Shown: positions 1-64,000, counted from the first letter of the stretch. The stretch is DNA of 64,000 nucleotides from an uncultured Acidobacteriota bacterium (GCA_963779415.1 CAVZYA010000001.1:672001-736000); one strand, 5' to 3'. Numbers and translations are program-made. The notes: a model not told the origin generated them from the letters alone.

Positions 1-1262
1 AAGTTCGTCATCACCAGGACGAAGAAGGCAATGCCGAGGACGAACAAGAGCCAGGGGGCGGTGCGGAACATCGTCAGCCAGTGCACGGCGACCCACTCGG
101 CCGCGCCGGTCTTCCAGAGGCAGAAGCCGATCGACATGGCGCCGCCGAACAGCAGGATGATGTTCCAGGGGATCGACTCGAGGTCCTCGACGGTGAGGGT
201 CCGGGTCATGAAGAACGCAATGGTGCCGATCAGCATGATGCCCGCGCGGTCGAGCTGAGAAAGGGCGGGCAGGAAAGACTTGAAGACGAAGAGCGCGACG
301 ATGGTCAGCACGGCGAGGATGACGAACTTCTCCTTGCCGCTCATCGGACCCAGCTCTCGCGCCAGGACCTTCGCCTTGTCGCGCAGGCCCGGAATGGTGG
401 CGCGCTCGGGCCTGAGGAAGACGATGATGACGACCCAGATCAGGAAGACCATGATCCAGCCCAGGGGCCCGAGGTATTTCGGAAGCTCGAAGAACCCGAT
501 GTCGCTGCCCGTGAACTCCTTGTACATGCCGGCCGCGGCCACGCCGCGCGCCGAGCCGAGGAAGGTGATGATCGAGCCGGCTCCGGCGACCCAGGCCATC
601 CCCATGAACAGCCCCTTGCCGAACCGGGTGGGCTTGCCCGAGTCGTCGTAGAGCCCGTTGATGGCGAGCAGGAGGGGGAAGACGGCCGCGGCCACCGCCG
701 TGTGGGCCATGATGTGAGTCATCAGGGCCGTCACCACGAAGCTACCGAGCAGGATCATGCTGGTCCGCTCGCCGACCAGGGTCAGCATCCTGTAGGCCAT
801 CCGCTTGGTCAGGCCCGAGCGGCTGAACGCCAGACCGATGACGATCGAGCCGAAGATGAACCAGACCGACGGGTCCATGAAGTCGCTGAGCGCGTCGTGA
901 GTCGGGCGGATGTTGAACAGTACCTGCACGAGGCCGATGGCGATGGCGGTCACGCCGATGGGCATGACCTCCGTGACCCACCACGTCCCGGCCATGAGGA
1001 AGAGGCCGGCGGCGAGCTTCCCCTGCCAGGAGAGCTTGAAGACCTTGCCCCCTGGGTCGACCGCGTCGGGGAGGCCCGGCAGGAAGTAGAAGACGACGAA
1101 GATCCCGATGCCGAGGAGGATCCAGGTGACGCGCCGCCAGTCGATCTTCGGCCGCTTCGGCGCGACCACGATCTCCGCCGGCATGGGCGGGAGGCCGGCC
1201 GGCGGGGCCTGGGCGCGGGGGGTGGCGGCGGATCCGCCGTCACCGATGGTCGAGGTTGTCAT
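1..1262 (-). CDS. DASS/SLC13-family (sodium:sulfate/dicarboxylate) symporter, 3' end runs off window
   Basis: Not in the ORF track. Manual translation from ATG at 1262: MTTSTIG...AGTWWVTEVMPIGVTA...FMDPSVWFIFGSIVIGLAFSRSGLTKRMAY...IPWNIILLFGGAMSIG, a typical SLC13/DASS pattern with many TM helices. Confidence 0.8.
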   Translation of the reverse strand, partial: MTTSTIGDGGSAATPRAQAPPAGLPPMPAEIVVAPKRPKIDWRRVTWILLGIGIFVVFYFLPGLPDAVDPGGKVFKLSWQGKLAAGLFLMAGTWWVTEVMPIGVTAIAIGLVQVLFNIRPTHDALSDFMDPSVWFIFGSIVIGLAFSRSGLTKRMAYRMLTLVGERTSMILLGSFVVTALMTHIMAHTAVAAAVFPLLLAINGLYDDSGKPTRFGKGLFMGMAWVAGAGSIITFLGSARGVAAAGMYKEFTGSDIGFFELPKYLGPLGWIMVFLIWVVIIVFLRPERATIPGLRDKAKVLARELGPMSGKEKFVILAVLTIVALFVFKSFLPALSQLDRAGIMLIGTIAFFMTRTLTVEDLESIPWNIILLFGGAMSIGFCLWKTGAAEWVAVHWLTMFRTAPWLLFVLGIAFFVLVMTN

Positions 1263-1276
1263 CTGATCCCCCGCGG

Positions 1277-1786
1277 CTAGCCCTCGGGGAGGGCGGCGGT
1301 GATCGCGTTGTAGGCGTCGTCGAGCCGCACGATGCCGGCGACCTGGTTGCCCTCCATGGCCGCGAGCGCGGGGACTCCGTCCGCGAGCATGAGGCTCGCG
1401 GCGTGCGTGAGCGTGTCGTCCACGCGGACCGTCGACTTGACCGGCACCATGAACTCCTTGACCGGCGCCGCGGCCGCCTGCGCGCTGGCCTTGAGGTCGC
1501 TCCAGAGCGCGGCCAGCTCGGTCGGCTCGGCCGTGGGCCACCCGCCGGCGGGCTGCTTCGTGAGGAAGCGCGGTTCCAGGCCCCGGAGGATGTTCTCGGG
1601 CCTGAGGAGACCGAGGAGCTGGTACTTCTCGTCGAAGACCAGCACCAGCCGCGGCGAGGGCGGCTCGTCGTCCATCTCGGCGATGCGGAGCAGGGTGATG
1701 GCTTGTCGCAGGCTGAACCAGTACGGCATGTGCGGGTACTTGGTCAGAGGGACCATGGAGTCGCGCACCGCGGTCTTGTGTGGCAT
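1277..1786 (-). CDS. CBS-pair domain protein
   Basis: C-terminal part of ORF 1277..2872. ATG at 1786 follows GGAGG; VRDSMVPLTKYPHM...LVFDEKYQLLGLL...VKEFMVP...VAGIVRLDD. Confidence 0.8.
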   Translation of the reverse strand: MPHKTAVRDSMVPLTKYPHMPYWFSLRQAITLLRIAEMDDEPPSPRLVLVFDEKYQLLGLLRPENILRGLEPRFLTKQPAGGWPTAEPTELAALWSDLKASAQAAAAPVKEFMVPVKSTVRVDDTLTHAASLMLADGVPALAAMEGNQVAGIVRLDDAYNAITAALPEG

Positions 1787-1812
1787 CAGGGACCTCCTCG
1801 GGACCGTGATCC

Positions 1813-3564
1813 CTACTTCAGCACCAGCAGCAGGTAAATCGACGAGATGATCATGCTCATGAGCATGAACGGCATGCCCACCTTGAGGAACGCGCGGAAC
1901 GAGACGGGGTAGCCGGCCTTCTCGAGAAGCCCGGCGGTGACGATGTTGGCGCTGGCGCCGACGAGCGTGCCGTTGCCCCCGAAGCACGCGCCCAGGGAGA
2001 GCGCCCAGAAGAGCACCATGTTCTCGGCGCCCGGCAGGTTCCTGGTCATGTAGGCGACGATGGGAAGCATCGTCGCCGTGAACGGGATGTTGTCGATGGC
2101 CGCCGAAAGGATGGCCGACACCCAGGCAATCACGAGGATCGCGACGACCAGGTTGCCGGCGGAGACCCCGAGCACAAAGTCGGCCACGACCTGCAGGATT
2201 CCGGCCCTGGCCGCGGCGCCGACCACGATGAAAAGCATCATGAAGAAGACGAGCGAGGACCACTCGACGTCCTTTTCCAGGATGTGGACCAGGTCTTTCT
2301 TCGAGATGGCCAGCAGTACCGCGGCGCCGACGAGCGCGGCCACGCTCACCTCCATGTGCAGCGCGCCATGGAGAATGAACATGCCGATGACCATGGCGAG
2401 CACGCCGAGCCCCTGCCACATGAGCTTCCGGTCGGTGATGGAGTAGCGCGCCTCCATGGACACGAACATCCGTTGCAGCTCGGTCTCGTCGAGCTGGGCG
2501 GCCCGGTACTCCTTGCGGTACCAGAGCTTGGTCATCAGGGCCTGCGCCACCATGACGATGATGACGACGGGCGTCAGCTTTGCGACGAAATCGTTGAAGG
2601 TCAGCCCCGCGAACGAGCCGATCATGATGTTGGGCGGATCGCCGATGAGGGTGGCCGTGCCGCCGAAGTTCGAAGCGAAGACGAGCGGCAGGAGCAGGGA
2701 GAAGGGGTGCAGCTTCAGGATCACGCAGATCTCGATGGCGACCGGCGTGAGCAGGAGCATGGTGGTCACGTTGTCGAGGAAGGCCGAGACGATGGCCGTG
2801 ACGAACATCATGATCACGGAGAGGACGTAGACCTTGCCGCGCGCCACCTCGAAGCTCTTGAAGGCGAGCCACTGGAAGAGGCCCGTGTCCTTGAGGATCC
2901 CCACGATGATCATCATCCCGAAGAGGAGGAAGATGACGTTCCAGTCGATGGCCCGCATGGCGTCGGGGAAGGTGATGACGACCCAGTCGGGGCTAACGTG
3001 GCCGGCGGTGTAGGAGAGCACGAGGAGGACACTGGCGCCGAGGAACGCCGCCAGGGTGCGGTGCATGACCTCGGCGGCGATCAGGACGTAGACGGCAAGG
3101 AGAGCGACCAGGGCCACCCAGAAGGCCGCCGACCATGTCCGGTCGAGGGCCACGTCCAGGTGGGCCACGTACGCGGCGGCTGGCCCCGGCTGCCGGTGGA
3201 GCCCGGGCACCTCCACGGGCCCAAGACGGCGATAGGTGGTCCGCTCGAAGACCAGGGTGACGCGGGCACGGGCCGCCTGGGCGGCCGGCAGCTCGAAGTC
3301 CAGGCGGTAGCTTCCGTCGAAACCACTCAAAAAGCCGCCCGGCGACGACGTGACCGGCGTGCCGTCCACCAGCGCGGTGATGCGGCAGCCGGCAACCGCC
3401 TCCTTGTGCCGGTCGTTCACGGCGCCGATGAGGGTGATCTTCGCGCTGGCGCCCCCGGCCTGCGATGCGGGTGGCGTGACATCGTTCGCGGCGACCCCGT
3501 GACCGCCGAGCAGAGCCACCAGGAGCAAGAGGCCGCCGCCCACACTCCGCCAGCCGATCCGCAC
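1813..3564 (-). CDS. ArsB/NhaD (IT superfamily) anion permease with N-terminal exported beta domain
   Basis: Signal peptide, then about 110-aa soluble domain, then SAFLDNVTT, SNFGGTATLIGDPPNIMIG, SAAIDNIPF and GGNGTLVGASANIV motifs. Confidence 0.85.
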   Translation of the reverse strand: MRIGWRSVGGGLLLLVALLGGHGVAANDVTPPASQAGGASAKITLIGAVNDRHKEAVAGCRITALVDGTPVTSSPGGFLSGFDGSYRLDFELPAAQAARARVTLVFERTTYRRLGPVEVPGLHRQPGPAAAYVAHLDVALDRTWSAAFWVALVALLAVYVLIAAEVMHRTLAAFLGASVLLVLSYTAGHVSPDWVVITFPDAMRAIDWNVIFLLFGMMIIVGILKDTGLFQWLAFKSFEVARGKVYVLSVIMMFVTAIVSAFLDNVTTMLLLTPVAIEICVILKLHPFSLLLPLVFASNFGGTATLIGDPPNIMIGSFAGLTFNDFVAKLTPVVIIVMVAQALMTKLWYRKEYRAAQLDETELQRMFVSMEARYSITDRKLMWQGLGVLAMVIGMFILHGALHMEVSVAALVGAAVLLAISKKDLVHILEKDVEWSSLVFFMMLFIVVGAAARAGILQVVADFVLGVSAGNLVVAILVIAWVSAILSAAIDNIPFTATMLPIVAYMTRNLPGAENMVLFWALSLGACFGGNGTLVGASANIVTAGLLEKAGYPVSFRAFLKVGMPFMLMSMIISSIYLLLVLK

Positions 3565-3576
3565 GTCTACCGGAAA

Positions 3577-3591
3577 GCAAGTACCACGCCC
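3577..3591 (-). promoter_or_regulatory. Putative sigma54 -24/-12 promoter
   Basis: Minus strand GGGCGTGGTACTTGC (GG-N10-GC); near-identical to the element at 17441-17455. Confidence 0.55.
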
Positions 3592-3654
3592 GAAGGGCTA
3601 ACGTCCTCAAGTGATTGAATTTCTGTCGGAATCGCCCGCCGGAGCCCCTCCGGT

Positions 3655-3674
3655 TGTTACCGTCTCTTCCCAGC
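3655..3674. promoter_or_regulatory. Putative activator-binding site, copy 1
   Basis: TGTTACCGTCTCTTCCCAGC is 19/20 identical to 17519-17538, and both lie exactly 78 nt from their sigma54 element. Confidence 0.6.
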
Positions 3675-3725
3675 CGGCAAAGAAGGGCCGTGCCTGGCGA
3701 GACTTCCCCCTGGCCTTCCAGTTGA

Positions 3726-4160
3726 TCAGGAGTCTGGAGTGCGGCCGCCCCTGCCTTCAACCTGGCTCTTGAGCTCCCGGTTCTCGCGCACGAGCGCCTG
3801 GAAGCGCAGGGCCTTGTCGAGGGCAAGCAGGATCTGCTCCTTGCGGAACGGCTTGGTGATGAAGTCGACGGCGCCGCGCTTGAGCGCCTCGGCCGCCGAC
3901 TCCTCCGACCCGTAGGCCGTCATGACCAGCACCGCGATGTCGGGGTCGCGCGCGTGCACTTTCGCCAGGAGATCGAGGCCGTCCATGCCGGGCATCTTGA
4001 GGTCGGTCACGATCGCGTCGACTCTCTCGTGCCCGAGGATCTCCGCGACCTCGAGCGGATTGTTGGTCGCCAGGACCTGGTGCTGGGTGTGGCCGCGGAT
4101 GAGGGTGCGCAGGAGCGCCAGCATGTCGGGTTCGTCGTCGACCAGGAGGATGCGGGCCAT
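3726..4160 (-). CDS. Single-domain response regulator
   Basis: ILLVDDE...TDLKMPGMDG...MTAYG...FITKPF; no output domain. Confidence 0.9.
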   Translation of the reverse strand: MARILLVDDEPDMLALLRTLIRGHTQHQVLATNNPLEVAEILGHERVDAIVTDLKMPGMDGLDLLAKVHARDPDIAVLVMTAYGSEESAAEALKRGAVDFITKPFRKEQILLALDKALRFQALVRENRELKSQVEGRGGRTPDS

Positions 4161-4175
4161 GGGTCACCTCGCGTT

Positions 4176-6392
4176 TCAGGGTACCGGCTTTTCCGGCGCC
4201 GGCAGGAGGGAGACGAGGAACGTCGTGCCGGGCGGGCCGCCGGAGTCGCCCGCGGGGCGGGTCTCGAAGGAGATGGTGCCGCCGAACTTGGTCACGATGG
4301 CGTGGCTGACCGACAACCCCAGGCCGGTCCCCTCGCCGACCTTCTTCGTGGTAAAGAACGGCTCGAACACCTTGTCGGTGTGCTCGCGCGGGATGCCGCA
4401 GCCGGAGTCGGAGAACGCGATCTCCACCAGCTTGCTCAGCGGGCCGAGGCGGGTGCTCACCGTCAAGGCGCCGCCGTCGGGCATGGCCGCCATGGCGTTG
4501 TTGGTGAGGTTCATGAAGACCTGCTGGAGCTGGCCCGAGTCGGCCCGGGCCCGCGGGAGGCCCTCGGCCAAGTCGAGCTTCAGGTCGATCCGCCGGGTCT
4601 TGAGAGCGTGGCCGAGAATCTCGAGGATGGCGCCGACGTCCTGGTTCACGTCGGTCCGGTCGCCGGCCTTCTGAGGAATGCGCGCGAACGCCAGCAGGTT
4701 CTCGACGATCCGCTTGCAGGCGAGCCCCTGGCGCTCGATGCGCATCAACGTCTCGCGCAGCTCGCTCCCCTCGGGCGCGGACTCGAGGAGCACCTCGGTG
4801 AAGCCGAGGATGACGGCGATCGGGTTGTTGATCTCGTGGCCGACGCCCGCGGCCAGGCGGCCCAGCGAGGCGAGCTTCTCGGTGCGGTAGAGGACCTCCT
4901 CGAGCCGCTGGTGCTCCTCGATGTCGTGCGCGACCAGGAGGACACGGTCCGCCGGGCCCTCCTCGGGCAGGGGGACGAAGTGTCCGGCGAGCTGGTAGTC
5001 GCGGCCACGCGCCTTGATGGTCAGGTGGGCGTCGAGGCTCCGCCCGCGATCGAGGGCCTGGTGCACGTGGGCGAGCAGAGCCTGCGCGTCGGCGGGCCTG
5101 AGCAGGTCGGAGAGGGGCTGCCCCCAGAGATCGGGCGCCTCCGCCCCGAGCGCGGTCGCGGCGAAGCGGTTGATGGCCTGAATACGCCCGTCGGGGTCGA
5201 CCACGACGATGAACTCGCGCACGCTGTCGACGACAGATCGGTACTTCTCCTCGGCCCGGCGGAGCGAGGCGTTGGTGGCGAGGAGGTCCGAAGTCGCGCG
5301 CTTGACGCGGGCCTCCATTTCGCGCGACCAGCGGCGCTCGTGCCAGACGAGGGCCATCCCGGCGAAGACCAGGGCCAGCACCAGCACCGCCTGGACGAAG
5401 AGCTGGCGAACGTATGTCGAGCGGACGGTTCGTGCCACCTCGGCCGCGGGCACGACGGCGGCGACAGACCAGAATCGGCCCGGTTCGATGGTCACCGGCG
5501 AGAAGGCCACGTACTTCTTCACCTCGCCGCCCGTCTGGCCGAGGTGCCAGTCGGAGATGTACCACGAGGTCCCCTCCTCGCCGCGCAGCATCCGCGTCTT
5601 CTGGATCTCGTCGATCCGGTCGAAACGCGTTCCGGGGCTGCGCTGGTGGCGGGCTGTGGAGGCGTCAAGGCCGACCAGGGCTTCATCGGGGTGGTAGAGG
5701 AAGCGGCCGTCGTCGGCGAGAGCCCAGGCGTAGGCCGAGTGCTCGTCGCGGGCGCCGGCCACGTGGCGTCCCACGAGCTGGTCGAGCCGCAGCCGCACGG
5801 TGAGGACGCCGCCGAAGGCCCCCGGGGCATGCGGGTGCGACGGGTCGACCGACTCCTGGTAGACCGGTGTGCCGACCTGGAAGGTGGGTACCAGGGCGCC
5901 TGCCTGCCGCTCGACCTCGACCGGACCGTGGTGGAAGCGGCCCTTCACGGCCGGGTCGCGCGCCCAGGCGAGCATCGCCGATGCCGGCCCCGGGCCGGGC
6001 TCGGTGCGGGCCGTCCCGTCGGCGGTCACCAGGCTGCTGGTAGAGCCGTCCGCGGAAGTGCGGCGGATCTCCAGCGCGCCATACTGTCTCAGCTCCTCCA
6101 TGCCGATGCGCATCCGGTTTGCCCAGGCCACGTCCTCCAGGTACTGAACCGATGGCGAGTAAGCAAGCGTTTGGAGCTCGCGGCGGATGTGGTGCAGGGA
6201 ATCGCTGACCTGGTGCGCCAGGCTGCGGGCCACGATGAGCTGCTGGCGCGTCAGGTCGTCGGCGACGATCTGCTCGGTCCTCTTGATCGAGACGAGCCCG
6301 ATCAGCAGGGCCACCACCAGCAGTACGGCGGTGGCGGCGCCCATGACGGTGACCACCAGCCGGAATGCCAGATGTTTCGCGAGGAGGCGCAT
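4176..6392 (-). CDS. Sensor histidine kinase (Cache-type periplasmic domain, PAS, HisKA, HATPase)
   Basis: Two TMs flank a periplasmic domain; AGVGHEINNP H-box, NLTNNA, DSGCGI, FFTTK, GTGLGL. Confidence 0.9.
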   Translation of the reverse strand: MRLLAKHLAFRLVVTVMGAATAVLLVVALLIGLVSIKRTEQIVADDLTRQQLIVARSLAHQVSDSLHHIRRELQTLAYSPSVQYLEDVAWANRMRIGMEELRQYGALEIRRTSADGSTSSLVTADGTARTEPGPGPASAMLAWARDPAVKGRFHHGPVEVERQAGALVPTFQVGTPVYQESVDPSHPHAPGAFGGVLTVRLRLDQLVGRHVAGARDEHSAYAWALADDGRFLYHPDEALVGLDASTARHQRSPGTRFDRIDEIQKTRMLRGEEGTSWYISDWHLGQTGGEVKKYVAFSPVTIEPGRFWSVAAVVPAAEVARTVRSTYVRQLFVQAVLVLALVFAGMALVWHERRWSREMEARVKRATSDLLATNASLRRAEEKYRSVVDSVREFIVVVDPDGRIQAINRFAATALGAEAPDLWGQPLSDLLRPADAQALLAHVHQALDRGRSLDAHLTIKARGRDYQLAGHFVPLPEEGPADRVLLVAHDIEEHQRLEEVLYRTEKLASLGRLAAGVGHEINNPIAVILGFTEVLLESAPEGSELRETLMRIERQGLACKRIVENLLAFARIPQKAGDRTDVNQDVGAILEILGHALKTRRIDLKLDLAEGLPRARADSGQLQQVFMNLTNNAMAAMPDGGALTVSTRLGPLSKLVEIAFSDSGCGIPREHTDKVFEPFFTTKKVGEGTGLGLSVSHAIVTKFGGTISFETRPAGDSGGPPGTTFLVSLLPAPEKPVP

Positions 6393-6393
6393 G

Positions 6394-8898
6394 TCACAGG
6401 GCCAGGTGGTAGCCGCCCGCGATGAACTCCCGGGCGAAATGCTGGGCCGCTGCGTCGGAGAACATCATCATGTCGAGCTGTTTTGCGGCCATCATGAGGC
6501 GCCCGAGGACGTCGAGGCGCTCCTCGAGCGCCGCGACGTCGTAGCCGTCGATGCGCGCGACCAGGAAGTCCGCCTGGCGCTGCAGGCGGAAGTCGACGTG
6601 GCGGAGCACCTGCGTAAGGAACTCGATGCGGCGGACCCGGCGCGTGATGTCCGCCCCGCCGCCGTAGAAGGTCAGGCTGACGTACGAGTCGTGGTCCTCG
6701 TGGAGGAACGAGTCAATCACCGCGAAGTGGAAGCCCATGCGGTTGGAAAGGTTGAGGTAGGACTCGGCGACCAGGGCGAAGTTCCGCTCCTCGAGGCGAC
6801 CACGAATGCTCGTGTCGGCGGCGGCGGACATGACCACCGACATGAACCCGCCGAGGTCCATCGGCTTGGGGCCCTTCCAGCCGGCCGCGACCACGCCGCG
6901 CCAGTACGCGAGGAACGGGCGCGAGAGGATGTCCTCCGGGGTCACGACCGCCCGGCTCGCGGCTTCCTCCTTGAGCCCCCGCTCGAGATCTATGACCCAG
7001 ATGTCCAGCGGGATGTTGCTCTTCAGGCGCTTGGCGCTCCTCGCCTCGGGGCTCCCCTCGGGAACCTCGAAGAACGAGCGCATCGCCATCTCGTGGGCGA
7101 AGCGAGTGACGTCGTGGAAGGTCTCACAGCGGTCGGGCCGGAAGTCGGAAGCGCGCGGATCGGTCAGGTTGAGCGGCACGACGTCCTGCAGCACGGCCTG
7201 GAGCGCGCGGTAGGGGCGGCTCCCCCGGATCAGGCTCCTGTCGGGCGCGGGCGCGGCCAGTAGCTCCTCGACCCGGCCCCGGTAGACGTTACCGTAGAAC
7301 GCATCGACGGTGACGGTCTCGCCCGCGGGCAGGAGCTCGCAGGCCCGCCGGGCGCCGAAGAGGGCTGGCAGGGCGGCCTCGCGCAGAACCGTGGCCAGGT
7401 GGCTCGTCGTCGAGCCTACCTCACAGACCACGGCACGGGCGCGGCCCAGGTGGACGGTGTAGTCCAGCGACGGGCTGCGGGCCACCAGCACGCAGCCCTC
7501 CGGCACCTCGTTCCCGTCGTCACACATGAGGTGGACCGGTCCCGCCGCGGCGCCCCGGCTGGCGATCAGCGCCCGGTCGACGAGCAGAGGAGCACCCTTG
7601 ACCACCGGTGGCTGGTAGGACGCCGGGCTGCGCACGCGAAGCGGCCGCGACTGGAGCAGAGCGAGCTGCCCATCCTGGCCGAGGGCCCACTCCATGTCCT
7701 GCGGGTCGCCAAGCAGCTCGCGCACCTGCTCCCCGAGGCGCACCAGCTCCTGTGCGTCCGCGGCGGACAGGGACGCTACGTGCCGCTGCCCGGCCGGCGT
7801 CGCGCGCACCTCGGTGCCGCCCTCGGCGAGGCACACCGCCATGCGAGTCTTGTCGCCGACCGCGACCTCGAGCTGTCCCGCGCGATTCACGCGCAGCACG
7901 TCCGGGCTGACGTCGCCGCCAACCGCCATGGTGCCGAGGCCCCAGACGGCGTTGATCACGCGCTCGCCCTCCTCGGGGCTGGCCGGGTCGACGCTGTAGA
8001 AGACGCCGGCGGCCCGAGCGTCCACCATGTCCATCACGAGCACCCCCATGCCCATCTCCTCGTACGAGTACCCGTGGGCGTTGCAGTAGTAGAGGGCGCG
8101 GGGGGTGAACTGACTGGCAAGCACCGTCTTGTACGCCGCGGCCGTCTCCTCGCGGGGCACGTTGAGGACGCTCTCGAACTGGCCGGCGAAGCTGAAGAAG
8201 CTGTCCTCGTGGATGGCGCTCGAACGGACCGCCACGCGCGCGCCGAGGCGCGTGGCGTGGCCGTCGATGGCGGTGCGCAGCTCTGGCGGGATCTCGGCCG
8301 CGACGATGCGTTGCCGGATGGCGTCACCCGCGCGGCGCAGGCTCTCCATGTCGCCGGCGCTGGTCCCGGCCAGCTCCTCCGCCACCAGGCGGGAGAGGCC
8401 CGCCCCTTCGAAGAAAAGACGCTGGCCGTAAGCGGTGACCACGAACCCCGACGGGACGGGCAGGCCCGCGCGCGCGAGGCGCCCGAGGTTGAGGGCCTTG
8501 CCACCGGCCTGGTGGGCGTCGTCGGGGATGGCTTCGAGTGGGAAGACCAGAGGACCCGGCTCGATCCGCGCCGGGTCGAGCCTCCCTCTCACCCGAGCGC
8601 GGATGCGGGCCACGACCTCATGCAGCTCGGTGAAGCGCCCGTCTGACAGCTCGACGAGCCCGTCCACCAGGCTGTCGACGTGCGCGCCGAGTTCGTCGCA
8701 CGACCCGCGGACGTAGGACATGTCGAACAGGTAGCCCTCGGAGGCCTTGGCCTGCAGGTCGCCAATGAGGGCGAGGACGGCGTAGTTCTCTCCGAGGAAC
8801 TCGCGGAAACGCGTGTAGCGGGTTGCGAGCGTCGAGCGAGGCCGCACGGTGGCGCCTTTGGCCGGCTGCTTCCGGTGCCATCGATCGAGCCACTCCAC
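6394..8898 (-). CDS. PEP-synthase/PPDK-like phosphotransferase (nucleotide-binding + phospho-His swivel domain + atypical C-terminal domain)
   Basis: GGKALNL, VAVRSSAIHEDSFFSFAGQFES, PQDMEWA...LLQSRPL, GSTTSHLATVLRE (catalytic His); no recognisable C-terminal pyruvate-binding barrel. Confidence 0.8.
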   Translation of the reverse strand: MEWLDRWHRKQPAKGATVRPRSTLATRYTRFREFLGENYAVLALIGDLQAKASEGYLFDMSYVRGSCDELGAHVDSLVDGLVELSDGRFTELHEVVARIRARVRGRLDPARIEPGPLVFPLEAIPDDAHQAGGKALNLGRLARAGLPVPSGFVVTAYGQRLFFEGAGLSRLVAEELAGTSAGDMESLRRAGDAIRQRIVAAEIPPELRTAIDGHATRLGARVAVRSSAIHEDSFFSFAGQFESVLNVPREETAAAYKTVLASQFTPRALYYCNAHGYSYEEMGMGVLVMDMVDARAAGVFYSVDPASPEEGERVINAVWGLGTMAVGGDVSPDVLRVNRAGQLEVAVGDKTRMAVCLAEGGTEVRATPAGQRHVASLSAADAQELVRLGEQVRELLGDPQDMEWALGQDGQLALLQSRPLRVRSPASYQPPVVKGAPLLVDRALIASRGAAAGPVHLMCDDGNEVPEGCVLVARSPSLDYTVHLGRARAVVCEVGSTTSHLATVLREAALPALFGARRACELLPAGETVTVDAFYGNVYRGRVEELLAAPAPDRSLIRGSRPYRALQAVLQDVVPLNLTDPRASDFRPDRCETFHDVTRFAHEMAMRSFFEVPEGSPEARSAKRLKSNIPLDIWVIDLERGLKEEAASRAVVTPEDILSRPFLAYWRGVVAAGWKGPKPMDLGGFMSVVMSAAADTSIRGRLEERNFALVAESYLNLSNRMGFHFAVIDSFLHEDHDSYVSLTFYGGGADITRRVRRIEFLTQVLRHVDFRLQRQADFLVARIDGYDVAALEERLDVLGRLMMAAKQLDMMMFSDAAAQHFAREFIAGGYHLAL

Positions 8899-8917
8899 TC
8901 GTCGCCCCGGTCCCGTG

Positions 8918-10300
8918 TCAGCGCGCCGTGCTCGGCGTCCCGCCGCGCTCCAGGACGAACTCCGCGATGGTGTCGAACACGTCGGTCATAACCACCACGC
9001 CGACCGTGCGGCCGCCGTCCAGCACCGGCACGAGGTCGACGCCGTACTGGATCATGGTCGTGACGACACGGCTCAGCCCGTCCCTGCAGCTGACCGTGCC
9101 CCGGATTGGTGCCATGACCGACGGCACGGGCTGCCGGGCACCCTCCACGGCGGCGTCGCTGAAGAACGAGAGCCACCGCAGGCTCGCCAGCCCCGAGAAG
9201 TCGGCGGAAGGCACGAGACCCGCGACCAGCCCCTGCGTGCGATCCATCCGACGGAGCTCCGGCGGGAGGCCGCGAAGGAGGTCCCGGCGTGTCACCACGC
9301 CCAGCACGTGTCCCGCATGGTCGATGACGAGGAGATAGCGTGGCCGGATGAGGTGGCCGTCCGCAAGCTTCACGGTAAAGGCGCCGAGTGCGACGAGAGC
9401 CTCGCGGATCGTCACCGACTCGTGCACGTGCGGGTAGTCCGCAATTGGGACCATGAATTCGCGGGCCGTCTTCTCCGTCGATTGTGCGCCGGCTTCGATG
9501 TCGCTCGGCGGGTCTCCCTCGCAGGCGACGCGGGCGACGCCCGGGATCGCCCCGACGAGCCGCGCGATCAGGTCGCGGTCGCGCGGCACATGCGCGCCGC
9601 CACCGACGTGGACGACCCCCTTGCGCGCCGTCACCGTGAATCCGTGCTCGGGCAGGCCGGAGCGAAAGGCCAGGGTCGCGCGCGCCTGTGCCGCGATCAC
9701 GAAGTCGTCGATCTCACCCTGGCGCTCGGCGTTACGCGCGTACTCCTTCCGCCCCGCCAGGTCGGCCACCAGAGAGACCGCGGCCTCGGGGTCGAGGCAC
9801 TCGAGGTTGATCACCAGGTCGTACAGGGCGGGGTCCGCCCAGTCGGCCTGGTAAACCTGCCGCACCCAGCGCTGGCGCTCGCTGTCAACGGTCTCGATGT
9901 AGCGCTCGGCCTCCTCGCGCGCGAGGCCGCGCTCGGCCATGGCGGCACGCACCCGGTACTCGGTGGGCGCGATAAGCCGGAGCCTGATGACGCACGGCAG
10001 ATTGCGGAGCAGGAACTGGCCCGCGAGTCCATGGTAGATGACGTCCCCCGCCTGGACCTTTTCGGCGAGGGTCGCCTGCACCGCCAGGATGTAGTCCTCC
10101 GCCTCGTGCCGGAAGCGGTCCCACAGGCTGGGAGGACTCTGCATGGCGCGCAGCATCTTCTCCTCGCTCACGCCGTACTGCTGCGCCGCCTCCACGAGCA
10201 CCTCGCGGCTGAGCGTGCGGTAGGAGAGCCGCGCCCCCAGCTTCTCCGCCAGGAGCCGGCCCCCGCTCAGCGTTCCCCGAGAGATCGAGATGATCGCCAT
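8918..10300 (-). CDS. Cytidylate-kinase-like family protein fused to BON-like and CBS domains
   Basis: IISISRGTLSGG...LAEKLG..., DSERQRWVRQVY...DPALYDLVIN; C-terminal CBS pair TAREFMVPIADYPHV. Confidence 0.8.
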   Translation of the reverse strand: MAIISISRGTLSGGRLLAEKLGARLSYRTLSREVLVEAAQQYGVSEEKMLRAMQSPPSLWDRFRHEAEDYILAVQATLAEKVQAGDVIYHGLAGQFLLRNLPCVIRLRLIAPTEYRVRAAMAERGLAREEAERYIETVDSERQRWVRQVYQADWADPALYDLVINLECLDPEAAVSLVADLAGRKEYARNAERQGEIDDFVIAAQARATLAFRSGLPEHGFTVTARKGVVHVGGGAHVPRDRDLIARLVGAIPGVARVACEGDPPSDIEAGAQSTEKTAREFMVPIADYPHVHESVTIREALVALGAFTVKLADGHLIRPRYLLVIDHAGHVLGVVTRRDLLRGLPPELRRMDRTQGLVAGLVPSADFSGLASLRWLSFFSDAAVEGARQPVPSVMAPIRGTVSCRDGLSRVVTTMIQYGVDLVPVLDGGRTVGVVVMTDVFDTIAEFVLERGGTPSTAR

Positions 10301-10425
10301 TGGAGGACGTCGGGACGTTCGGACGTTCTCGGCCGAATGTCAAGGAGGCCGCCAAGGCGTCGGCGGGTGCGCCCGCGTGCTAGGATCTTGCTCCGAAGCG
10401 AGGAAGGTGCGCGTCGTCGGTCGAG

Positions 10426-13400
10426 GTGGACACTAGCACCATGCGATTCCTGGGGCGCGTCTTCCCGTTCCTTGCGTGGTTCAAAGGCTATGACGGCGCG
10501 GCGCTGCGCGCCGACCTCACGGCCGGCGTCACCGTGGCGCTTGTGCTGGTGCCGCAGTCGATGGCCTACGCGCAGCTCGCCGGGCTTCCTGCCTACTACG
10601 GCCTGTACGCGGCCTTCCTCCCGCCCATCGTGGCCAGCCTTTTCGGCTCCAGCCGCCAGCTCGCGACCGGGCCGGTGGCGGTGGTCTCGCTGGTGTGCGC
10701 GGCGGCGCTCGAGCCGCTGGCCACGGCCGGCAGCGAGCAGTTCGTCGCGTACGCGGTGCTCCTCGCACTGCTCGTCGGCGTGGTGCAGCTCGCGCTCGGG
10801 CTCCTCCGGCTCGGCATGGTGGTGAACTTCCTGTCGCACCCGGTGGTCAACGGCTTCACCACCGCAGCCGCCATCATCATCGCCACGTCGCAGCTCGCCA
10901 AGCTGTTCGGCGTGGTCGAGGAGAAGGCGCCGCACCACTACCAGACGGTCGCCCGGGTGGTCGGCGAAGCCCTCAAGAACACCCACTGGCCCACCCTCGG
11001 GATGGCGGCGCTCGCCTTCGTCCTCATGCTCGGGCTCAGGAGGTGGCTGCCTCGGGTGCCCAACGTCCTCGTGGCCGCGGTCGTGACCACGTTGATCGCC
11101 TGGGCGGTCGGCTTCGAACGCGTCGAGACCGTCCCGCTCGGAGAGATCGAGTCGCCGCGCGTCGCCGCGGCCGTGACCTCGTACAACGAGGCGCTGGCGC
11201 TGAAGGAGAGTCTCGAGAGCACGCGCGCCGCGGGCCGGAAGGCGTGGGCCAGCCGGCAATCGCAGGGCAGCGAGGTGTGCGCGCGCTGCCACGCACCGCG
11301 CGACGTGCGCCGCCTGGGCGCGGCCCTCGCCGGTGAGGAGGGCCGCGCCGGAAGCGGCTCGATCCTCGCGCTGCACGACATGTCGGGCCTGCTCGCCGAC
11401 TGCGTGGCCGAAGCACGGAAGACGATCGCGGCGCGGCGCTCGGAGCTCCTCGCGTTGCGCCTGGTGCGTGCGGCCGGCGACAAGGACGGCCGGTTCTTCC
11501 TGAACGGGGAGGCGCCGCCCGGAACCACCATCCTCAGCGGCACGTGGAAGCTGCAGGTGGGCAACCGACCGGTGTTGGCGGATGCGATCACATTGCAGGG
11601 TGGGGGCGCGGTCGTGGGCCGGGTGCCCAAGGGTCTTCCCGCCGTCCGTCTGCCTTCGATGGACGGGAGCATCCTTGTCCGGCTCGTCCCGGCCGCGCTC
11701 ATCATCTCGCTGCTGGGCTTCATGGAGGCCATCTCCATCGCCAAGGCCATGGCCGCCCGCACCAAGCAGAAGCTCGACGCCAACCAGGAGCTGGTCGGTC
11801 AGGGCCTCGCGAACATCTTCGGGTCGCTGACGCTCAGCTATCCGGTGTCCGGGTCCTTCTCCCGCTCGGCGGTGGCCCTCCAGGCGGGCGCGAGGACCGG
11901 CCTGGGGAACGTGGTGTCGGGTCTGGTGGTCCTCGTGGTCCTCCTCTTTTTGGCCCGCTGGCTCTACTTCCTGCCCGAGGCGGCGCTGGCCGCCATCATC
12001 ATGGTCGCGGTTCTCGGGCTGGTGAAGGTCGACGGCTTCGTCCACGCCTGGCGCGCGAACCGCCTCGACGGCGTCATCGGAGTGGTCGCCTTCGTCGTCA
12101 CGCTGGCCTTCGCCCCACACCTGGAGTGGGGCATCGCCACCGGCGTGGCGCTGTCGCTGGGGGCGTACCTCTACCGCACCATGAGGCCCAAGGTGGTCGA
12201 GCTGGCGCCGCATCCGGACGGCGCTCTCAGGGACGCCAGCCGCCACGAGCTCAGGAGCTGCCGCCACCTCGCCGTGATCAGCTTCGAGGGACCGCTCAAC
12301 TTCGCCAGCGTGGCCTACCTGGAGGACGAGATCCTCGGCCGTGTCGCCGAGAAGCCCGGCCTCAGGCACGTCCTCGTCTCGGGCAACGGCATCAGCGAAA
12401 TCGACGCTTCCGGCGAGGAGACCCTGCGCAAGATCGTGGACAACCTGCGCGGCGCCGGCTACGAGGTCTCCTTCTCGGGGCTCTCCGATCCCGTCCTCGA
12501 CGTGCTCCGGCGGACGGGTCTCTTCGACCGGATCGGCGCGGCGCGCTTCTACGCCACACGGGCCCTGGCGATCAGCGAGATCTACCCTCAGGTCCACGCC
12601 GGGAGCGACGAGCCGGACTGCCCGTTCCGGCAGGCCATGCCGCCGGTCGTCGAGCTGTCGCTCCATCCGGATGGGTCGCTTCGGGCCGCGGAACGCCATG
12701 GCCTGACGTGCTGCCGCCACATCGCGGCCTTCCGCTTCGACGCCCCGCTGAGCTTCGCGAACACGGCCTTCCTCGAGCAGGAAATCCTCGGTCGCGTCGC
12801 CGACCGGCCCACGCTGCGCCACGTCATCATCGTCGCCCACGGCATCAGCGAGGTCGACGATGCCGCGGCCCAGAAGATCGGCGACCTGGTGCAGAGGCTG
12901 CGGGCCGCCGGCTTCGCCGTGTCATTCAGCGGCCTGAAGGATGACGTGCAGGAGGTGCTCGAGCGAACGAACGTGGCGCACATCCTGGGCGCCGAGAACA
13001 TGTACCCGACGCAGGCCGCCGCGGTGGCGGCCATCTACGCCCGGGCCCACACCGGCTCGTCCGAGGAGGGCTGCCCGCTGGAGGCGCTGGCGCCGCGCCT
13101 GACGGAGCTGTCGCTCCATCCCGACGGCACGCTGCGCGACGCGCGCCGCCAGCAGCTCCGGCTCTGCCAGGCCATCGGCGTGCTGCGGTTCGACGGACCG
13201 CTCCCCCTCGGCAGCCGCAAGGGGATCCAGTCGGAGTTCATCCGCTGGACCAAGCGGCGGGCGAGCGTGCGGAGCGTCGTCTTCGTGGCGAGCACCCTGC
13301 ACCGGCTGGAGCGGGCCGAGGCCGAGAACCTCGCCGCTCTGGTCCAGGCGGTCCGGGAGGCCGACTACGAAGTGGTTCTGGCGAGCGTCACCGACGAGGC

Positions 13401-14013
13401 GCTCGAGTCCCTCGGCCGCAGCGGAATCGCCGACGCCATCGGCCTCGCGGCCATCGTCCCGTCCGAGTATCTCGCCATCGCCGAGATGCTCCCCTGGGCC
13501 CACGAGGGCCGCGACGAGCCGGACTGCCCATTGCGCGGCCTCCTGCCGCGCGTCGTGGAGTTGGCGCTTCACGCCGACGGCTCGCTGCGCGACGCGCGGC
13601 GCCACGGGCTCGGGCTCTGCCCGCGGATCGTCGCGGTGCGCTTCGACGGGCCGCTCAACTTCGCCACCATCCGCTACTTCGAGTCGCAGCTCGCCGCCTG
13701 CCTCGTAAGGCGCCCCTCCGCCCGGCACGTCCTCCTCGCCGGGCACACTATCGAGCGCCTCGACACCGAAGCCGCCGAGGAGCTGGTGCACCTGTTCGCA
13801 CGGATGAGCGACGCCGGGATCCGCGTGGCGGTGAGCGGACTACGCGACGACGTGCTCGACATGCTGCGCCGCGGTGCCGGGAGCGTCGAGAAGGCCCGCG
13901 CCGAGTTCTTCCCGACCCAGGCCAAAGCGCTCGAGACCCTCTACCCGGACGCGCATCCCGCCCCGGACGAAGAGAGGTGCCCCTTGCGAGAGGTCGTGCC
14001 GGTCCCGGCGTAA
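10426..14013 (+). CDS. SulP/SLC26 anion transporter with CxxCH-containing insertion and four tandem STAS domains
   Basis: DLTAGVTVALVLVPQSMAYA, GLYAAF, GPVAVVSL, DANQELVGQGLAN, GSFSRSA; four FxGPLxFA-type STAS units. Confidence 0.9.
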   Translation: MDTSTMRFLGRVFPFLAWFKGYDGAALRADLTAGVTVALVLVPQSMAYAQLAGLPAYYGLYAAFLPPIVASLFGSSRQLATGPVAVVSLVCAAALEPLATAGSEQFVAYAVLLALLVGVVQLALGLLRLGMVVNFLSHPVVNGFTTAAAIIIATSQLAKLFGVVEEKAPHHYQTVARVVGEALKNTHWPTLGMAALAFVLMLGLRRWLPRVPNVLVAAVVTTLIAWAVGFERVETVPLGEIESPRVAAAVTSYNEALALKESLESTRAAGRKAWASRQSQGSEVCARCHAPRDVRRLGAALAGEEGRAGSGSILALHDMSGLLADCVAEARKTIAARRSELLALRLVRAAGDKDGRFFLNGEAPPGTTILSGTWKLQVGNRPVLADAITLQGGGAVVGRVPKGLPAVRLPSMDGSILVRLVPAALIISLLGFMEAISIAKAMAARTKQKLDANQELVGQGLANIFGSLTLSYPVSGSFSRSAVALQAGARTGLGNVVSGLVVLVVLLFLARWLYFLPEAALAAIIMVAVLGLVKVDGFVHAWRANRLDGVIGVVAFVVTLAFAPHLEWGIATGVALSLGAYLYRTMRPKVVELAPHPDGALRDASRHELRSCRHLAVISFEGPLNFASVAYLEDEILGRVAEKPGLRHVLVSGNGISEIDASGEETLRKIVDNLRGAGYEVSFSGLSDPVLDVLRRTGLFDRIGAARFYATRALAISEIYPQVHAGSDEPDCPFRQAMPPVVELSLHPDGSLRAAERHGLTCCRHIAAFRFDAPLSFANTAFLEQEILGRVADRPTLRHVIIVAHGISEVDDAAAQKIGDLVQRLRAAGFAVSFSGLKDDVQEVLERTNVAHILGAENMYPTQAAAVAAIYARAHTGSSEEGCPLEALAPRLTELSLHPDGTLRDARRQQLRLCQAIGVLRFDGPLPLGSRKGIQSEFIRWTKRRASVRSVVFVASTLHRLERAEAENLAALVQAVREADYEVVLASVTDEALESLGRSGIADAIGLAAIVPSEYLAIAEMLPWAHEGRDEPDCPLRGLLPRVVELALHADGSLRDARRHGLGLCPRIVAVRFDGPLNFATIRYFESQLAACLVRRPSARHVLLAGHTIERLDTEAAEELVHLFARMSDAGIRVAVSGLRDDVLDMLRRGAGSVEKARAEFFPTQAKALETLYPDAHPAPDEERCPLREVVPVPA
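12187..13998 (+). repeat. Four tandem 453-nt (151-aa) STAS repeats within SulP
   Basis: Units start at 12187, 12640, 13093 and 13546 (PxVVELxxHPDGxLRDA...H-x7-CP). Confidence 0.9.
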
Positions 14014-14034
14014 GCCGCGTGGGCGCCCGGGCTC

Positions 14035-14472
14035 TTACCAGCCCCGGGACTTGAGGATCTTCTCGACCTGCTGGCGGGCGCGATCGTCGGTCAGCGCCAG
14101 GCGGCGCGCGCGCGCCTCGCGGATCTTCTCCAGCAGGGTGTTGATGTCGGTCGGCTTCTCGAGGACGTCCACCGCGCCGAGCCGCGTGGCCTCGACGGCC
14201 GTCTTGATGGTGGCCTGGCCCGTGAGGAGCATGACCTGCAGATCGGGGTTCAGGGCCAGGAGCGCCTTGAGCGTCGCGATCCCGTCCATGCCCGGCATTG
14301 CGAAGTCGAGGACGACCGCGTCGAAGCGCGCGGCCCCGACCTTCGCAATCCCGTCCGTGCCCGTGTACGCGACCTCGACCTCGAGCCCGCGGGCCCGAAG
14401 CCGTTCCGCCAGCGTCTCGACGAACTCCACCTCGTCGTCAATCAGGAGCACTCGATCAGTCGACATCAGCAA
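14035..14472 (-). CDS. Single-domain response regulator
   Basis: VLLIDDE...LDFAMPGMDG...LLTGQA...LEKP. Confidence 0.9.
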   Translation of the reverse strand: MLMSTDRVLLIDDEVEFVETLAERLRARGLEVEVAYTGTDGIAKVGAARFDAVVLDFAMPGMDGIATLKALLALNPDLQVMLLTGQATIKTAVEATRLGAVDVLEKPTDINTLLEKIREARARRLALTDDRARQQVEKILKSRGW

Positions 14473-15197
14473 TTACCTCCGGCGGCCGCCTGGCTGGCGC
14501 CGCCCGATTCGGGGCGGACGCTGCCCCGGCGGCTGTGCGGGACGAACAGGACGAGGCGGTCGTCAGCCGCGTGGCGCGGCGCCTCCCGCACTTTGCCCCC
14601 CAACACTTCCAGGATGCTCGAGAGCGCGGCGAGCCGCGCGGCGGTCTCCGTTCCTCGGGGCACCGGGTCGGCGCCGACGAGCACGATCGCCGCTCCGTCC
14701 GGCTGCGGCGACAAAGTGACCGCAATCCGGCCCCGTTCGGTGCTCCCTCCGAGCAGCAGCTCGATGGCCGTGTAGACCGCCTGCTGCAGCCAGAAGGGGT
14801 TGCTCTCGAGCGCGACCCCCGCGTCGGGCAGGCTGGCGGAAAGTTCGGTCTGCCGGAGACGGGTCTGCCGCGTCGCGAAGAACACGACGCGGCCAACGAC
14901 CTCTCGCGCATCGAAGACCACCCAGGGAGCGTCCACGCTGTGCGCGAACTGGTGCATGTTGCGGATGATCGTCTGGCCGCGCTTGACCTGCGCCTGGATC
15001 CGGCACACCGCCTCGCCGAGCTTCTCGAGGCTCCCCGGATCCCCCCGCCGGACGCGACCCAAGGTGTCCTCCTGAAGCCCGGCGAGTTCGTTCACGATGT
15101 TGAAGACGTTGACGAGCTCGTGGCACTGCCCGGCCATGACCCGGCCGAAGAAGACGAGCCCCTCCTCGCAAAGGCGACTCTCGCCCGCGTCGGTCAC
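14466..15197 (-). CDS. Degenerate histidine-kinase-like (possible phosphotransfer) protein
   Basis: GTG start just after the upstream RR stop; H-box-like FFGRVMAGQCHELVNVFNIVNELAGL; N/G1/F/G2 boxes not recognisable. Confidence 0.65.
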   Translation of the reverse strand: MTDAGESRLCEEGLVFFGRVMAGQCHELVNVFNIVNELAGLQEDTLGRVRRGDPGSLEKLGEAVCRIQAQVKRGQTIIRNMHQFAHSVDAPWVVFDAREVVGRVVFFATRQTRLRQTELSASLPDAGVALESNPFWLQQAVYTAIELLLGGSTERGRIAVTLSPQPDGAAIVLVGADPVPRGTETAARLAALSSILEVLGGKVREAPRHAADDRLVLFVPHSRRGSVRPESGGASQAAAGGNC

Positions 15198-15199
15198 GG

Positions 15200-15568
15200 T
15201 CAGGCCCTGGCCGCAGCGCGGCGGAGTATCTCGATGAGGTCCTCGATCTCGACGGGCTTCTGGAGGTAGTCGAAGGCCCCGAGGCGGAGCCCCACCTCGA
15301 CGTCCTCCTTGGCCCCGTGGCCGGAAAGGAGGATCACTTCGAGGTCGGGGTGCGTCTGCTTGAGGCGCTTGATCACGTCCAGGCCTCCGAGGCCCGGCAT
15401 CCGGACGTCGAGCACCACGACGTCGAACGCCTTCTCCGCGACCTTGGCGAGAGCCTCCAAACCGCTCGTCGCGCCGCTCGCCTCGATCCCCCGCAGGCCG
15501 AGCCGCTCGACCACGGTAGACACGAGCTCCTCCTCGTCGTCCACGAACAAGACGCGCAGTGGCACCAT
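15200..15568 (-). CDS. Single-domain response regulator
   Basis: VLFVDDE...LDVRMPGLGG...LLSGHG...YLQKP. Confidence 0.9.
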   Translation of the reverse strand: MVPLRVLFVDDEEELVSTVVERLGLRGIEASGATSGLEALAKVAEKAFDVVVLDVRMPGLGGLDVIKRLKQTHPDLEVILLSGHGAKEDVEVGLRLGAFDYLQKPVEIEDLIEILRRAAARA

Positions 15569-15571
15569 CCG

Positions 15572-17290
<1,719 letters not shown>

Positions 17291-17440
17291 GGTTCGCCGT
17301 CGCCCGGCGCCAGCCTCCCATGAGGAGGTAGTGGCGTCAACGCGTCGTCCGTCGCCCGCCAGCCCGCGTCGCGAGAGCCGGTGCATGGGAGACGCGCGTC
17401 CCTCACACACAACCAGCGAATCCGCACGTAGGACAGGGAA

Positions 17441-17455
17441 GCAAGGACCGCGCCC
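17441..17455 (-). promoter_or_regulatory. Putative sigma54 -24/-12 promoter
   Basis: Minus strand GGGCGCGGTCCTTGC (GG-N10-GC) upstream of the HK-RR operon. Confidence 0.6.
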
Positions 17456-17518
17456 GAGCCGTCAAGGTCCGGAGGTCGTTGAATCCCAGTAGGTTCAGGC
17501 TGCTGGCGGGCGTCGCCC

Positions 17519-17538
17519 TGTTACCGTCTCTTCACAGC
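17519..17538. promoter_or_regulatory. Putative activator-binding site, copy 2
   Basis: TGTTACCGTCTCTTCACAGC, matching 3655-3674. Confidence 0.6.
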
Positions 17539-17543
17539 GGAGG

Positions 17544-17852
17544 CTTCACGGGCCCGACCTCAACTGCGTCCGATACCGGTACGACGAGCGCGCCGGCCAG
17601 CGCCTGAAGACCGTGGAAATCGTCGTCGGCCGCGCCCGCTGGCGGCCCCCACGTCGCATTCCGAACGACGCCCTCGTCTCCGTGAAGGTGGAGTTGTGGG
17701 AGAAGGCGCTGCAGGAACGATTGAAATCCGCTGGCGCCCGCTGGGATCCGGCGCTACGTTTGTGGCGGATGCGATACGACAAGGCCGTCGAGTTCAGGGT
17801 CCGGAGGCGACTCGTGAGCCTCCGGCCGCAGGAAAAAAGCACCCAGAAGTAG
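17544..17852 (+). pseudogene. 5'-truncated conserved hypothetical gene of the kind seen next to integron attI sites
   Basis: Frame extends upstream of the listed ORF: LHGPDLNCVRYRYDERAGQRLKTVEIVV...VKV...LKSAGARWD...LWRMRY; no start/RBS before the CVRYRYD motif. Family link is from recollection, not a search. Confidence 0.5.
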
Positions 17853-17924
17853 GAACCTCAATGCGCCTGGATCCAGACCCTTCAACCTCTTTTCCTTCAA
17901 AAGCGTCTAGATCTACTCACCCCC

Positions 17925-17954
17925 GTCTGACGTCTAATACTAGTTAGGTTGCGG
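17925..17954 (+). other. Integron attI-like recombination site / start of cassette 1
   Basis: TCTAATACTA-GTTAGGT (GTTRRRY at 17943); GTTAGGTTGCGG is the exact reverse complement of CCGCAACCTAAC at 18355-18366. Confidence 0.7.
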
Positions 17955-18365
17955 AACAAGACATTGGCTCCGGCCATCAAAGTCGCCATCGTTCTCGACC
18001 GGGCGTTTCAGGGCGCATCTCTGCGCGAACTCGCCCAACAGTGCCACGTCTGGTTGGTCGGAACCGAGGCAAACGTGCGCGAGGCCCGGTCTTTCTGGGC
18101 GGCATTCCCGGGAGCCACCCGTACTTCCAGTCTTACCACGTTCACGCCCGGCGATCACGCGGAGCCGGCAGCCGAGTGCGCGGCTCTCCTGCATAACATC
18201 GACCTTCATCACGGGCCAGTATCGTCTGTGCCACCGTACAGCGTCCTCGAGATCATCGGCGCCACGCTCACCCCTTCTTTCGAGCAGGTGTGTCGTTCCC
18301 TCGGTTTCTCGTCCTTCGTCAACACGGCTGCCGGCTTCCAGGCCGAGCGGCCGCCCGCAACCTAA
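17949..18365 (+). CDS. Integron cassette 1, hypothetical protein
   Basis: ORF fills the space between GTTRRRY and RYYYAAC; its stop TAA lies inside ACCTAAC; start uncertain. Confidence 0.6.
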   Translation: MRNKTLAPAIKVAIVLDRAFQGASLRELAQQCHVWLVGTEANVREARSFWAAFPGATRTSSLTTFTPGDHAEPAAECAALLHNIDLHHGPVSSVPPYSVLEIIGATLTPSFEQVCRSLGFSSFVNTAAGFQAERPPAT

Positions 18366-18435
18366 CCACGTATCTGGACTCCTCCTGTTGGTCAAGTGCG
18401 GGCGGTGTCTGATCCTCTCCTTCTAAGCAAGGCGA
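18361..18435. repeat. attC R'' plus IS1111-type end, copy 1
   Basis: 49-nt perfect core 18365-18413 equals 19426-19474, with about 75 nt similar overall; contains TATCTGGACTCCTCC. Confidence 0.8.
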
Positions 18436-18900
18436 CGTTTCGATGGGCGAGGGAGTCTCCCAGAGCGTTTCACGGACGGCCGGAAGGGCGCTCCCGGCCC
18501 CCTCGCGCATCGTCACCCCGAATTCCCTCAGAAGACCCCTCACCGTGTTCAGCCGTGCGATCCGGGTCTTCATCAAGACCGCGCGAATCCGGTGAAGCGA
18601 GGAGATCGTCTGCTGCTCCACGGTTTTCACGCGCACAGGCGAGATCTCTTTCCGATGCCGCGCCGAAAGGATCGCCTCCGTGTCCCTCCGGTCGGTCGTC
18701 TGGCCGATCCGGTATTTCTTGACGTGCTGTGCCGGCAGCAGGCCGACATCGTGCCCGAAGCCCCGTGCTACCCGCCCAAAGTAGTGCGACGAGCCGCAGG
18801 TCTCCATCAGAACCCTGGCCTTCGGACACTCCGACAGAAACGCCGAAAGCTGCCGCCGGTTGAGCCGCTTCTTCTGACAGATGCGCCCCTGGCGCTCCAC
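18371..18900 (-). mobile_element. IS110-family (IS1111-like) remnant inserted in attC; truncated transposase
   Basis: VLMETCGSSHYFGR...GHDVGLLPAQHVKKY...DRRDTEAI...KTVEQQTISSLHRIR...NTVRGLLREFG; N-terminus and C-terminal domain missing; orientation opposite to the cassettes. Confidence 0.85.
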
Positions 18901-18925
18901 TGAACGCGGTATCGTTGGGCTGCAG
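18896..18925 (+). other. Right part of attC (R') / start of cassette 2
   Basis: CCACTGAACGCGGTATC-GTTGGGC; GTTGGGCTGCAG pairs 10/12 with CTGCAGCCTGAC at 19416-19427. Confidence 0.7.
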
Positions 18926-18942
18926 GAGGGAGTCCGCGTTCG

Positions 18943-19176
18943 GTGGACTTCGAGCTTCTCTCGGCCATCACGGAAATCGAGACCATCGCTCGCGGGGCCG
19001 GCATTCGCGAGCTTCCACGCTTGCGGCGCGTGTACGGCCCGGCGCGCTGGCTCAAGCGGAAGGGCTTCGCTTTCGTTCGCGCCTCGGATGGCCTAACCTA
19101 CCGGGCGGAGATTCACTGGTATGAAGCGAGTGGCATCGGTCGGAAAGAACTCAAGGTCAAGCGCTACCTCCCGTAA
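18943..19176 (+). CDS. Cassette 2 gene A, small basic hypothetical (TA-like pair)
   Basis: 77 aa, GGAGGG RBS; IETIARGAGIREL.RL...YG..RWLKRKG...EIHWYEASGIG.KE.KVK. Confidence 0.7.
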   Translation: MDFELLSAITEIETIARGAGIRELPRLRRVYGPARWLKRKGFAFVRASDGLTYRAEIHWYEASGIGRKELKVKRYLP

Positions 19177-19426
19177 GCCGGCCGCCGCGCCAGCGCACCG
19201 GGCTCGGCGGTACGTTATCTGTGTGAGCTCTGCCGGCTATCGCGCTTCACTCGAGGTCGGTAAGGTCTACCGCAGCCTCGGCACTCCTTCCCATGGCCCG
19301 GCGGACCATCTGCGCGTCGTCGACGAGTCTGGCGAGGACTACGTTTACCCGAAGGGTCTCTTTCGGGCCATCACCCTTCCCGTTCCCGTTCAGCGCGCGC
19401 TCTCTCACGCCGTCTCTGCAGCCTGA
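19121..19426 (+). CDS. Cassette 2 gene B, small hypothetical (TA-like pair); true start probably later
   Basis: YVICV...Y.ASLE..KVY...LRVVDESGEDYVYP...F..ITLP; stop lies inside the R''-like GCCTGAC. Confidence 0.65.
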   Translation: MKRVASVGKNSRSSATSRKPAAAPAHRARRYVICVSSAGYRASLEVGKVYRSLGTPSHGPADHLRVVDESGEDYVYPKGLFRAITLPVPVQRALSHAVSAA

Positions 19427-19496
19427 CCACGTATCTGGACTCCTCCTGTTGGTCAAGTGCGGGCGGTGTCTGATTTTCTCCTACTCAGCAAGGTGA
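19422..19496. repeat. attC R'' plus IS1111-type end, copy 2
   Basis: Direct repeat of 18361-18435 at the same position relative to the cassette end. Confidence 0.8.
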
Positions 19497-19694
19497 GATT
19501 CCGACGATCGAAGGTCTTGCCGCGCCGGCGCACGAGTCGTTCATCCCGATGGAGTCCTTCGCCGAACGCTGGATTGAGGGGAACGGGGTCAAGGCCCGGC
19601 TCGGTGCAGCTCCGCGGCCGGAACGACAAGGCTGTTTGGTCATGGGGTCAGAGCTGTTCGAGTCCCTCCGGCAGGGTGACACCGGGACCAGACT

Positions 19695-21071
19695 TCAGCC
19701 GTTCTCCAGCCCGTAGTGCTTGGTCTTCTCCCAGAGGGTCTTGCGGCTCACGCCCAGAATCTGGGCCGCTTCGCTGCGGCGCCCCTCGGTGCGGGAAAGC
19801 GCCGCCCGGATCGCCTCGATCTCCGCCTGCTCCACGGCCTCCTGAAGGGTCGTCGTCTCCTGCGCCGGAGCACGGCGGGGGGCGGGGCTGGCCGTCCGGA
19901 GATTGGCCGGAAGATCCTCGAGTGCGATCTTCGCTTTCCTGCTGAAGAGCGCGGCCCTCTCGACGACGTTACGAAGCTCCCGGACGTTCCCCGCCCAGTG
20001 GTAGGCGTCGAAAGCTTCCAGAACCCCGTCGGAGAACCCTTCGATCGTCTTCCGGCGCTCACGGCTGAACCCCTCCAGGAACGAGGTGGCCAGAACCGGG
20101 ATGTCCTCCCGTCTCTCGCGCAGCGGGGGGAGATGGATGGTCACCGTGTTGATCCGGAAGAAGAGGTCCTCCCGGAAGAGGCCTTCGGAAATCTCCTCCT
20201 CGAGCGGGCGGAGCGATGCCGCGACGATCCGGACGTTGATGTCGATCGGGCGCTGGGATCCGAGCCGCTCGATCTGCCGCTCCTGGAGGACGCGGAGCAG
20301 CTTCACCTGGAACGAGAGGGGCAGTTCGCCGATCTCGTCGAGAAACAGCGTTCCTCCCGAGGCCGCCTCGAACCGCCCGATCCGACGTTCCGAAGCGCCG
20401 GTGAAGGCCCCCTTCTCGTAACCGAACAGCTCGGACTCCAGGAGCGACTCCGGCAGGGAGGCGCAGCTCACACGGATGTACGGCCGCGTCCGGCGGACCG
20501 AGTTGTAATGGATGGCGGAGGCGACCAGCTCCTTGCCGGTTCCGCTCTCCCCCTGGATCAGGACGCTCGCGTCCGAATCGGCCACGACCTTGATCAGCTC
20601 GAACACCTCGAGCATCCTTTTGCTCTTTCCGATGATGTTGCCGAAGGAGAACCGCTTTTCGAGCTGCTCCTGGAGCCGGATGTTCTGCTCCTTCAGGAGC
20701 CGGAACGAGCAGACGTTGTCCAGCCTCAGGACGAGCTGCACCATCGAGAACGGCTTGGCGATGAAGTCCGCGGCCCCGAGGTGCATCGCCTCCACCGCCG
20801 TCTCGACCGTGCCGTGAGCGGTGATGATGATGACCGTCGTGTCGGCCTGGAGAGCCTTGACGCGCCGGAGCAGCTCGATGCCGTCCATGCGCGGCATCAG
20901 GAGGTCGGTCAGGATGACCTCGTGCCGTTGACGCTCGAACAGCGCGAGGGCCTTCGCGCCGTCCTCCACGACGTCCACCTCCCACCCCTCCTTCCGGAGG
21001 GCGTCGGCGATCGTGACCCGGAGGATCGGTTCGTCCTCGACGACGAGGAGCCGGTGCCCGCAAGGCCTCAT
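19695..21071 (-). CDS. Sigma54-dependent response regulator (NtrC/AtoC family)
   Basis: Receiver (VVEDE, DLLMP), GESGTGKE, GAFTGA, LFLDEIG, WAGNVREL, Fis-type HTH; start MRPCGH at 21071. Confidence 0.93.
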   Translation of the reverse strand: MRPCGHRLLVVEDEPILRVTIADALRKEGWEVDVVEDGAKALALFERQRHEVILTDLLMPRMDGIELLRRVKALQADTTVIIITAHGTVETAVEAMHLGAADFIAKPFSMVQLVLRLDNVCSFRLLKEQNIRLQEQLEKRFSFGNIIGKSKRMLEVFELIKVVADSDASVLIQGESGTGKELVASAIHYNSVRRTRPYIRVSCASLPESLLESELFGYEKGAFTGASERRIGRFEAASGGTLFLDEIGELPLSFQVKLLRVLQERQIERLGSQRPIDINVRIVAASLRPLEEEISEGLFREDLFFRINTVTIHLPPLRERREDIPVLATSFLEGFSRERRKTIEGFSDGVLEAFDAYHWAGNVRELRNVVERAALFSRKAKIALEDLPANLRTASPAPRRAPAQETTTLQEAVEQAEIEAIRAALSRTEGRRSEAAQILGVSRKTLWEKTKHYGLENG

Positions 21072-22543
21072 GACCCCGCCTCCCCGTTCTCCCGGGGCGG
21101 GCTCTGGGGGAGGCTGACCCGGAACGTGGATCCCTTCCCCATCTGACTTTCCACGGAAAGCGTCCCTCCATGAGCCGCCACGATGTTGTAGCTTACCGAG
21201 AGTCCCAGACCGGTCCCCTTTCCCACCTCGCGGGTGGAGAAAAAGGGATCGAAGATCCGGTCCTGGATCTCCTCGGGAATGCCCGCCCCGGTGTCGGCCA
21301 CCTCCGCCACCACGCGTCCGCCCGCGATGCGCGTCCGGAAAGTCAGCCACCCCCCTTTCGGCATCGCCTCGATGGCGTTCAGGACCAGGTTCAGGAAGAG
21401 CTGCTCCATCTGAAAGTGGTCCACGAGGACGATCGGCTCGACCGGTGACAGGTCGAACTCCACCTCGACGTTGTTCTTCCGGAGCTGATACTGGACCAGC
21501 TCGGCCACGTGGTGGAGGTTGTGGTTTAGGGAGGTCGGCTCGGGACGTATGGCGCCGGGCCGCGAGAAGTCGAGGAGATTTAGGACTGTGTGCTCGATCC
21601 GCCGGATCCCGTCCTGCACCAGATCGAGATACCGTTCGCGCATCTCGGTATCTCCCGGGTTCGCGCGGATCGTCTCGAGACAGGTGAGGATGCCGGCCAG
21701 CGGGTTGTTCACCTCGTGGGCCACGCCGGCGGCGAGGGTCCCGACGGCGACCATCTTCTCCGTGTGCGCGAGCTGGACTCGCCGCACCTCCTCCCGCCCC
21801 CGGGCCCGCTCGAGCTCCTCCATCGTCCGGTTGAAGGCGGCCGCCAGCTCGCCCACCTCGTCCCAGCGCCTGACCGTGGCCCGGGCCTTGAGATCCCCGT
21901 GCTCCGCTTTCGAGATGGTGTTGTGCAGATTGAGGATGGGCCGGATCAGCGTCTCGACGTAGACGGCCGTGAGGATGGAGTTCCCGAGCATGAGAAGGAG
22001 CGCGACCAGCCCGGCGCGCTTGGCGATGGCGCGGGCCTCCTGCTCGACGGGGGTGAGGGAGAACCCCATGGCGAGGGAGCCCCAGAAGCGCGTCGAGATG
22101 GCGAGGGGGGTCCGGACCTCGAGGATCCGCTCTCCCTCCGGGGAGGTCTGCGGCACCACGACGGACGGCTTGCCGATCGCCGTCCGGTCGAGGGCGCCGG
22201 CGTACCGCCGTCCGATCAGGTTCCAGAGGTTGGAATGGACCACCACGCCGTCGGTATCGGCAATGACGACATACCGGACGAGGTCCCTGTTTCGCTCGAG
22301 AAGCCCGCTGACGTAGTTCTCGATCAGCCCTTCCTCCGTCACGAGCCCCAGCTCCTCGTACATCAGGGCGTCGGTGACCGGGACGGCGAAGGTCTCGGTG
22401 AGGGTAAGCCCGCGGCCGACGATCTCCCGGTAGCGGGTCTGCCGTTCGTGGACGACCGACAGCAGGGTCACGAGCCCCATAGTCACTACGATGAGGGTGT
22501 TGGAGTAGAGGAAGAACTTGGTCCGGATGCCGAGGAGTCGCAT
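21068..22543 (-). CDS. HAMP-containing sensor histidine kinase
   Basis: Start MRLLGI; [37 protein letters not shown]. Confidence 0.9.
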
Positions 22544-22545
22544 CG

Positions 22546-23445
22546 TCACTTCTGCCCGGGGCGACACTCCAGGAGAGCTTCGGGAGCGGTCAGGGCGGAA
22601 GGGCCGAAGAGCTTCACCGCGAGACGGCGGACGGGATCGTAATCCGAGTCGGACGCCGGGAGAAAACCTCCGGCCAGCTCTTCGTCCCACCCACGGATCC
22701 TCTCCGCCGTCGCGGGATCCTTGCCCGGGCCGAGGACGAGGGCGCGGATCAGCTCCTCCTGGAGTGCCGGATCGCTCCCGGGCGCGACCGCGATCAGGAA
22801 TCCCGGAATCTCCTCCGTGCGCGCCAGAATCCGGAGGCCCCGCCGCGTGTACTTCACACCGACGTTCTCCCTGATTCCGCAGGCGTCCACCTCTCCGCGC
22901 AGGACGGCGCGGGCCGCCTCCTCCTGATGCGCGTAGTGACGGCAGGCGACGTCGACGCCCGGGCGGAGTCCGGCGTCCACGAGAGTCGCGCGTGCCTCGA
23001 GGTAGGACGCCGAGGCCATCGGCGGGCCGAAGCCGATCCTTTTTCCGGCCAGATCCGGGAGGTTCTTCAGCGGACTGTCGGCCCGCACCATGATCAGGCC
23101 GCGATACGTCGGCTTCCCGCCGGTCACGAGCTTGACGACCGGGAGCACCTTGCAGGCCGCCTGGGCCCGTGCGTAAGCGAAGGGGCCGAGCCAGGCGCCC
23201 GTCAGCTTCCCGGAGCAGAGGTCCCGAACGAGGCGCTCGTACGAGGGGACGACCACGAGGTTCCACGGAGTTCCGGTGGCGCCCGTCAGGTAGTCCACCA
23301 GGGGCTGGTACTTGAGATACATCAAGCGGGGGTTGTAGACACTCACGACACCCAGACCCAGAGAGGGCGGCGGAGCCGGCGAGGCCGCGGCTCGAAGGCC
23401 CGCCAGGGCGAGGATCAGACCACCGGCGGTCTTCAGCCCCGTCAT
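22546..23445 (-). CDS. PhnD-like periplasmic oxyanion-binding protein
   Basis: Signal peptide; YQPLVDYL, WLGPFAY, YRGLIMVRADS...DLAGKRIGFG..SASY; no ABC permease adjacent. Confidence 0.8.
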   Translation of the reverse strand: MTGLKTAGGLILALAGLRAAASPAPPPSLGLGVVSVYNPRLMYLKYQPLVDYLTGATGTPWNLVVVPSYERLVRDLCSGKLTGAWLGPFAYARAQAACKVLPVVKLVTGGKPTYRGLIMVRADSPLKNLPDLAGKRIGFGPPMASASYLEARATLVDAGLRPGVDVACRHYAHQEEAARAVLRGEVDACGIRENVGVKYTRRGLRILARTEEIPGFLIAVAPGSDPALQEELIRALVLGPGKDPATAERIRGWDEELAGGFLPASDSDYDPVRRLAVKLFGPSALTAPEALLECRPGQK

Positions 23446-25193
23446 CTTCCGTCTCCGAGGGCGGCGATCAGCGCGGCCCGGCTCCCCTCTCCGCTCACTT
23501 CCACCACCCGGCTCCAGCCGATCTCCCGCGCACGGCACGCGGCCTCACGTCCGAGGCACCATGCCACGACTTCCCCGCTCCAGGCTCCCTTCTCTGCGGC
23601 CAGCGCATCCACTTCCCTCCGGCTCCTGAGAAGACAGCCCGTCAGCGGGAGCGCGGCCGCTGCCGTTCGGGCCGCTCTCGTCAGCGGCAGGGGCACCTCG
23701 ATGACCTCGGCGCCAGCCACCTCCAGAGCATCGCGCAGGTCGCCCGCCGGCGACGCGACCAGAATCCGGTGACCGAAGAGCGGGCGGCCGGAGAACCAAT
23801 CGAGATGCGCGGCATGGCGGACCGCGTGTCCGATGACGAAGAGGGCCGGCGGCCGGATTCCGGCGGCCTCAGCCGCCCCCGGAAGATCGCGGAGCGGCGC
23901 GCGGACGACCTTCTGGGCCGGCGTCGTCCCCCGTTCGACGATCGCGGCGGGCACGTCGGGGTCCATTCCGGCCGCGAGGAGGCTCGCCGTGACGTTCTTC
24001 AGCGCCGAGACTCCCATGAAGCCGACGAGAGTCGCCGAAGGGTCGCGGGCGAGCAGATCCCAGTGCACCTGCGGCCCGCCTTTCTTGATGCTCTCGTGCG
24101 CCGTGACCAGGGTGACGCGAACGGCCTCGTCCCGGAAGGTCACGGGAATCCCGGCGTAGATCGGAACGGCGATTCCCGCCGTCACGCCGGGGACGATCTC
24201 GAAGGGGATTCCTGCCCGGGAGAGCGACTCGGCTTCTTCGCCTCCCCGCCCGAAGATGCAGGGATCGCCCCCCTTGAAGCGAACCACGCGCTTTCCTTCA
24301 CGGGCCCGGCGGATCAGCAGCGCCTCGATCTCTTCCTGCGGCACCGGGTGATTCCCCGCCTCCTTCCCGACGGGGCAGAGTTCCACGGAAGCGGGCAGAT
24401 CCGAGGGGAGAGCCGGCTCGGCGAGGCGGTCGTAGACCACCACGTCGGCGGCCAGCGTCCGTTGCCGGCCCCTCACGGTCAGGAGGCCCGGGTCCCCGGG
24501 ACCGGCGCCCACGAGGGAGACGAGACCGACGCCCGCCGGGAGCGGATCGATGGTCGCCGGCGAGGGCACTTCCGCGCCGGCGAGCAGGGCGCTCTCCTCT
24601 TCCGTGGAAGGAATGCGGACCGCCAGCGTCTCCGGATCGACCGTGGCAGCGAAGAATCGATCGAAAATCCTCTCCCGGTCCGGCCCCTCTGTCGTCAAGG
24701 AACGCACCCTCTCCCGGAATCGCCCCGAGGCCGAGATCCAGTCCGCCCATGCGGCCGGGAACCGCCGTTCCAGGAGCTGGCGAAGCCGCCGGACGGCGAA
24801 CGGCGCCGTCCCCTCGGAGGTCACGGCCACCTGTAGAGAGCCGCGCGTCACGCGCGCGGGCATCTGAAATGTGCAGAGGTCGGGGTCGTCGGCCACGTTG
24901 ACCCAGATCCCCGCTCCCCCGGCGTCCTCGGCCACGCGGCGGTTCGTTCCGACATCGTCGGTGGCCGCGAAGACGAGGGAGTATCTGGCGGCCTCCTTGT
25001 CGAGGTATTTCCGGCGTTCGAGGACCAGCTCTCCCCGGGAGGCGAGGAGCTCCAGCTCCGGGACGGGGGAAGGTGCCACCACCGTGACACGGGAGCCGGA
25101 CTCGAGAAGCGTCTCGGCCTTGCGCCTGGCCACCTCACCGCCGCCAACGACGAGGCACGCACGGCCCTTGAGGTCGAGCACGACGGGAAGCAT
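23442..25193 (-). CDS. cysG: Siroheme synthase (dehydrogenase/ferrochelatase + uroporphyrinogen-III methyltransferase) with short HemD-like tail
   Basis: LVVGGGEVARRK, VNVADDP, VGAGPGDPGLLTVRG, RFKGGDPCIFGRGGEE. Confidence 0.88.
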   Translation of the reverse strand: MLPVVLDLKGRACLVVGGGEVARRKAETLLESGSRVTVVAPSPVPELELLASRGELVLERRKYLDKEAARYSLVFAATDDVGTNRRVAEDAGGAGIWVNVADDPDLCTFQMPARVTRGSLQVAVTSEGTAPFAVRRLRQLLERRFPAAWADWISASGRFRERVRSLTTEGPDRERIFDRFFAATVDPETLAVRIPSTEEESALLAGAEVPSPATIDPLPAGVGLVSLVGAGPGDPGLLTVRGRQRTLAADVVVYDRLAEPALPSDLPASVELCPVGKEAGNHPVPQEEIEALLIRRAREGKRVVRFKGGDPCIFGRGGEEAESLSRAGIPFEIVPGVTAGIAVPIYAGIPVTFRDEAVRVTLVTAHESIKKGGPQVHWDLLARDPSATLVGFMGVSALKNVTASLLAAGMDPDVPAAIVERGTTPAQKVVRAPLRDLPGAAEAAGIRPPALFVIGHAVRHAAHLDWFSGRPLFGHRILVASPAGDLRDALEVAGAEVIEVPLPLTRAARTAAAALPLTGCLLRSRREVDALAAEKGAWSGEVVAWCLGREAACRAREIGWSRVVEVSGEGSRAALIAALGDGR

Positions 25194-25230
25194 CACGGTT
25201 TCCGGGGGGCCGACCCCATTCGGCGTGATG

Positions 25231-26301
25231 TTACAGGAACGTAGCCGAGGCACGGCCGGCCGACGACGGGAAGCCGCGCCTCGCCTCGCCTGTCGTTGGC
25301 CCTCTTCGAGCCTCGGCCCACGACAGCCAGTCGACCAGCTCCTCCTCCACGATCCTGCGGGCCTCTTCTTCCGCGGCGCGCCGCCGCTCCGCGTCCCGGG
25401 GAAGGTGACGGGCAAGGTCCTCCAAATCGGCGAGGACGAGGCCCTCGGGGCGGTTTTCGGGCTCCTCGACCCCGCGCGGGACAGCAAGGTCCACGACCAC
25501 GATCGAGCGCCTCGTCGCCGCGAGCCAGGCCCCGGCGAGCACCGGCTCTGCGGCGTGGCAGGCACAGATGACCCCATCCGCCTCCTCGAGCGCCATGGCC
25601 CGCCACGCCCAGGGGATGGCTTCGCCCCCGGCTTCGGCCGCCAGCGTCTCCGCCCGAGAGAACGTCCGGTTCGCCACGAGAAGGCGGCCCACGCCGCGCT
25701 CTCCGAGCCGCGACACGGCAACGTGGCCCATCTCCCCTGCTCCGAGGACCAGAATGCACTTCTTCGAGAACCCGTTCAGACGGTCCGCGAGAAAGGTCAC
25801 GCCGCACTCGGCAAGGGAGCGGGCGCCCCCCTTCAGCGAGGTCTCCGCCCGGGCGCGCTTGCCGGCCCGGAAGGCGGCGTGGAAGAGCCTATGGAGGAGG
25901 ACGCCGGCCTCTCGCGCGTCACAGGCGCGCCGATACGCTTCGCGCACCTGCCCCAGAATCTGGTCCTCTCCGAGGACGGCCGACTCGAGCCCCGCGGCGA
26001 CGCGCAGGAGGTGCCGGCCGGCGTCCGCATTCTCCCGGACCGAAAGGTACGGGTTGAGGGCGGCGAACTCGGCGGGGGAAAGGCCGAGCCAGCTCCGCCA
26101 GATCTCGATCGTCCCCGGGATTCCGGCTCCTTCCGTGTAGAGCTCCAGACGATGGCAGGTGCCGACCCGGACGAGACCCTCGGAAATCAGGTTCATGGAG
26201 GGGAGAGGATCGACGCGCCGTCCGAGGAGTCGCTCCAGGACGGGGAGCGGCGTCCGCCGGTGCTCGACACCCATTTGCACGACGCAAAGAGCCGGCCTCA
26301 T
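25231..26301 (-). CDS. hemA: Glutamyl-tRNA reductase (C-terminally short)
   Basis: TCHRLELY, AGLESAVLGEDQILGQVREAY, GAGEMG, VDLAVPRGVE. Confidence 0.88.
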   Translation of the reverse strand: MRPALCVVQMGVEHRRTPLPVLERLLGRRVDPLPSMNLISEGLVRVGTCHRLELYTEGAGIPGTIEIWRSWLGLSPAEFAALNPYLSVRENADAGRHLLRVAAGLESAVLGEDQILGQVREAYRRACDAREAGVLLHRLFHAAFRAGKRARAETSLKGGARSLAECGVTFLADRLNGFSKKCILVLGAGEMGHVAVSRLGERGVGRLLVANRTFSRAETLAAEAGGEAIPWAWRAMALEEADGVICACHAAEPVLAGAWLAATRRSIVVVDLAVPRGVEEPENRPEGLVLADLEDLARHLPRDAERRRAAEEEARRIVEEELVDWLSWAEARRGPTTGEARRGFPSSAGRASATFL

Positions 26302-27971
26302 CGGGAATTCTCCATTCCCATGAGAGCCCTGAACCGTAACCCCCCGGCAAGATAGCTCGCGGAAGAGCCGGTGGCCCGGAGCAGCCGGACCGCCTCTGCG
26401 GAGCGTCCCCCGCGTTCGCAGACCGCGAGCCACGGGCCCTCCTCGGGAAGCGGGAGAGCGGCACGGAGCTCCTCGAGCGGCGTCTCCCGGGCGGAACCGG
26501 GGAGCGGGCGCTCGTTCCGTTCGCTCCCGTGACGCACGTCGAGGAGCCGAAGCCCCTGCACGGATTCGCCGGGGCTCCTCGCGACGACTCCCTCTTCCTG
26601 GTTCTCCGCCGCGAAAGCCGCGACGGCGAGCGGATCGATGGCCGGGGCGAATGGCGGAGCGTAAGCCTGTTCCACGTCCGCAACGTCCTTCAGCGTCGCG
26701 CCTCGGGCGACGAGCGCCGTCGCCACGTCGACCCGCTTGGCCACCTCCCCCTCTCCGACGGCCTGGACACCGAGGACCCGTCTCGATTCGGCCTCGTACA
26801 CCAGATGAACCACGATCTCCTTCGCCTCGGGCCAGTAGTGGGCCCGGTCGTGGGCGGTCACCCAGACCGAGCGCGCCCGAATCCCGCGCCCCGTCGCGGC
26901 CGTTCGGGTCAGGCCGGTTGCCGCCACGTTGAGGTCGAAGATCTTCACCGCGGCAGCGCCCGCGGCCCCGGGGAAGGTGTCGTCCCGGCCGGCGAGAATG
27001 TTCGCAAGAGTACGTCCCTGACGGTTTGCCAGAGAGCCGAATGGGAGGTAGGCCGGCTCGCCGCCGGGAAGCCGCCTCACCTCCACGCAGTCGCCGGCCG
27101 CCCAGACGTGCGGGACGGACGTGGCGAGGCGCGGATCCACGCGGATGGCACCGGTCGTGCCGAGAGCGGCTCCCGCCGACCGGGCGAGGTCCACGGCCGG
27201 CTGCACGCCGACCGCGACGACGGCGAGATCGGCCGTGAAGCGTTCGTTCCCGGCCGTCACGTTGGCCCGCGTCTCGTCGACTCCAATGGCCTCGATCGGC
27301 GTGCCGGTGCGCAGGTCGACCCCGTTTCGCCTCAGGGTGGCGGCGACGACCGCGCCGATTTCCGGATCGAGGAAGCCGGCGAGGGGGAAGGCGGCCGCCT
27401 CCAGGAGCGCGACCTCGACCCCCCAGAGGGCGCGGAAAGCTTCCGCGAGTTCGCACCCGACGAGGCCGGCACCGACGATCACCACCCGGGAGATCTCCCC
27501 TCTTGCCAGCGCCGCGTGAAGAGGGGCGAGGTCCTCCGCGGCGTGAAACGACGAGACGCGGGGATGGCGTGGCTGACCCGGCAGACGGCGGGCACGGGCT
27601 CCGGTGGCCAGGACGAGGTCATCCCACTCGAGATCCTCGCGCGCCGCTCCCGGTCCCTCGCAAACGAGCCGATGGGCGCCGACGTCGACGGCGGTGGCCC
27701 GGCGGCCCGGGAGAACCCGGACCCCTTTTATGGAGGCGAAGTACGCCGTGTCGCGGAGAGCGCCGTCGCTCGTCGTTCGGAGCGCTTCCGCGGCGCCGAC
27801 GTCGCCCGAGAGGACGTACGGAAGGCCGCAGGCCGCCACCGAGAAGAGTTCCCGCTCCTCGACGACGGTGATCCGCCACCCGGGGCGGAGGCGGGCGAGG
27901 CGGGAGGCGCACCGAAGGCCGGCCGCCGAAGCGCCCACGATCACGACCCGGCAATGTCCGTCCGCGTGCAA
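26298..27971 (-). CDS. CoA-disulfide/persulfide reductase-rhodanese fusion (Npsr/CoADR-RHD-like)
   Basis: GASAAG FAD motif, SVAACGLPY single redox Cys, GAGLVG, AYAPPF, C-terminal LLDVR...VCERGGRS rhodanese. Confidence 0.82.
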   Translation of the reverse strand: MHADGHCRVVIVGASAAGLRCASRLARLRPGWRITVVEERELFSVAACGLPYVLSGDVGAAEALRTTSDGALRDTAYFASIKGVRVLPGRRATAVDVGAHRLVCEGPGAAREDLEWDDLVLATGARARRLPGQPRHPRVSSFHAAEDLAPLHAALARGEISRVVIVGAGLVGCELAEAFRALWGVEVALLEAAAFPLAGFLDPEIGAVVAATLRRNGVDLRTGTPIEAIGVDETRANVTAGNERFTADLAVVAVGVQPAVDLARSAGAALGTTGAIRVDPRLATSVPHVWAAGDCVEVRRLPGGEPAYLPFGSLANRQGRTLANILAGRDDTFPGAAGAAAVKIFDLNVAATGLTRTAATGRGIRARSVWVTAHDRAHYWPEAKEIVVHLVYEAESRRVLGVQAVGEGEVAKRVDVATALVARGATLKDVADVEQAYAPPFAPAIDPLAVAAFAAENQEEGVVARSPGESVQGLRLLDVRHGSERNERPLPGSARETPLEELRAALPLPEEGPWLAVCERGGRSAEAVRLLRATGSSASYLAGGLRFRALMGMENSR

Positions 27972-28030
27972 CTTTCGTCTCTCCCGTCAGGAACCGGCGA
28001 AGCGCCGGACCGCCACGACGGCTGTGGATC

Positions 28031-29188
28031 TCACGCCGCCACTTGCCCCCGGAGGGAGAGCGCGATCTTGTAGAAGAGCGTGATCAACAGGAGTCCCGTC
28101 GCGTAGATGCCGACCGAGATCAGGAGCTCCGGGGCGGTCGGAACGTAGGTCGTCACTTTGCCGAGCGGGGACGGAACGAATCCGGTCACGACCATCCCGA
28201 GCCCCTTATCGATCCAGATCGAAAGGAAGACCGCGACGCACGCGACCGCGAGCGTCTTTTCCCGGCGCCGCGTCCGCGGGTTGATCAGGAGGACGAGAGC
28301 CGTCGCGGCGAGCGCTTCGGCCGCCCACATCCAGGGAACGAGCGTCGTCTTTCCGTTCAGTCCCAGGAAGAGGAACTCGAAGTGCTCGATCTCCTCGGGA
28401 ATGCCGCTGTAGAGGGCGGTGAAGAGCTCCATCAGGACGAAGAAGACGTTGATCGACATGGCGTACGTCGCGATGAGCGCCAGCTTCTGGATCGGCTCGC
28501 TGCCGGCATCGAATTTGGTGATCCGGCGCAGGATGAGGCACATCAGGATCAGGAGGGCGGGGCCGGAGGAGAACGCCGAGGCGAGGAAGCGCGGCGCCAG
28601 GATCGCGGTGAGCCAGAAGGGGCGTGCGGCGAGGCCGGAGTAGAGAAACGCCGTCACCGTGTGGATGGAGATCGCCCACGGGATGGAGAGAATGATGACC
28701 GGCCTGATCCAACCGGGAGGTTTGATCCCCTTCCGCTCGGCGTCCAGCGTCACGTGCGAGATCAGGACGTTGAGGACGAGGTAGCCCGAGAGGGAGATCA
28801 TGTCCCAGAACATGAGGGAGTGGGGCGTCGGGTAGAGGAGCATGTTGACCACCCGCGTCGGCTGCCCCATGTCGACGAAGATGAAGAGCATGCACATGGT
28901 CACCGCGGCGATCGCGAGAAATTCGCCGAGGATCGTGATCTTGCCGAAGGCCTTCCAGTCGTGAAGGTAATACGGCAGGACGACCATCACCGCCGAGGCC
29001 GCCACGCCGACGAGGAAGGTGAACTGGGCGATGTAGAGGCCCCAGGTGACGTCGCGGGAGAGGCCCGTGATGCCGAGGCCGACGGCGAACTGGCGCAGGT
29101 AGAAGACGAACCCGAGGGCGATCAGTCCCAGAAGGAGCGCCACCCAGCGCCAGTAGTTCTTCCCTCCGATCAGTGCTTTCTCGAGCAT
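28031..29188 (-). CDS. dsrP: DsrP, NrfD/PsrC-family membrane subunit
   Basis: WGLYIAQFTFLVGVAASAVMVVLPYY, SIPWAISIHTVTAF. Confidence 0.93.
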   Translation of the reverse strand: MLEKALIGGKNYWRWVALLLGLIALGFVFYLRQFAVGLGITGLSRDVTWGLYIAQFTFLVGVAASAVMVVLPYYLHDWKAFGKITILGEFLAIAAVTMCMLFIFVDMGQPTRVVNMLLYPTPHSLMFWDMISLSGYLVLNVLISHVTLDAERKGIKPPGWIRPVIILSIPWAISIHTVTAFLYSGLAARPFWLTAILAPRFLASAFSSGPALLILMCLILRRITKFDAGSEPIQKLALIATYAMSINVFFVLMELFTALYSGIPEEIEHFEFLFLGLNGKTTLVPWMWAAEALAATALVLLINPRTRRREKTLAVACVAVFLSIWIDKGLGMVVTGFVPSPLGKVTTYVPTAPELLISVGIYATGLLLITLFYKIALSLRGQVAA

Positions 29189-29195
29189 GCGCGCC

Positions 29196-29960
29196 TCACA
29201 CCAGGTAATAGACTTCGGGCTGGGTTCCGAGGCCAGGCCGGCGGCGGATCGCGAACCGCGACCGGAGCAGCCGCCGCACCTCGGAGCCCGGATCGTTCAG
29301 GTCGCCGAAGGTCATCGCCTTTTCCTTGCAGGCCGCCACGCAGGCCGGCGGCTCTCCCTTGTCGACGAGCTCGTCGCAGAAGGTGCACTTCTCGACGACC
29401 CCCTTGGTCCGCGTCGGGAAGTCCCGGTTCAGCTCCTTGATGAAGGGGCGCGGCTCCTCCCAGTTGAAGCTCCGCGACCCGTAGGGGCAGGCCGCCATGC
29501 AGTAGCGGCACCCGATGCATCGGTGCCAGTCCATCATCACGATCCCGTCCGGGCGCTTCCAGGTCGCCTCGGTGGGACAGACACGCGCGCAGGGGGGGTT
29601 GTCGCAGTGGTTGCAGAAGACGAGGGCCGGCCTCGAGGTGAGCGCCTCCGCGACGTACGGCGATTCCTCGTTCGGGAAGACGTTCGGGAACGGCTCCTCC
29701 CAGATCCACTTCACCTCGTGCCTCGGGTTCGGGATGGACGGGACGTTATGGGCCCGGCGGCAGGCCTCGATGCACGCCGTGCAGTCGTCCTTCTCGAGGC
29801 ACTTCGTGAGATCCACGACCATCGCCCGGCGGACCCCCTTCGGGGCCTCTCCGGCCGAGGCCTCCGCGGCGTCGTCGAAGCGGAAGAGGGTGGCGCCGCC
29901 GGCAGCGACGAGAGCGGCCAGGCCGGCCCGCTTGAGGAAACTCCTGCGGTCCTCTCCCAT
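29196..29960 (-). CDS. dsrO: DsrO, periplasmic Fe-S protein
   Basis: Tat signal DRRSFLK; CNHCDNPPCARVCP, CIGCRYCMAACP, KCTFC. Confidence 0.93.
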   Translation of the reverse strand: MGEDRRSFLKRAGLAALVAAGGATLFRFDDAAEASAGEAPKGVRRAMVVDLTKCLEKDDCTACIEACRRAHNVPSIPNPRHEVKWIWEEPFPNVFPNEESPYVAEALTSRPALVFCNHCDNPPCARVCPTEATWKRPDGIVMMDWHRCIGCRYCMAACPYGSRSFNWEEPRPFIKELNRDFPTRTKGVVEKCTFCDELVDKGEPPACVAACKEKAMTFGDLNDPGSEVRRLLRSRFAIRRRPGLGTQPEVYYLV

Positions 29961-30340
29961 CACGACTTCTCCTTCGGCTCGATGTGGCACTCCCAGCAGT
30001 AGGGTTTGACGGCCATGTCGTTGTGGCAGCTGTCGCAGAACTCGACCTTGTTGGGATGGCAGCGCATGCAGGTTCCGGAGAGGCTCATCGTCACGGTCCT
30101 GCCGTCCGCGCCCCGGTATGTTCGCTCCCCCCGCCGGACGACGCTGTCCCGCCAGGAGTTGAGGAGGGCCATGTGGCTTTCCCGCATCGTCTCCCGGGAT
30201 TCCACGCACTTTTTCTCCGTCGTGACGATCTTCGGATCCGGCCTCGGAACGGTGGTGCTGATCGCGGGCCGCCAGACGGGAAAGAGCCCCAGGACCAGAA
30301 AGGCCGCCAGACCGGCCAGGATCTTGCCTCCGTCATGCAT
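29960..30340 (-). CDS. dsrJ: DsrJ, triheme cytochrome c
   Basis: CMRCH, CDSCH, CWECH; MRESHM..L.SWRDSVVR. Confidence 0.93.
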   Translation of the reverse strand: MHDGGKILAGLAAFLVLGLFPVWRPAISTTVPRPDPKIVTTEKKCVESRETMRESHMALLNSWRDSVVRRGERTYRGADGRTVTMSLSGTCMRCHPNKVEFCDSCHNDMAVKPYCWECHIEPKEKS

Positions 30341-31952
30341 CGGGCTTCACCTCCAAGCCGGCGAACGGGATTCCCCGGAGGTCCGTCGTCCGCGCCTTCT
30401 CCCCCTTCATCACGAGCGCGTTGCCGACCAGCTCGTGGACGCCGGAGACTCCCACCTCGGGCACCCAGTACTCCATCAGGGTAGAGAGGACGGCACGGTC
30501 GATGGCGCAGATGCAGCTCAGGAGGTTCACGCCGTGCTTCTCGTGGACGTACCGGACGGCGGTGGCCCTCGGGAGGCCGCCCCGGAGCCGCATCTCCATG
30601 TTCTCGTCGTTTCCGAGGCCAGCGCCTCCGCCGCAGCAGAAGGTCTGTTCGCGGATGGTGTTCTCGGGCATCTCGAAGTAGTTGTTGCAGACCGATTTGA
30701 GAAGGTAGCGCGGCTCCTCCAGAATCCCCATCCCCCGCGCCGGGTTGCACGAGTCATGGAACGTCACGCGCCGGTGGTCGTTCCTTCTCGGGTCGAGATT
30801 GAGCAGGCCATGGTGGACGAGATCCGCGGTGAACTCGCAGATGTGCACCATCTTCGTCGACGAGGTGTTCTCGAAGCGCGTCTTGGTAAAGGGGCTCACC
30901 GGCACCTCGAGGAAGTCCGCCGGACCGTTCATGGTGTCCATGTACTGGTTGAGGACCCGCCACATGTGCCCGCACTCGCCGCCGAGGAGCCACTTGACCT
31001 TCAGGCGGGCCGCCTCGTGGTAGATCTTGTAGTTCAGCCTCTTGATCGTGTCGTGGGAGGTGAAGAGGCCGAAGTTCCCCCCCTCCGAGGCGTAGGCCGA
31101 GAGCGTGTAGTCGAGCCCGAGCTCGTGGAACAGGAGGAGGTACCCCATGAAGGTGTAGATGCCGGGGTCGGCGAAGTAGTCCGCCGAGGGGACCACGAAG
31201 AGGACCTCCGCCCCCTTCCGGTTGATCGACGGAGCCACCCGGATCCCCGTGATTCCTTCCAGCTCGTCGACGAGGAAGTCGACGTTGTCCTTGAAGGTGT
31301 GCGGCTGGATTCCGAGGTGGTTTCCCGTCCGGTCGCAGTTGGCGACCGGCTCGATCACCCAGTTGATGTTGAGGCCGACGAGATTCATCAGCTCCCGGGC
31401 GTGCATCGTGATCTCGGCCGTATCGATTCCGTAAGGGCAGAAGACCGAGCAGCGGCGGCACTCCGTGCACTGGAAGAAGTAGTAGTACCACTCCTTGAGG
31501 AGATCCGGGCTCAGCTTGCGGGCCCCGGCGACGTGGCCGAGGATCCTGCCGGCCGTCGTGAAGTCGTTCCGGTAGACCGAGCGGAGGAGCTCGGCCCGGA
31601 GGACCGGCATGTTCTTCGGATCCCCGGAGCCGAGAAAGAAGTGGCATTTGTCGGCGCAGGCTCCGCACCGGACGCAGATGTCCAGAAAGAGCTTGAGAGA
31701 CCGGTATTTGACCAGTCGCTCGGCGAGGCCGTCCTTGATGATCTGCTGCCAGTTCTCGGGGAGCTTCCAGTCCGCGTCCGTCGGAGACCAGTCACGTGGA
31801 TTCGGGAGGCCGAGGTAGCGGAGGTTCTTGGCCGCCCCGGGATAGGACCAGGAGCCCTTGCGCGCCTCGAAGTCGATCCGCGGGTCCGTCCAGTCGCTCG
31901 ACGGGGGTGTGTAGTCGATCTGTACGAGCTGCTCTTTGCTCTTCTCCGCCAT
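30333..31952 (-). CDS. dsrK: DsrK, HdrD-like Fe-S subunit
   Basis: CVRCGACADKCH, CTECRRCSVFCPYGIDT, GECGHMWR, HDSCN, CCGGGAG. Confidence 0.95.
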   Translation of the reverse strand: MAEKSKEQLVQIDYTPPSSDWTDPRIDFEARKGSWSYPGAAKNLRYLGLPNPRDWSPTDADWKLPENWQQIIKDGLAERLVKYRSLKLFLDICVRCGACADKCHFFLGSGDPKNMPVLRAELLRSVYRNDFTTAGRILGHVAGARKLSPDLLKEWYYYFFQCTECRRCSVFCPYGIDTAEITMHARELMNLVGLNINWVIEPVANCDRTGNHLGIQPHTFKDNVDFLVDELEGITGIRVAPSINRKGAEVLFVVPSADYFADPGIYTFMGYLLLFHELGLDYTLSAYASEGGNFGLFTSHDTIKRLNYKIYHEAARLKVKWLLGGECGHMWRVLNQYMDTMNGPADFLEVPVSPFTKTRFENTSSTKMVHICEFTADLVHHGLLNLDPRRNDHRRVTFHDSCNPARGMGILEEPRYLLKSVCNNYFEMPENTIREQTFCCGGGAGLGNDENMEMRLRGGLPRATAVRYVHEKHGVNLLSCICAIDRAVLSTLMEYWVPEVGVSGVHELVGNALVMKGEKARTTDLRGIPFAGLEVKPDA

Positions 31953-31955
31953 GTC

Positions 31956-32945
31956 TCACTTCCCGTCGAGAGGGATACCGGCCGCCACGAGCTTGTCGTG
32001 GAACTCGTGCTCCCATTCGGCATAGGTGTGTCCGATGATCGGCGGGTTCCACGGATTGACGTGCCGACGCATCCGGTTGTTGTTGGCGAGGTTCCGCGTG
32101 GGGGAGAGGAAGACCCCCGCCATGTGGACGAGCTTGGAGAAGGGGAAGTAGGCGAAAAGAACGCAGATGAGGAAGAGATGGACGTAGAAGATCGGGGCGA
32201 TCCCCTTCGGAAGCGCCGGGTGGAACGTCACGAGGCCGAGGGCCAGGTTCTTCACCGCTTCGAGATCCACTCGGGTCACGTAGCGAAGCAGGACGCCGGA
32301 GAGGCCGATCCCCAGGATGAGGACGAGGGGAAAGTAGTCGGCGTGGAGGGAGAGGTATCGAAGGCGGGGATCGGCGAGGCGCCGGACGAGCAGGAATCCG
32401 ACGGCGACCACGAGGAGGATGTTCGTGATGTAGACCTCGGGCACGCCCGCCTGGAAGAAACCGTCCAGCGCCTGCATCCACGAGACGAACGCCGGAACGG
32501 GCGCCGCGAAGAACCGATAGTGGCGCAGGAGGATGACGAGGAAGGAATAATGGAAGGCGAGGGCGGCCGCCCAGAGCCACTTGTCGCCCGAGTAGACGAG
32601 GCGCCCCCCCTCTTTCAGCTCGGCCCGGGTGTTCCGGAAGAGCGAGCGGAAGGCCAGGACCTCCAAGAGCATCCGGCCGATCGCTCCGAGGCCCGTGGAC
32701 GGATTCTCCAGACGGGCGTGCTTGATCCAGGGAAGGGAGCGCTGCTGCCCGCATGTCGTCGGGATCCGGAACGGAACGGCCGAGCGTGCCCAGCCGATCA
32801 CCCGTGCCGTGATCCCGATGAAGAACACCGCCACGGCGAGGTAGGGGAACGCGATGGCCAGGACCGCCTCGCCTCCCGCCCGAGCCCCGGCGTAGGCGGC
32901 GAGCGAAAGCGCCCCGACCAGAATGAACGAACCGGCGATCCGCAT
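31956..32945 (-). CDS. dsrM: DsrM, NarI-like cytochrome b
   Basis: PFRIPTTCGQQRSL, FRSLFRN, AFHYSF, FPFSKLVHMAGVFLSPTRN. Confidence 0.95.
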   Translation of the reverse strand: MRIAGSFILVGALSLAAYAGARAGGEAVLAIAFPYLAVAVFFIGITARVIGWARSAVPFRIPTTCGQQRSLPWIKHARLENPSTGLGAIGRMLLEVLAFRSLFRNTRAELKEGGRLVYSGDKWLWAAALAFHYSFLVILLRHYRFFAAPVPAFVSWMQALDGFFQAGVPEVYITNILLVVAVGFLLVRRLADPRLRYLSLHADYFPLVLILGIGLSGVLLRYVTRVDLEAVKNLALGLVTFHPALPKGIAPIFYVHLFLICVLFAYFPFSKLVHMAGVFLSPTRNLANNNRMRRHVNPWNPPIIGHTYAEWEHEFHDKLVAAGIPLDGK

Positions 32946-32948
32946 CGG

Positions 32949-33500
32949 TCACGACCTCCCTTCGGCAGAGGAGCAGGTCCCGGTACCGGTCGCCCCGGAC
33001 GCTTCCGCGAGGAGCCCTGCCCGCTTCAGCAAGGAGTAGGTCCGCGCGGTGGCTTCCCGTGCGCGGAGCTCGGACATCTTGTCGCGGCAGGAGGCGTACC
33101 GGTCCCAGGCTTCGAGAGCCAGATCGTCGAGACGGGCATCGAGCCCGATCAGCTCATCGGCGCGTACCCCGGCCAGCTCGCCACGTAGCACGTCGGCGAG
33201 GGCGCGCCTGAAGAGAAAGACGAATCCGACGGCCTGGCGCGGAGAGAAGTTCTGCACGGCTCGCATCCGGACCAGCGCGTCCACCGGCGCCGCCAAATCC
33301 TCCGGACCGGCACCGGTGACGAGGACCCCGGTCAACTCGTCGATCGCCTGACGGATCGTCGCGCCGACAGGGTTCTGGAAGCCGTCCTTCTCCTGCCGGA
33401 GAAAGGCCACGGCCTGCGGCGGGTAGCTCTCCAGGACCAGTTCCCTCCAGCGATCGGCCAGCGCCTCCCTCTTCTCTCGGAGGATCTCCGCGAGTCCCAT
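32949..33500 (-). CDS. dsrT: DsrT (RsbRD-N domain)
   Basis: W...LESYP...FL..EKDGFQNPVG...RMRAVQNFSPRQAVGF; lies directly before dsrM. Confidence 0.88.
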   Translation of the reverse strand: MGLAEILREKREALADRWRELVLESYPPQAVAFLRQEKDGFQNPVGATIRQAIDELTGVLVTGAGPEDLAAPVDALVRMRAVQNFSPRQAVGFVFLFRRALADVLRGELAGVRADELIGLDARLDDLALEAWDRYASCRDKMSELRAREATARTYSLLKRAGLLAEASGATGTGTCSSAEGRS

Positions 33501-33518
33501 CGGGTGCCTTCGGGCTCC

Positions 33519-33836
33519 CTAGACGCAGCCGGTCGGCTTCGCGAGTCCGGCCACCTTGCAGGCGCCCTTGGCGGGACCTGACGGGAAGAGGGCGTAGACC
33601 TTCTTGAGGTCGAATCCCGTCTCCTTGCACAGCTTGCGGATCATCGGGGCGACGCCGAACTGCAGGAAGTAGTTCCGGAGATAGTTCACGAGCTTCCAGT
33701 GTTCCTCGGTCAGCTCGTTGACGCCTTCCGTCGTCGCGAGGGCCTTGGCGACTTCCTCGTTCCACTTGTCCGGCTCCTGCATGAAGCCGTCCTCGTCGAC
33801 GTCGATGGTGACCGATCCGTGGGTGAAGATGGACAT
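33519..33836 (-). CDS. dsrC: DsrC sulfur-carrier protein
   Basis: Both C-terminal cysteines: LFPSGPAKGACKVAGLAKPTGCV. Confidence 0.97.
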   Translation of the reverse strand: MSIFTHGSVTIDVDEDGFMQEPDKWNEEVAKALATTEGVNELTEEHWKLVNYLRNYFLQFGVAPMIRKLCKETGFDLKKVYALFPSGPAKGACKVAGLAKPTGCV

Positions 33837-33870
33837 CTCTTGCCTCCTTGTGTCGTCCCGTGCCGGGAGC

Positions 33871-34437
33871 TCAGCTCCCCGCCTTTTCGTTGACTGTGAG
33901 GGCGGGAACGGGCCCGCCCTTCGCCTTCTCCAGCGCCTTGAGAAATTCCGGAGCGGGGCTGAACCCTTCCTCCAGCGCGGCCTCGAGGTGCGCCTCGCTT
34001 TCTGCCACCTTCCCGAGAGCCAGAAGCCCCACCGCGAGGTGGTAGTGGCTCCCCGCGTGACGGCCGTCCCGCTCGAGGGCTCGCCTGAAGCAAGCCACCA
34101 TCGCCTCGGCCTCGCCGAGGTAGAGGTGGCCGAGCCCTTCCCCGTAATGAGCCATCAGAAGATCCGGCCGGACCTCCCTGGCCTTGCGGTTGGCTTCCAC
34201 GCAGCCCCGGAAGTCGAGGCGGGAGAGGAGGATCCCCCCGAGGTTCACGAGGGCCTCGGGGAAGCCGGGGCGGAGTTCCAGTGCCCTCTTGAACTCCGCT
34301 TCCGCTCCCTTGGCCAGGTTCCTTTCGAGAAGCGCGGTGCCGAGGTTGAAGTGGGCGGCCGCAGACTCCGGGTCGCTCTCCGCCTCACGGCGCCACCGCT
34401 CCACCTTCTCCGGCCCGGCCGGGACGGCGTCTTTCAT
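33871..34437 (-). CDS. TPR-repeat protein
   Basis: AAAHFNLG, EALVNLGG, MAHYGEG, SHYHLAVG repeats; start MKDAVP. Confidence 0.82.
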   Translation of the reverse strand: MKDAVPAGPEKVERWRREAESDPESAAAHFNLGTALLERNLAKGAEAEFKRALELRPGFPEALVNLGGILLSRLDFRGCVEANRKAREVRPDLLMAHYGEGLGHLYLGEAEAMVACFRRALERDGRHAGSHYHLAVGLLALGKVAESEAHLEAALEEGFSPAPEFLKALEKAKGGPVPALTVNEKAGS

Positions 34438-34892
34438 GATCGAGCCTTCCTTTCGCAGGACGTGATGGACTTGGCCATTCCGGCCACGGCGGATCTCGCG
34501 TCGTGGCGTGCCACGATCCGGACCACCTCCACGAGGGCCTCGCGCAGCCCGGGATCTGCGGTCAGAGCGAGAAGGCTCGGAACGAGCGGCAGGAGCAGCT
34601 GCGGGGACTCCTCCGCGATGGCGCGAAGCACCTCGGGCGCCGTAAGGGCGTGCGTTCCGGACTCGTCGTTCATAGACCAGATCAGCCGCCGCGCGACCTC
34701 CTGCACGAGCTGCGGGTGGTGGCGGCTGGCGAGAGCCACCGCGCGGGCCGCGGCCGCCCGGACGTCGGGCTCGGGCCGGTACGTCAGGGCGACGAGATAG
34801 CGAAGGGCTCTCTTGTCCGAGGCCACGATGGCGGCGAGGTCGTCGAAGCGGTGACCCCGGACGGCCTCCATCACCCGTTCTCTCACGCCCAC
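34434..34892 (-). CDS. HEAT-repeat protein (DVU0298-like)
   Basis: GTG start after GGAGG; VRAAAARA...RRLIWSMNDESG...APEVL. Confidence 0.7.
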   Translation of the reverse strand: MGVRERVMEAVRGHRFDDLAAIVASDKRALRYLVALTYRPEPDVRAAAARAVALASRHHPQLVQEVARRLIWSMNDESGTHALTAPEVLRAIAEESPQLLLPLVPSLLALTADPGLREALVEVVRIVARHDARSAVAGMAKSITSCERKARS

Positions 34893-36268
34893 GGTTCGCC
34901 TCCTCGGGCGGCGCGGACCATCGCCGGCGCCCACTCGGGCACTCCGGAGGCGTGCAGGTGGGTATACGTCGCCACCGTGCTCCCAACATGGACGCCGTCC
35001 CGGCCGCTTCCCAGACCGACGCCCCGGTCGATGGCGAGAACCGTACGGAAAGCGTCGGCTCCTTCGGTCACGCGCGAGTAGTGGAACTCGTGGCCGCGGA
35101 TCACGCTTCCGTCGGCGAGGAACGGGTTCGGAGAATCGACCCGCGCCGCCACGTAGCCGTGGCCCTGAGGCCGGGCGGTCTGTTCGACGTGGATCGGGAG
35201 CGCTCCCACCATAGGCCGGGAGACGCCGTCGGTGACGAGCTGCTGTGCCAGATACATCAGTCCGCCGCACTCGGCCCACGTCGGAAGCCCTTCCGCGAGG
35301 CGCCGGCGAAGCTCGTGGCGGAAGGGGCGGTTCTCGGCCAGTCGGGCGGCATAGACCTCGGGGAAGCCGCCACCGATGTAGAAGGCGTCGAGGTCCGGAA
35401 GCGTCTCGTCCGCAGTCGGGGAGACGAAGACCAGATCGGCGCCCGCCTGCTCCAGCTCCTCGAGGTTCTCGGGGTAGTAGAACGAGAAGGCCACGTCGCG
35501 GGCCACGCCGATTCGCACGCGGGAAGCCGGCGGTGCCGGGCGCGGGCCCTCGGGCGTCACCTCGAGCCGGGGCGCATCCCCGGCCACCTTGAGCAAGGCT
35601 CCGACGTCCACCGATCCCTCGACCAGATCGGCGGCACGCTCGAGCATCTCCTCGGAGCGGGGATGCTCGGCGACCGTGACGAGGCCCAGGTGCCGGCTCG
35701 GCAATTCGAGCTTCTCGGTGCGAGGAATCGCCCCCAGGACCGGCACGTCGGTGGTTCCGGCGATGGCCTCGCGGATCACGGCCTCGTGCCGGCTGCCGGA
35801 GACGCGGTTCAGGATGACGGCGGCGAGATTGAGCTTGGGATCCAGCACCTCGCAGCCTAGGACCTGTGCGGCGACCGTGCGGGTCACCTTGGTGGCGTCA
35901 ACGACGAGGACGACCGGCGCACCGGTAAGTTTGGCGAGCTGCGCCGTCGAATGGGACCCCTCGCTGTCCATCCCGTCGAAGAGGCCGCGGTTCCCTTCGA
36001 TGACCGCGATGTCGTGGGCGCGCGCCGCGCGCGCGAGCGACGTGTGGATGGCCGAGTCGGACATCAGATACGTGTCGAGGTTGCGCGCGGAAGATCCCGC
36101 CGCCGCCGCGAGCCACGCCGAGTCGATGTAGTCGGGCCCTTTCTTGAAGGTCGCCACGTGAAGACCGCGGCGCCGGAGGGCCCGGGCCAGCCCGGTGGAG
36201 ACGAGCGTCTTTCCCGTATCCCCGGCCAGTCCGGCCACGACCAGGCGCGCCAGAGCGATTTGAGCCAA
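34883..36268 (-). CDS. dsrN: DsrN, cobyrinate a,c-diamide synthase-like (siroheme amidase)
   Basis: GDTGKT, FKKGPDYID, EGNRGLFDG, FSFYYPEN, AECGGLMYL, GHEFHYS; dsr context. Confidence 0.9.
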   Translation of the reverse strand: MAQIALARLVVAGLAGDTGKTLVSTGLARALRRRGLHVATFKKGPDYIDSAWLAAAAGSSARNLDTYLMSDSAIHTSLARAARAHDIAVIEGNRGLFDGMDSEGSHSTAQLAKLTGAPVVLVVDATKVTRTVAAQVLGCEVLDPKLNLAAVILNRVSGSRHEAVIREAIAGTTDVPVLGAIPRTEKLELPSRHLGLVTVAEHPRSEEMLERAADLVEGSVDVGALLKVAGDAPRLEVTPEGPRPAPPASRVRIGVARDVAFSFYYPENLEELEQAGADLVFVSPTADETLPDLDAFYIGGGFPEVYAARLAENRPFRHELRRRLAEGLPTWAECGGLMYLAQQLVTDGVSRPMVGALPIHVEQTARPQGHGYVAARVDSPNPFLADGSVIRGHEFHYSRVTEGADAFRTVLAIDRGVGLGSGRDGVHVGSTVATYTHLHASGVPEWAPAMVRAARGGEPWA

Positions 36269-36283
36269 TGGGGCCCCCGTCTC

Positions 36284-37959
36284 CTACACCATCTCGAGGT
36301 AGCCGCAGGGGCACTCTTCGGCGCACTTCTTGCAGCCGTCGCAGAGTTCGAGCTTGATCTTGAAGTAGTGCCCGGGGTACTTCTCTTCGAGCTTGGCGAA
36401 GCATGACGACTGGCAGTACATCCAGCACTTCTCGCAGTCGAAGCAGAGTCCGCAGGAGAGGCAGCGTCCGACCTCGGCGAGGAACTGCTCCCGCGTGATC
36501 CCGTGGTCGATCTCGGCGTTCCCGTCGGCGAGTCTCTCCTCGGGAGAGAGAATGGCGCGTTCGGCGCGAGGCTTTGCTTCGTACGTGTCCAGCTTCAGAC
36601 GGGAAGCGGGAATCTTGGGCCGTTCGTCCTTCTTCGCCGGCGGGAGGCCGCGCAGCGCCGCGTGGATCGTCTCGGCAGCCCGCCGTCCCTGGTAGATCGC
36701 GATCGTCGCGAGCCCGAGCTCCAGGTCGTCGCCGCCGGCCCAGACGCCCTCGGCCACCTTCCCTTCCTCGTCCGCCTTGAACCAGCCCCTCTCGGCCCCG
36801 AGAGCGGCGACCCGCTCCGCTTCCGGCTCCTGCGAGATGGCCGCGATCACCGTATCCACGGGGATCTCGTACTCGGACCCCGCGACCGGCACCGGACGGC
36901 GGCGGCCCGAGGAGTCGGGCTCTCCCAGCTCCATCCGCTGGACCCGGAGCGCCCGAAGCTTCCCGCCGTCCCGGAGGATCGCCACCGGCGCCGCGAGGAA
37001 GACGATGTCGATCTTCTCCTCGAGGGCCTGCTCCACTTCGCTTTCGATCGCCGGCATCTCCGTCCGCGTCCGGCGATAGACGATCGTCACCTTCGCTCCG
37101 AGCCGGAGCGCCACCCGCGCGGCGTCGATGGCGGTGTCGCCCCCCCGATCACGGCCACGCTCGCGCCCACGTCCACGCGCTCGCCCGAGTTTGCCCGGTT
37201 CAGGAACTCGGTCCCCGTCAAAACGCCGGGGCCCTCCTCGCCGGGGACCCCCATCTTCTTTCCGCGGTGGGCGCCGATGCCGACGAAGATCGACTTGTGG
37301 CGGGCCCGGAGCTCCTCGACCGGGACGTCGCGCCCGACCGCCGTGTTGAGCTTCAGCTCTACGCCGAGATCGACGATCCGCTTCACCTCCGCGTCGAGGA
37401 CGTCGTGGGGGAGCCGGTAGCGGGGGATGCCGTAGCGAAGCATGCCGCCCGCCTCGGGGAACGCCTCATAGACGGTCACCGGGTAGCCGCGCCGCGCGAG
37501 CTGGTAGGCGCAGGAGAGACCGGCAGGCCCCGCGCCGATGACGCCGATCGACTCCGGCTGTTTCTCTTCCGAGAGCCGCGCCAGCGAAAGACCTTTCTCC
37601 AGCCCCCAGTCCCCGACGAACCGCTCGAGGCAGTTGACCGCCACCGCCCCGTCCTTCTCGGCCCGGTTGCACTTCTCTTCGCAAGGATGCGGGCAGACCC
37701 GCCCCATCACGGCCGGGAACGGGTTGTACTCCACGATCGTCCGCCACGCCTTCTCGAAGGCCTGCTCCTCCGAAAGCCCGGTCTTCTCCCGCTGGGCGAT
37801 CGTCGTGATCCAGCCGCGGATGTCCGTGCCGCTCGGGCAGTTCCCGATGCAGGGGGCGAGCTTTTCCACGACCTGGGGACGGAGCGACGAAACCTGCGTC
37901 GCGCCGCTCCCTCCCATCCGAAGCGGAGGCTTCTTGGTGACCGTCTTCAGGAGTCCCAT
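36284..37959 (-). CDS. dsrL: DsrL NAD(P)H:acceptor oxidoreductase (YRR type), split by a 1-nt deletion at the 37140-37146 homopolymer
   Basis: SSLRP...APCIGNCPSG, GRVCPHPCE; adding one G restores VIGGGDTAIDAARVA; IVYRRTR; CLSCGLCFDCEKC and CDGCKKCAEECPCG. Confidence 0.88.
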
Positions 37960-38032
37960 CGTCTTCTTCTCTCTTTCAAACTCCCGACGCGATGGGCCTC
38001 CGGGGCGAAACACCCCGGAGGCCCGTGCGACG

Positions 38033-38272
38033 CTAGGCTTTGTCCGGAGGCAGCGTGATATAGCTCCCGCCGAAATACGAGTAGATGCAACGACCCGAGT
38101 CCATCAGCTGGCGGATCGCCTGCTTGCAGAGGTCCTTGGAGCACTCACCGTCGCCGAACTTCTCGATCATGGCCTTCGTCAGGTCCGTGGCCTTGAGGCT
38201 CTTCTTCCCGTGCGTCTCCGTGACGAGTTGGAACATGGCATCGGCGATCTGCTCGACACTCACAGGACTCAT
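38033..38272 (-). CDS. dsrD: DsrD
   Basis: 79 aa directly after dsrB; KKSLKATDL...KQAIRQLMDSGRCIYSYFGGSYI winged-helix pattern. Confidence 0.85.
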   Translation of the reverse strand: MSPVSVEQIADAMFQLVTETHGKKSLKATDLTKAMIEKFGDGECSKDLCKQAIRQLMDSGRCIYSYFGGSYITLPPDKA

Positions 38273-38282
38273 CGGATCCCCC

Positions 38283-39362
38283 TTATGCCTGCCGCATGTG
38301 GATCGAACGCCGGAACGTCTCCCCGGCGTGCTTGAAGTCGTCGATGTGGTACTTCGTGAACTCGATCCCCGTGATCTCGAAGAACTTGGGCCAGCCGATC
38401 CGCTCGATCCACTCCCCCATCCGCTCGAACTTGCGGGCGTTGGCGGCATAGACCTTGACGAGGTTGGAGACCGCGCTGACCACCTCGGGCCAGCGGGGCG
38501 GATTGTTCGGAATGAACGGGATCGCCAGCTTGGAGAACTTGGGCTCGGTCCGGGCGTTGGAGACCTTGCCCCCCACCCAGATGGAGATGCCGTCGTTCTC
38601 GGCGTCGGCGATCTTCAGGGCCGGGCAGACCGTGAAGCAGTTGCCACAGTACATGCACTGCTCCTCGATGATCTCGACGGACTGGGAGCCTTCGACCGTC
38701 TTGGGACGCACGGCGCCCGTCGGGCAGGAGGCCACGACGCTCGGGATCTCGCACATCTTCGGAAGGTCCTTGTGATTGATCTTGGGGGCCTTCCGGTGGA
38801 TGCCGAGGATGGCGATGTCGGAGCAGTGCACCGCGCCGCACATGTTCAGGCAGCAGGCGAAGGCGATCCGGAGCTTTCCCGGCATGTCGATGTTTGCAAA
38901 GTGCGGGTAGAGCTCGTCCATGACCGACTTCACGACTCCCGAGGCATCGGACGCCGCCGAGTGGCAGTGGACCCACCCCTGGGTGTGGACGCAGTTGGAG
39001 ATGGAAGGTCCGATGCCGCCCACCGGATACCCCTCCTTCTTCAGCGCCGCGATGAGCGGGTCGATCTTCGCGGGGTCCGTGGGAAGGAACTCCACGTTGT
39101 TCCGGCTGGTGAAACGGAGGTACCCGCCGGAGTACTCGTCCGCCAGCTTGGCGAAGAGACGGATCGTCTGGATGGAGAGGAGACGGGGCGAGGCGGCGCG
39201 AACCGTGTAGAGCTTGTCGCCGGTGGGGCCGACGTGGACCATCACGCCCGGCTTGACGATCTCGTGGTACTTCCACTTCCCGTAGTTCTTCTTGATGACG
39301 GGAGGAAGGAACTTCTCGTAGTTGGGCGGGCCGATGTCGGTTTTTCTCGGATTGGCGGACAT
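38283..39362 (-). CDS. dsrB: Dissimilatory sulfite reductase beta subunit
   Basis: [46 protein letters not shown]. Confidence 0.97.
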
Positions 39363-39387
39363 TCGTAGGTACTCCTTTTCCCCGTCC

Positions 39388-40578
39388 TCAGGCCGTCTCT
39401 TCCACGGTGTCCTGGTAGAAGATGTAGGGATTCGCTCGAGGCGCGGTGATCATCTCCGGAACCGGGTCGAGGCCGATCTGCTCGAGGAAGTTGCCCAGCC
39501 CGATCCGCTGGATGAACTCGCCCACGCGCTCGCGGTTCTTTCCGTGCTCGGACCAGATGTCCCAGATTCGCGAGATGAGCTCCTTGATCTCGTCGTACGG
39601 GGGCTCCATCTTGATGAACGGGACGAAGACGCTGGAAAGGAGCGCACCGCCGACGATCGGGGCCTTCGAACCGATCAGGATCGCCGCGCCGCGGTCGTCT
39701 CCGGGCGCCAGTGCCTTGGGCATCGCGTTGATGCAGTGCATGCATTTCACGCAGTTGGCATTGTCGATACCGAGGGCGTTGCCGTTCCAGCTCATGCAGC
39801 GCGTCGGGCAGCGGTCGCAGACATCCTTCTGGATGTCGAGCTTGCCGCTCGCGGCGTAGGCCTTGACCTCGCCGGCGTCGATCTTGATGTCGTCCCGCCA
39901 GATCCCGATGAAGGACATGTCGGAGCGCGCCACCGAGGCCACGCAGTCGTTGGGGCAGCCGGCGAACTTCAGCTTGTACTTGTAGGGGAACGCCGGCCGG
40001 TGCAGCTCGTCCTGATAGGTCTGGGTGAAGTTGTAACAGGCGTTCAGGGTGTCGTAGCAGGCCCACTCGCATCGGGCGGGGCCGCAACAGGCGCTCGGGC
40101 TTCGCATATCGGAGCCGGATCCGCCGAGATCGAAGCCGGCCGCCGTCAGCTCGGCGAAGGTGGGCTCGAGCTCGTTCGTCTTGGTCCCCAGAAGGATGAT
40201 GTCTCCCGTCGACCCGTGCATGTTGGTCACGCCCGAGCCGTGGCGGTCCCAGATGTCGGCGATGGTCCGGAGGGCGTCCGAGGTGTAGAACCAGGCGGAC
40301 GGGTGGTTGATCCGCATGGTGTGGAACTCGGCGCACTCGGGAAATTCCTGCGGGAGGTCCGAGTAGCGGCCGATGACGCCGCCCCCGTACCCCATCACGC
40401 CGACGAGGCCTCCGTGCTTCCAGTGCCCGATCTTTTCATGGTAGGAGCGCTCGAGGACGCCCAGGAGATCCTGGACCATCGGCCTTGCGGCTTCCTTCTT
40501 GAGCTCCTTGACGAAGCTCGGCCACGGTCCGGTCTCGAGCTCGTCCAACATGGGTGTTTCTCTCTTTTTATCAGTCAT
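39388..40578 (-). CDS. dsrA: Dissimilatory sulfite reductase alpha subunit
   Basis: [51 protein letters not shown]. Confidence 0.97.
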
Positions 40579-40700
40579 TGCGGCTCCTTCATTGACACGA
40601 ACCCTTCATCACGAATCGACGATCGCTGCTGTCGCTGTCGCTCAAGAACATTCGGCCTGGTGCCCCCTCCCGGGTTCACGGCGTCCGGGATTGGCTCCGA

Positions 40701-40715
40701 GCAACCCCTGTGCCG
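40701..40715 (-). promoter_or_regulatory. Sigma54 -24/-12 promoter of the dsrAB operon
   Basis: Minus strand CGGCAC-AGGGG-TTGC, about 120 nt upstream of dsrA. Confidence 0.7.
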
Positions 40716-40809
40716 GCGTGCTCCAGCGCCTCGCGGGGATCTCAAGCGGCCCGATTCCAGCTACTTAGAGGAAGCGGCTACCGAAAGGCCTCCCCGGTGT
40801 CCCGGCTCC

Positions 40810-40944
40810 GTAACCCGGCCGTAACGAGGCCGTAAAGGACCACTCCCTCCCTGGCCGAAGAACCGGTTGACCGGGGCTGGCGCGCACGACATGCGCCGGA
40901 ACTCCCCCGTTTCCTTCGGCCAAAGGGCGTCACGCCCCTGTAAC
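40810..40944. promoter_or_regulatory. GTNAC-N6-GTAAC motifs upstream of the dsrA promoter
   Basis: GTAAC at 40810, GTAAC at 40821, GTAAA at 40832 (11-nt period); GTCAC-N6-GTAAC at 40929-40944. Confidence 0.6.
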
Positions 40945-40954
40945 GGACGGCGCC

Positions 40955-42568
40955 CTAATGGAACTCCCACTCGATGTAGCCGGGCTTGACGTCGGCCATG
41001 GCGTTGACGATCAGCTCGACGAGGCCGCCATAGAGGATCTGGCTCCGGTCGAAGGCGTTGTAAGCCCGGATCAGGTCCCGGAACTGCCCCTTGCAGTTGG
41101 AGCAGGGGGTGCAGACGTACTTGGGAATCGAGGCGTCGAGCTCGCCGGCGAAGGCATCGAGGATCTGCTTCATCTTGATCCGGCCGGAGACGAGCGTCCG
41201 CCAGTTCGCGAAATTGTTTCCCGACATGATGGCGAAGCCGGAGCCCCCGCCGCAGCAGTAATTGTCCACTCCGTGAGGCTCCATCTCGCGGAAGCGCGGC
41301 GCGATCCTGCGAAGCACCCGCCGTGGCGGCTCGATGATCCCCATGGCCCGGGCGATGTTGCAGGGATCGTGGAGCGTGACCGGAAAGTCGTTGCGCGACG
41401 GGTCGAACTTCAGCGCCCCCGATTCGACGATCGCGGCGAGGAAGGGGGCATAGCTCTCGCGCGGCACGGCGAGGTCGGCGCCGAGGATCCGGTCCGCGAC
41501 GACGGCCAGCGCCTTGTGCGCATGGCCGCACTCGCCGATGACGATCTTCTTCACCTTGAGCTTCTTCGCCAGCTCGGCGTGCTTCAGCGCGACGCGGGCG
41601 AACTGGAAGTCGTCGTACCAGAGGCCGTAGTTGATCGCATCGTAGGCGACGATCTCCGAGGAGAGGGTCCACGAGATGCCGGCCTTCTGCATGATGACGG
41701 CGAAGGCTCCGGGGTTCTCGGGCCACGCCATGATCTCGCCGGCGTTGTGCATCAGCAGCACGTCGGCCCCAACCACGTCCCAGGGGGTCTCGACCTTGAA
41801 GCCGACCTTGTCGCTCGTCTCCTCGTCGATGAACTGGATGTTGTCCTTGACGACCTCGGGCGTCATCCCCGTGGACGAGCCGACCTTGAGCTGCAGGACC
41901 GAGCCGTCGGTGTGCGCCTCCCGCGCCGAGATTCCCAGCTCCTGACTGAAGAGCTTGCGCAGTTCGTGGGTCACGAGTCCGTTGTCGACGCCGATCGGGC
42001 AGGCCTGGCAGCAGCGGCGACAGAGGGTGCAGCGGTAGGACAGCTCGGCGAGGCGCGCGAAGGTGTTCCAGTTCAGCTCCGGCGCTCCCACGAGAGCGGC
42101 CTTGACCGGGTTTCCGCCGGGTCCGTACCGGGCGAGGAGCCCGCGCAGGACGTCGGCCCGGTAGCTCGGCCGGTAGACTTCGTTCTGGCCGCTCGTTTCG
42201 TAGATCGGGCAGGCCTCCGCGCAGGTCTGGCAGTGCGTGCAGTGGTCGAGGGTGAGCGTGAGCTGCTGGAGAAATCCCCAGTTGTCCTCGCGGGAGAGGA
42301 GCTTGTGGAGCCCTCTCTTCAGACCTTCCAGAAGCCGCTTCTCCTCGGCGGGGTCTGCCGGCCGCTTCAGAGCGAGTGCGGAGACGCCATCCAGCGACCC
42401 GTCGATTTGCTTGCGCTTCTCGGCCGTCAGCTCTTTCCAGAGAAGCGCCGGGTCGTCCTTGTCGTAGGGGGGCGGCAGCGGGAGGAGACGCTCGAGATCG
42501 ATCGGAGAGAGAGTGTCGGCGTTCCTGGCGATGTCGCGGACGTCCGGAATCGGCGGCTTTTCTGTCAT
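40955..42568 (-). CDS. Second DsrK/HdrD-like Fe-S protein (DsrK2-type)
   Basis: CTHCQTCAEACP, CTLCRRCCQACP, GECGHAHK, HDPCN, CCGGGSG, CTPCSNCK. Confidence 0.85.
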   Translation of the reverse strand: MTEKPPIPDVRDIARNADTLSPIDLERLLPLPPPYDKDDPALLWKELTAEKRKQIDGSLDGVSALALKRPADPAEEKRLLEGLKRGLHKLLSREDNWGFLQQLTLTLDHCTHCQTCAEACPIYETSGQNEVYRPSYRADVLRGLLARYGPGGNPVKAALVGAPELNWNTFARLAELSYRCTLCRRCCQACPIGVDNGLVTHELRKLFSQELGISAREAHTDGSVLQLKVGSSTGMTPEVVKDNIQFIDEETSDKVGFKVETPWDVVGADVLLMHNAGEIMAWPENPGAFAVIMQKAGISWTLSSEIVAYDAINYGLWYDDFQFARVALKHAELAKKLKVKKIVIGECGHAHKALAVVADRILGADLAVPRESYAPFLAAIVESGALKFDPSRNDFPVTLHDPCNIARAMGIIEPPRRVLRRIAPRFREMEPHGVDNYCCGGGSGFAIMSGNNFANWRTLVSGRIKMKQILDAFAGELDASIPKYVCTPCSNCKGQFRDLIRAYNAFDRSQILYGGLVELIVNAMADVKPGYIEWEFH

Positions 42569-42569
42569 C

Positions 42570-43475
42570 TCAGGAATCCCCTCTCTCGACAACGGCATCG
42601 GCCCAGGTCTTTTTGCCGTCCCCCTTGATGTGCGGAGCCGACCAGGAGATCGGCAGCAGCAGGAGCTTCCCCACTTTCTTGTCGTACTTCCCGTCGAGAT
42701 TCGGGGCGTCGTCCCAGCGGACGGAATGCCAGGTGAAGTACTTGGCGAAAAAGTGCGTCATGTGACTCCAAGGCAGATAGGCGAGGAAGAGACCGAGAAG
42801 CAGAACCTGCGCGGCGAACCAGGCCGGGATGCCGGTCACGGGCGTGAAGGTCACGAGCCCGTGCGCGAACGTCGCGGCCACGACGAGCTGCGGATCCGCC
42901 CAGAGGAGGCTTCCCCAGGAAGCAAAAAAGACCGCCAGGAGCAGCTCGAGGTGGAGAAAGTCTGCCGGTGTCGACGCCCGACGCAGGCCGGGACTCAGAG
43001 CGCGGCGCGCGAGCAGGCCCAGGCTGCCGAGGGTAGCCAGGGTGAGGCCGACGCCGCACCAGAGGGCCAGCACACGCCCCCCGCCGAGGCGCCAGAGTCC
43101 CGGAAGGCCGCGTACGCCCGGGATCGCGCCGACGAAGAGAGCCCCCCCCAGGCCGAAGAGCAGATAAAGGCCGTAGTGGAAGAGCAGCGAAGGGAGCCAG
43201 AGGCCGGGGTTGTGCTCCCTCACCTGCTTCAGGGTCAGCACCTCCTCGGCGATGGTCTTTACCTCGCCCAGCTTCGACACCTCCCGTGGCTTGGTCCACC
43301 AGTCCAATTCCTCGAAATACGATCCGCCGTAAGCCGCCTTCCCCTTTTCGTGGGCCACGGGGTAGAGCTCCCACCGCAGATGCTGCGGCATCCGGGCGTA
43401 GTGGACCGCCTTGTAGAGGCACCCCCCTACGAACCCGAGGAACGCGAGAGCAGCCAGAATCTGGACCAGTCCCAT
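42570..43475 (-). CDS. Second DsrM/NarI-like cytochrome b (DsrM2-type)
   Basis: HLRWELYPVAHE...GGSYFEELDWW, FHYGLYL, YLPWSHMTHFFAKYF; ATG at 43475 after GGAGG. Confidence 0.85.
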   Translation of the reverse strand: MGLVQILAALAFLGFVGGCLYKAVHYARMPQHLRWELYPVAHEKGKAAYGGSYFEELDWWTKPREVSKLGEVKTIAEEVLTLKQVREHNPGLWLPSLLFHYGLYLLFGLGGALFVGAIPGVRGLPGLWRLGGGRVLALWCGVGLTLATLGSLGLLARRALSPGLRRASTPADFLHLELLLAVFFASWGSLLWADPQLVVAATFAHGLVTFTPVTGIPAWFAAQVLLLGLFLAYLPWSHMTHFFAKYFTWHSVRWDDAPNLDGKYDKKVGKLLLLPISWSAPHIKGDGKKTWADAVVERGDS

Positions 43476-43686
43476 CTCGAACCCTCCTCCTCGGGCGACC
43501 CGAGCGCCCGGTCTCAGGGCGACGTGCCATGAGATCTTCATGCCAGCGTCAGGTTCCGCGCAAGGGAGAGGATCGATCGCGGCGGCGGCCACCCGCGGGG
43601 CACGCGGCTTCTTCCTGTCGGGCCGAGAGACGTCTTCGTGAGAATCCGATGCCGGCTCCGACCGTCGCGGGAGACCGCCGCGCCCG

Positions 43687-43719
43687 GTCACGGCGATGTA
43701 ACCGTTTCCGATCGGTAAC
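43687..43719. promoter_or_regulatory. Paired GTNAC-N6-GTAAC motifs between dsrM2 and aprB
   Basis: GTCAC-ggcgat-GTAAC (43687) and near-palindromic GTTTC-cgatcg-GTAAC (43704). Confidence 0.6.
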
Positions 43720-43868
43720 GGCACCAAGATTCGTCTCAAGTGGCTTCGCGGCCCGCAATTGAAGGGGCGGAGACGCCGGACGGGCCCGTTTCAACGAGAT
43801 CGCGCATTCCGGAAGGTCTCGGGGGCCTTTCTCTCTCCATCTACGCGGGTTGTCCGTATCGGCGTCCG

Positions 43869-43883
43869 TGGCACATGGATTGC
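43869..43883 (+). promoter_or_regulatory. Sigma54 -24/-12 promoter of aprBA
   Basis: Consensus TGGCAC-ATGGA-TTGC, 150 nt upstream of aprB. Confidence 0.78.
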
Positions 43884-44033
43884 GGAGCCTGCCGATCCGG
43901 AGAGTGTTCGCCGGCTCTCCGAAATTCTGCGCGGGAGGTGATGAAAGAGGCACGGATGAGAACGCGGCCCTCGGCGGTGGATCGACCGCCAGATATTTCA
44001 GCGAGCCCTCGAGGCCTTAAGGAGGAGTTATAG

Positions 44034-44471
44034 ATGCCCAGTTTCGTGAACCCGGAAAAATGCGACGGGTGCAAGGCGCTTGACAAGACCGCCTGCCAGT
44101 ACATCTGCCCGAACGACCTCATGGTCCTCAACAAGGAGACCATGAAGGCCTACAACCAGGAGCCGGAGATGTGCTGGGAGTGCTACAACTGCGTCAAGAT
44201 CTGCCCCACCCAGGCGGTTGACGTGCGCGGTTACGCGGACTTCGTCCCGATGGGCGCTTCGGTGGTCCCCCTGCGCTCCACCGACAGCATCATGTGGACG
44301 GTGAAGTTCCGCAACGGCACGATCAAGCGCTTCAAGTTCCCCATCCGCAGCACACCCGAGGGCCAGGCGAAACCCGATGGCGGCTTCAACGGTGCGCCGC
44401 CGATCGATGGGCCGGTCCTCTTCACCGAACCCGATTCCCTCGGCCTGCCCGCCGTGTGGACGAAAGCCTGA
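44034..44471 (+). CDS. aprB: APS reductase beta subunit
   Basis: MPSFVNPEKCDGCKALDKTACQYICP...CWECYNCVKICP. Confidence 0.97.
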   Translation: MPSFVNPEKCDGCKALDKTACQYICPNDLMVLNKETMKAYNQEPEMCWECYNCVKICPTQAVDVRGYADFVPMGASVVPLRSTDSIMWTVKFRNGTIKRFKFPIRSTPEGQAKPDGGFNGAPPIDGPVLFTEPDSLGLPAVWTKA

Positions 44472-44481
44472 GGAGGCGGAC

Positions 44482-46389
44482 ATGGCAGACTTCAAAACCG
44501 TTCAGGTCGAAACCGATCTGCTCATCCTCGGTGGCGGAATGGCCGCGTGCGGCGCCGCCGTCGAGGCGGCGTACTGGGGGAAGAAGCACGGCCTCAAGGT
44601 GACGCTCGTCGACAAGGCCGCGGTGGATCGCTCGGGCGCCGTCGCCATGGGACTCTCCGCCATCAACCAGTACGTCGGTCTCAAGGATGGCCAGAACACT
44701 ATCAAGGACTACGTCGACTACGTTCGAAACGATCTCATGGGTGTCACCCGTGAGGACCTCGTGGCCAACATCGCCCGACACGTGGACTCCTCGGTCCACC
44801 TGTTCGAGAAGTGGGGACTCCCGATCTGGAAGGACGAGAAAGGCGCATACGTCCACGAAGGCCGCTGGCAGCTGATGATCAACGGCGAGTCGTACAAGGT
44901 CGTCGTGGCCGAGGCCGCCAAGAACGCGATCGGCAAGGAGAACATCTACGAGCGCGTCTTCATCGTCGGCCCCATCCTCGAAGACGGGCGGTGCGTCGGC
45001 GCGTACGGCTTCTCCGTACGCGAGAACACCTTCTACGTCTTCAAGGCGAAGGCGGTCATTACCGCCATGGGCGGCGCCGTCCACGTCTTCAAGCCGAGGT
45101 CTTCCGGCGAAGGCCAGGGGCGCGCTTGGTATCCGCCCTGGAACGCCGGCGCCTCCGCGTACTTCACCCTCAAGGCAGGGGCCGAAATGACCTGCCAGGA
45201 GGTCCGATTCATCCCGGTCCGGTTCAAGGACGCCTACGGCCCGGTCGGCGCCTGGTTCCTGCTGTTCAAGTCCCGCGCCACGAACGGGCTAGGCGAGAAC
45301 TACATGGAGACGCGCAAGGCCGAGCTCGACAACTGGAAGCCGTACGGGCACGTCAAGCCGGTCCCGGCGAACCTCCGCAACTACCTCATGCTGCTGGACG
45401 TCATGGAGGGCAAGGGCCCGATCTCCATGCGGACCGAGGAGGCGATCCAGAAGATCGCCGCGGGCGCAGGGGACGAGAAGGCAGCCAAGAAGAAGCTCAA
45501 GGAGCTGGAGTCCGAGGCCTGGGAAGACTTCCTCGACATGACGATCTCCCAGGCCATCCTCTGGGCGGCCTCGAACGTGTCGCCGGAGGAGAAGGCGTCC
45601 GAAATCGCGGCGGCGGAGCCGTACTTCATCGGCTCACACTCCGGCGCCTCCGGCGCCTGGGTGTCGGGTCCCGAGGATCTCGCCCCCAAGGATTACTTCT
45701 GGGGCTACGACAACATGTCCACCGTGCGCGGCCTCTTCTGCGCCGGCGACGCCTCGGGCGCCTCGTCGCACAAGTTCTCTTCCGGCTCGCACGCGGAAGG
45801 GCGGATCGCCGCCAAGGCGGCTGTCCGGTTCATCGTCAAGGAGAAGATCGCGGCCCCCAAGGTGGACGCGGCGAAGATCGATCAGCTCAAGGCAGAGGTT
45901 CTGAAGCCGCTGAAGACCTTCGAGGAGTTCAAGGGCGCCACGACGCAGACCGACGTCAACCCCAATTACATCCGACCCAAAATGTTCCAGATGCGCCTGC
46001 AGAAGCTGATGGACGAGTACGCGGGGGGCGTGACAACGCAGTTCACCACCTCCGAGGTGCTTCTCAAGAGGGGCCTGGAGCTGCTCGCGTTCCTCAAGGA
46101 AGACTCGGCGAAGCTGGGCGCTTCCGATCTCCACGAGCTGATGCGCTGCTGGGAGAACGTTCACCGCATGTACCAGGCCGAGGCCCACGTCCGTTCGATC
46201 CTCTTCCGCGAGGAGACGCGCTGGCCCGGCTATTACTTCCGCTCCGACAAGCCCCGGATGGACGAGAAGAACTGGCACGTGTTCGTGAACTGCCGTCTCA
46301 ACGCCACGACCAACGAGTGGGAGATGACCAAGCGACCCATCGTTCATTCGTTCTCGAAGCCCGGGGAGCAGGAGCTCCTCGGTGGCTGA
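44482..46389 (+). CDS. aprA: APS reductase alpha subunit
   Basis: ATG at 44482 after GGAGG; RSGAVAMGLSAIN, WQLMINGESY, HKFSSGSHAEGRI, REETRWPGYY. Confidence 0.97.
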   Translation: MADFKTVQVETDLLILGGGMAACGAAVEAAYWGKKHGLKVTLVDKAAVDRSGAVAMGLSAINQYVGLKDGQNTIKDYVDYVRNDLMGVTREDLVANIARHVDSSVHLFEKWGLPIWKDEKGAYVHEGRWQLMINGESYKVVVAEAAKNAIGKENIYERVFIVGPILEDGRCVGAYGFSVRENTFYVFKAKAVITAMGGAVHVFKPRSSGEGQGRAWYPPWNAGASAYFTLKAGAEMTCQEVRFIPVRFKDAYGPVGAWFLLFKSRATNGLGENYMETRKAELDNWKPYGHVKPVPANLRNYLMLLDVMEGKGPISMRTEEAIQKIAAGAGDEKAAKKKLKELESEAWEDFLDMTISQAILWAASNVSPEEKASEIAAAEPYFIGSHSGASGAWVSGPEDLAPKDYFWGYDNMSTVRGLFCAGDASGASSHKFSSGSHAEGRIAAKAAVRFIVKEKIAAPKVDAAKIDQLKAEVLKPLKTFEEFKGATTQTDVNPNYIRPKMFQMRLQKLMDEYAGGVTTQFTTSEVLLKRGLELLAFLKEDSAKLGASDLHELMRCWENVHRMYQAEAHVRSILFREETRWPGYYFRSDKPRMDEKNWHVFVNCRLNATTNEWEMTKRPIVHSFSKPGEQELLGG

Positions 46390-46402
46390 TTCCGGTTCTG
46401 TC

Positions 46403-46438
46403 GGCCCCGGGCGCCGCGAAGTGCCCGGGGCCTCTTTT
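46403..46438 (+). terminator. Rho-independent terminator-like hairpin after aprA
   Basis: GGCCCCGGGC...GCCCGGGGCC 10-bp stem followed by TCTTTT. Confidence 0.7.
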
Positions 46439-46454
46439 CCCGAGCGAGGTGGGT

Positions 46455-46799
46455 GTGTCTTCAAACAGCCCTGTTCTCACGTGTCCGCACTGCCTGCAAA
46501 CCCTGACGCCGTTTTCGCTTCCCGAGGCGGGCGGCTGGGACACCCCCTTCCAGCTCGCCTGCTTCAACGACGACTGCGCGTACTACGTCCGCGGCTGGAC
46601 GTGGATGGAAGAGCAGTTCGGCGTGAAGAGCTCGTATCGCCATCGCCTCGATCCCGCGTCCGGAACGACCTCTCCGCTCCCGGTCTGGTCGCCGACGGCG
46701 ATCCGCGACCGGATCCTCGAGGCTGACGTGGATGTCGCCGGAGCCGGCGACGCCGACGTGATCCCCGGTGAGGGCGGAAAGAAAGGGAACAAGACATGA
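46455..46799 (+). CDS. Small zinc-ribbon-like protein
   Basis: GTG start after GAGG; CPHC...ACFNDDCAYYVRGW..M......SYR; hidden at the 3' end of ORF 44811..46799. Confidence 0.7.
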   Translation: MSSNSPVLTCPHCLQTLTPFSLPEAGGWDTPFQLACFNDDCAYYVRGWTWMEEQFGVKSSYRHRLDPASGTTSPLPVWSPTAIRDRILEADVDVAGAGDADVIPGEGGKKGNKT

Positions 46800-47584
46800 G
46801 CACGGAGGCCTGCGCCCTTCCCGAGGGTCTGAAGAAACAGAGGCAGCTCGGGAGTGACGAGCCGTTCCGTTTTTCCTGCCACCCGGGCGTGGCCTGCTTC
46901 AACCGCTGCTGCGCCGACGTGAACATCCTCCTGACCCCGCTCGACGTCCTCCGGCTGGCTCGCCGGCGGGGCATGACGACGAAGGAGTTTCTCGACCGGC
47001 ACACTCTCACCCCGATCACGAAGGAGCTTCACCTCCCGCTCGTGATCCTCCGGATGAACGAAGACGAGGGGAAGCGCTGCCCCTTCGTCGGCCCGGAGGG
47101 CTGCACGGTCTACGAAGACCGGCCCTGGGCCTGCCGGATGTATCCGGTTGGGGTGGCGCTCCCGCCGGCCCGCGCGGGTGTGGAGCCGGAGCCGGTCTCC
47201 TTCCTCTTCGAGGACGACTTCTGTCTCGGCCGCGAGGAGGCCCGGCTCTGGACGGTCCCCGCATGGCGGGGCGATCAGCGGGTGGAGGAGCAGGAAGAGA
47301 TCGAAGCGGGATTCCGGGAGATCGTCGGCCATCCCTGGTTCATCGGAGGTCGGCAGCTCGACCCGAAGCGGATGGAGATGTTCTTCATCGCCTGCTACGA
47401 CCTCGATACCTTCCGCCGTCTCGTCTTCCATTCGACCTTTCTCGACCGTTTCGCGGTAGCGCCGGACGTCGTGGAGCGGATGAAAAAGGACGACATCGAG
47501 CTCCTCCGTTTCTCGTTCCGCTGGCTGAAATTCGCTCTCTTCGGCGAGCCCACGATCACGGTCAAGGAGGGGAGGCCGTCATGA
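46796..47584 (+). CDS. YkgJ-family cysteine-cluster protein
   Basis: FSCHPGVACFNRCC, CPFV...GCTVYEDRPWACRMYP. Confidence 0.88.
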   Translation: MSTEACALPEGLKKQRQLGSDEPFRFSCHPGVACFNRCCADVNILLTPLDVLRLARRRGMTTKEFLDRHTLTPITKELHLPLVILRMNEDEGKRCPFVGPEGCTVYEDRPWACRMYPVGVALPPARAGVEPEPVSFLFEDDFCLGREEARLWTVPAWRGDQRVEEQEEIEAGFREIVGHPWFIGGRQLDPKRMEMFFIACYDLDTFRRLVFHSTFLDRFAVAPDVVERMKKDDIELLRFSFRWLKFALFGEPTITVKEGRPS

Positions 47585-48833
47585 CGGTGCAGCACCCCAA
47601 GCCGATGCTGGTGGTCGGGGCGGGAATCGCCGGCATCACCGCCGCGCTCGAGGCGTCGGAAGCGGGGCGGGAGGTCCTTCTCGTAGAGCGGGAGCCTGCG
47701 GTCGGGGGCCGCGTCCTCAGAAGCTACCACTACTTTCCCAAGCTCTGCCCCCCCTCCTGCGGCATGGAGATCAATACCCGAAGGCTCGAGCGGAACCCCC
47801 GCGTGAAGGTCATGACCGGCTGCCGGGTGACGAAAGCCGCCGTCTCGGACGGCGGCTGGCATGTCACGCTGACCCACTCCCCCGCCTTCGTCAACGAGCA
47901 ATGCACGGCCTGCGGCGACTGCAGCAAGGTCTGTCCGGCGAAGGTCCCCGATCCATTCAACCTGGGAATGAACGAGGCTCCGGCCGTGCGGCTGCCGTTT
48001 CCGAACGCCTGGCCTCGCCGCTTCACGCTGGACCGCCCGGCCTGCCCTCCCGGCTGCCGGGCCTGCGTCGATGCGTGCACGTACAAGGCGATCGACCTCG
48101 CGGCGACGGAGCGCGAGGAGAGCGTGGACGTGGGGGCGGTGGTCATCGCGACCGGATGGCACCCCTACCCGCTGGAAAAGCTTTCGGAGCTGGGAGGAGG
48201 GCTCTTCCCGGACGTGATTCGAACGTCCAGATGGAGCGGCTCGCATCTCCCTCGGGACCGACGGGCGGCAGGATCCTCCGCCCGTCCGACGGGAAGCCGC
48301 CGAAGCATGTGGCTTTCGTCCAGTGCGCCGGGTCGCGGGACGTCAAGCACCTCCCTTACTGCTCGTCGGTCTGCTGCCTCGCCTCGCTCAAGCAGGCGCT
48401 CTACGTCCACGAGCAGCTCCCCGAGACGGAGGTGAGCATCTACTACATCGACCGCCGCACCCCGGGGCGCAACGAGGAGATGCTCACGAAAGTCGCCGCG
48501 ACGAGCGGCGTCAAGCTGATCAAGGGAAAGGTGGGCAAGGTGGAGAAGGGCGACGACGGCGGACTCCGCCTGCGCCTGGAGGACGTCGCCAGCGGACGCC
48601 TCCTCTCGGCCGGTGCGGACCTCGTCGTCCTCGCCACCGGCATGGTCCCCAATCTCTCCGCCGATGCCCTTCCCTTCCCGGTCACCCGGGACGACGACGG
48701 CTTCTGCCTCGACAGCCCGGAATCGAGTCTCTGCGTCGCCGGCGTGGCCCGGCGCCCCGAGGACGTCGCCGCCTCGGTGCGGGACGCCACCGGGGCCGCC
48801 GCGAAGGCCTTCGTGGCCGGAAGGAGGGCGTGA
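47581..48833 (+). CDS. qmoA: QmoA (HdrA-like), frameshifted near 48218
   Basis: VVGAGIAGITAALEA, YFPKLCPPSCG; resumes in the other frame as SNVQMERLASPSGPTGG...FVQCAGSRD..HLPYCSSVCC. Confidence 0.9.
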
Positions 48834-51077
48834 TGCAGCGCCCCGGCGTCTTCCTCTGCAGCGGCTGCGGCATCGGCGAAGCCATCAAGCTCGATGGTCT
48901 CGCCGAAGCGGCGGAGCTCGGAAAGATCCCCTGCACGATCCACCCCTGCCTCTGCGCTCCCGAGCCGGTCGCGGCGATGCGCGCCGCCGTGGAGAGCGGC
49001 GAGCTGGACGCGCTCCTCGTGGGAGCCTGTTCGCCGCGCGCCAAAGTCGCCGAGTTCCGCTTCGACCCCGAGAAGGCCGCCGTGGAGCGGGTCGCGCTGA
49101 GAGAGCAGGTGGCCTGGTCACACCCGGCGGGCGCGGATGACACCCAACTGCTGGCCGAGGACCTTCTCCGGATGGGGCACGCACGGCTCCAGAGAATCTC
49201 TCCGCCGAAGCCTTTCGCCGAAAACATCGAACGGACGATCCTGATCGTGGGAGGCGGCGTGGCCGGCCTTTCGGCCGCACAGGCCGCCGCCGGAGCGGGC
49301 CACCCGGTCGTCCTCGTCGAGTCGACCGAGCGGCTGGGAGGGCATCTCGCCGAGGGTAAAGACGTGGTGCCGGAGCGGCCCCCGTACGACGCCCCGCAGC
49401 CGAACCAGGTTTCGGAGCTGATCGGCAAGGTGGCGGCTCATCCGGCCGTCCGGGTCTTCACATCGACCCGGATCCGGGAGATCAACGGGCAGCCCGGTCA
49501 GTTCAAGGTGGAACTCCAGACGCCGGGAGGCGTGGAGGCCTTCACCGCCGGTGCCATCGTTCAGGCGACCGGAGCCCACCCCTACGACGCGAAGAAGCTC
49601 TCCCATCTCGGATACGGCGTCTCGCCGAACGTGGTCACGTCCCACGAGCTGGAGGCGATGCTCAAGGAGGGGAAGCTCCGGCGGCCTTCCGACGGGAAGC
49701 TTCCCGGGAGAATCGTCTTCGTCCAGTGCGCCGGATCTCGCGACCCGGCACACCTTTCCTACTGCTCCGCCGACTGCTGCGGGACCACCCTGAAGCAGGT
49801 CGCGGTGATCGGACGCGACTTTCCGGATGTGGAATGCGCCGTCGTCTACAAGGACATCCGGACCCCCGGAACGCTCGAACATTTCTACCGGTCCGTCCAG
49901 GACCACCCGGGGCGCCTCTTCGCCCGGGGGGAAGTGGAGAAGGTCGAAGGGAACGGCCATCTCACCGTCCGGCTGCGCGAGAGCCTTCTCGGCGACGCCT
50001 GCGACCTCTCGGCCGACCTCGTCGTCCTGGCAGTGGGGATGGTGCCCAACTCCGCCGACGGCGAGGCGATCCGCACACTCCACGACGCCCAGCGGCGAGC
50101 CGAGCGCGGCGAATCGGAGACACAGCGGGAAGAGGCGCGCAAGATTGCGGCCTCTCTCATCCAGCACGAAGGGACGGAGATCCTGAACCTGGGCTACCGC
50201 CAGGGACCGGACCTGCCGGTTCTCGCTTCCTCCTTCAACGACTCCCACTTCATCTGCTTCCCGTACGAGACCCGGAGGACCGGCATCTACGCCGCCGGTG
50301 CGCTGCGGGCTCCGATGGACGCCGCCCAGGCGACCGAGGACGGATGGGGCGCCGCGATGAAAGCGATCCAGGTCATCTCCGCGGCGGAACGGGGCGAGGC
50401 CGTTCACCCGCGATCGGGAGACCTCGGCATTCCCGATTTCTTCATGCAACGGTGCACGCAATGCAAGCGCTGCACCGAGGAGTGCCCGTTCGGAATGCTC
50501 AACGAGGACGAGAAGGGGACGCCCCAGCTCAACCCGCTCCGGTGCCGCCGCTGCGGCATCTGCATGGGCGCCTGTCCCGAGCGGATCATCTCCTTCCCGG
50601 ACTACTCCGTGGACATCGTGGCCAGCATGATCAAGGCGATGAGCGTCCCGGACGAGTCCGAGGAGAAACCCCGGATCGTCGCGCTGATGTGCGAGAACGA
50701 CGCGATCCCCGCCCTCGACGCCGCCGCCGCCATGCGCAAGAGCTGGAACCCGTGGGTGCGCGTCATCCCGATACGCTGCCTCGGCTCGACCAACATCGTC
50801 TGGATCGCCGACGCGCTCTCCCGCGGGATCGACGGCGTCATGCTCGTCGGCTGCAAGTCGGGCGACGACTACCAATGCCACTATGTGCGCGGCTCCCAGC
50901 TCGCCCAGACCCGGCTTACGAACGTGCAGGAGACGCTGACCCGCCTCGCCCTCGAGCCGGAACGGATCAAGGTTGTGGAGCTCTCTCACGACGAATTCGA
51001 CCGCATTCCCGGAGGTCCTCGACGCCTTCTCGAAAACGATCGAGGATCTCGGCCCGAACCCGCTGAAGGGGTTCTGA
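48833..51077 (+). CDS. qmoB: QmoB (HdrA + MvhD-like), frameshifted near 51010
   Basis: GVFLCSGCGIG, LREQVAWSH, CTQCKRCTEECPFG, RCLGS, GCKSGDDYQCH; removing 1 nt gives EVLDAFSKTIEDLGPNPLKGF-stop. Confidence 0.9.
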
Positions 51078-51087
51078 GGGGGGCGCC

Positions 51088-52209
51088 ATGTCGACACTCC
51101 CCGCGATCCTTCCCTCCGCCGAATTCCGGACGGAGCTGGCGCGCCGCGGCGGCGCCACCGCCACCCGCTGTTACCAATGTGCCACCTGCTCGGCGGTCTG
51201 CGAGCTGGCCCCGGACAACGCTCCCTTCCCCCGCCGTCAGATGCTCCTCGTCCAGTGGGGCCTCGAGGCGCAGGTCGCCGCCGATCCCGCCGTCTGGCTC
51301 TGCCACCAGTGCAACGACTGCACCGAGCGATGCCCGCGCGACGCCCGCCCCGGCGACGTTCTTCAGGCGGTCCGGAGCCTGGCCGTCGAAAAGCTCGCCT
51401 TCCCGCCAGCCATGGGACGGCTGGTCGGCCGTGCCGCCACCACGTGGCCGCTCCTCCTGGCGATTCCGATCATCTTCTGGCTTGCCCTTCTCGCCGGCAC
51501 CGGGCACCTCGCCCTTCCCGCCGACTTCCAGGCCTACGAACAGCTCGTCCCGCACGCGTTCATTTACGGGGTCTTCTTCCCCGTGGCCGCGTGGGTCGTC
51601 CTGGCGAGCTGGGTGAGCGGGCGCCGGTTCTGGGCGACCCTGGGAGCCGCCTCGCCGCGCTCCGGCACGTTTCTCGGGAACCTGATTCCCGTTCTCGGCG
51701 AGATCGCGAGTCACAAGCGATTCCGTTCGTGCGGCGCGGCCCGGCCCCGCTTCGCCAGCCATTTCCTCCTCCTCTGGGGCTTCGTCGGCGCGGCGGTCAC
51801 CTCGGGCCTCCTGATCGTCGGCATCTACGTCCAGAAGCTGCCGATGCCGCTCGCCCTCTCGCATCCGTACAAGATCCTGGGCAACCTGTCGGCGGTTCTG
51901 CTGGTCATCGGGGGAACCTGGCTCGTCGTCAACCGCCTCGGACACCGGGCCGCGTCCGGTGCGTCGACGGCCTTCGACACGTACTTTCTCACGATCGTGG
52001 CCCTCGTCATCGTCACCGGCGTCCTGAGCGAGGTGGCCCGCCTCGCCTTCTCGAAGGAGTTCGCTTTCGCCCTCTACATCACCCACCTCGGAGTGGTGCT
52101 CAACCTCTTCCTCACCTTCCCGTACTCAAAATTCGCCCACCTTCTCTACCGCTCCCTCGCAATGGTGCACCAGCGCATGGTCGAAGCGGCAGAACCGACT
52201 CACCTCTGA
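51088..52209 (+). CDS. qmoC: QmoC (HdrC + cytochrome b membrane anchor)
   Basis: CYQCATCSAVC, FPRRQML..QWG, WLCHQCNDCTERCPR, PYSKFAHLLYR. Confidence 0.93.
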   Translation: MSTLPAILPSAEFRTELARRGGATATRCYQCATCSAVCELAPDNAPFPRRQMLLVQWGLEAQVAADPAVWLCHQCNDCTERCPRDARPGDVLQAVRSLAVEKLAFPPAMGRLVGRAATTWPLLLAIPIIFWLALLAGTGHLALPADFQAYEQLVPHAFIYGVFFPVAAWVVLASWVSGRRFWATLGAASPRSGTFLGNLIPVLGEIASHKRFRSCGAARPRFASHFLLLWGFVGAAVTSGLLIVGIYVQKLPMPLALSHPYKILGNLSAVLLVIGGTWLVVNRLGHRAASGASTAFDTYFLTIVALVIVTGVLSEVARLAFSKEFAFALYITHLGVVLNLFLTFPYSKFAHLLYRSLAMVHQRMVEAAEPTHL

Positions 52210-52236
52210 GAGAGCCCAGGAAAGGAGAACGATTCG

Positions 52237-53502
52237 ATGTCAAAACTCGTACCGCCTCATGGAAGCCGGACGCTCAAGCCGCTTCTTCTGGAAGGCAAGG
52301 CGCTGCAGGAGGAGATCCTCAAGGCGCGCACCCTCAAGAAGGTCCCCATGACGAGCCGGGAGACTTCGGACCTCATCATGATGGGGATCGGCGCCTTCAC
52401 GCCCCTCACGGGTTTCATGGGCTACGATGACTGGAAGCGCTGCTGCGACTCGTACCAGCTCCCATCCGCCAAGAACCTCTTCTGGCCCATCCCGATCACG
52501 CTCTCGGCCGAGCCCGCGCTCGCCGACACGATCAAGATCCGTGACGAGGTCGCCCTCTGGGACACCGAGACCGATGCCCTTATGGGCACGATGACGGTGA
52601 CCGAGAAGTACGTCATCGACAAGGAGCACGAGTGCAAGCAGGTGTTCCGGACCGTCGACCCGAAGCACCCCGGGGTCGAGAAGGTGATGGCCCAGGCGCC
52701 GGTCAACCTGGCGGGACCGGTGAAGGTCGTCTCGGAGTCCTACTACCCGGAGATGTTCAAGGGGATCTACCAGCGCCCCGTCGAAGCGCGCAAGGTCTTC
52801 GAGGAGCGCGGCTGGACGACCGTGGCGGCCCTGCAGCTCCGGAACCCGATGCACGGCTCGCACGCCTACCTCGCGTGGATCGCCATCGAGGTCTGCGACG
52901 GCGTCTACATCCACCAGCTCGTCGGCAAGCTCAAGGAGGGGGACATCCCCGCCGAGGTGCGGGTCCGCGCCATCGATGCCCTCGTCAACAAGTATTTCCG
53001 GAAGGAGCGCGTCGTCCAGGGCGGGTATCCGATGGAGATGCGCTACGCGGGGCCGCGTGAGGCGCTGCTTCACGCCGTCTTCCGGCAGAATTACGGCTGC
53101 TCGCACCTGATCGTGGGGCGCGACCACGCCGGGGTGGGGGACTACTACGGTCCGTTCGACGCGCAGAAGATCTTCCACGAGATCCCCTCCGACGCCCTCA
53201 TCCTCAAGCCCCTCCCGCTCGACTGGACCTTCTACTGCTACGAGTGCGGGGCGATGGCATCGATGAAGACCTGTCCCCACGAGAGCAAGGCCGTCATCGA
53301 CGAGAACGGAAAGTACAAGGGGGGCGCGCGCCTGCTCCTCTCCGGCACCCTTCTCCGCAAGCTGATGAGCGAGGGAAAGCCGGTCCCGTCGGAGTTCTCG
53401 AAGCCGGAGGTCATCGCCATTCTGAAGGAGTACTACGACACCCTCGAGCAGAAGGTGGAGATCAAGCTGCACGGCCATGCCACCGGGGAGGCCAAGAAGT
53501 AG
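52237..53502 (+). CDS. sat: Sulfate adenylyltransferase
   Basis: [44 protein letters not shown]. Confidence 0.96.
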
Positions 53503-53534
53503 AACCCGTCCAAAGACGGAAAGAGAGGCTGCCC

Positions 53535-54074
53535 GTGAGGCTCGGGGCGCGTTCCCGCTGTGCTCTGCGGATGATGTGGGAGATCAGCCGCCTCGGCGGC
53601 GAGAGCGGCCCCGTGAGCCTTTCTGCCGTGTCTAGGCGGTGCCACATCCCCCGGAACAGCCTCGCTCCGCTGGCGCTCGCTCTGCGGAACCGCGGACTTC
53701 TCGAGGGAGTCCGCGGCAGCCGCGGCGGCTACCGCCTGGGCCGGCCGGTCGGCAAGATCGGCCTCGGAGAGATCATCGAAGCGTCCACCGGTCCCGTCAA
53801 CATCGTCGAATGCGTGGAAGACCCCGCCGCTTGCCTCGGCAGCGACGACTGCAACTGCCGACGGATGTATGCGCTTCTGAACCGCCGCATCAAGGAGGTG
53901 CTGGACAGCGTCACCCTTGGCGACATGCAGGATCCGGCCTGGAATCGGTCCGGAAACGCAACCCGACCGACGGGAGCGGGGGTTGGCACATTCGTTCCTC
54001 CCGACCGGAGCCACCTCAGGAAAGAGTTGAAGACCGGCTCGCTGCGCCTCGCCGCCCATGAGGCCGGGCGTTGA
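53535..54074 (+). CDS. Rrf2-family transcriptional regulator
   Basis: GTG start at 53535; GVRGSRGGYRL, IVECVEDPAACLGSDDCNC Cys cluster. Confidence 0.8.
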   Translation: MRLGARSRCALRMMWEISRLGGESGPVSLSAVSRRCHIPRNSLAPLALALRNRGLLEGVRGSRGGYRLGRPVGKIGLGEIIEASTGPVNIVECVEDPAACLGSDDCNCRRMYALLNRRIKEVLDSVTLGDMQDPAWNRSGNATRPTGAGVGTFVPPDRSHLRKELKTGSLRLAAHEAGR

Positions 54075-54136
54075 CACCGGCTTTCTAACGAGGATTTCCA
54101 CAGGTTGAGTGCCTTGGTGGGTCAAGTGGAGGCCAG

Positions 54137-54532
54137 ATGAGAGAGCGGAGTGCCGTCGTCATCGACGACGAGCCTGACGTCACCACCTATTTCGCGACCC
54201 TGCTTTCAGACCACGGCTGGCGGGTCCGAACGGCCAACGGGGTCGATGATGGGCTCAAGCTCCTGGCTGCCGAGCGCCCCGACGTCGTTCTTCTGGACCT
54301 GATGATGCCGCAGCGGGGCGGCCTCGCGGCCCTCGTCGCCATCCGCAAGGATCCGTCTCTCGCCGGTCTGCCGGTCGTCATCGTGAGCGGAATCCAGGAG
54401 AAGCTCACGTCCGATTACCATGCGTTCCTCGAGAGAGCCAGGAGTCACCGTCCCGACGCGTACCTCGACAAGCCGGTAAAGCCGGTCGAACTGCTCCGGA
54501 CCCTCGACGCGCTGGTGGCCGCGCCCGTGTGA
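54137..54532 (+). CDS. Single-domain response regulator
   Basis: VIDDEPD...LDLMMPQRGG...IVSG...YLDKP. Confidence 0.88.
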   Translation: MRERSAVVIDDEPDVTTYFATLLSDHGWRVRTANGVDDGLKLLAAERPDVVLLDLMMPQRGGLAALVAIRKDPSLAGLPVVIVSGIQEKLTSDYHAFLERARSHRPDAYLDKPVKPVELLRTLDALVAAPV

Positions 54533-54598
54533 GCCGATTCCTCGCAGACTCGCCGCCCCGCCGTCCCGGGGCCGGCGCAAGGGAAGGACGGGGAGCCG

Positions 54599-56104
54599 AT
54601 GCCGATCGTCTTCATCTGTAGCGACCCCTTCGGCGGCGGAGAGAGGCTGGCCCAGAGCCTCGCCGCGAAGCTCGGCTATGCCTACCTGAGCCGCGAGGAC
54701 GTGGTGGCGAAGGCCAACGAGTGCGGGATCCCGGTCGGGAAGCTCGAGGTGGCGATGGTCAAGAAGCCGGCGGTGCGGGAGCGCCTGGCCCGGCTCAAGC
54801 AACGATACCTCGCGGTGGCGACGGACACGATCTGCGAGAAGGCGGCCCAGGGGGATCTCGTCTACTACGGGCGGGCCGGCCATTTTCTCCTTCCGGGCGT
54901 CTCGCACGTCCTCCGCGTCCGGGTGATCCCCGAGCGGACGCAGCGCCTCGACGCCGTCGTCTCGCGGACGAAGCTCTCCCGGGAGAAGGCCGCGTCCTTC
55001 CTCTCCGAGATCGACGAGGACATTCGCGCATGGGTCCACTTCGTCCACGGCGCCGACATGGACGACCTCCGGCGCTACGACTTCGTCGTCAACCTCGAGA
55101 ACATGAGCCTCGAGAACGCCGCCACCGCGCTCTGCGGAATCGCCGATCTGCCCGACTTCCGGCCGACGCCGGTGAGCCGGCGGGCGATGGAGGAGCTCCT
55201 CCTCCAGGCCCGCGCCCGGATCCGGCTCGCTCTCGACGAGCGGACCGCCGAGGCCGACCTGACCGTCCGATCGCACGACGGAGCGGTGACGATCTCCTAC
55301 ATTCCGCAACAGGCCTCTCTCGCGCCGGTGATCCCCGAAGTCCTTCAGGGGCTGCCGGGGTGCCGGGAGATCCGCTGCACGGTCGCCAGCACGAACATCC
55401 TCTGGATACAGGAGGAGTTCCGGCCGGAAGGCGGGGCCCTTCCCCAGATCAGCGAGCTGGCCCGGCGCTGGGGAGCGGCCGTGGAACTGATTCGCTACCG
55501 GCCCGAAGGGGGCGGCGAGGCCTCCCTCCCCCACCCTCCGCCTTCCGCCGGTCCACGGGTGACGTCGGCCGACGGGGGCGTGGAGGACGATGTGGTCGAG
55601 ACGGTCCCACCGGCCGAGCGCGCCTTCCGCGAGACGCTGGAACGGCTCGTCCACGAAGGGCGCTCCGGCGGGGGGCAGACCGTTTCGGGCGGCCCCGACC
55701 GGCTTCTCGCCGCGGTTCATCCCGACATCAACTACAGCCTCGTCGTACTCGGCGAGGTCTTCCTCGACAAGCCGTCGGCGGCCCGGACCCGAATGGGACG
55801 CGATCTGGCCAACTTCCTCGCCGGCAAGCTGAAGTCGCCGGTCATCGGAATCGCCGAACTCTCCGCGAAGCTCCGTATGGGAGCCGGCCAGATCGCCAGG
55901 GTCGCCGCCGCGCTCGTGGCCGTCGCCGTCATCTACGTCCTCGTATTTCAGAACCAGGGGCCGCTCCTCGATCAGCTCGGCGGCGCCTCCCACAAGGCGC
56001 GGCCGTGGGTGGCTCCGCTCATCGTCGCCGTGATCGCGCCGATCGTCGCCGGCCTCTATGGCCTCGTGGCCTCGGCGCTTCTGAAGCTGATCCGGCTGGA
56101 GTAG
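54599..56104 (+). CDS. Cytidylate-kinase-like family protein with extra C-terminal domain and two TM helices
   Basis: IVFICSDPFGGGERLAQSLAAKLGY..LSRE, YYGRAG, YDFVVNL; hydrophobic C-terminus. Confidence 0.75.
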   Translation: MPIVFICSDPFGGGERLAQSLAAKLGYAYLSREDVVAKANECGIPVGKLEVAMVKKPAVRERLARLKQRYLAVATDTICEKAAQGDLVYYGRAGHFLLPGVSHVLRVRVIPERTQRLDAVVSRTKLSREKAASFLSEIDEDIRAWVHFVHGADMDDLRRYDFVVNLENMSLENAATALCGIADLPDFRPTPVSRRAMEELLLQARARIRLALDERTAEADLTVRSHDGAVTISYIPQQASLAPVIPEVLQGLPGCREIRCTVASTNILWIQEEFRPEGGALPQISELARRWGAAVELIRYRPEGGGEASLPHPPPSAGPRVTSADGGVEDDVVETVPPAERAFRETLERLVHEGRSGGGQTVSGGPDRLLAAVHPDINYSLVVLGEVFLDKPSAARTRMGRDLANFLAGKLKSPVIGIAELSAKLRMGAGQIARVAAALVAVAVIYVLVFQNQGPLLDQLGGASHKARPWVAPLIVAVIAPIVAGLYGLVASALLKLIRLE

Positions 56105-56151
56105 GCTTATGTGCGCCCTCTTCTGCTCCGCGCCCCTGAAGGAGAGCTGAA

Positions 56152-57243
56152 ATGCCCCCAGTCTTCGGCGATGTCTTCGTGCCGATCACCTGGACGACCG
56201 CGTTTCTCGTCGTCCTGCTCGGCTTCATCGGCGGCGTCCTCTCCGGTTTCATCGGCAGCGGCGGCGCGTTCTTCATGACGCCGGGGATGATGAATCTCGG
56301 GGTCTCCGGCGTCGTCGCGGTGGGAAGCAACATCACGCACAAGTTCGGCAAGGCGCTCGTCGGAGCCCGGAAACACGCCCAGATGGGCAATGTCGACAAG
56401 CGGCTTGCGATGTACCTGCTCGTCACGGCGCTGATCGGAATCCGGCTGGCCGTCTGGATCAACAGCCTTCTGATCGAGAAGGGCGACAGCCACGGCGCCG
56501 GCAAGAGCGCTGCCGGGGATCTGTACATCAGCGCGGTCTTCATCGGAGTCCTGACCTTCGTCGCGATCTCGATGCTCCGCGACGCGCTCCGGCCGGCCTC
56601 GGAAGGGCAGGGGCCGTCGCGCGCCATCACGGATTTCCTCAGCCGCTTCAACCTGAAACCGATGGTCAAGTTCCCGGTCTCGGACGTGGAGCTGTCGCTC
56701 TGGGTCCTGCTCCCCGTCGGTCTCGCCACCGGCTATCTGGCCGGGACCATCGGGGTGGGCGGATTCGTCGGCGTGCCGGCGATGATCTACGTCTTCGGAA
56801 TCCCGACCGCGGTGGCCGCGGGGACGGAGCTCTACCTCGCGATCTTCATGGGCGCGTTCGGGGCGCTCAGTTACGCGTTCGAGGGGTACGTCGACCTGCG
56901 GCTGACCTGCCTCCTCTTCCTCGGCTCCCTGGTGGGCGTCTACATCGGCGTCTACGGCGTGAAGGTGGTGAGCGAAAGGCTCATCCGCCTCTCGACGGGG
57001 TACATCATCCTGTTCTGTGTCGTCTCGCGCGCGATCGCCGTCCCCGTCTATCTCCGGCAGCTCGGATGGGTCCGGCTCGATCCTGCCTGGGACCTCTGGT
57101 TCAACCGCGGCAGCACGGTCATGCTCTTCGCCGCCGGAATCGGCGGAGCCGGAATGATTCTCTTCCAGGTGGCCAAGGCCCACATCGAGCGGCAGCGGAT
57201 CCACACGACGCTGCTCGTCAGCCCGCCGGCGGTCGAGGGCTAG
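56152..57243 (+). CDS. TSUP/TauE-SafE family sulfur-oxyanion transporter
   Basis: GFIGGVLSGFIGSGGAFFMTP, GYLAGTIGVGGFVGVPAMIY. Confidence 0.88.
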   Translation: MPPVFGDVFVPITWTTAFLVVLLGFIGGVLSGFIGSGGAFFMTPGMMNLGVSGVVAVGSNITHKFGKALVGARKHAQMGNVDKRLAMYLLVTALIGIRLAVWINSLLIEKGDSHGAGKSAAGDLYISAVFIGVLTFVAISMLRDALRPASEGQGPSRAITDFLSRFNLKPMVKFPVSDVELSLWVLLPVGLATGYLAGTIGVGGFVGVPAMIYVFGIPTAVAAGTELYLAIFMGAFGALSYAFEGYVDLRLTCLLFLGSLVGVYIGVYGVKVVSERLIRLSTGYIILFCVVSRAIAVPVYLRQLGWVRLDPAWDLWFNRGSTVMLFAAGIGGAGMILFQVAKAHIERQRIHTTLLVSPPAVEG

Positions 57244-57252
57244 GAGGAGCGG

Positions 57253-57666
57253 ATGGAAGAACGACTCCAGGTTCTCGTCCTGGACGACGAGCCGATCGTC
57301 GGGAAGCGGCTGCAGCCGGCGCTCGCCAAGGTCGGCTGCGACGTCGAGGTGTTCGACGCTCCCCGGCCGGCGCTGGAGAGGATCGGGGAGAAGCGGTTCG
57401 ACGTCGTGGTGACGGACATCCGGATGGAGGAGATCGACGGCATCGAGGTCCTCGAGAAGGTCCTCGCGCGCTGGCCGGAGACCCGCGTCATCATGATCAC
57501 CGGCTACGCGACGGTCGAGGTCGCGCGCGAGGCGATGGCGAAGGGGGCCTTCGACTTCATTGCCAAGCCCTTCAAGCCGCAGGAGCTTCGCGACGTCATC
57601 GCCAAGGCGGCCGAAGCGCTCGGATTCCCCGGCATCGCCCGGGCCGTCGTGACGGATTCCCCGTAA
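57253..57666 (+). CDS. Single-domain response regulator
   Basis: VLDDEPIVG...TDIRM...ITGYA...KPF. Confidence 0.9.
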   Translation: MEERLQVLVLDDEPIVGKRLQPALAKVGCDVEVFDAPRPALERIGEKRFDVVVTDIRMEEIDGIEVLEKVLARWPETRVIMITGYATVEVAREAMAKGAFDFIAKPFKPQELRDVIAKAAEALGFPGIARAVVTDSP

Positions 57667-57676
57667 GGAGGCTGCC

Positions 57677-59241
57677 GTGCCGGAGGAGACGGGAGGCGGA
57701 GCGGCGGCGGCCCCCGACGTGTCCGGCGTCGAGAGGTCCTTCCTCGGGCGGCCGAGCTTCGGCATCCGGGCCCGCCTGATCCTCAGTTTTCTCTCCTTCG
57801 TCGTCTTTGCGGTCGCGGTCACCATCGGGGCCTGGATCCTGCTCGGACGCCTCGAGAGGCGCCTCCGCTTCCTGGAGGCGGGGGACCGGTACACGATGGA
57901 GATCCAGCAGACGAGGCGGTTCGAGAAGAACTACTTTCTGTACGGCACGAACCTCTCGGACGTGCAGGACCACCTCGGGGAGCGCGCGGCGACTTCTCAC
58001 GGCCGCCGAGCCGGACGCCACGCGAGTTCTGACCGAGGACCGAGCTCACGCGCATGCGGGCCCACCTGGACCGCTACGAGTCGCTGATCGCCCGCCTTCT
58101 CTCCTTTCAGAGCGAAAAGGTCTCCGCGGACCCGGTGGAAAAGACGGCCATCGAGACGGAGCTCCGGGACCACGGCTCGCAGATGGTCGCTTTCGCCCTT
58201 GAGCTGGCCGACAAGGAGCGGAGCAGCGTCAACGCCACGCTCGAGCTATTCAAGCTTCTTCCCGTGGTCTTCCTCGCGTTCCTGCTCGTCTTCTCTGTCT
58301 TCGTGGCCAATTTCCTCGCCCGCCAGATCGTCGGGCCGCTCTCCCGGCTCGGGGCCACCACGCAGCGGATCGCCGGCGGGGACTTCACGCCCCTCACGCC
58401 CCGTCGCTGGTACCGCGACGAGTTCTCCAACTTCGCCCTCGCCCTCAATACGATGATGCGCGAGCTGGCCCACCGCCAGGAGGTGCTCGTGCAGTCGCAC
58501 AAGCTTTCCGCCATCGGGACGCTGACTTCCGGTGTGGCGCACGAGCTGAACAACCCGATCAACAACATCATGCTGACGGCCGAGTTGCTGAAGGAGGACT
58601 ACCCGACGCTCGGCGACGGCGAGCGGCTGGACATGGTCAACGACCTCGTGGAGCAGGCCGGGCGGGCGCGGAAGATCGTCCGCAACCTGCTCGACTTCGC
58701 CCGGGAGAGCGAGATCAAGACCGAGAAGCTGGACCTGGCCGAGGTGCTCCGGGGGGCGACCGGCCTCGCGTCAAACCAGATCCGCCTCTCCGGAGCACGG
58801 ATCACCCTCGACATGGCCCCCAACCTCCCCGCCATCCACGGCGATGGACCGTCTCTCGTTCAGGTCTTCGTCAACCTGCTGCTGAATGCCGTCGACGCCG
58901 TGGGGAAGGGGGGCCGGGTCCGGATCGCGGCCGAGAGCAAACACGACCCGGGCTGGATTCGGGTGACGGTGACCGACGACGGGCACGGCATTCCGGCCCA
59001 CGCCCTCCCCTACGTTTTCGACCCGTTCTTCACGACCAAGCCGAGAGGGAAGGGAACGGGGCTCGGCCTCTCGGTGAGCCTCGGCATCGTGCGCCAGCAC
59101 GGCGGCGACATTCGCGTCGAGAGCGAGCCGGGAAAGGGAACCACGGTGACCGTTCTTCTGCCCGCGGCGATGATCCCGGGGCTCCCCGAAGGCGAATCGC
59201 TCGCCGCTACGCCCGTTTCGAGGACTTCGTCACCAGCTTGA
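57677..59241 (+). CDS. HAMP histidine kinase, frameshifted at about 57980 and 58040
   Basis: N-half with TM and RRFEKNYFLYG; C-half with SGVAHELNNP, NLLLNA, GTGLGL; halves are in different frames. Confidence 0.82.
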
Positions 59242-59581
59242 CGATGTCCTGGATCTTGAATGGCTTGGGGACGAATTGAAAGGCCCCGAGCGCGTCGGCC
59301 TCGTGGCTGGTCTCGATAGTGGCGTAGCCGGTGATCACGATGACCTGCGTTCCGGGAGCGTTCTCCTTTACGAAGCGGAGGACGTCCATTCCGCTCGGTC
59401 CCCGCATCTTCACGTCCGTCACGAGGACGGCGAACGTCTTCTCCTTCAGCCTCTCGAGGGCCGCGCTCGAATCGGTGAAGACCTCGACGTTGAAGCCGTC
59501 CTTCTCGAGAGCCGGCCGAAGGCGGTCTCCGACGATCGGTTCGTCGTCCAGGACCATGACATCCTTTTTTTCAGCCATCAT
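59207..59581 (-). CDS. Single-domain response regulator
   Basis: VLDDEPIVG...TDVKM...ITGYA...KPF; paralog of 57253..57666. Confidence 0.9.
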   Translation of the reverse strand: MMAEKKDVMVLDDEPIVGDRLRPALEKDGFNVEVFTDSSAALERLKEKTFAVLVTDVKMRGPSGMDVLRFVKENAPGTQVIVITGYATIETSHEADALGAFQFVPKPFKIQDIVKLVTKSSKRA

Positions 59582-61152
59582 TTCCTCTCCGCGTCCGAAT
59601 CCGGATTATCGCTCTCCGCCCGGGGCAGACATACGTGAATGACGGTCCCCTTGCCGGGCGCGCTCGTGACCTGGATGTCGCCCCCGAATTTCCGGACGAT
59701 GCCGAGGCTGACCGAGAGGCCGAGGCCCGTCCCCTTCCCGGGCTCCTTGGTCGTGAAGAAGGGATCGAAGATGCGGGGGATGGCTTCGGCGGGGATGCCG
59801 ACTCCCTCGTCCCGGACCTCCACGCAGACCTTTCCCTCTTCCCGGCATCCCGCGCTCACATGAAGCCGGCCGCCCCCCGGCATCGCCTGAATGGCGTTCA
59901 GGAACAGGTTCAGAAAAACCTGCCGAAGCTGGTTCATCGCTCCCTTCACGCGGGGAAGGTCGGGAAGGAGATCGGACGAGAAGGCGACGTTGTTGATCAC
60001 CATTTCGTTCTGTGCGAGGCGGACCGTCGACGCGATCACGTCGGCAAGATCGAGGGAGACCATCTCCGGCTTCTCCTGGCGGGTGAAGTCGAGGAGGCTC
60101 TTGACGATTTCGCCGGCCCGCTCCGTCTCGAAGTAGATGTCCGAAAGGAGACGCCATTTCTCCTCGTCGCCGAGCCGCGGCAGGTCCTCCATGAGCGCCT
60201 CGGTCGTGATGGCGATGTTGTTCAGGGGGTTGTTCAGCTCGTGGGCGATCCCCGAGGTGAGGGTCCCCACGGCCGCCAGCTTGGCCGCCTTCACGCCGCG
60301 GTCCTGCTGCGCCCGGAGCTCCGCCAGCATCTCGTTGACGGCGAGGGCGAGGTTCGTGAACTCGTCGCGGTACGTTCGGGCCGGCGAGATGAGCGAGAAG
60401 TCGCCGGCGGCGATCCGGCTCGTGTAGCCGCGGAACCTCCGGATGGGAACGTCGAGCGCCCGGGCGATCGAGTAGATGATGGCGCCGAAGAGGGCCACGA
60501 GCAGGCCGATCAGGACCGGAGGGGCGATCCGGGCCACCTCGAGCGTTCGCATCGCGGAGGAGCGCTCCTCGGCAATGAGGGCATCGAGGAGCCGGCCGAC
60601 CTCCATCTCCTTCTCCCGGACGATCTTCCCGCGCGGCGAAACGAGACCCGGGCCTTCGGCATTTCTCTCCATGAGCGCCTGATTGGCCTCGAGGAGGCTC
60701 CGGTAGGTCTCGAGACGGTCGAGAAGCCTGCGGTAGAGCGGCGCTTCGGCGTCCGGAACGGCGCGTGAGGCATCCCGGAGGAGCGCCGCGGCGGCGCCGA
60801 CGTCCCGAAGGATCTGACGCCCCTGGCTCGCCGTGAGAGCCCCCTCGCTCTCCAGCGCCCGGGCCCTGAGAATGCCAGCGCTCAGCTCCTCGGTCGCTTC
60901 CAGAAGGGCGAGCTTGGCCCGGACCTTGCCGAGCATCCCGCCGACGGCGATCGAGAAGGCGCAGCAGAGTCCGAGGCAGAGCGCGAGCCGCGTGACGAGG
61001 CGCAGCCGGATGCTGACGTGGGGGCGGGCGAGGAGTGCGTGCTGCGCCTCCCGAAGCTGGCCTGCGAGCTCCGCTCCCAGCCTGTCCGGACGCAGCCCGG
61101 TCTCCCGATCGGCCCGCGTCGTCCCGCCGGCGGTGGGGGCGGCCCCCGTCAC
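59578..61152 (-). CDS. HAMP histidine kinase (start uncertain)
   Basis: 3' part of ORF 59578..63093; [35 protein letters not shown]. Confidence 0.85.
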
Positions 61153-61163
61153 GGGAATGTCGA

Positions 61164-62051
61164 TCAGCCCGCCTCCAGGTCCGTCAACCCCTTGTCGGTC
61201 CGGATGAGGGTGCCGAGCTTCTGAACCTGCCGGTGACTCTTGAGATAGCCGGAAGCTCCTACGATGACGAGGCCGAGGCTGAAGAGAACGAGAGCCCCGT
61301 CGAAAAGGCTCCACCACGAGACTCCGAAGGCCCGGAAGAGGACGATTCCGAAGGTGAGCAGGGCGAGACCGGTCCGGAGCAGCGCGAGATAGGTCCTCTC
61401 CCGGGCCATCTCGGTCCTCTGAAAGGAGAGCCGGGTGCGCGACGCCGCGCGGATGGTCCGGGTCGTCGCGAGCACGTTCCGCTCGCCGGCGAGGTCCGTC
61501 CGCCGGACGGAGTAGCCGGTGCGCTCCTCGGCGAGCCGGTTCCGGTCCCGTGCGAGGTCGGTGCGCGTGGAGGAAAGCACCGTCCGCTCGTTCGCCAGAC
61601 CGGTGCGCTGCCTCGCAAGCCCCGTCCGGTCTTCTGCGAGAAGCGTTCGCGACTGCGCCAGGCCGGTGCGTCCTTCGGCCAGCGACGTGCGGCGGCGAGC
61701 CATCTCGGTCCGGGCCACCGCCAGGTCGGTTCGTTCTCCGGCAAGGGAAGTCCGTTCGCGACCGAGCTCGGTCCGGATATTGGCGAGTTCGGTGCTTCGG
61801 GTGGAGAGGCGCGTCTGCTCGCGGGTCAGCGCGGTCCGCTCCTGGGCCATGGCGGTCTGTCGTTCCGTCAGGCCGGTCGTGCTGGAGGTGAAGCCCAGAA
61901 GGTGGTCTCCGGTCTCGCTCGAATGCCGGAGCAATTCGTTTCGGGCGGCGGCCAGATTGACCAGCGACTCCTCGGCCTCGGCGGCTCGCGCGAGGAAATC
62001 CCGGATCGCTTCGAGGTAGACGCGGCGGCTGGAGTCGTCTGTCGTGGGCAT
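61164..62051 (-). CDS. DUF202-family membrane protein with long heptad-repeat coiled coil
   Basis: About 24 RTxLAxx heptads running into ERTYLALLRTGLALLTFG and two TM helices. Confidence 0.8.
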   Translation of the reverse strand: MPTTDDSSRRVYLEAIRDFLARAAEAEESLVNLAAARNELLRHSSETGDHLLGFTSSTTGLTERQTAMAQERTALTREQTRLSTRSTELANIRTELGRERTSLAGERTDLAVARTEMARRRTSLAEGRTGLAQSRTLLAEDRTGLARQRTGLANERTVLSSTRTDLARDRNRLAEERTGYSVRRTDLAGERNVLATTRTIRAASRTRLSFQRTEMARERTYLALLRTGLALLTFGIVLFRAFGVSWWSLFDGALVLFSLGLVIVGASGYLKSHRQVQKLGTLIRTDKGLTDLEAG

Positions 62052-62084
62052 GGATGAACTCCCGGCGGACGTTGGCGCTCGATG

Positions 62085-62897
62085 TCAACCGTCGAAACTC
62101 GACGCACATCCGGGCTGGTACTCGACGGCCTCGACGCCCTCGACCGCCCGCACGACGTCGAGAACGTCGGAGAGCTGGTGATCTTCCAAGAACGGCCCTT
62201 CGAGCAGGACGTTCCGCTCCCGGGTTCGCGCGGCAATCTCCCAGGCGAGCGTCCGGGGATCGCTCACCAGCGCGGCCTCGACGCTGACCGAGAGGAAAAG
62301 CTCCTGGAAGGCCTTCGCGGTCTCGGGTGTCGGCTGGAAGTCCTTCTCCCCGAGGCCCGCCGCGATAGACACGCAGGCGGTCTCCACCGACATTCTCTCG
62401 AGCGAGACGCAAATGTCGTAGAGATTGGGATCCCGGATATCCCGCCCGTACATGAAGCGTCCCCAGCGGACCCGCTCCTCGTCTTCCCGGAGGACGGCTT
62501 CCCGCGCCTCGCCCTCGGGGAGTCCGAGCCGCCGGATCGCGTTCCGGACCCGAAGTGTCATCGGGGCGTTCGCCCGGACACGCATGCAGCACGGCACGGC
62601 TGGCACGAGCAGGTGGCTCGCATACCCGGCATAGACGACATTTCTCTCGGCGATGAACCCGAGCAGGGCCCGCCGCATCAGGACGAGATAGGGGCGGCGG
62701 AGCTGGCCGAACTGGTCGTACGCGCGGGTGGCGTGGTCCAGGCTCGCCCGGACCTTCTTCGCATGCTCCCCCTGGGCATCGACAACCTCGATGAGATCCT
62801 CGCGACAGACGTAGCGGAGGGAGAGACGCTCTGCGAGGCAGCGAGCCAACGCCTCCCCGCCCGACATCGTGCCGCGAGATATGAGGACGACAGACAA
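62085..62897 (-). CDS. Cytidylate-kinase-like family protein with BON-like tail
   Basis: TTG start at 62897; VVLISRGTMSGG..LA..L, DEERVRWGRFMYG.D..DPNLYD. Confidence 0.78.
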   Translation of the reverse strand: MSVVLISRGTMSGGEALARCLAERLSLRYVCREDLIEVVDAQGEHAKKVRASLDHATRAYDQFGQLRRPYLVLMRRALLGFIAERNVVYAGYASHLLVPAVPCCMRVRANAPMTLRVRNAIRRLGLPEGEAREAVLREDEERVRWGRFMYGRDIRDPNLYDICVSLERMSVETACVSIAAGLGEKDFQPTPETAKAFQELFLSVSVEAALVSDPRTLAWEIAARTRERNVLLEGPFLEDHQLSDVLDVVRAVEGVEAVEYQPGCASSFDG

Positions 62898-62926
62898 ACT
62901 TCCCCCAGAAACCCGCGGACGGAAAA

Positions 62927-62941
62927 GCAAGGTCGCTGCCA
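62927..62941 (-). promoter_or_regulatory. Sigma54 -24/-12 promoter
   Basis: Minus strand TGGCAG-CGACC-TTGC, 30 nt upstream of the TTG start. Confidence 0.68.
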
Positions 62942-63017
62942 ACGGCGGCGAGCGTCGGAACGCATTCCAGCGAGCGGCTCTCCCGGCGGAAGGAAAACCG
63001 ACGGCGCGGCGATCTCC

Positions 63018-63052
63018 GTAACGAGGGTCGAGGGCTGTAACCCCGAGGTAAC
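63018..63052. promoter_or_regulatory. GTAAC-N6-GTAAC motif
   Basis: GTAAC at 63018, 63037 and 63048 (last two 11 nt apart). Confidence 0.55.
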
Positions 63053-63277
63053 GGCCCTCGCGCATTCCGCAACCGGGACTGCCCAACCTCCACGCAGCGG
63101 CACGCCCTCGACTACCTCAACCTGAACGCCCGGCTCGCGTATCACTCTGCCATGGTGGATGCCTTCGTCTCCCCCGTTCCGGAGAACAACTTCGAGAACT
63201 TCCGCTACGCCGCCTTCTCCCAGGGATTCCGGAGGCGGCCGCGACTCTTTCCGTTCGCGTGGTAGCCTGAGCTGGCG

Positions 63278-63958
63278 ATGTCTCCCGACGAGTTCTCCGC
63301 CGTCGCCTCCCTGACCCGCAACTTCTCCGCCGAGCCCGAAGGGTTCCATACCGCCATGGCGCATCTTTACCGCGGCGAGATGCAGCGGATGACGGTATGG
63401 CGAAACCGGCTCGACACGACGAGCAACTGGGCCATCCTCCTGACGACGGGAATGACGACCTTTTCGCTCGGCTCCACGGCCATCCCCCACTACATCCTCC
63501 TCCTCTGCCTGGCGCTGATCGGAATCTGCATGGTGATCGAGGCGCGCCGCTACCGGCACATGCTCCACAGCAAGTGGCGCGTGCATTTCCTCGAGGCGCA
63601 CTACTTCGGCCACCATCTCTGCCCGAGCGAGCCGGTGCCGGACCCGAACTGGAGGTATCGGCTTGCGGAGGACCTGAGAAGACCGGTCCTGCAGACCTCC
63701 TTGCTGATGGCTTTCCGACTCCGGCTGCGGCGCAATTACCTGATGCTCGTCTACTTCATCAGCGCCGTCTGGCTGACCAAGATCTTCCTCCATCCGGTCG
63801 GCGCGAAGACCGTGTACGAGTTCCACGAGCGGCTCGCCGTGGGCGAGATGATCGCGAGCTGGTTCGTCGCCGTCACCGCCGGTCTCTTCGTTCTGACATG
63901 CACGGTGCTTGCGGTGCTGACGCCAAGCGAGGAGAAGCTGGGAGAGGAACCCGGGTAG
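63278..63958 (+). CDS. DUF2270-family membrane protein
   Basis: HLYRGEMQRMTVWRNRLDTTSNWA, IEARRYR, RLRRNY. Confidence 0.82.
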   Translation: MSPDEFSAVASLTRNFSAEPEGFHTAMAHLYRGEMQRMTVWRNRLDTTSNWAILLTTGMTTFSLGSTAIPHYILLLCLALIGICMVIEARRYRHMLHSKWRVHFLEAHYFGHHLCPSEPVPDPNWRYRLAEDLRRPVLQTSLLMAFRLRLRRNYLMLVYFISAVWLTKIFLHPVGAKTVYEFHERLAVGEMIASWFVAVTAGLFVLTCTVLAVLTPSEEKLGEEPG

Positions 63959-64000
63959 CTTCGAGCTCATGGAAGGACGTCGCGCAGCGGACCTGTTGAG

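Follow-up and report, generated by a model that had tools for sequence, protein, structure and literature searches.

What turns on dissimilatory sulfate reduction in a soil-type Acidobacteriota genome? The window analysed here, a stretch of 64,000 nt, holds the sulfate-reduction supercluster of such a genome, and a first-pass annotation had read it as one sigma-54 regulon built on five GG-N10-GC promoters. These five sites and the seven motif sites upstream of them were all found where that annotation had placed them. As judged from the sequence comparisons below, the regulon appears to be real and conserved. It is probable that a sigma-54 dsr/apr/Cyt_kin2 regulon works through a GTTAC-N6-GT(A/T)AC enhancer, with the regulator at 19695–21071 as activator and the sensor genes beside it. 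If true, this would explain how such bacteria turn sulfate respiration fully on or off. No published description of an acidobacterial sigma-54 dsr/apr regulon was found in the literature.

Predicted sigma-54 promoters of the supercluster

Promoters were scored by mismatches to TGGCAC-N5-TTGC. The site at 43869 (TGGCACATGGATTGC) has none, those at 40701 (CGGCACAGGGGTTGC) and 62927 (TGGCAGCGACCTTGC) have one each, and those at 17441 (GGGCGCGGTCCTTGC) and 3577 (GGGCGTGGTACTTGC) have two and three, respectively. A loose scan of the whole window, allowing up to two mismatches, gave 35 sites against 41.3 expected and thus no enrichment. We also scanned the whole genome with GG and GC held fixed and compared intergenic with coding DNA. 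Sites without mismatch were found eight times in intergenic and never in coding DNA; one-mismatch sites numbered 46 in intergenic DNA (35.6 per Mb per strand) and 25 in coding DNA (3.4). The intergenic enrichment is ≈10-fold for these two classes together and merely ≈2.2-fold for two mismatches. Because of this difference between mismatch classes, 43869, 40701 and 62927 are strong promoter candidates, while sequence alone does not separate 17441 or 3577 from background. The genome encodes rpoN, and sigma-54 RNA polymerase would use the predicted promoters. The strong candidates and the elements around them are:

40701–40715, minus strand: predicted sigma-54 promoter of the dsrA operon, from consensus scan and conservation
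40810–40836, unstranded: dsrA enhancer 1, TTTAC-N6-GTTAC-N6-GTTAC in the dsrA direction
40929–40944, unstranded: dsrA enhancer 2, GTTAC-N6-GTGAC in the dsrA direction, 229 nt upstream of the promoter
28031–40578, minus strand: dsr operon or operons behind the dsrA promoter
43869–43883, plus strand: predicted sigma-54 promoter of aprBA-qmoABC-sat, a perfect consensus match
43687–43719, unstranded: aprB tandem enhancer, GTCAC-N6-GTAAC, 1 nt, GTTTC-N6-GTAAC
44034–53502, plus strand: genes downstream of the aprB promoter, namely aprB, aprA, two small genes, qmoABC and sat
62927–62941, minus strand: predicted sigma-54 promoter of the Cyt_kin2 operon, from consensus scan and conservation
63037–63052, unstranded: enhancer of the 62927 promoter, GTTAC-N6-GTTAC in the operon direction, 111 nt upstream

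The 40701 promoter lies 123 nt from the dsrA ATG (40578), with a predicted transcription start near 40690. Behind it follow dsrA, dsrB, an ORF named for its dsrD-like size and position only, a split dsrL-like gene and dsrN, and then a DVU0298-family gene, a TPR gene, dsrC, an RsbRD_N gene and dsrMKJOP. Flavoprotein, hemA-like and cysG-like genes come next on the same strand, followed by the sensor genes. The dsr genes may form a single transcript, as suggested by their common strand and short gaps. The core 16-mer of enhancer 1 (40810–40825) begins 110 nt upstream of the promoter, and enhancer 2 has a counterpart at 205–229 nt in six other loci (L011–L015 and L021).

Between the 43869 promoter and the aprB ATG (44034) are 150 nt, and the tandem enhancer sites precede the promoter by 182 and 165 nt. 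Short gaps suggest that the operon extends from aprB to sat. Promoter and tandem enhancer both recur in L011–L013, and the tandem enhancer also in L109, L110 and L106. All eight further genomes in which aprB was found have a sigma-54 promoter before it, and six of them have at least one full enhancer site (the aprB promoters of L111 and L112 have half-sites only). The 62927 promoter precedes genes for Cyt_kin2, DUF202, a histidine kinase and a receiver (62867 down to 59207). One other genome (G041) has an identical promoter with the enhancer 121 nt upstream, and another (G044) has enhancer and promoter before a Cyt_kin2 gene.

A rare enhancer element at fixed spacing

The GTNAC-N6-GTNAC element is rare. 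Four copies fall in the window, where 0.36 would be expected, and none of 100 shuffles gave four or more. The 4.36-Mb genome contains 18 such sites, ten of them intergenic, and five of the 18 lie upstream of sigma-54 promoters, at 110, 110, 111, 182 and 229 nt. Allowing one mismatch, GTWAC-N6-GTWAC has 16 intergenic sites in the whole genome. Among 54 intergenic sigma-54 candidates rated strong, four have such a GTWAC-type site 60–260 nt upstream, where ≈0.3 would be expected.

The same arrangement was found in other genomes. Of 80 dsrA loci, 32 have a promoter with at most one mismatch and an exact GTNAC-N6-GTNAC 95–125 nt upstream, both on the dsrA strand. Among 35 non-identical sites the centre bases, which were not selected for, are T in 33 and A in 30, and the distance to the promoter is 108–111 nt in 31; the spacer varies in sequence. 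An alignment of eight orthologous dsrA upstream regions with 55% mean identity is invariant at the enhancer (GTTAC and GT.AC), the -24/-12 promoter (GGCAC..G.GTTGC) and the ribosome-binding site with the ATG. Enhancer and promoter have thus been kept at dsrA and aprB in many genomes. The GTNAC-N6-GTAAC operator of the first-pass annotation is supported, but its general form is the palindrome GTTAC-N6-GTAAC, and the loose distance of 65–230 nt gives way to a general spacing fixed at 108–111 nt upstream. In the window the distance from enhancer to -24 element is 108–111 nt at dsrA and the Cyt_kin2 operon. One point against the proposed regulon is that the right half-site is GTTAC rather than GTAAC in the source genome and the two relatives nearest to it; the site here reads as a direct repeat.

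Enhancer and promoter are also seen in other genomes before aprBA, sat, the dsrM region and genes for YeiH-like transporters, Cyt_kin2 and Porin_O_P-like (anion porin) proteins. In the source genome they precede a porin operon outside the window (C1:615314) and, in a weaker form, a YeiH-family gene on contig C2. The regulon proposed for the window would accordingly keep the dsrA, aprB and 62927 operons, but also extends beyond the window.

Candidate activator and sensor genes

Three adjoining genes that close the dsr gene string most likely provide the activator and its signal input:

19695–21071, minus strand: candidate activator, an NtrC-type response regulator by its Pfam domains
21068–22549, minus strand: candidate cognate histidine kinase (Pfam HAMP, HisKA and HATPase)
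22546–23445, minus strand: periplasmic PhnD/PtxB-family binding protein (Pfam PF12974), with a signal-peptide-like N-terminus

The regulator has a receiver, an AAA+ sigma-54 interaction domain (GAFTGA at residue 221) and a Fis-type HTH (LGVSRKTLWEK). The kinase has two membrane-spanning segments and an outer loop of ≈140 residues upstream of HAMP-HisKA-HATPase, and it adjoins the activator in all ten other genomes examined (53–83% identity). The binding protein probably starts at the ATG at 23445, which gives a 4-nt overlap with the end of the upstream gene. A PspF-like gene nearby was discarded as the binder; its motif reads GSFTHA in place of GAFTGA, and the loci contain no orthologue of it.

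Orthologues of the activator were found in all 15 tested genomes with the enhancer-promoter signature and in none of 11 dsrA genomes without it. In the first test they were present in 10 of 10 signature genomes (68–91% identity; next paralogue at most 49%), and the best matches in four dsrA genomes lacking the signature reached merely 42–49%. An additional genome (G055) has an orthologue too, and a re-scan detected the signature there. In a phylum sample of 300 genomes, with five activator candidates scored per genome so that some absences may be misses, the orthologue was present in five and dsrA in 34. The four genomes with both carry them 15–20 kb apart on one contig, and in each of the four the element lies 108–110 nt upstream of a perfect sigma-54 promoter (two exact elements, two with one mismatch). 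Promoter plus element was found in none of the seven dsrA-only genomes examined in this sample. Among the exceptions to co-occurrence, G238 (94% complete) has the activator with no dsrA found, and G006 (87% complete) has dsrA with no activator found. The usual place of the activator is 15–20 kb downstream of dsrA, beside the kinase and a PtxB/AioX-like binding protein. Activator and enhancer both lie within one mobile-looking supercluster, with dsrA found in just 2 of 40 relatives, so that linkage and common ancestry, not function, may account for their co-occurrence among these related, non-independent genomes.

All 11 activator orthologues compared share the helix LG[VI]SRKTLWEK unchanged; it is only generically similar to the family, and binding specificity is unreadable from it. 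The phyletic, syntenic and helix evidence makes the regulator the best candidate, as the first-pass annotation had proposed, but its being the only GAFTGA activator in the window is no argument because the genome has ≈23 such activators.

We infer that this regulator binds the GTTAC-N6-GT(A/T)AC element. The dsrAB, aprBA-qmoABC-sat and Cyt_kin2/DUF202 operons would be read from sigma-54 promoters dependent on this 16-bp near-palindromic enhancer. The activator, most likely the NtrC-type regulator, would be phosphorylated by the kinase at 21068–22549, which would itself be controlled by the periplasmic PtxB/AioX-like protein. Since sigma-54 promoters are silent without their activator, such a circuit could switch sulfate respiration in an all-or-none manner in a facultative aerobe. 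The earlier description of the organism as a facultative sulfate reducer is plausible given the haem-copper oxidase genes in the genome. For a related acidobacterial MAG, sat, aprAB and dsr are described as transcribed almost only under anoxia (PMC10564751).

Alternative explanations

The promoters at 3577 and 17441, which the first-pass annotation had counted as regulon members, belong to a set of three similar regions:

3577–3671, minus strand: region B, GGGAAGAGACGGTAAC (3656–3671) 79 nt upstream of GGGCGTGGTACTTGC (3577–3591), preceding CitMHS/DASS-type transporter genes
17441–17535, minus strand: region C, GTGAAGAGACGGTAAC (17520–17535) 79 nt upstream of GGGCGCGGTCCTTGC (17441–17455), preceding dCache histidine kinase and receiver genes
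C1:671594, ≈400 nt before the window: region A, the third copy, preceding TauE and H+-pyrophosphatase genes

The same activator might also drive these promoters and so bring transport, pyrophosphatase and signalling operons into one programme. In all three copies a GTAAC half-site precedes GG-N10-GC by 79 nt, 31 nt or three helical turns below 110; the YeiH-family promoter on C2 has the same 79-nt spacing with a better site (ATTAC-N6-GTAAC), and the CitMHS/DASS transporters, TauE and H+-pyrophosphatase would suit sulfate respiration. Yet the left half at 3656 and 17520 is GGGAA or GTGAA, matching two or three of five bases, and the GAGACG that would be the spacer is fully conserved across the copies, as is the block GAAGAGACGGTAAC, whereas spacers of true sites vary. 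Their promoters, with two or three mismatches, fall in a class that is barely enriched. The block GAGACGGTAAC was not found in five related genomes, the family has no counterpart in them, positions 1–19696 show no synteny with the closest complete relative, and the likeness of the copies may reflect recent duplication only. We consider the extended programme unlikely: from the comparison of the copies, 3577 and 17441 appear to be a separate paralogous promoter family specific to the source genome, and their membership of the dsr/apr regulon is unproven.

A different question is whether a real enhancer is bound by another protein, one of ≈22 other sigma-54 activators or a PAS-domain type, with the 19695–21071 regulator having some other target in the cluster. 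PF00158 matches number 28 in the genome (≈23 strong), and linkage alone could yield the co-occurrence of the in-window regulator. PAS-domain activator genes end no more than ≈60–100 nt from the enhancer in L039, L040, L051, L057, L059, L063, L068 and L073, and such a gene directly upstream of the enhancer is the obvious alternative binder in Thermoanaerobaculia-/Sulfomarinibacteraceae-type loci. This type (helix GIHPSTLFRK) nevertheless has no counterpart in the source genome, where the best match (C1:554462) has 50% identity, a different helix and its own sigma-54 promoter without the element. Four of five close relatives with the same enhancer gave no match at E ≤ 1e-115, and the fifth gave one of 52% identity. 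Every signature genome tested has the receiver-type regulator, which is true of no other type, and strong sigma-54 promoters in the syntenic block are limited to dsrA, aprB and 62927. Another binder is thus quite unlikely. That the matches are chance or non-functional, with dsrA and aprB on sigma-70 promoters controlled by Rex-, HcpR- or LysR-type regulators in the manner of other sulfate reducers, is hardly credible. In other lineages of the set, aprB is indeed preceded by a LysR gene and a conserved sigma-70-like box, but the rarity of the enhancer in window and genome, the invariant columns in an alignment of 55% identity, the fixed spacing over 35 sites and the presence of the arrangement ahead of six gene sets of related function in other genomes all argue against chance.

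Comparison with known systems

In Desulfovibrio the pathway genes under control are likewise sat, apr, qmo and dsr, and HcpR as well as Rex is among the regulators of sulfate reduction there. Rex is described as a redox-sensing repressor with predicted sites and mild effects on sigma-70 promoters; in the Rex mutant qmoABCD and sat rose less than 2-fold, and dsrABD and apsAB showed no induction (PMC4045070). In its main text, the paper on the D. vulgaris sigma-54 regulome (PMC4641369) never uses the words dsr, apr, qmo or sulfite reductase. The contrast with Desulfovibrio drawn by the first-pass annotation, a dedicated activator with sigma-54 here, fits these mild Rex effects and the silence of that main text on dsr and apr.

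The activator resembles NtrC/AtoC/ZraR-type regulators in its receiver, its AAA+ domain with GAFTGA and its Fis-type HTH, and in an enhancer ≈100–230 nt upstream of a -24/-12 promoter. It differs in regulon and motif, and no NCBIfam equivalog cut-off was reached (best AtoC, 491 bits against a cut-off of 714). With TtrSR the system shares a sulfur-oxyanion respiration (tetrathionate) switched on by a kinase that senses via a PhnD-like periplasmic module. There, by contrast, the module is fused to the kinase TtrS, and TtrR is not known to be a sigma-54 activator. The binding protein matches the NCBIfam TtrS model weakly (4e-5, far under the cut-off).

The closest known system is AioXSR, which regulates arsenite oxidase in Agrobacterium, Rhizobium NT-26 and Herminiimonas, together with the related ArrXSR. 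AioX-AioS-AioR is described as activating aioBA via RpoN; in both cases a PtxB/PhnD-family binding protein, a membrane kinase and an NtrC-type activator are encoded together, beside respiratory enzyme genes switched on through an RpoN promoter (PMC7533571). For AioS and AioR the likeness to the kinase and regulator here is one of described gene roles. Among solved structures the binding protein matches ArrX (3e-12) and AioX (6e-8) but is nearer to the phosphite-binding PtxB (1e-21). The site footprinted for AioR, GTTCGGATTTCCGAAC, is also a 16-bp palindrome and shares the outer GTT...AAC layout of the element here (PMC5335332), but its inner half-site bases are CG/CG instead of AC/GT. Here the regulated genes would be dsr, apr, qmo and sat, whereas there they are aioBA or arr. 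Finally, the AioXSR sensor genes lie next to the promoter, whereas those studied here lie 15–20 kb downstream; since they form the tail of the dsr gene string, positive feedback would be possible.

Gene content of the sulfate-reduction cluster

The source genome (G000; 4.36 Mb, three contigs, 68% G+C) carries a complete dissimilatory sulfate-reduction supercluster in the window, which spans C1:672001–736000, as judged from a codon-usage gene call together with Pfam and NCBIfam scans. Its main features are listed below.

39388–40578, minus strand: dsrA
Minus strand, after dsrA: dsrB, a dsrL-like gene, dsrN, dsrC and dsrMKJOP
Minus strand: a dsrD-sized ORF, named from size and position only
Minus strand, downstream of dsrMKJOP: flavoprotein, hemA-like and cysG-like genes
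Minus strand, downstream of the cysG-like gene: a PhnD-family binding protein, a histidine kinase and an NtrC-type sigma-54 activator (19695–21071)
Upstream of dsrA: a second dsrMK-like pair
Plus strand, divergent from the dsr genes: aprBA, qmoABC and sat
Flanks: SulP, CitMHS/DASS and TauE transporters, many kinases and single-domain receivers, and three Cyt_kin2-family proteins

The closest DsrA sequences (66–94% identity) belong mostly to Acidobacteriota MAGs. Since dsrA was found in just 2 of 40 relatives, the supercluster is patchily distributed. Haem-copper oxidase genes are also present in this genome. An Rfam scan of the window gave no match at or above a family's gathering score.

Candidate sigma-54 promoters and a rare enhancer-type element

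The first-pass annotation had proposed five GG-N10-GC promoters, each preceded by a related 16-nt motif, as a single sigma-54 regulon. All five promoter and seven motif coordinates proved correct when re-checked in the sequence. The aprB promoter (43869) matches TGGCAC-N5-TTGC without mismatch, and those of dsrA (40701) and of the operon with a Cyt_kin2 gene (62927) have one mismatch each. The promoters at 17441 and 3577 have two and three mismatches, respectively, and both retain only the GG/GC and TTGC positions. A loose sigma-54 scan of the window gave no enrichment (35 matches vs. 41.3 expected). With GG and GC fixed, a genome-wide scan found eight perfect sites in intergenic and none in coding sequence; one-mismatch sites occur at 35.6 per Mb in intergenic vs. 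3.4 per Mb in coding sequence, and two-mismatch sites are just ≈2.2-fold enriched between genes. RpoN itself is encoded at C1:443751–444224 (PF04552, 218.7 bits).

The enhancer pattern GTNAC-N6-GTNAC occurs four times in the window vs. 0.36 expected, a count that none of 100 shuffles reached. Eighteen such sites are present in the whole genome, five of them upstream of sigma-54 promoters.

Distances from enhancer to sigma-54 promoter in the source genome
dsrA: 110 and 229 nt
aprB: 182 nt
62927 operon: 111 nt
C1:615314, outside the window, ahead of a porin/FAD-oxidoreductase/AMP-ligase operon: 110 nt

When one mismatch is allowed, the genome has 16 intergenic enhancer sites, and at this stringency an enhancer accompanies 4 of the 54 strong intergenic sigma-54 candidates vs. 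≈0.3 expected. A putative activator-binding site lies upstream at enhancer distance and is conserved together with the promoter.

Conservation before dsrA and aprB

We collected 80 dsrA loci from other genomes and scored a locus as positive when it had a sigma-54 promoter (at most one mismatch) with an exact GTNAC-N6-GTNAC 95–125 nt upstream, on the dsrA strand and within 2.2 kb of dsrA. This signature was present at 32 of the 80 loci, directly before dsrA in 22 and ≈1.7–1.8 kb upstream in the other 10. Two of these 10 were examined (L035 and L077), and both have an ORF of ≈555 aa between promoter and dsrA, which in L035 is YeiH-like. The signature is found at 28 of 41 loci labelled as Acidobacteriota lineages vs. 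4 of 39 otherwise labelled.

Of the two centre bases left unfixed by the filter, one is T in 33 and the other A in 30 of 35 non-identical sites, which makes the element a GTTAC-N6-GTAAC palindrome. The distance from enhancer to promoter is 108–111 nt in 31 of these 35 sites. An alignment of eight orthologous dsrA upstream regions has a mean column identity of 55%, with invariant columns at the enhancer, a short AA, the promoter (GGCAC..G.GTTGC) and the ribosome-binding site with ATG. At all three 110-nt sites the right half is GTTAC, not GTAAC, in the source genome and in the two relatives nearest to it. A second dsrA site, GTTAC-N6-GTGAC, recurs in closer relatives about 205–229 nt upstream.

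The three closest loci have kept the aprB promoter with its tandem GTCAC-N6-GTAAC/GTTYC-N6-GTAAC sites. Of ten further genomes, eight yielded an aprB gene, always with a sigma-54 promoter (zero or one mismatch) 95–217 nt before the gene; at least one full enhancer site lies upstream in six of these, and the remaining two loci (L111 and L112) have half-sites only. Motif and promoter are conserved in related dsrA and aprB upstream regions. The 16 further loci with an aprB gene bear labels such as Anaeromyxobacteraceae, Planctomycetota and Gemmatimonadota. Most of them have another conserved box, which includes a TTGAC-type –35, in many cases with a LysR-type gene upstream, and the predicted sigma-54 control of aprB is therefore lineage-specific. 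This box is of the type ATCAA..TTTATC..ATTGAAA..TTGAC (L023, L026, L028, L032, L046, L048, L054, L058, L066, and others) and, together with the LysR-type gene, suggests that another mode of control, of sigma-70 type, acts on these genes in non-acidobacterial-type loci.

A TTGTGA-N6-[G/T]CACAA-like sequence overlies the –24 element of the sigma-54 aprB promoters at L106, L107, L108, L111, L112, and L113 (e.g., TTGTGAATTCGGGCACAAG); we presume that it resembles a CRP/FNR-type box.

These comparative data confirm the finding and strengthen it beyond what the first-pass annotation could know: in Acidobacteriota, genes of dissimilatory sulfate reduction form a conserved, predicted sigma-54 regulon whose enhancer is defined.

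Regulon members and a separate promoter family

When five other genomes were scanned with the pattern, each had 4–8 distinct sites vs. 0–2 for the reversed control. Besides dsrA and aprBA, enhancer and promoter were found before sat (G045), the dsrM region (G055), YeiH-like genes (G044 and G055), a Cyt_kin2 gene (G041 and G044) and Porin_O_P-like genes (G044, with a homolog in G055). G041, the closest complete relative, has the 62927 promoter in identical form, with the enhancer 121 nt upstream. On contig C2 of the source genome a YeiH-family gene is preceded by a weaker form, in which ATTAC-N6-GTAAC stands 79 nt ahead of AGGCAGAGCCCTTGC. The regulon thus also has members outside the window. 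Its enzymes, electron-transfer complexes, putative anion channels and transporters, and nucleotide-kinase-like protein form a coherent set for sulfate respiration in a diderm cell. The Porin_O_P-like genes were considered as orthologs of the porin of the source genome, and none was detectable by BLASTP; the G044 porin shares only the Pfam family with it, and the G055 protein has no Pfam match.

The claim that the regulon spans all five promoters needs trimming. It stands for dsrA, aprB, and 62927, whereas the two at 3577 and 17441 form a separate family. The regions 3577–3671, 17441–17535, and G000:C1:671400–671650, the last holding a third copy at C1:671594 just before the window, align mutually over ≈200 nt, with the conserved blocks GCTG[G/T]GAAGAGACGGTAACA, ATTCAA, CGGGCG[T/C]GGT[A/C]CTTGCTT, and ACGTGCGGA. 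As a shared enhancer word GAAGAGACG is uninformative, because it has 147 copies in the source genome, mostly in coding sequence; the longer GAGACGGTAAC marks only these three regions.

The in-window activator might also act at 3577, 17441, and C1:671594, where the downstream genes fit the pathway (CitMHS/DASS transporters; TauE and an H+-pyrophosphatase; a dCache kinase with receivers) and the 79-nt spacing, also seen at the YeiH promoter, equals 110 nt minus three helical turns. However, the three regions share just the GTAAC half with the enhancer, their "spacer" is invariant among the three copies, and GAGACGGTAAC is absent from five related genomes. Moreover, positions 1–19696 lack synteny to the closest complete relative, and the shared block starts exactly at the activator gene. 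We consider it improbable that this activator serves the three promoters.

The candidate activator

The first-pass annotation had named the regulator at 19695–21071 as the only GAFTGA activator in the window. This is no argument in itself, because the source genome encodes ≈23 strong members of the sigma-54 activator family. The nomination is supported instead by ortholog distribution, synteny and the DNA-binding helix. The protein combines a receiver, an AAA+ sigma-54 interaction domain and a C-terminal Fis-type HTH (PF00072, PF00158 at 236 bits, PF25601, and PF02954), with GAFTGA at residue 221, and its gene overlaps that of the kinase (21068–22549). Orthologs of about 69–91% identity are present in 10 of 10 signature genomes tested (next paralog 43–48%), located ≈18–20 kb downstream of dsrA where contigs allow. 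The kinase adjoins the ortholog in all 10 of these other genomes, and every one of the 11 proteins compared has the DNA-binding helix LG[VI]SRKTLWEK.

Five genomes were chosen for the absence of a seen promoter and then checked for the activator. Four gave 42–49% matches only; the fifth (G055) has a 75% ortholog, and a re-scan placed the signature 1.7 kb upstream of its dsrA. In 300 genomes sampled evenly from the phylum, with the activator scored on the best five candidates per genome, the ortholog was found in at least 5 and dsrA in 34. Four sample genomes have both, on the same contig and 15–20 kb apart, and in all four the element stands at 108–110 nt from a perfect sigma-54 promoter (two exact, two with a GAAAC right half). 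Seven of the 30 dsrA-only genomes were examined and had no sigma-54 site (at most one mismatch) within up to 3 kb upstream, or within ≈1.1 kb in one of them. Overall, among the matches listed, the ortholog is present in 15 of 15 signature genomes vs. 0 of 11 genomes without the signature. As the genomes are related and the genes linked, this co-occurrence is strong circumstantial evidence and not proof, and it makes the in-window activator a well-supported candidate for serving the regulon.

In L039 (4254–5687), L040, L051, L057, L059, L063, L068, and L073, which are Thermoanaerobaculia- and Sulfomarinibacteraceae-type loci, the dsrA enhancer comes shortly after the end of another sigma-54 activator gene. 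It aligns full-length with the PAS-domain activator at C1:554462, on which its designation as PAS-type is based, and has the helix GIHPSTLFRK and a VPExDGRSR tail. It is possibly a second input on the same dsrA promoter in those lineages. As the enhancer binder of the source genome it was rejected: there is no ortholog and no matching helix, and the best match (50% identity) has a different helix and its own sigma-54 promoter without the element. At E ≤ 1e-115 four of five close relatives gave no match, and the fifth gave one of 52%. The PAS-domain activator in G000:C1:554462–558909 (L091) is divergent from a perfect sigma-54 promoter, TGGCACGTTGATTGC, which precedes the genes of an HdrD-like CCG-domain protein and of a 4Fe-4S protein and has a GAGACGTCTC palindrome ≈105 nt upstream.

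A PspF-like activator 4 kb beyond the window (G000:C1:740332–741321, L093) was likewise discarded, having GSFTHA for GAFTGA and paralog-level matches only, with no orthologs in the fetched loci. It is without a sensory domain.

A putative sensor module and its likeness to AioXSR

The binding protein (22546–23445) matches PF12974, and its nearest solved structures are PtxB (1e-21), ArrX (3e-12), HtxB, and AioX (6e-8). Its N-terminus is signal-peptide-like, and in the kinase two membrane segments flank an outer loop. Gene order is binding protein, kinase, activator, i.e., X-S-R. No NCBIfam model, those for AioSR and ArrSR included, matched any of the three proteins at cut-off; the binding protein has a weak match to the TtrS model.

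AioX, AioS, and AioR are described as a three-component system that turns on arsenite oxidase via an RpoN promoter (PMC7533571), and the footprinted AioR site, GTTCGGATTTCCGAAC, is given as a 16-bp palindrome (PMC5335332). The AioR site and the dsr/apr element are alike in being 16-bp palindromes with the same outer GTT...AAC, while binding of the latter by the in-window activator is suggested by co-occurrence. The target pathway differs here, and the likeness comes from gene order, binding-protein matches and site layout. By analogy, the three-gene module would work like AioXSR, to which it is a close analog.

Among the related binding proteins, PtxB binds phosphite, ArrX senses arsenate and AioX senses arsenite. 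Sulfite is isostructural with phosphite, the PtxB ligand. Rather tentatively, binding protein, kinase and activator may be a periplasmic system dedicated to sensing a sulfur oxyanion, with sulfite, sulfate, or thiosulfate as candidate ligands. If so, this would be the first described electron-acceptor-sensing switch for dissimilatory sulfate or sulfite reduction, with a sensor common to different Acidobacteriota classes and travelling with the dsr supercluster. In lineages where the PAS-type activator adjoins dsrA as well, one sigma-54 promoter would then receive both acceptor signals and redox or oxygen signals.

Relation to earlier work

Acidobacteriota with dsr and apr are abundant in peat, soil, and sediments. 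At least one acidobacterium is reported to alternate between oxygen respiration and sulfate reduction, and in an acidobacterial MAG sat, aprAB, and dsr were transcribed almost solely under anoxia (Dyksma and Pester, 2023; PMC10564751). We found no description of sigma-54 or activator control of dsr/apr in full-text literature searches. The main text of the D. vulgaris sigma-54 regulome paper (PMC4641369) mentions neither dsr, apr, qmo nor sulfite reductase. Sigma and promoter are missing from that of the peatland Acidobacteria study (Hausmann, 2018), these two and words in "regulat" from that of Dyksma and Pester (2023), and sigma, promoter, regulator, and kinase from the text proper of the synteny study (Neukirchen, 2023). 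The mechanism of the acidobacterial oxygen/sulfate switch is likewise unaddressed in the texts of these last three. For D. alaskensis, Rex is described as a mild regulator of sulfate-reduction genes (Kuehl, 2014; PMC4045070).

Promoter type, 16-bp enhancer and a named three-gene sensor make the switch a matter of testable molecular biology. The signature could also be used as a genomic marker for lineages with activator-inducible sulfate respiration, contrasting a dedicated activator with a LysR gene plus sigma-70-like box or with Rex-type control.

Additional features of the cluster

The dsrL-like gene (36284–38103, minus strand) is read here as two overlapping frames (36284–37465 and 37087–38103), and its counterpart in G041 is one open frame of 665 codons; the split is apparently a frameshift or an assembly indel. 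In the 48218–52209 region (plus strand) the qmoB frame extends to 51616, ≈550 nt inside qmoC (51067–52209), and the qmoB stop in G041 lies at most 10 nt from the qmoC start. An indel near 51011–51066 is the likely cause of this overrun, and the two cases suggest indel errors in this assembly. The hemA-like gene (glutamyl-tRNA reductase, 25231–26274) has no counterpart at its position in the otherwise collinear G041 region. Between 17291 and 19694, bordering the block syntenic with G041, are 2.4 kb without a confident gene call and with somewhat lower G+C (54–66%); the three longest plus-strand ORFs of this stretch have no Pfam match, and it has no Rfam match.

Just downstream of the activator gene in G045 (L144) a perfect sigma-54 promoter has an enhancer, GTTACGAGGAGGTTAC, 102 nt upstream and is followed by ≈190 nt without a long ORF and a hairpin with a T-run; the transcript is a candidate sigma-54-dependent small RNA. 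The three Cyt_kin2-family (cytidylate-kinase-like) proteins of the cluster are encoded at 8918–10300, 54599–56104, and 62085–62867. One of them has CBS and BON domains, and one of the genes lies directly behind a regulon promoter, an arrangement kept in G041 and G044.
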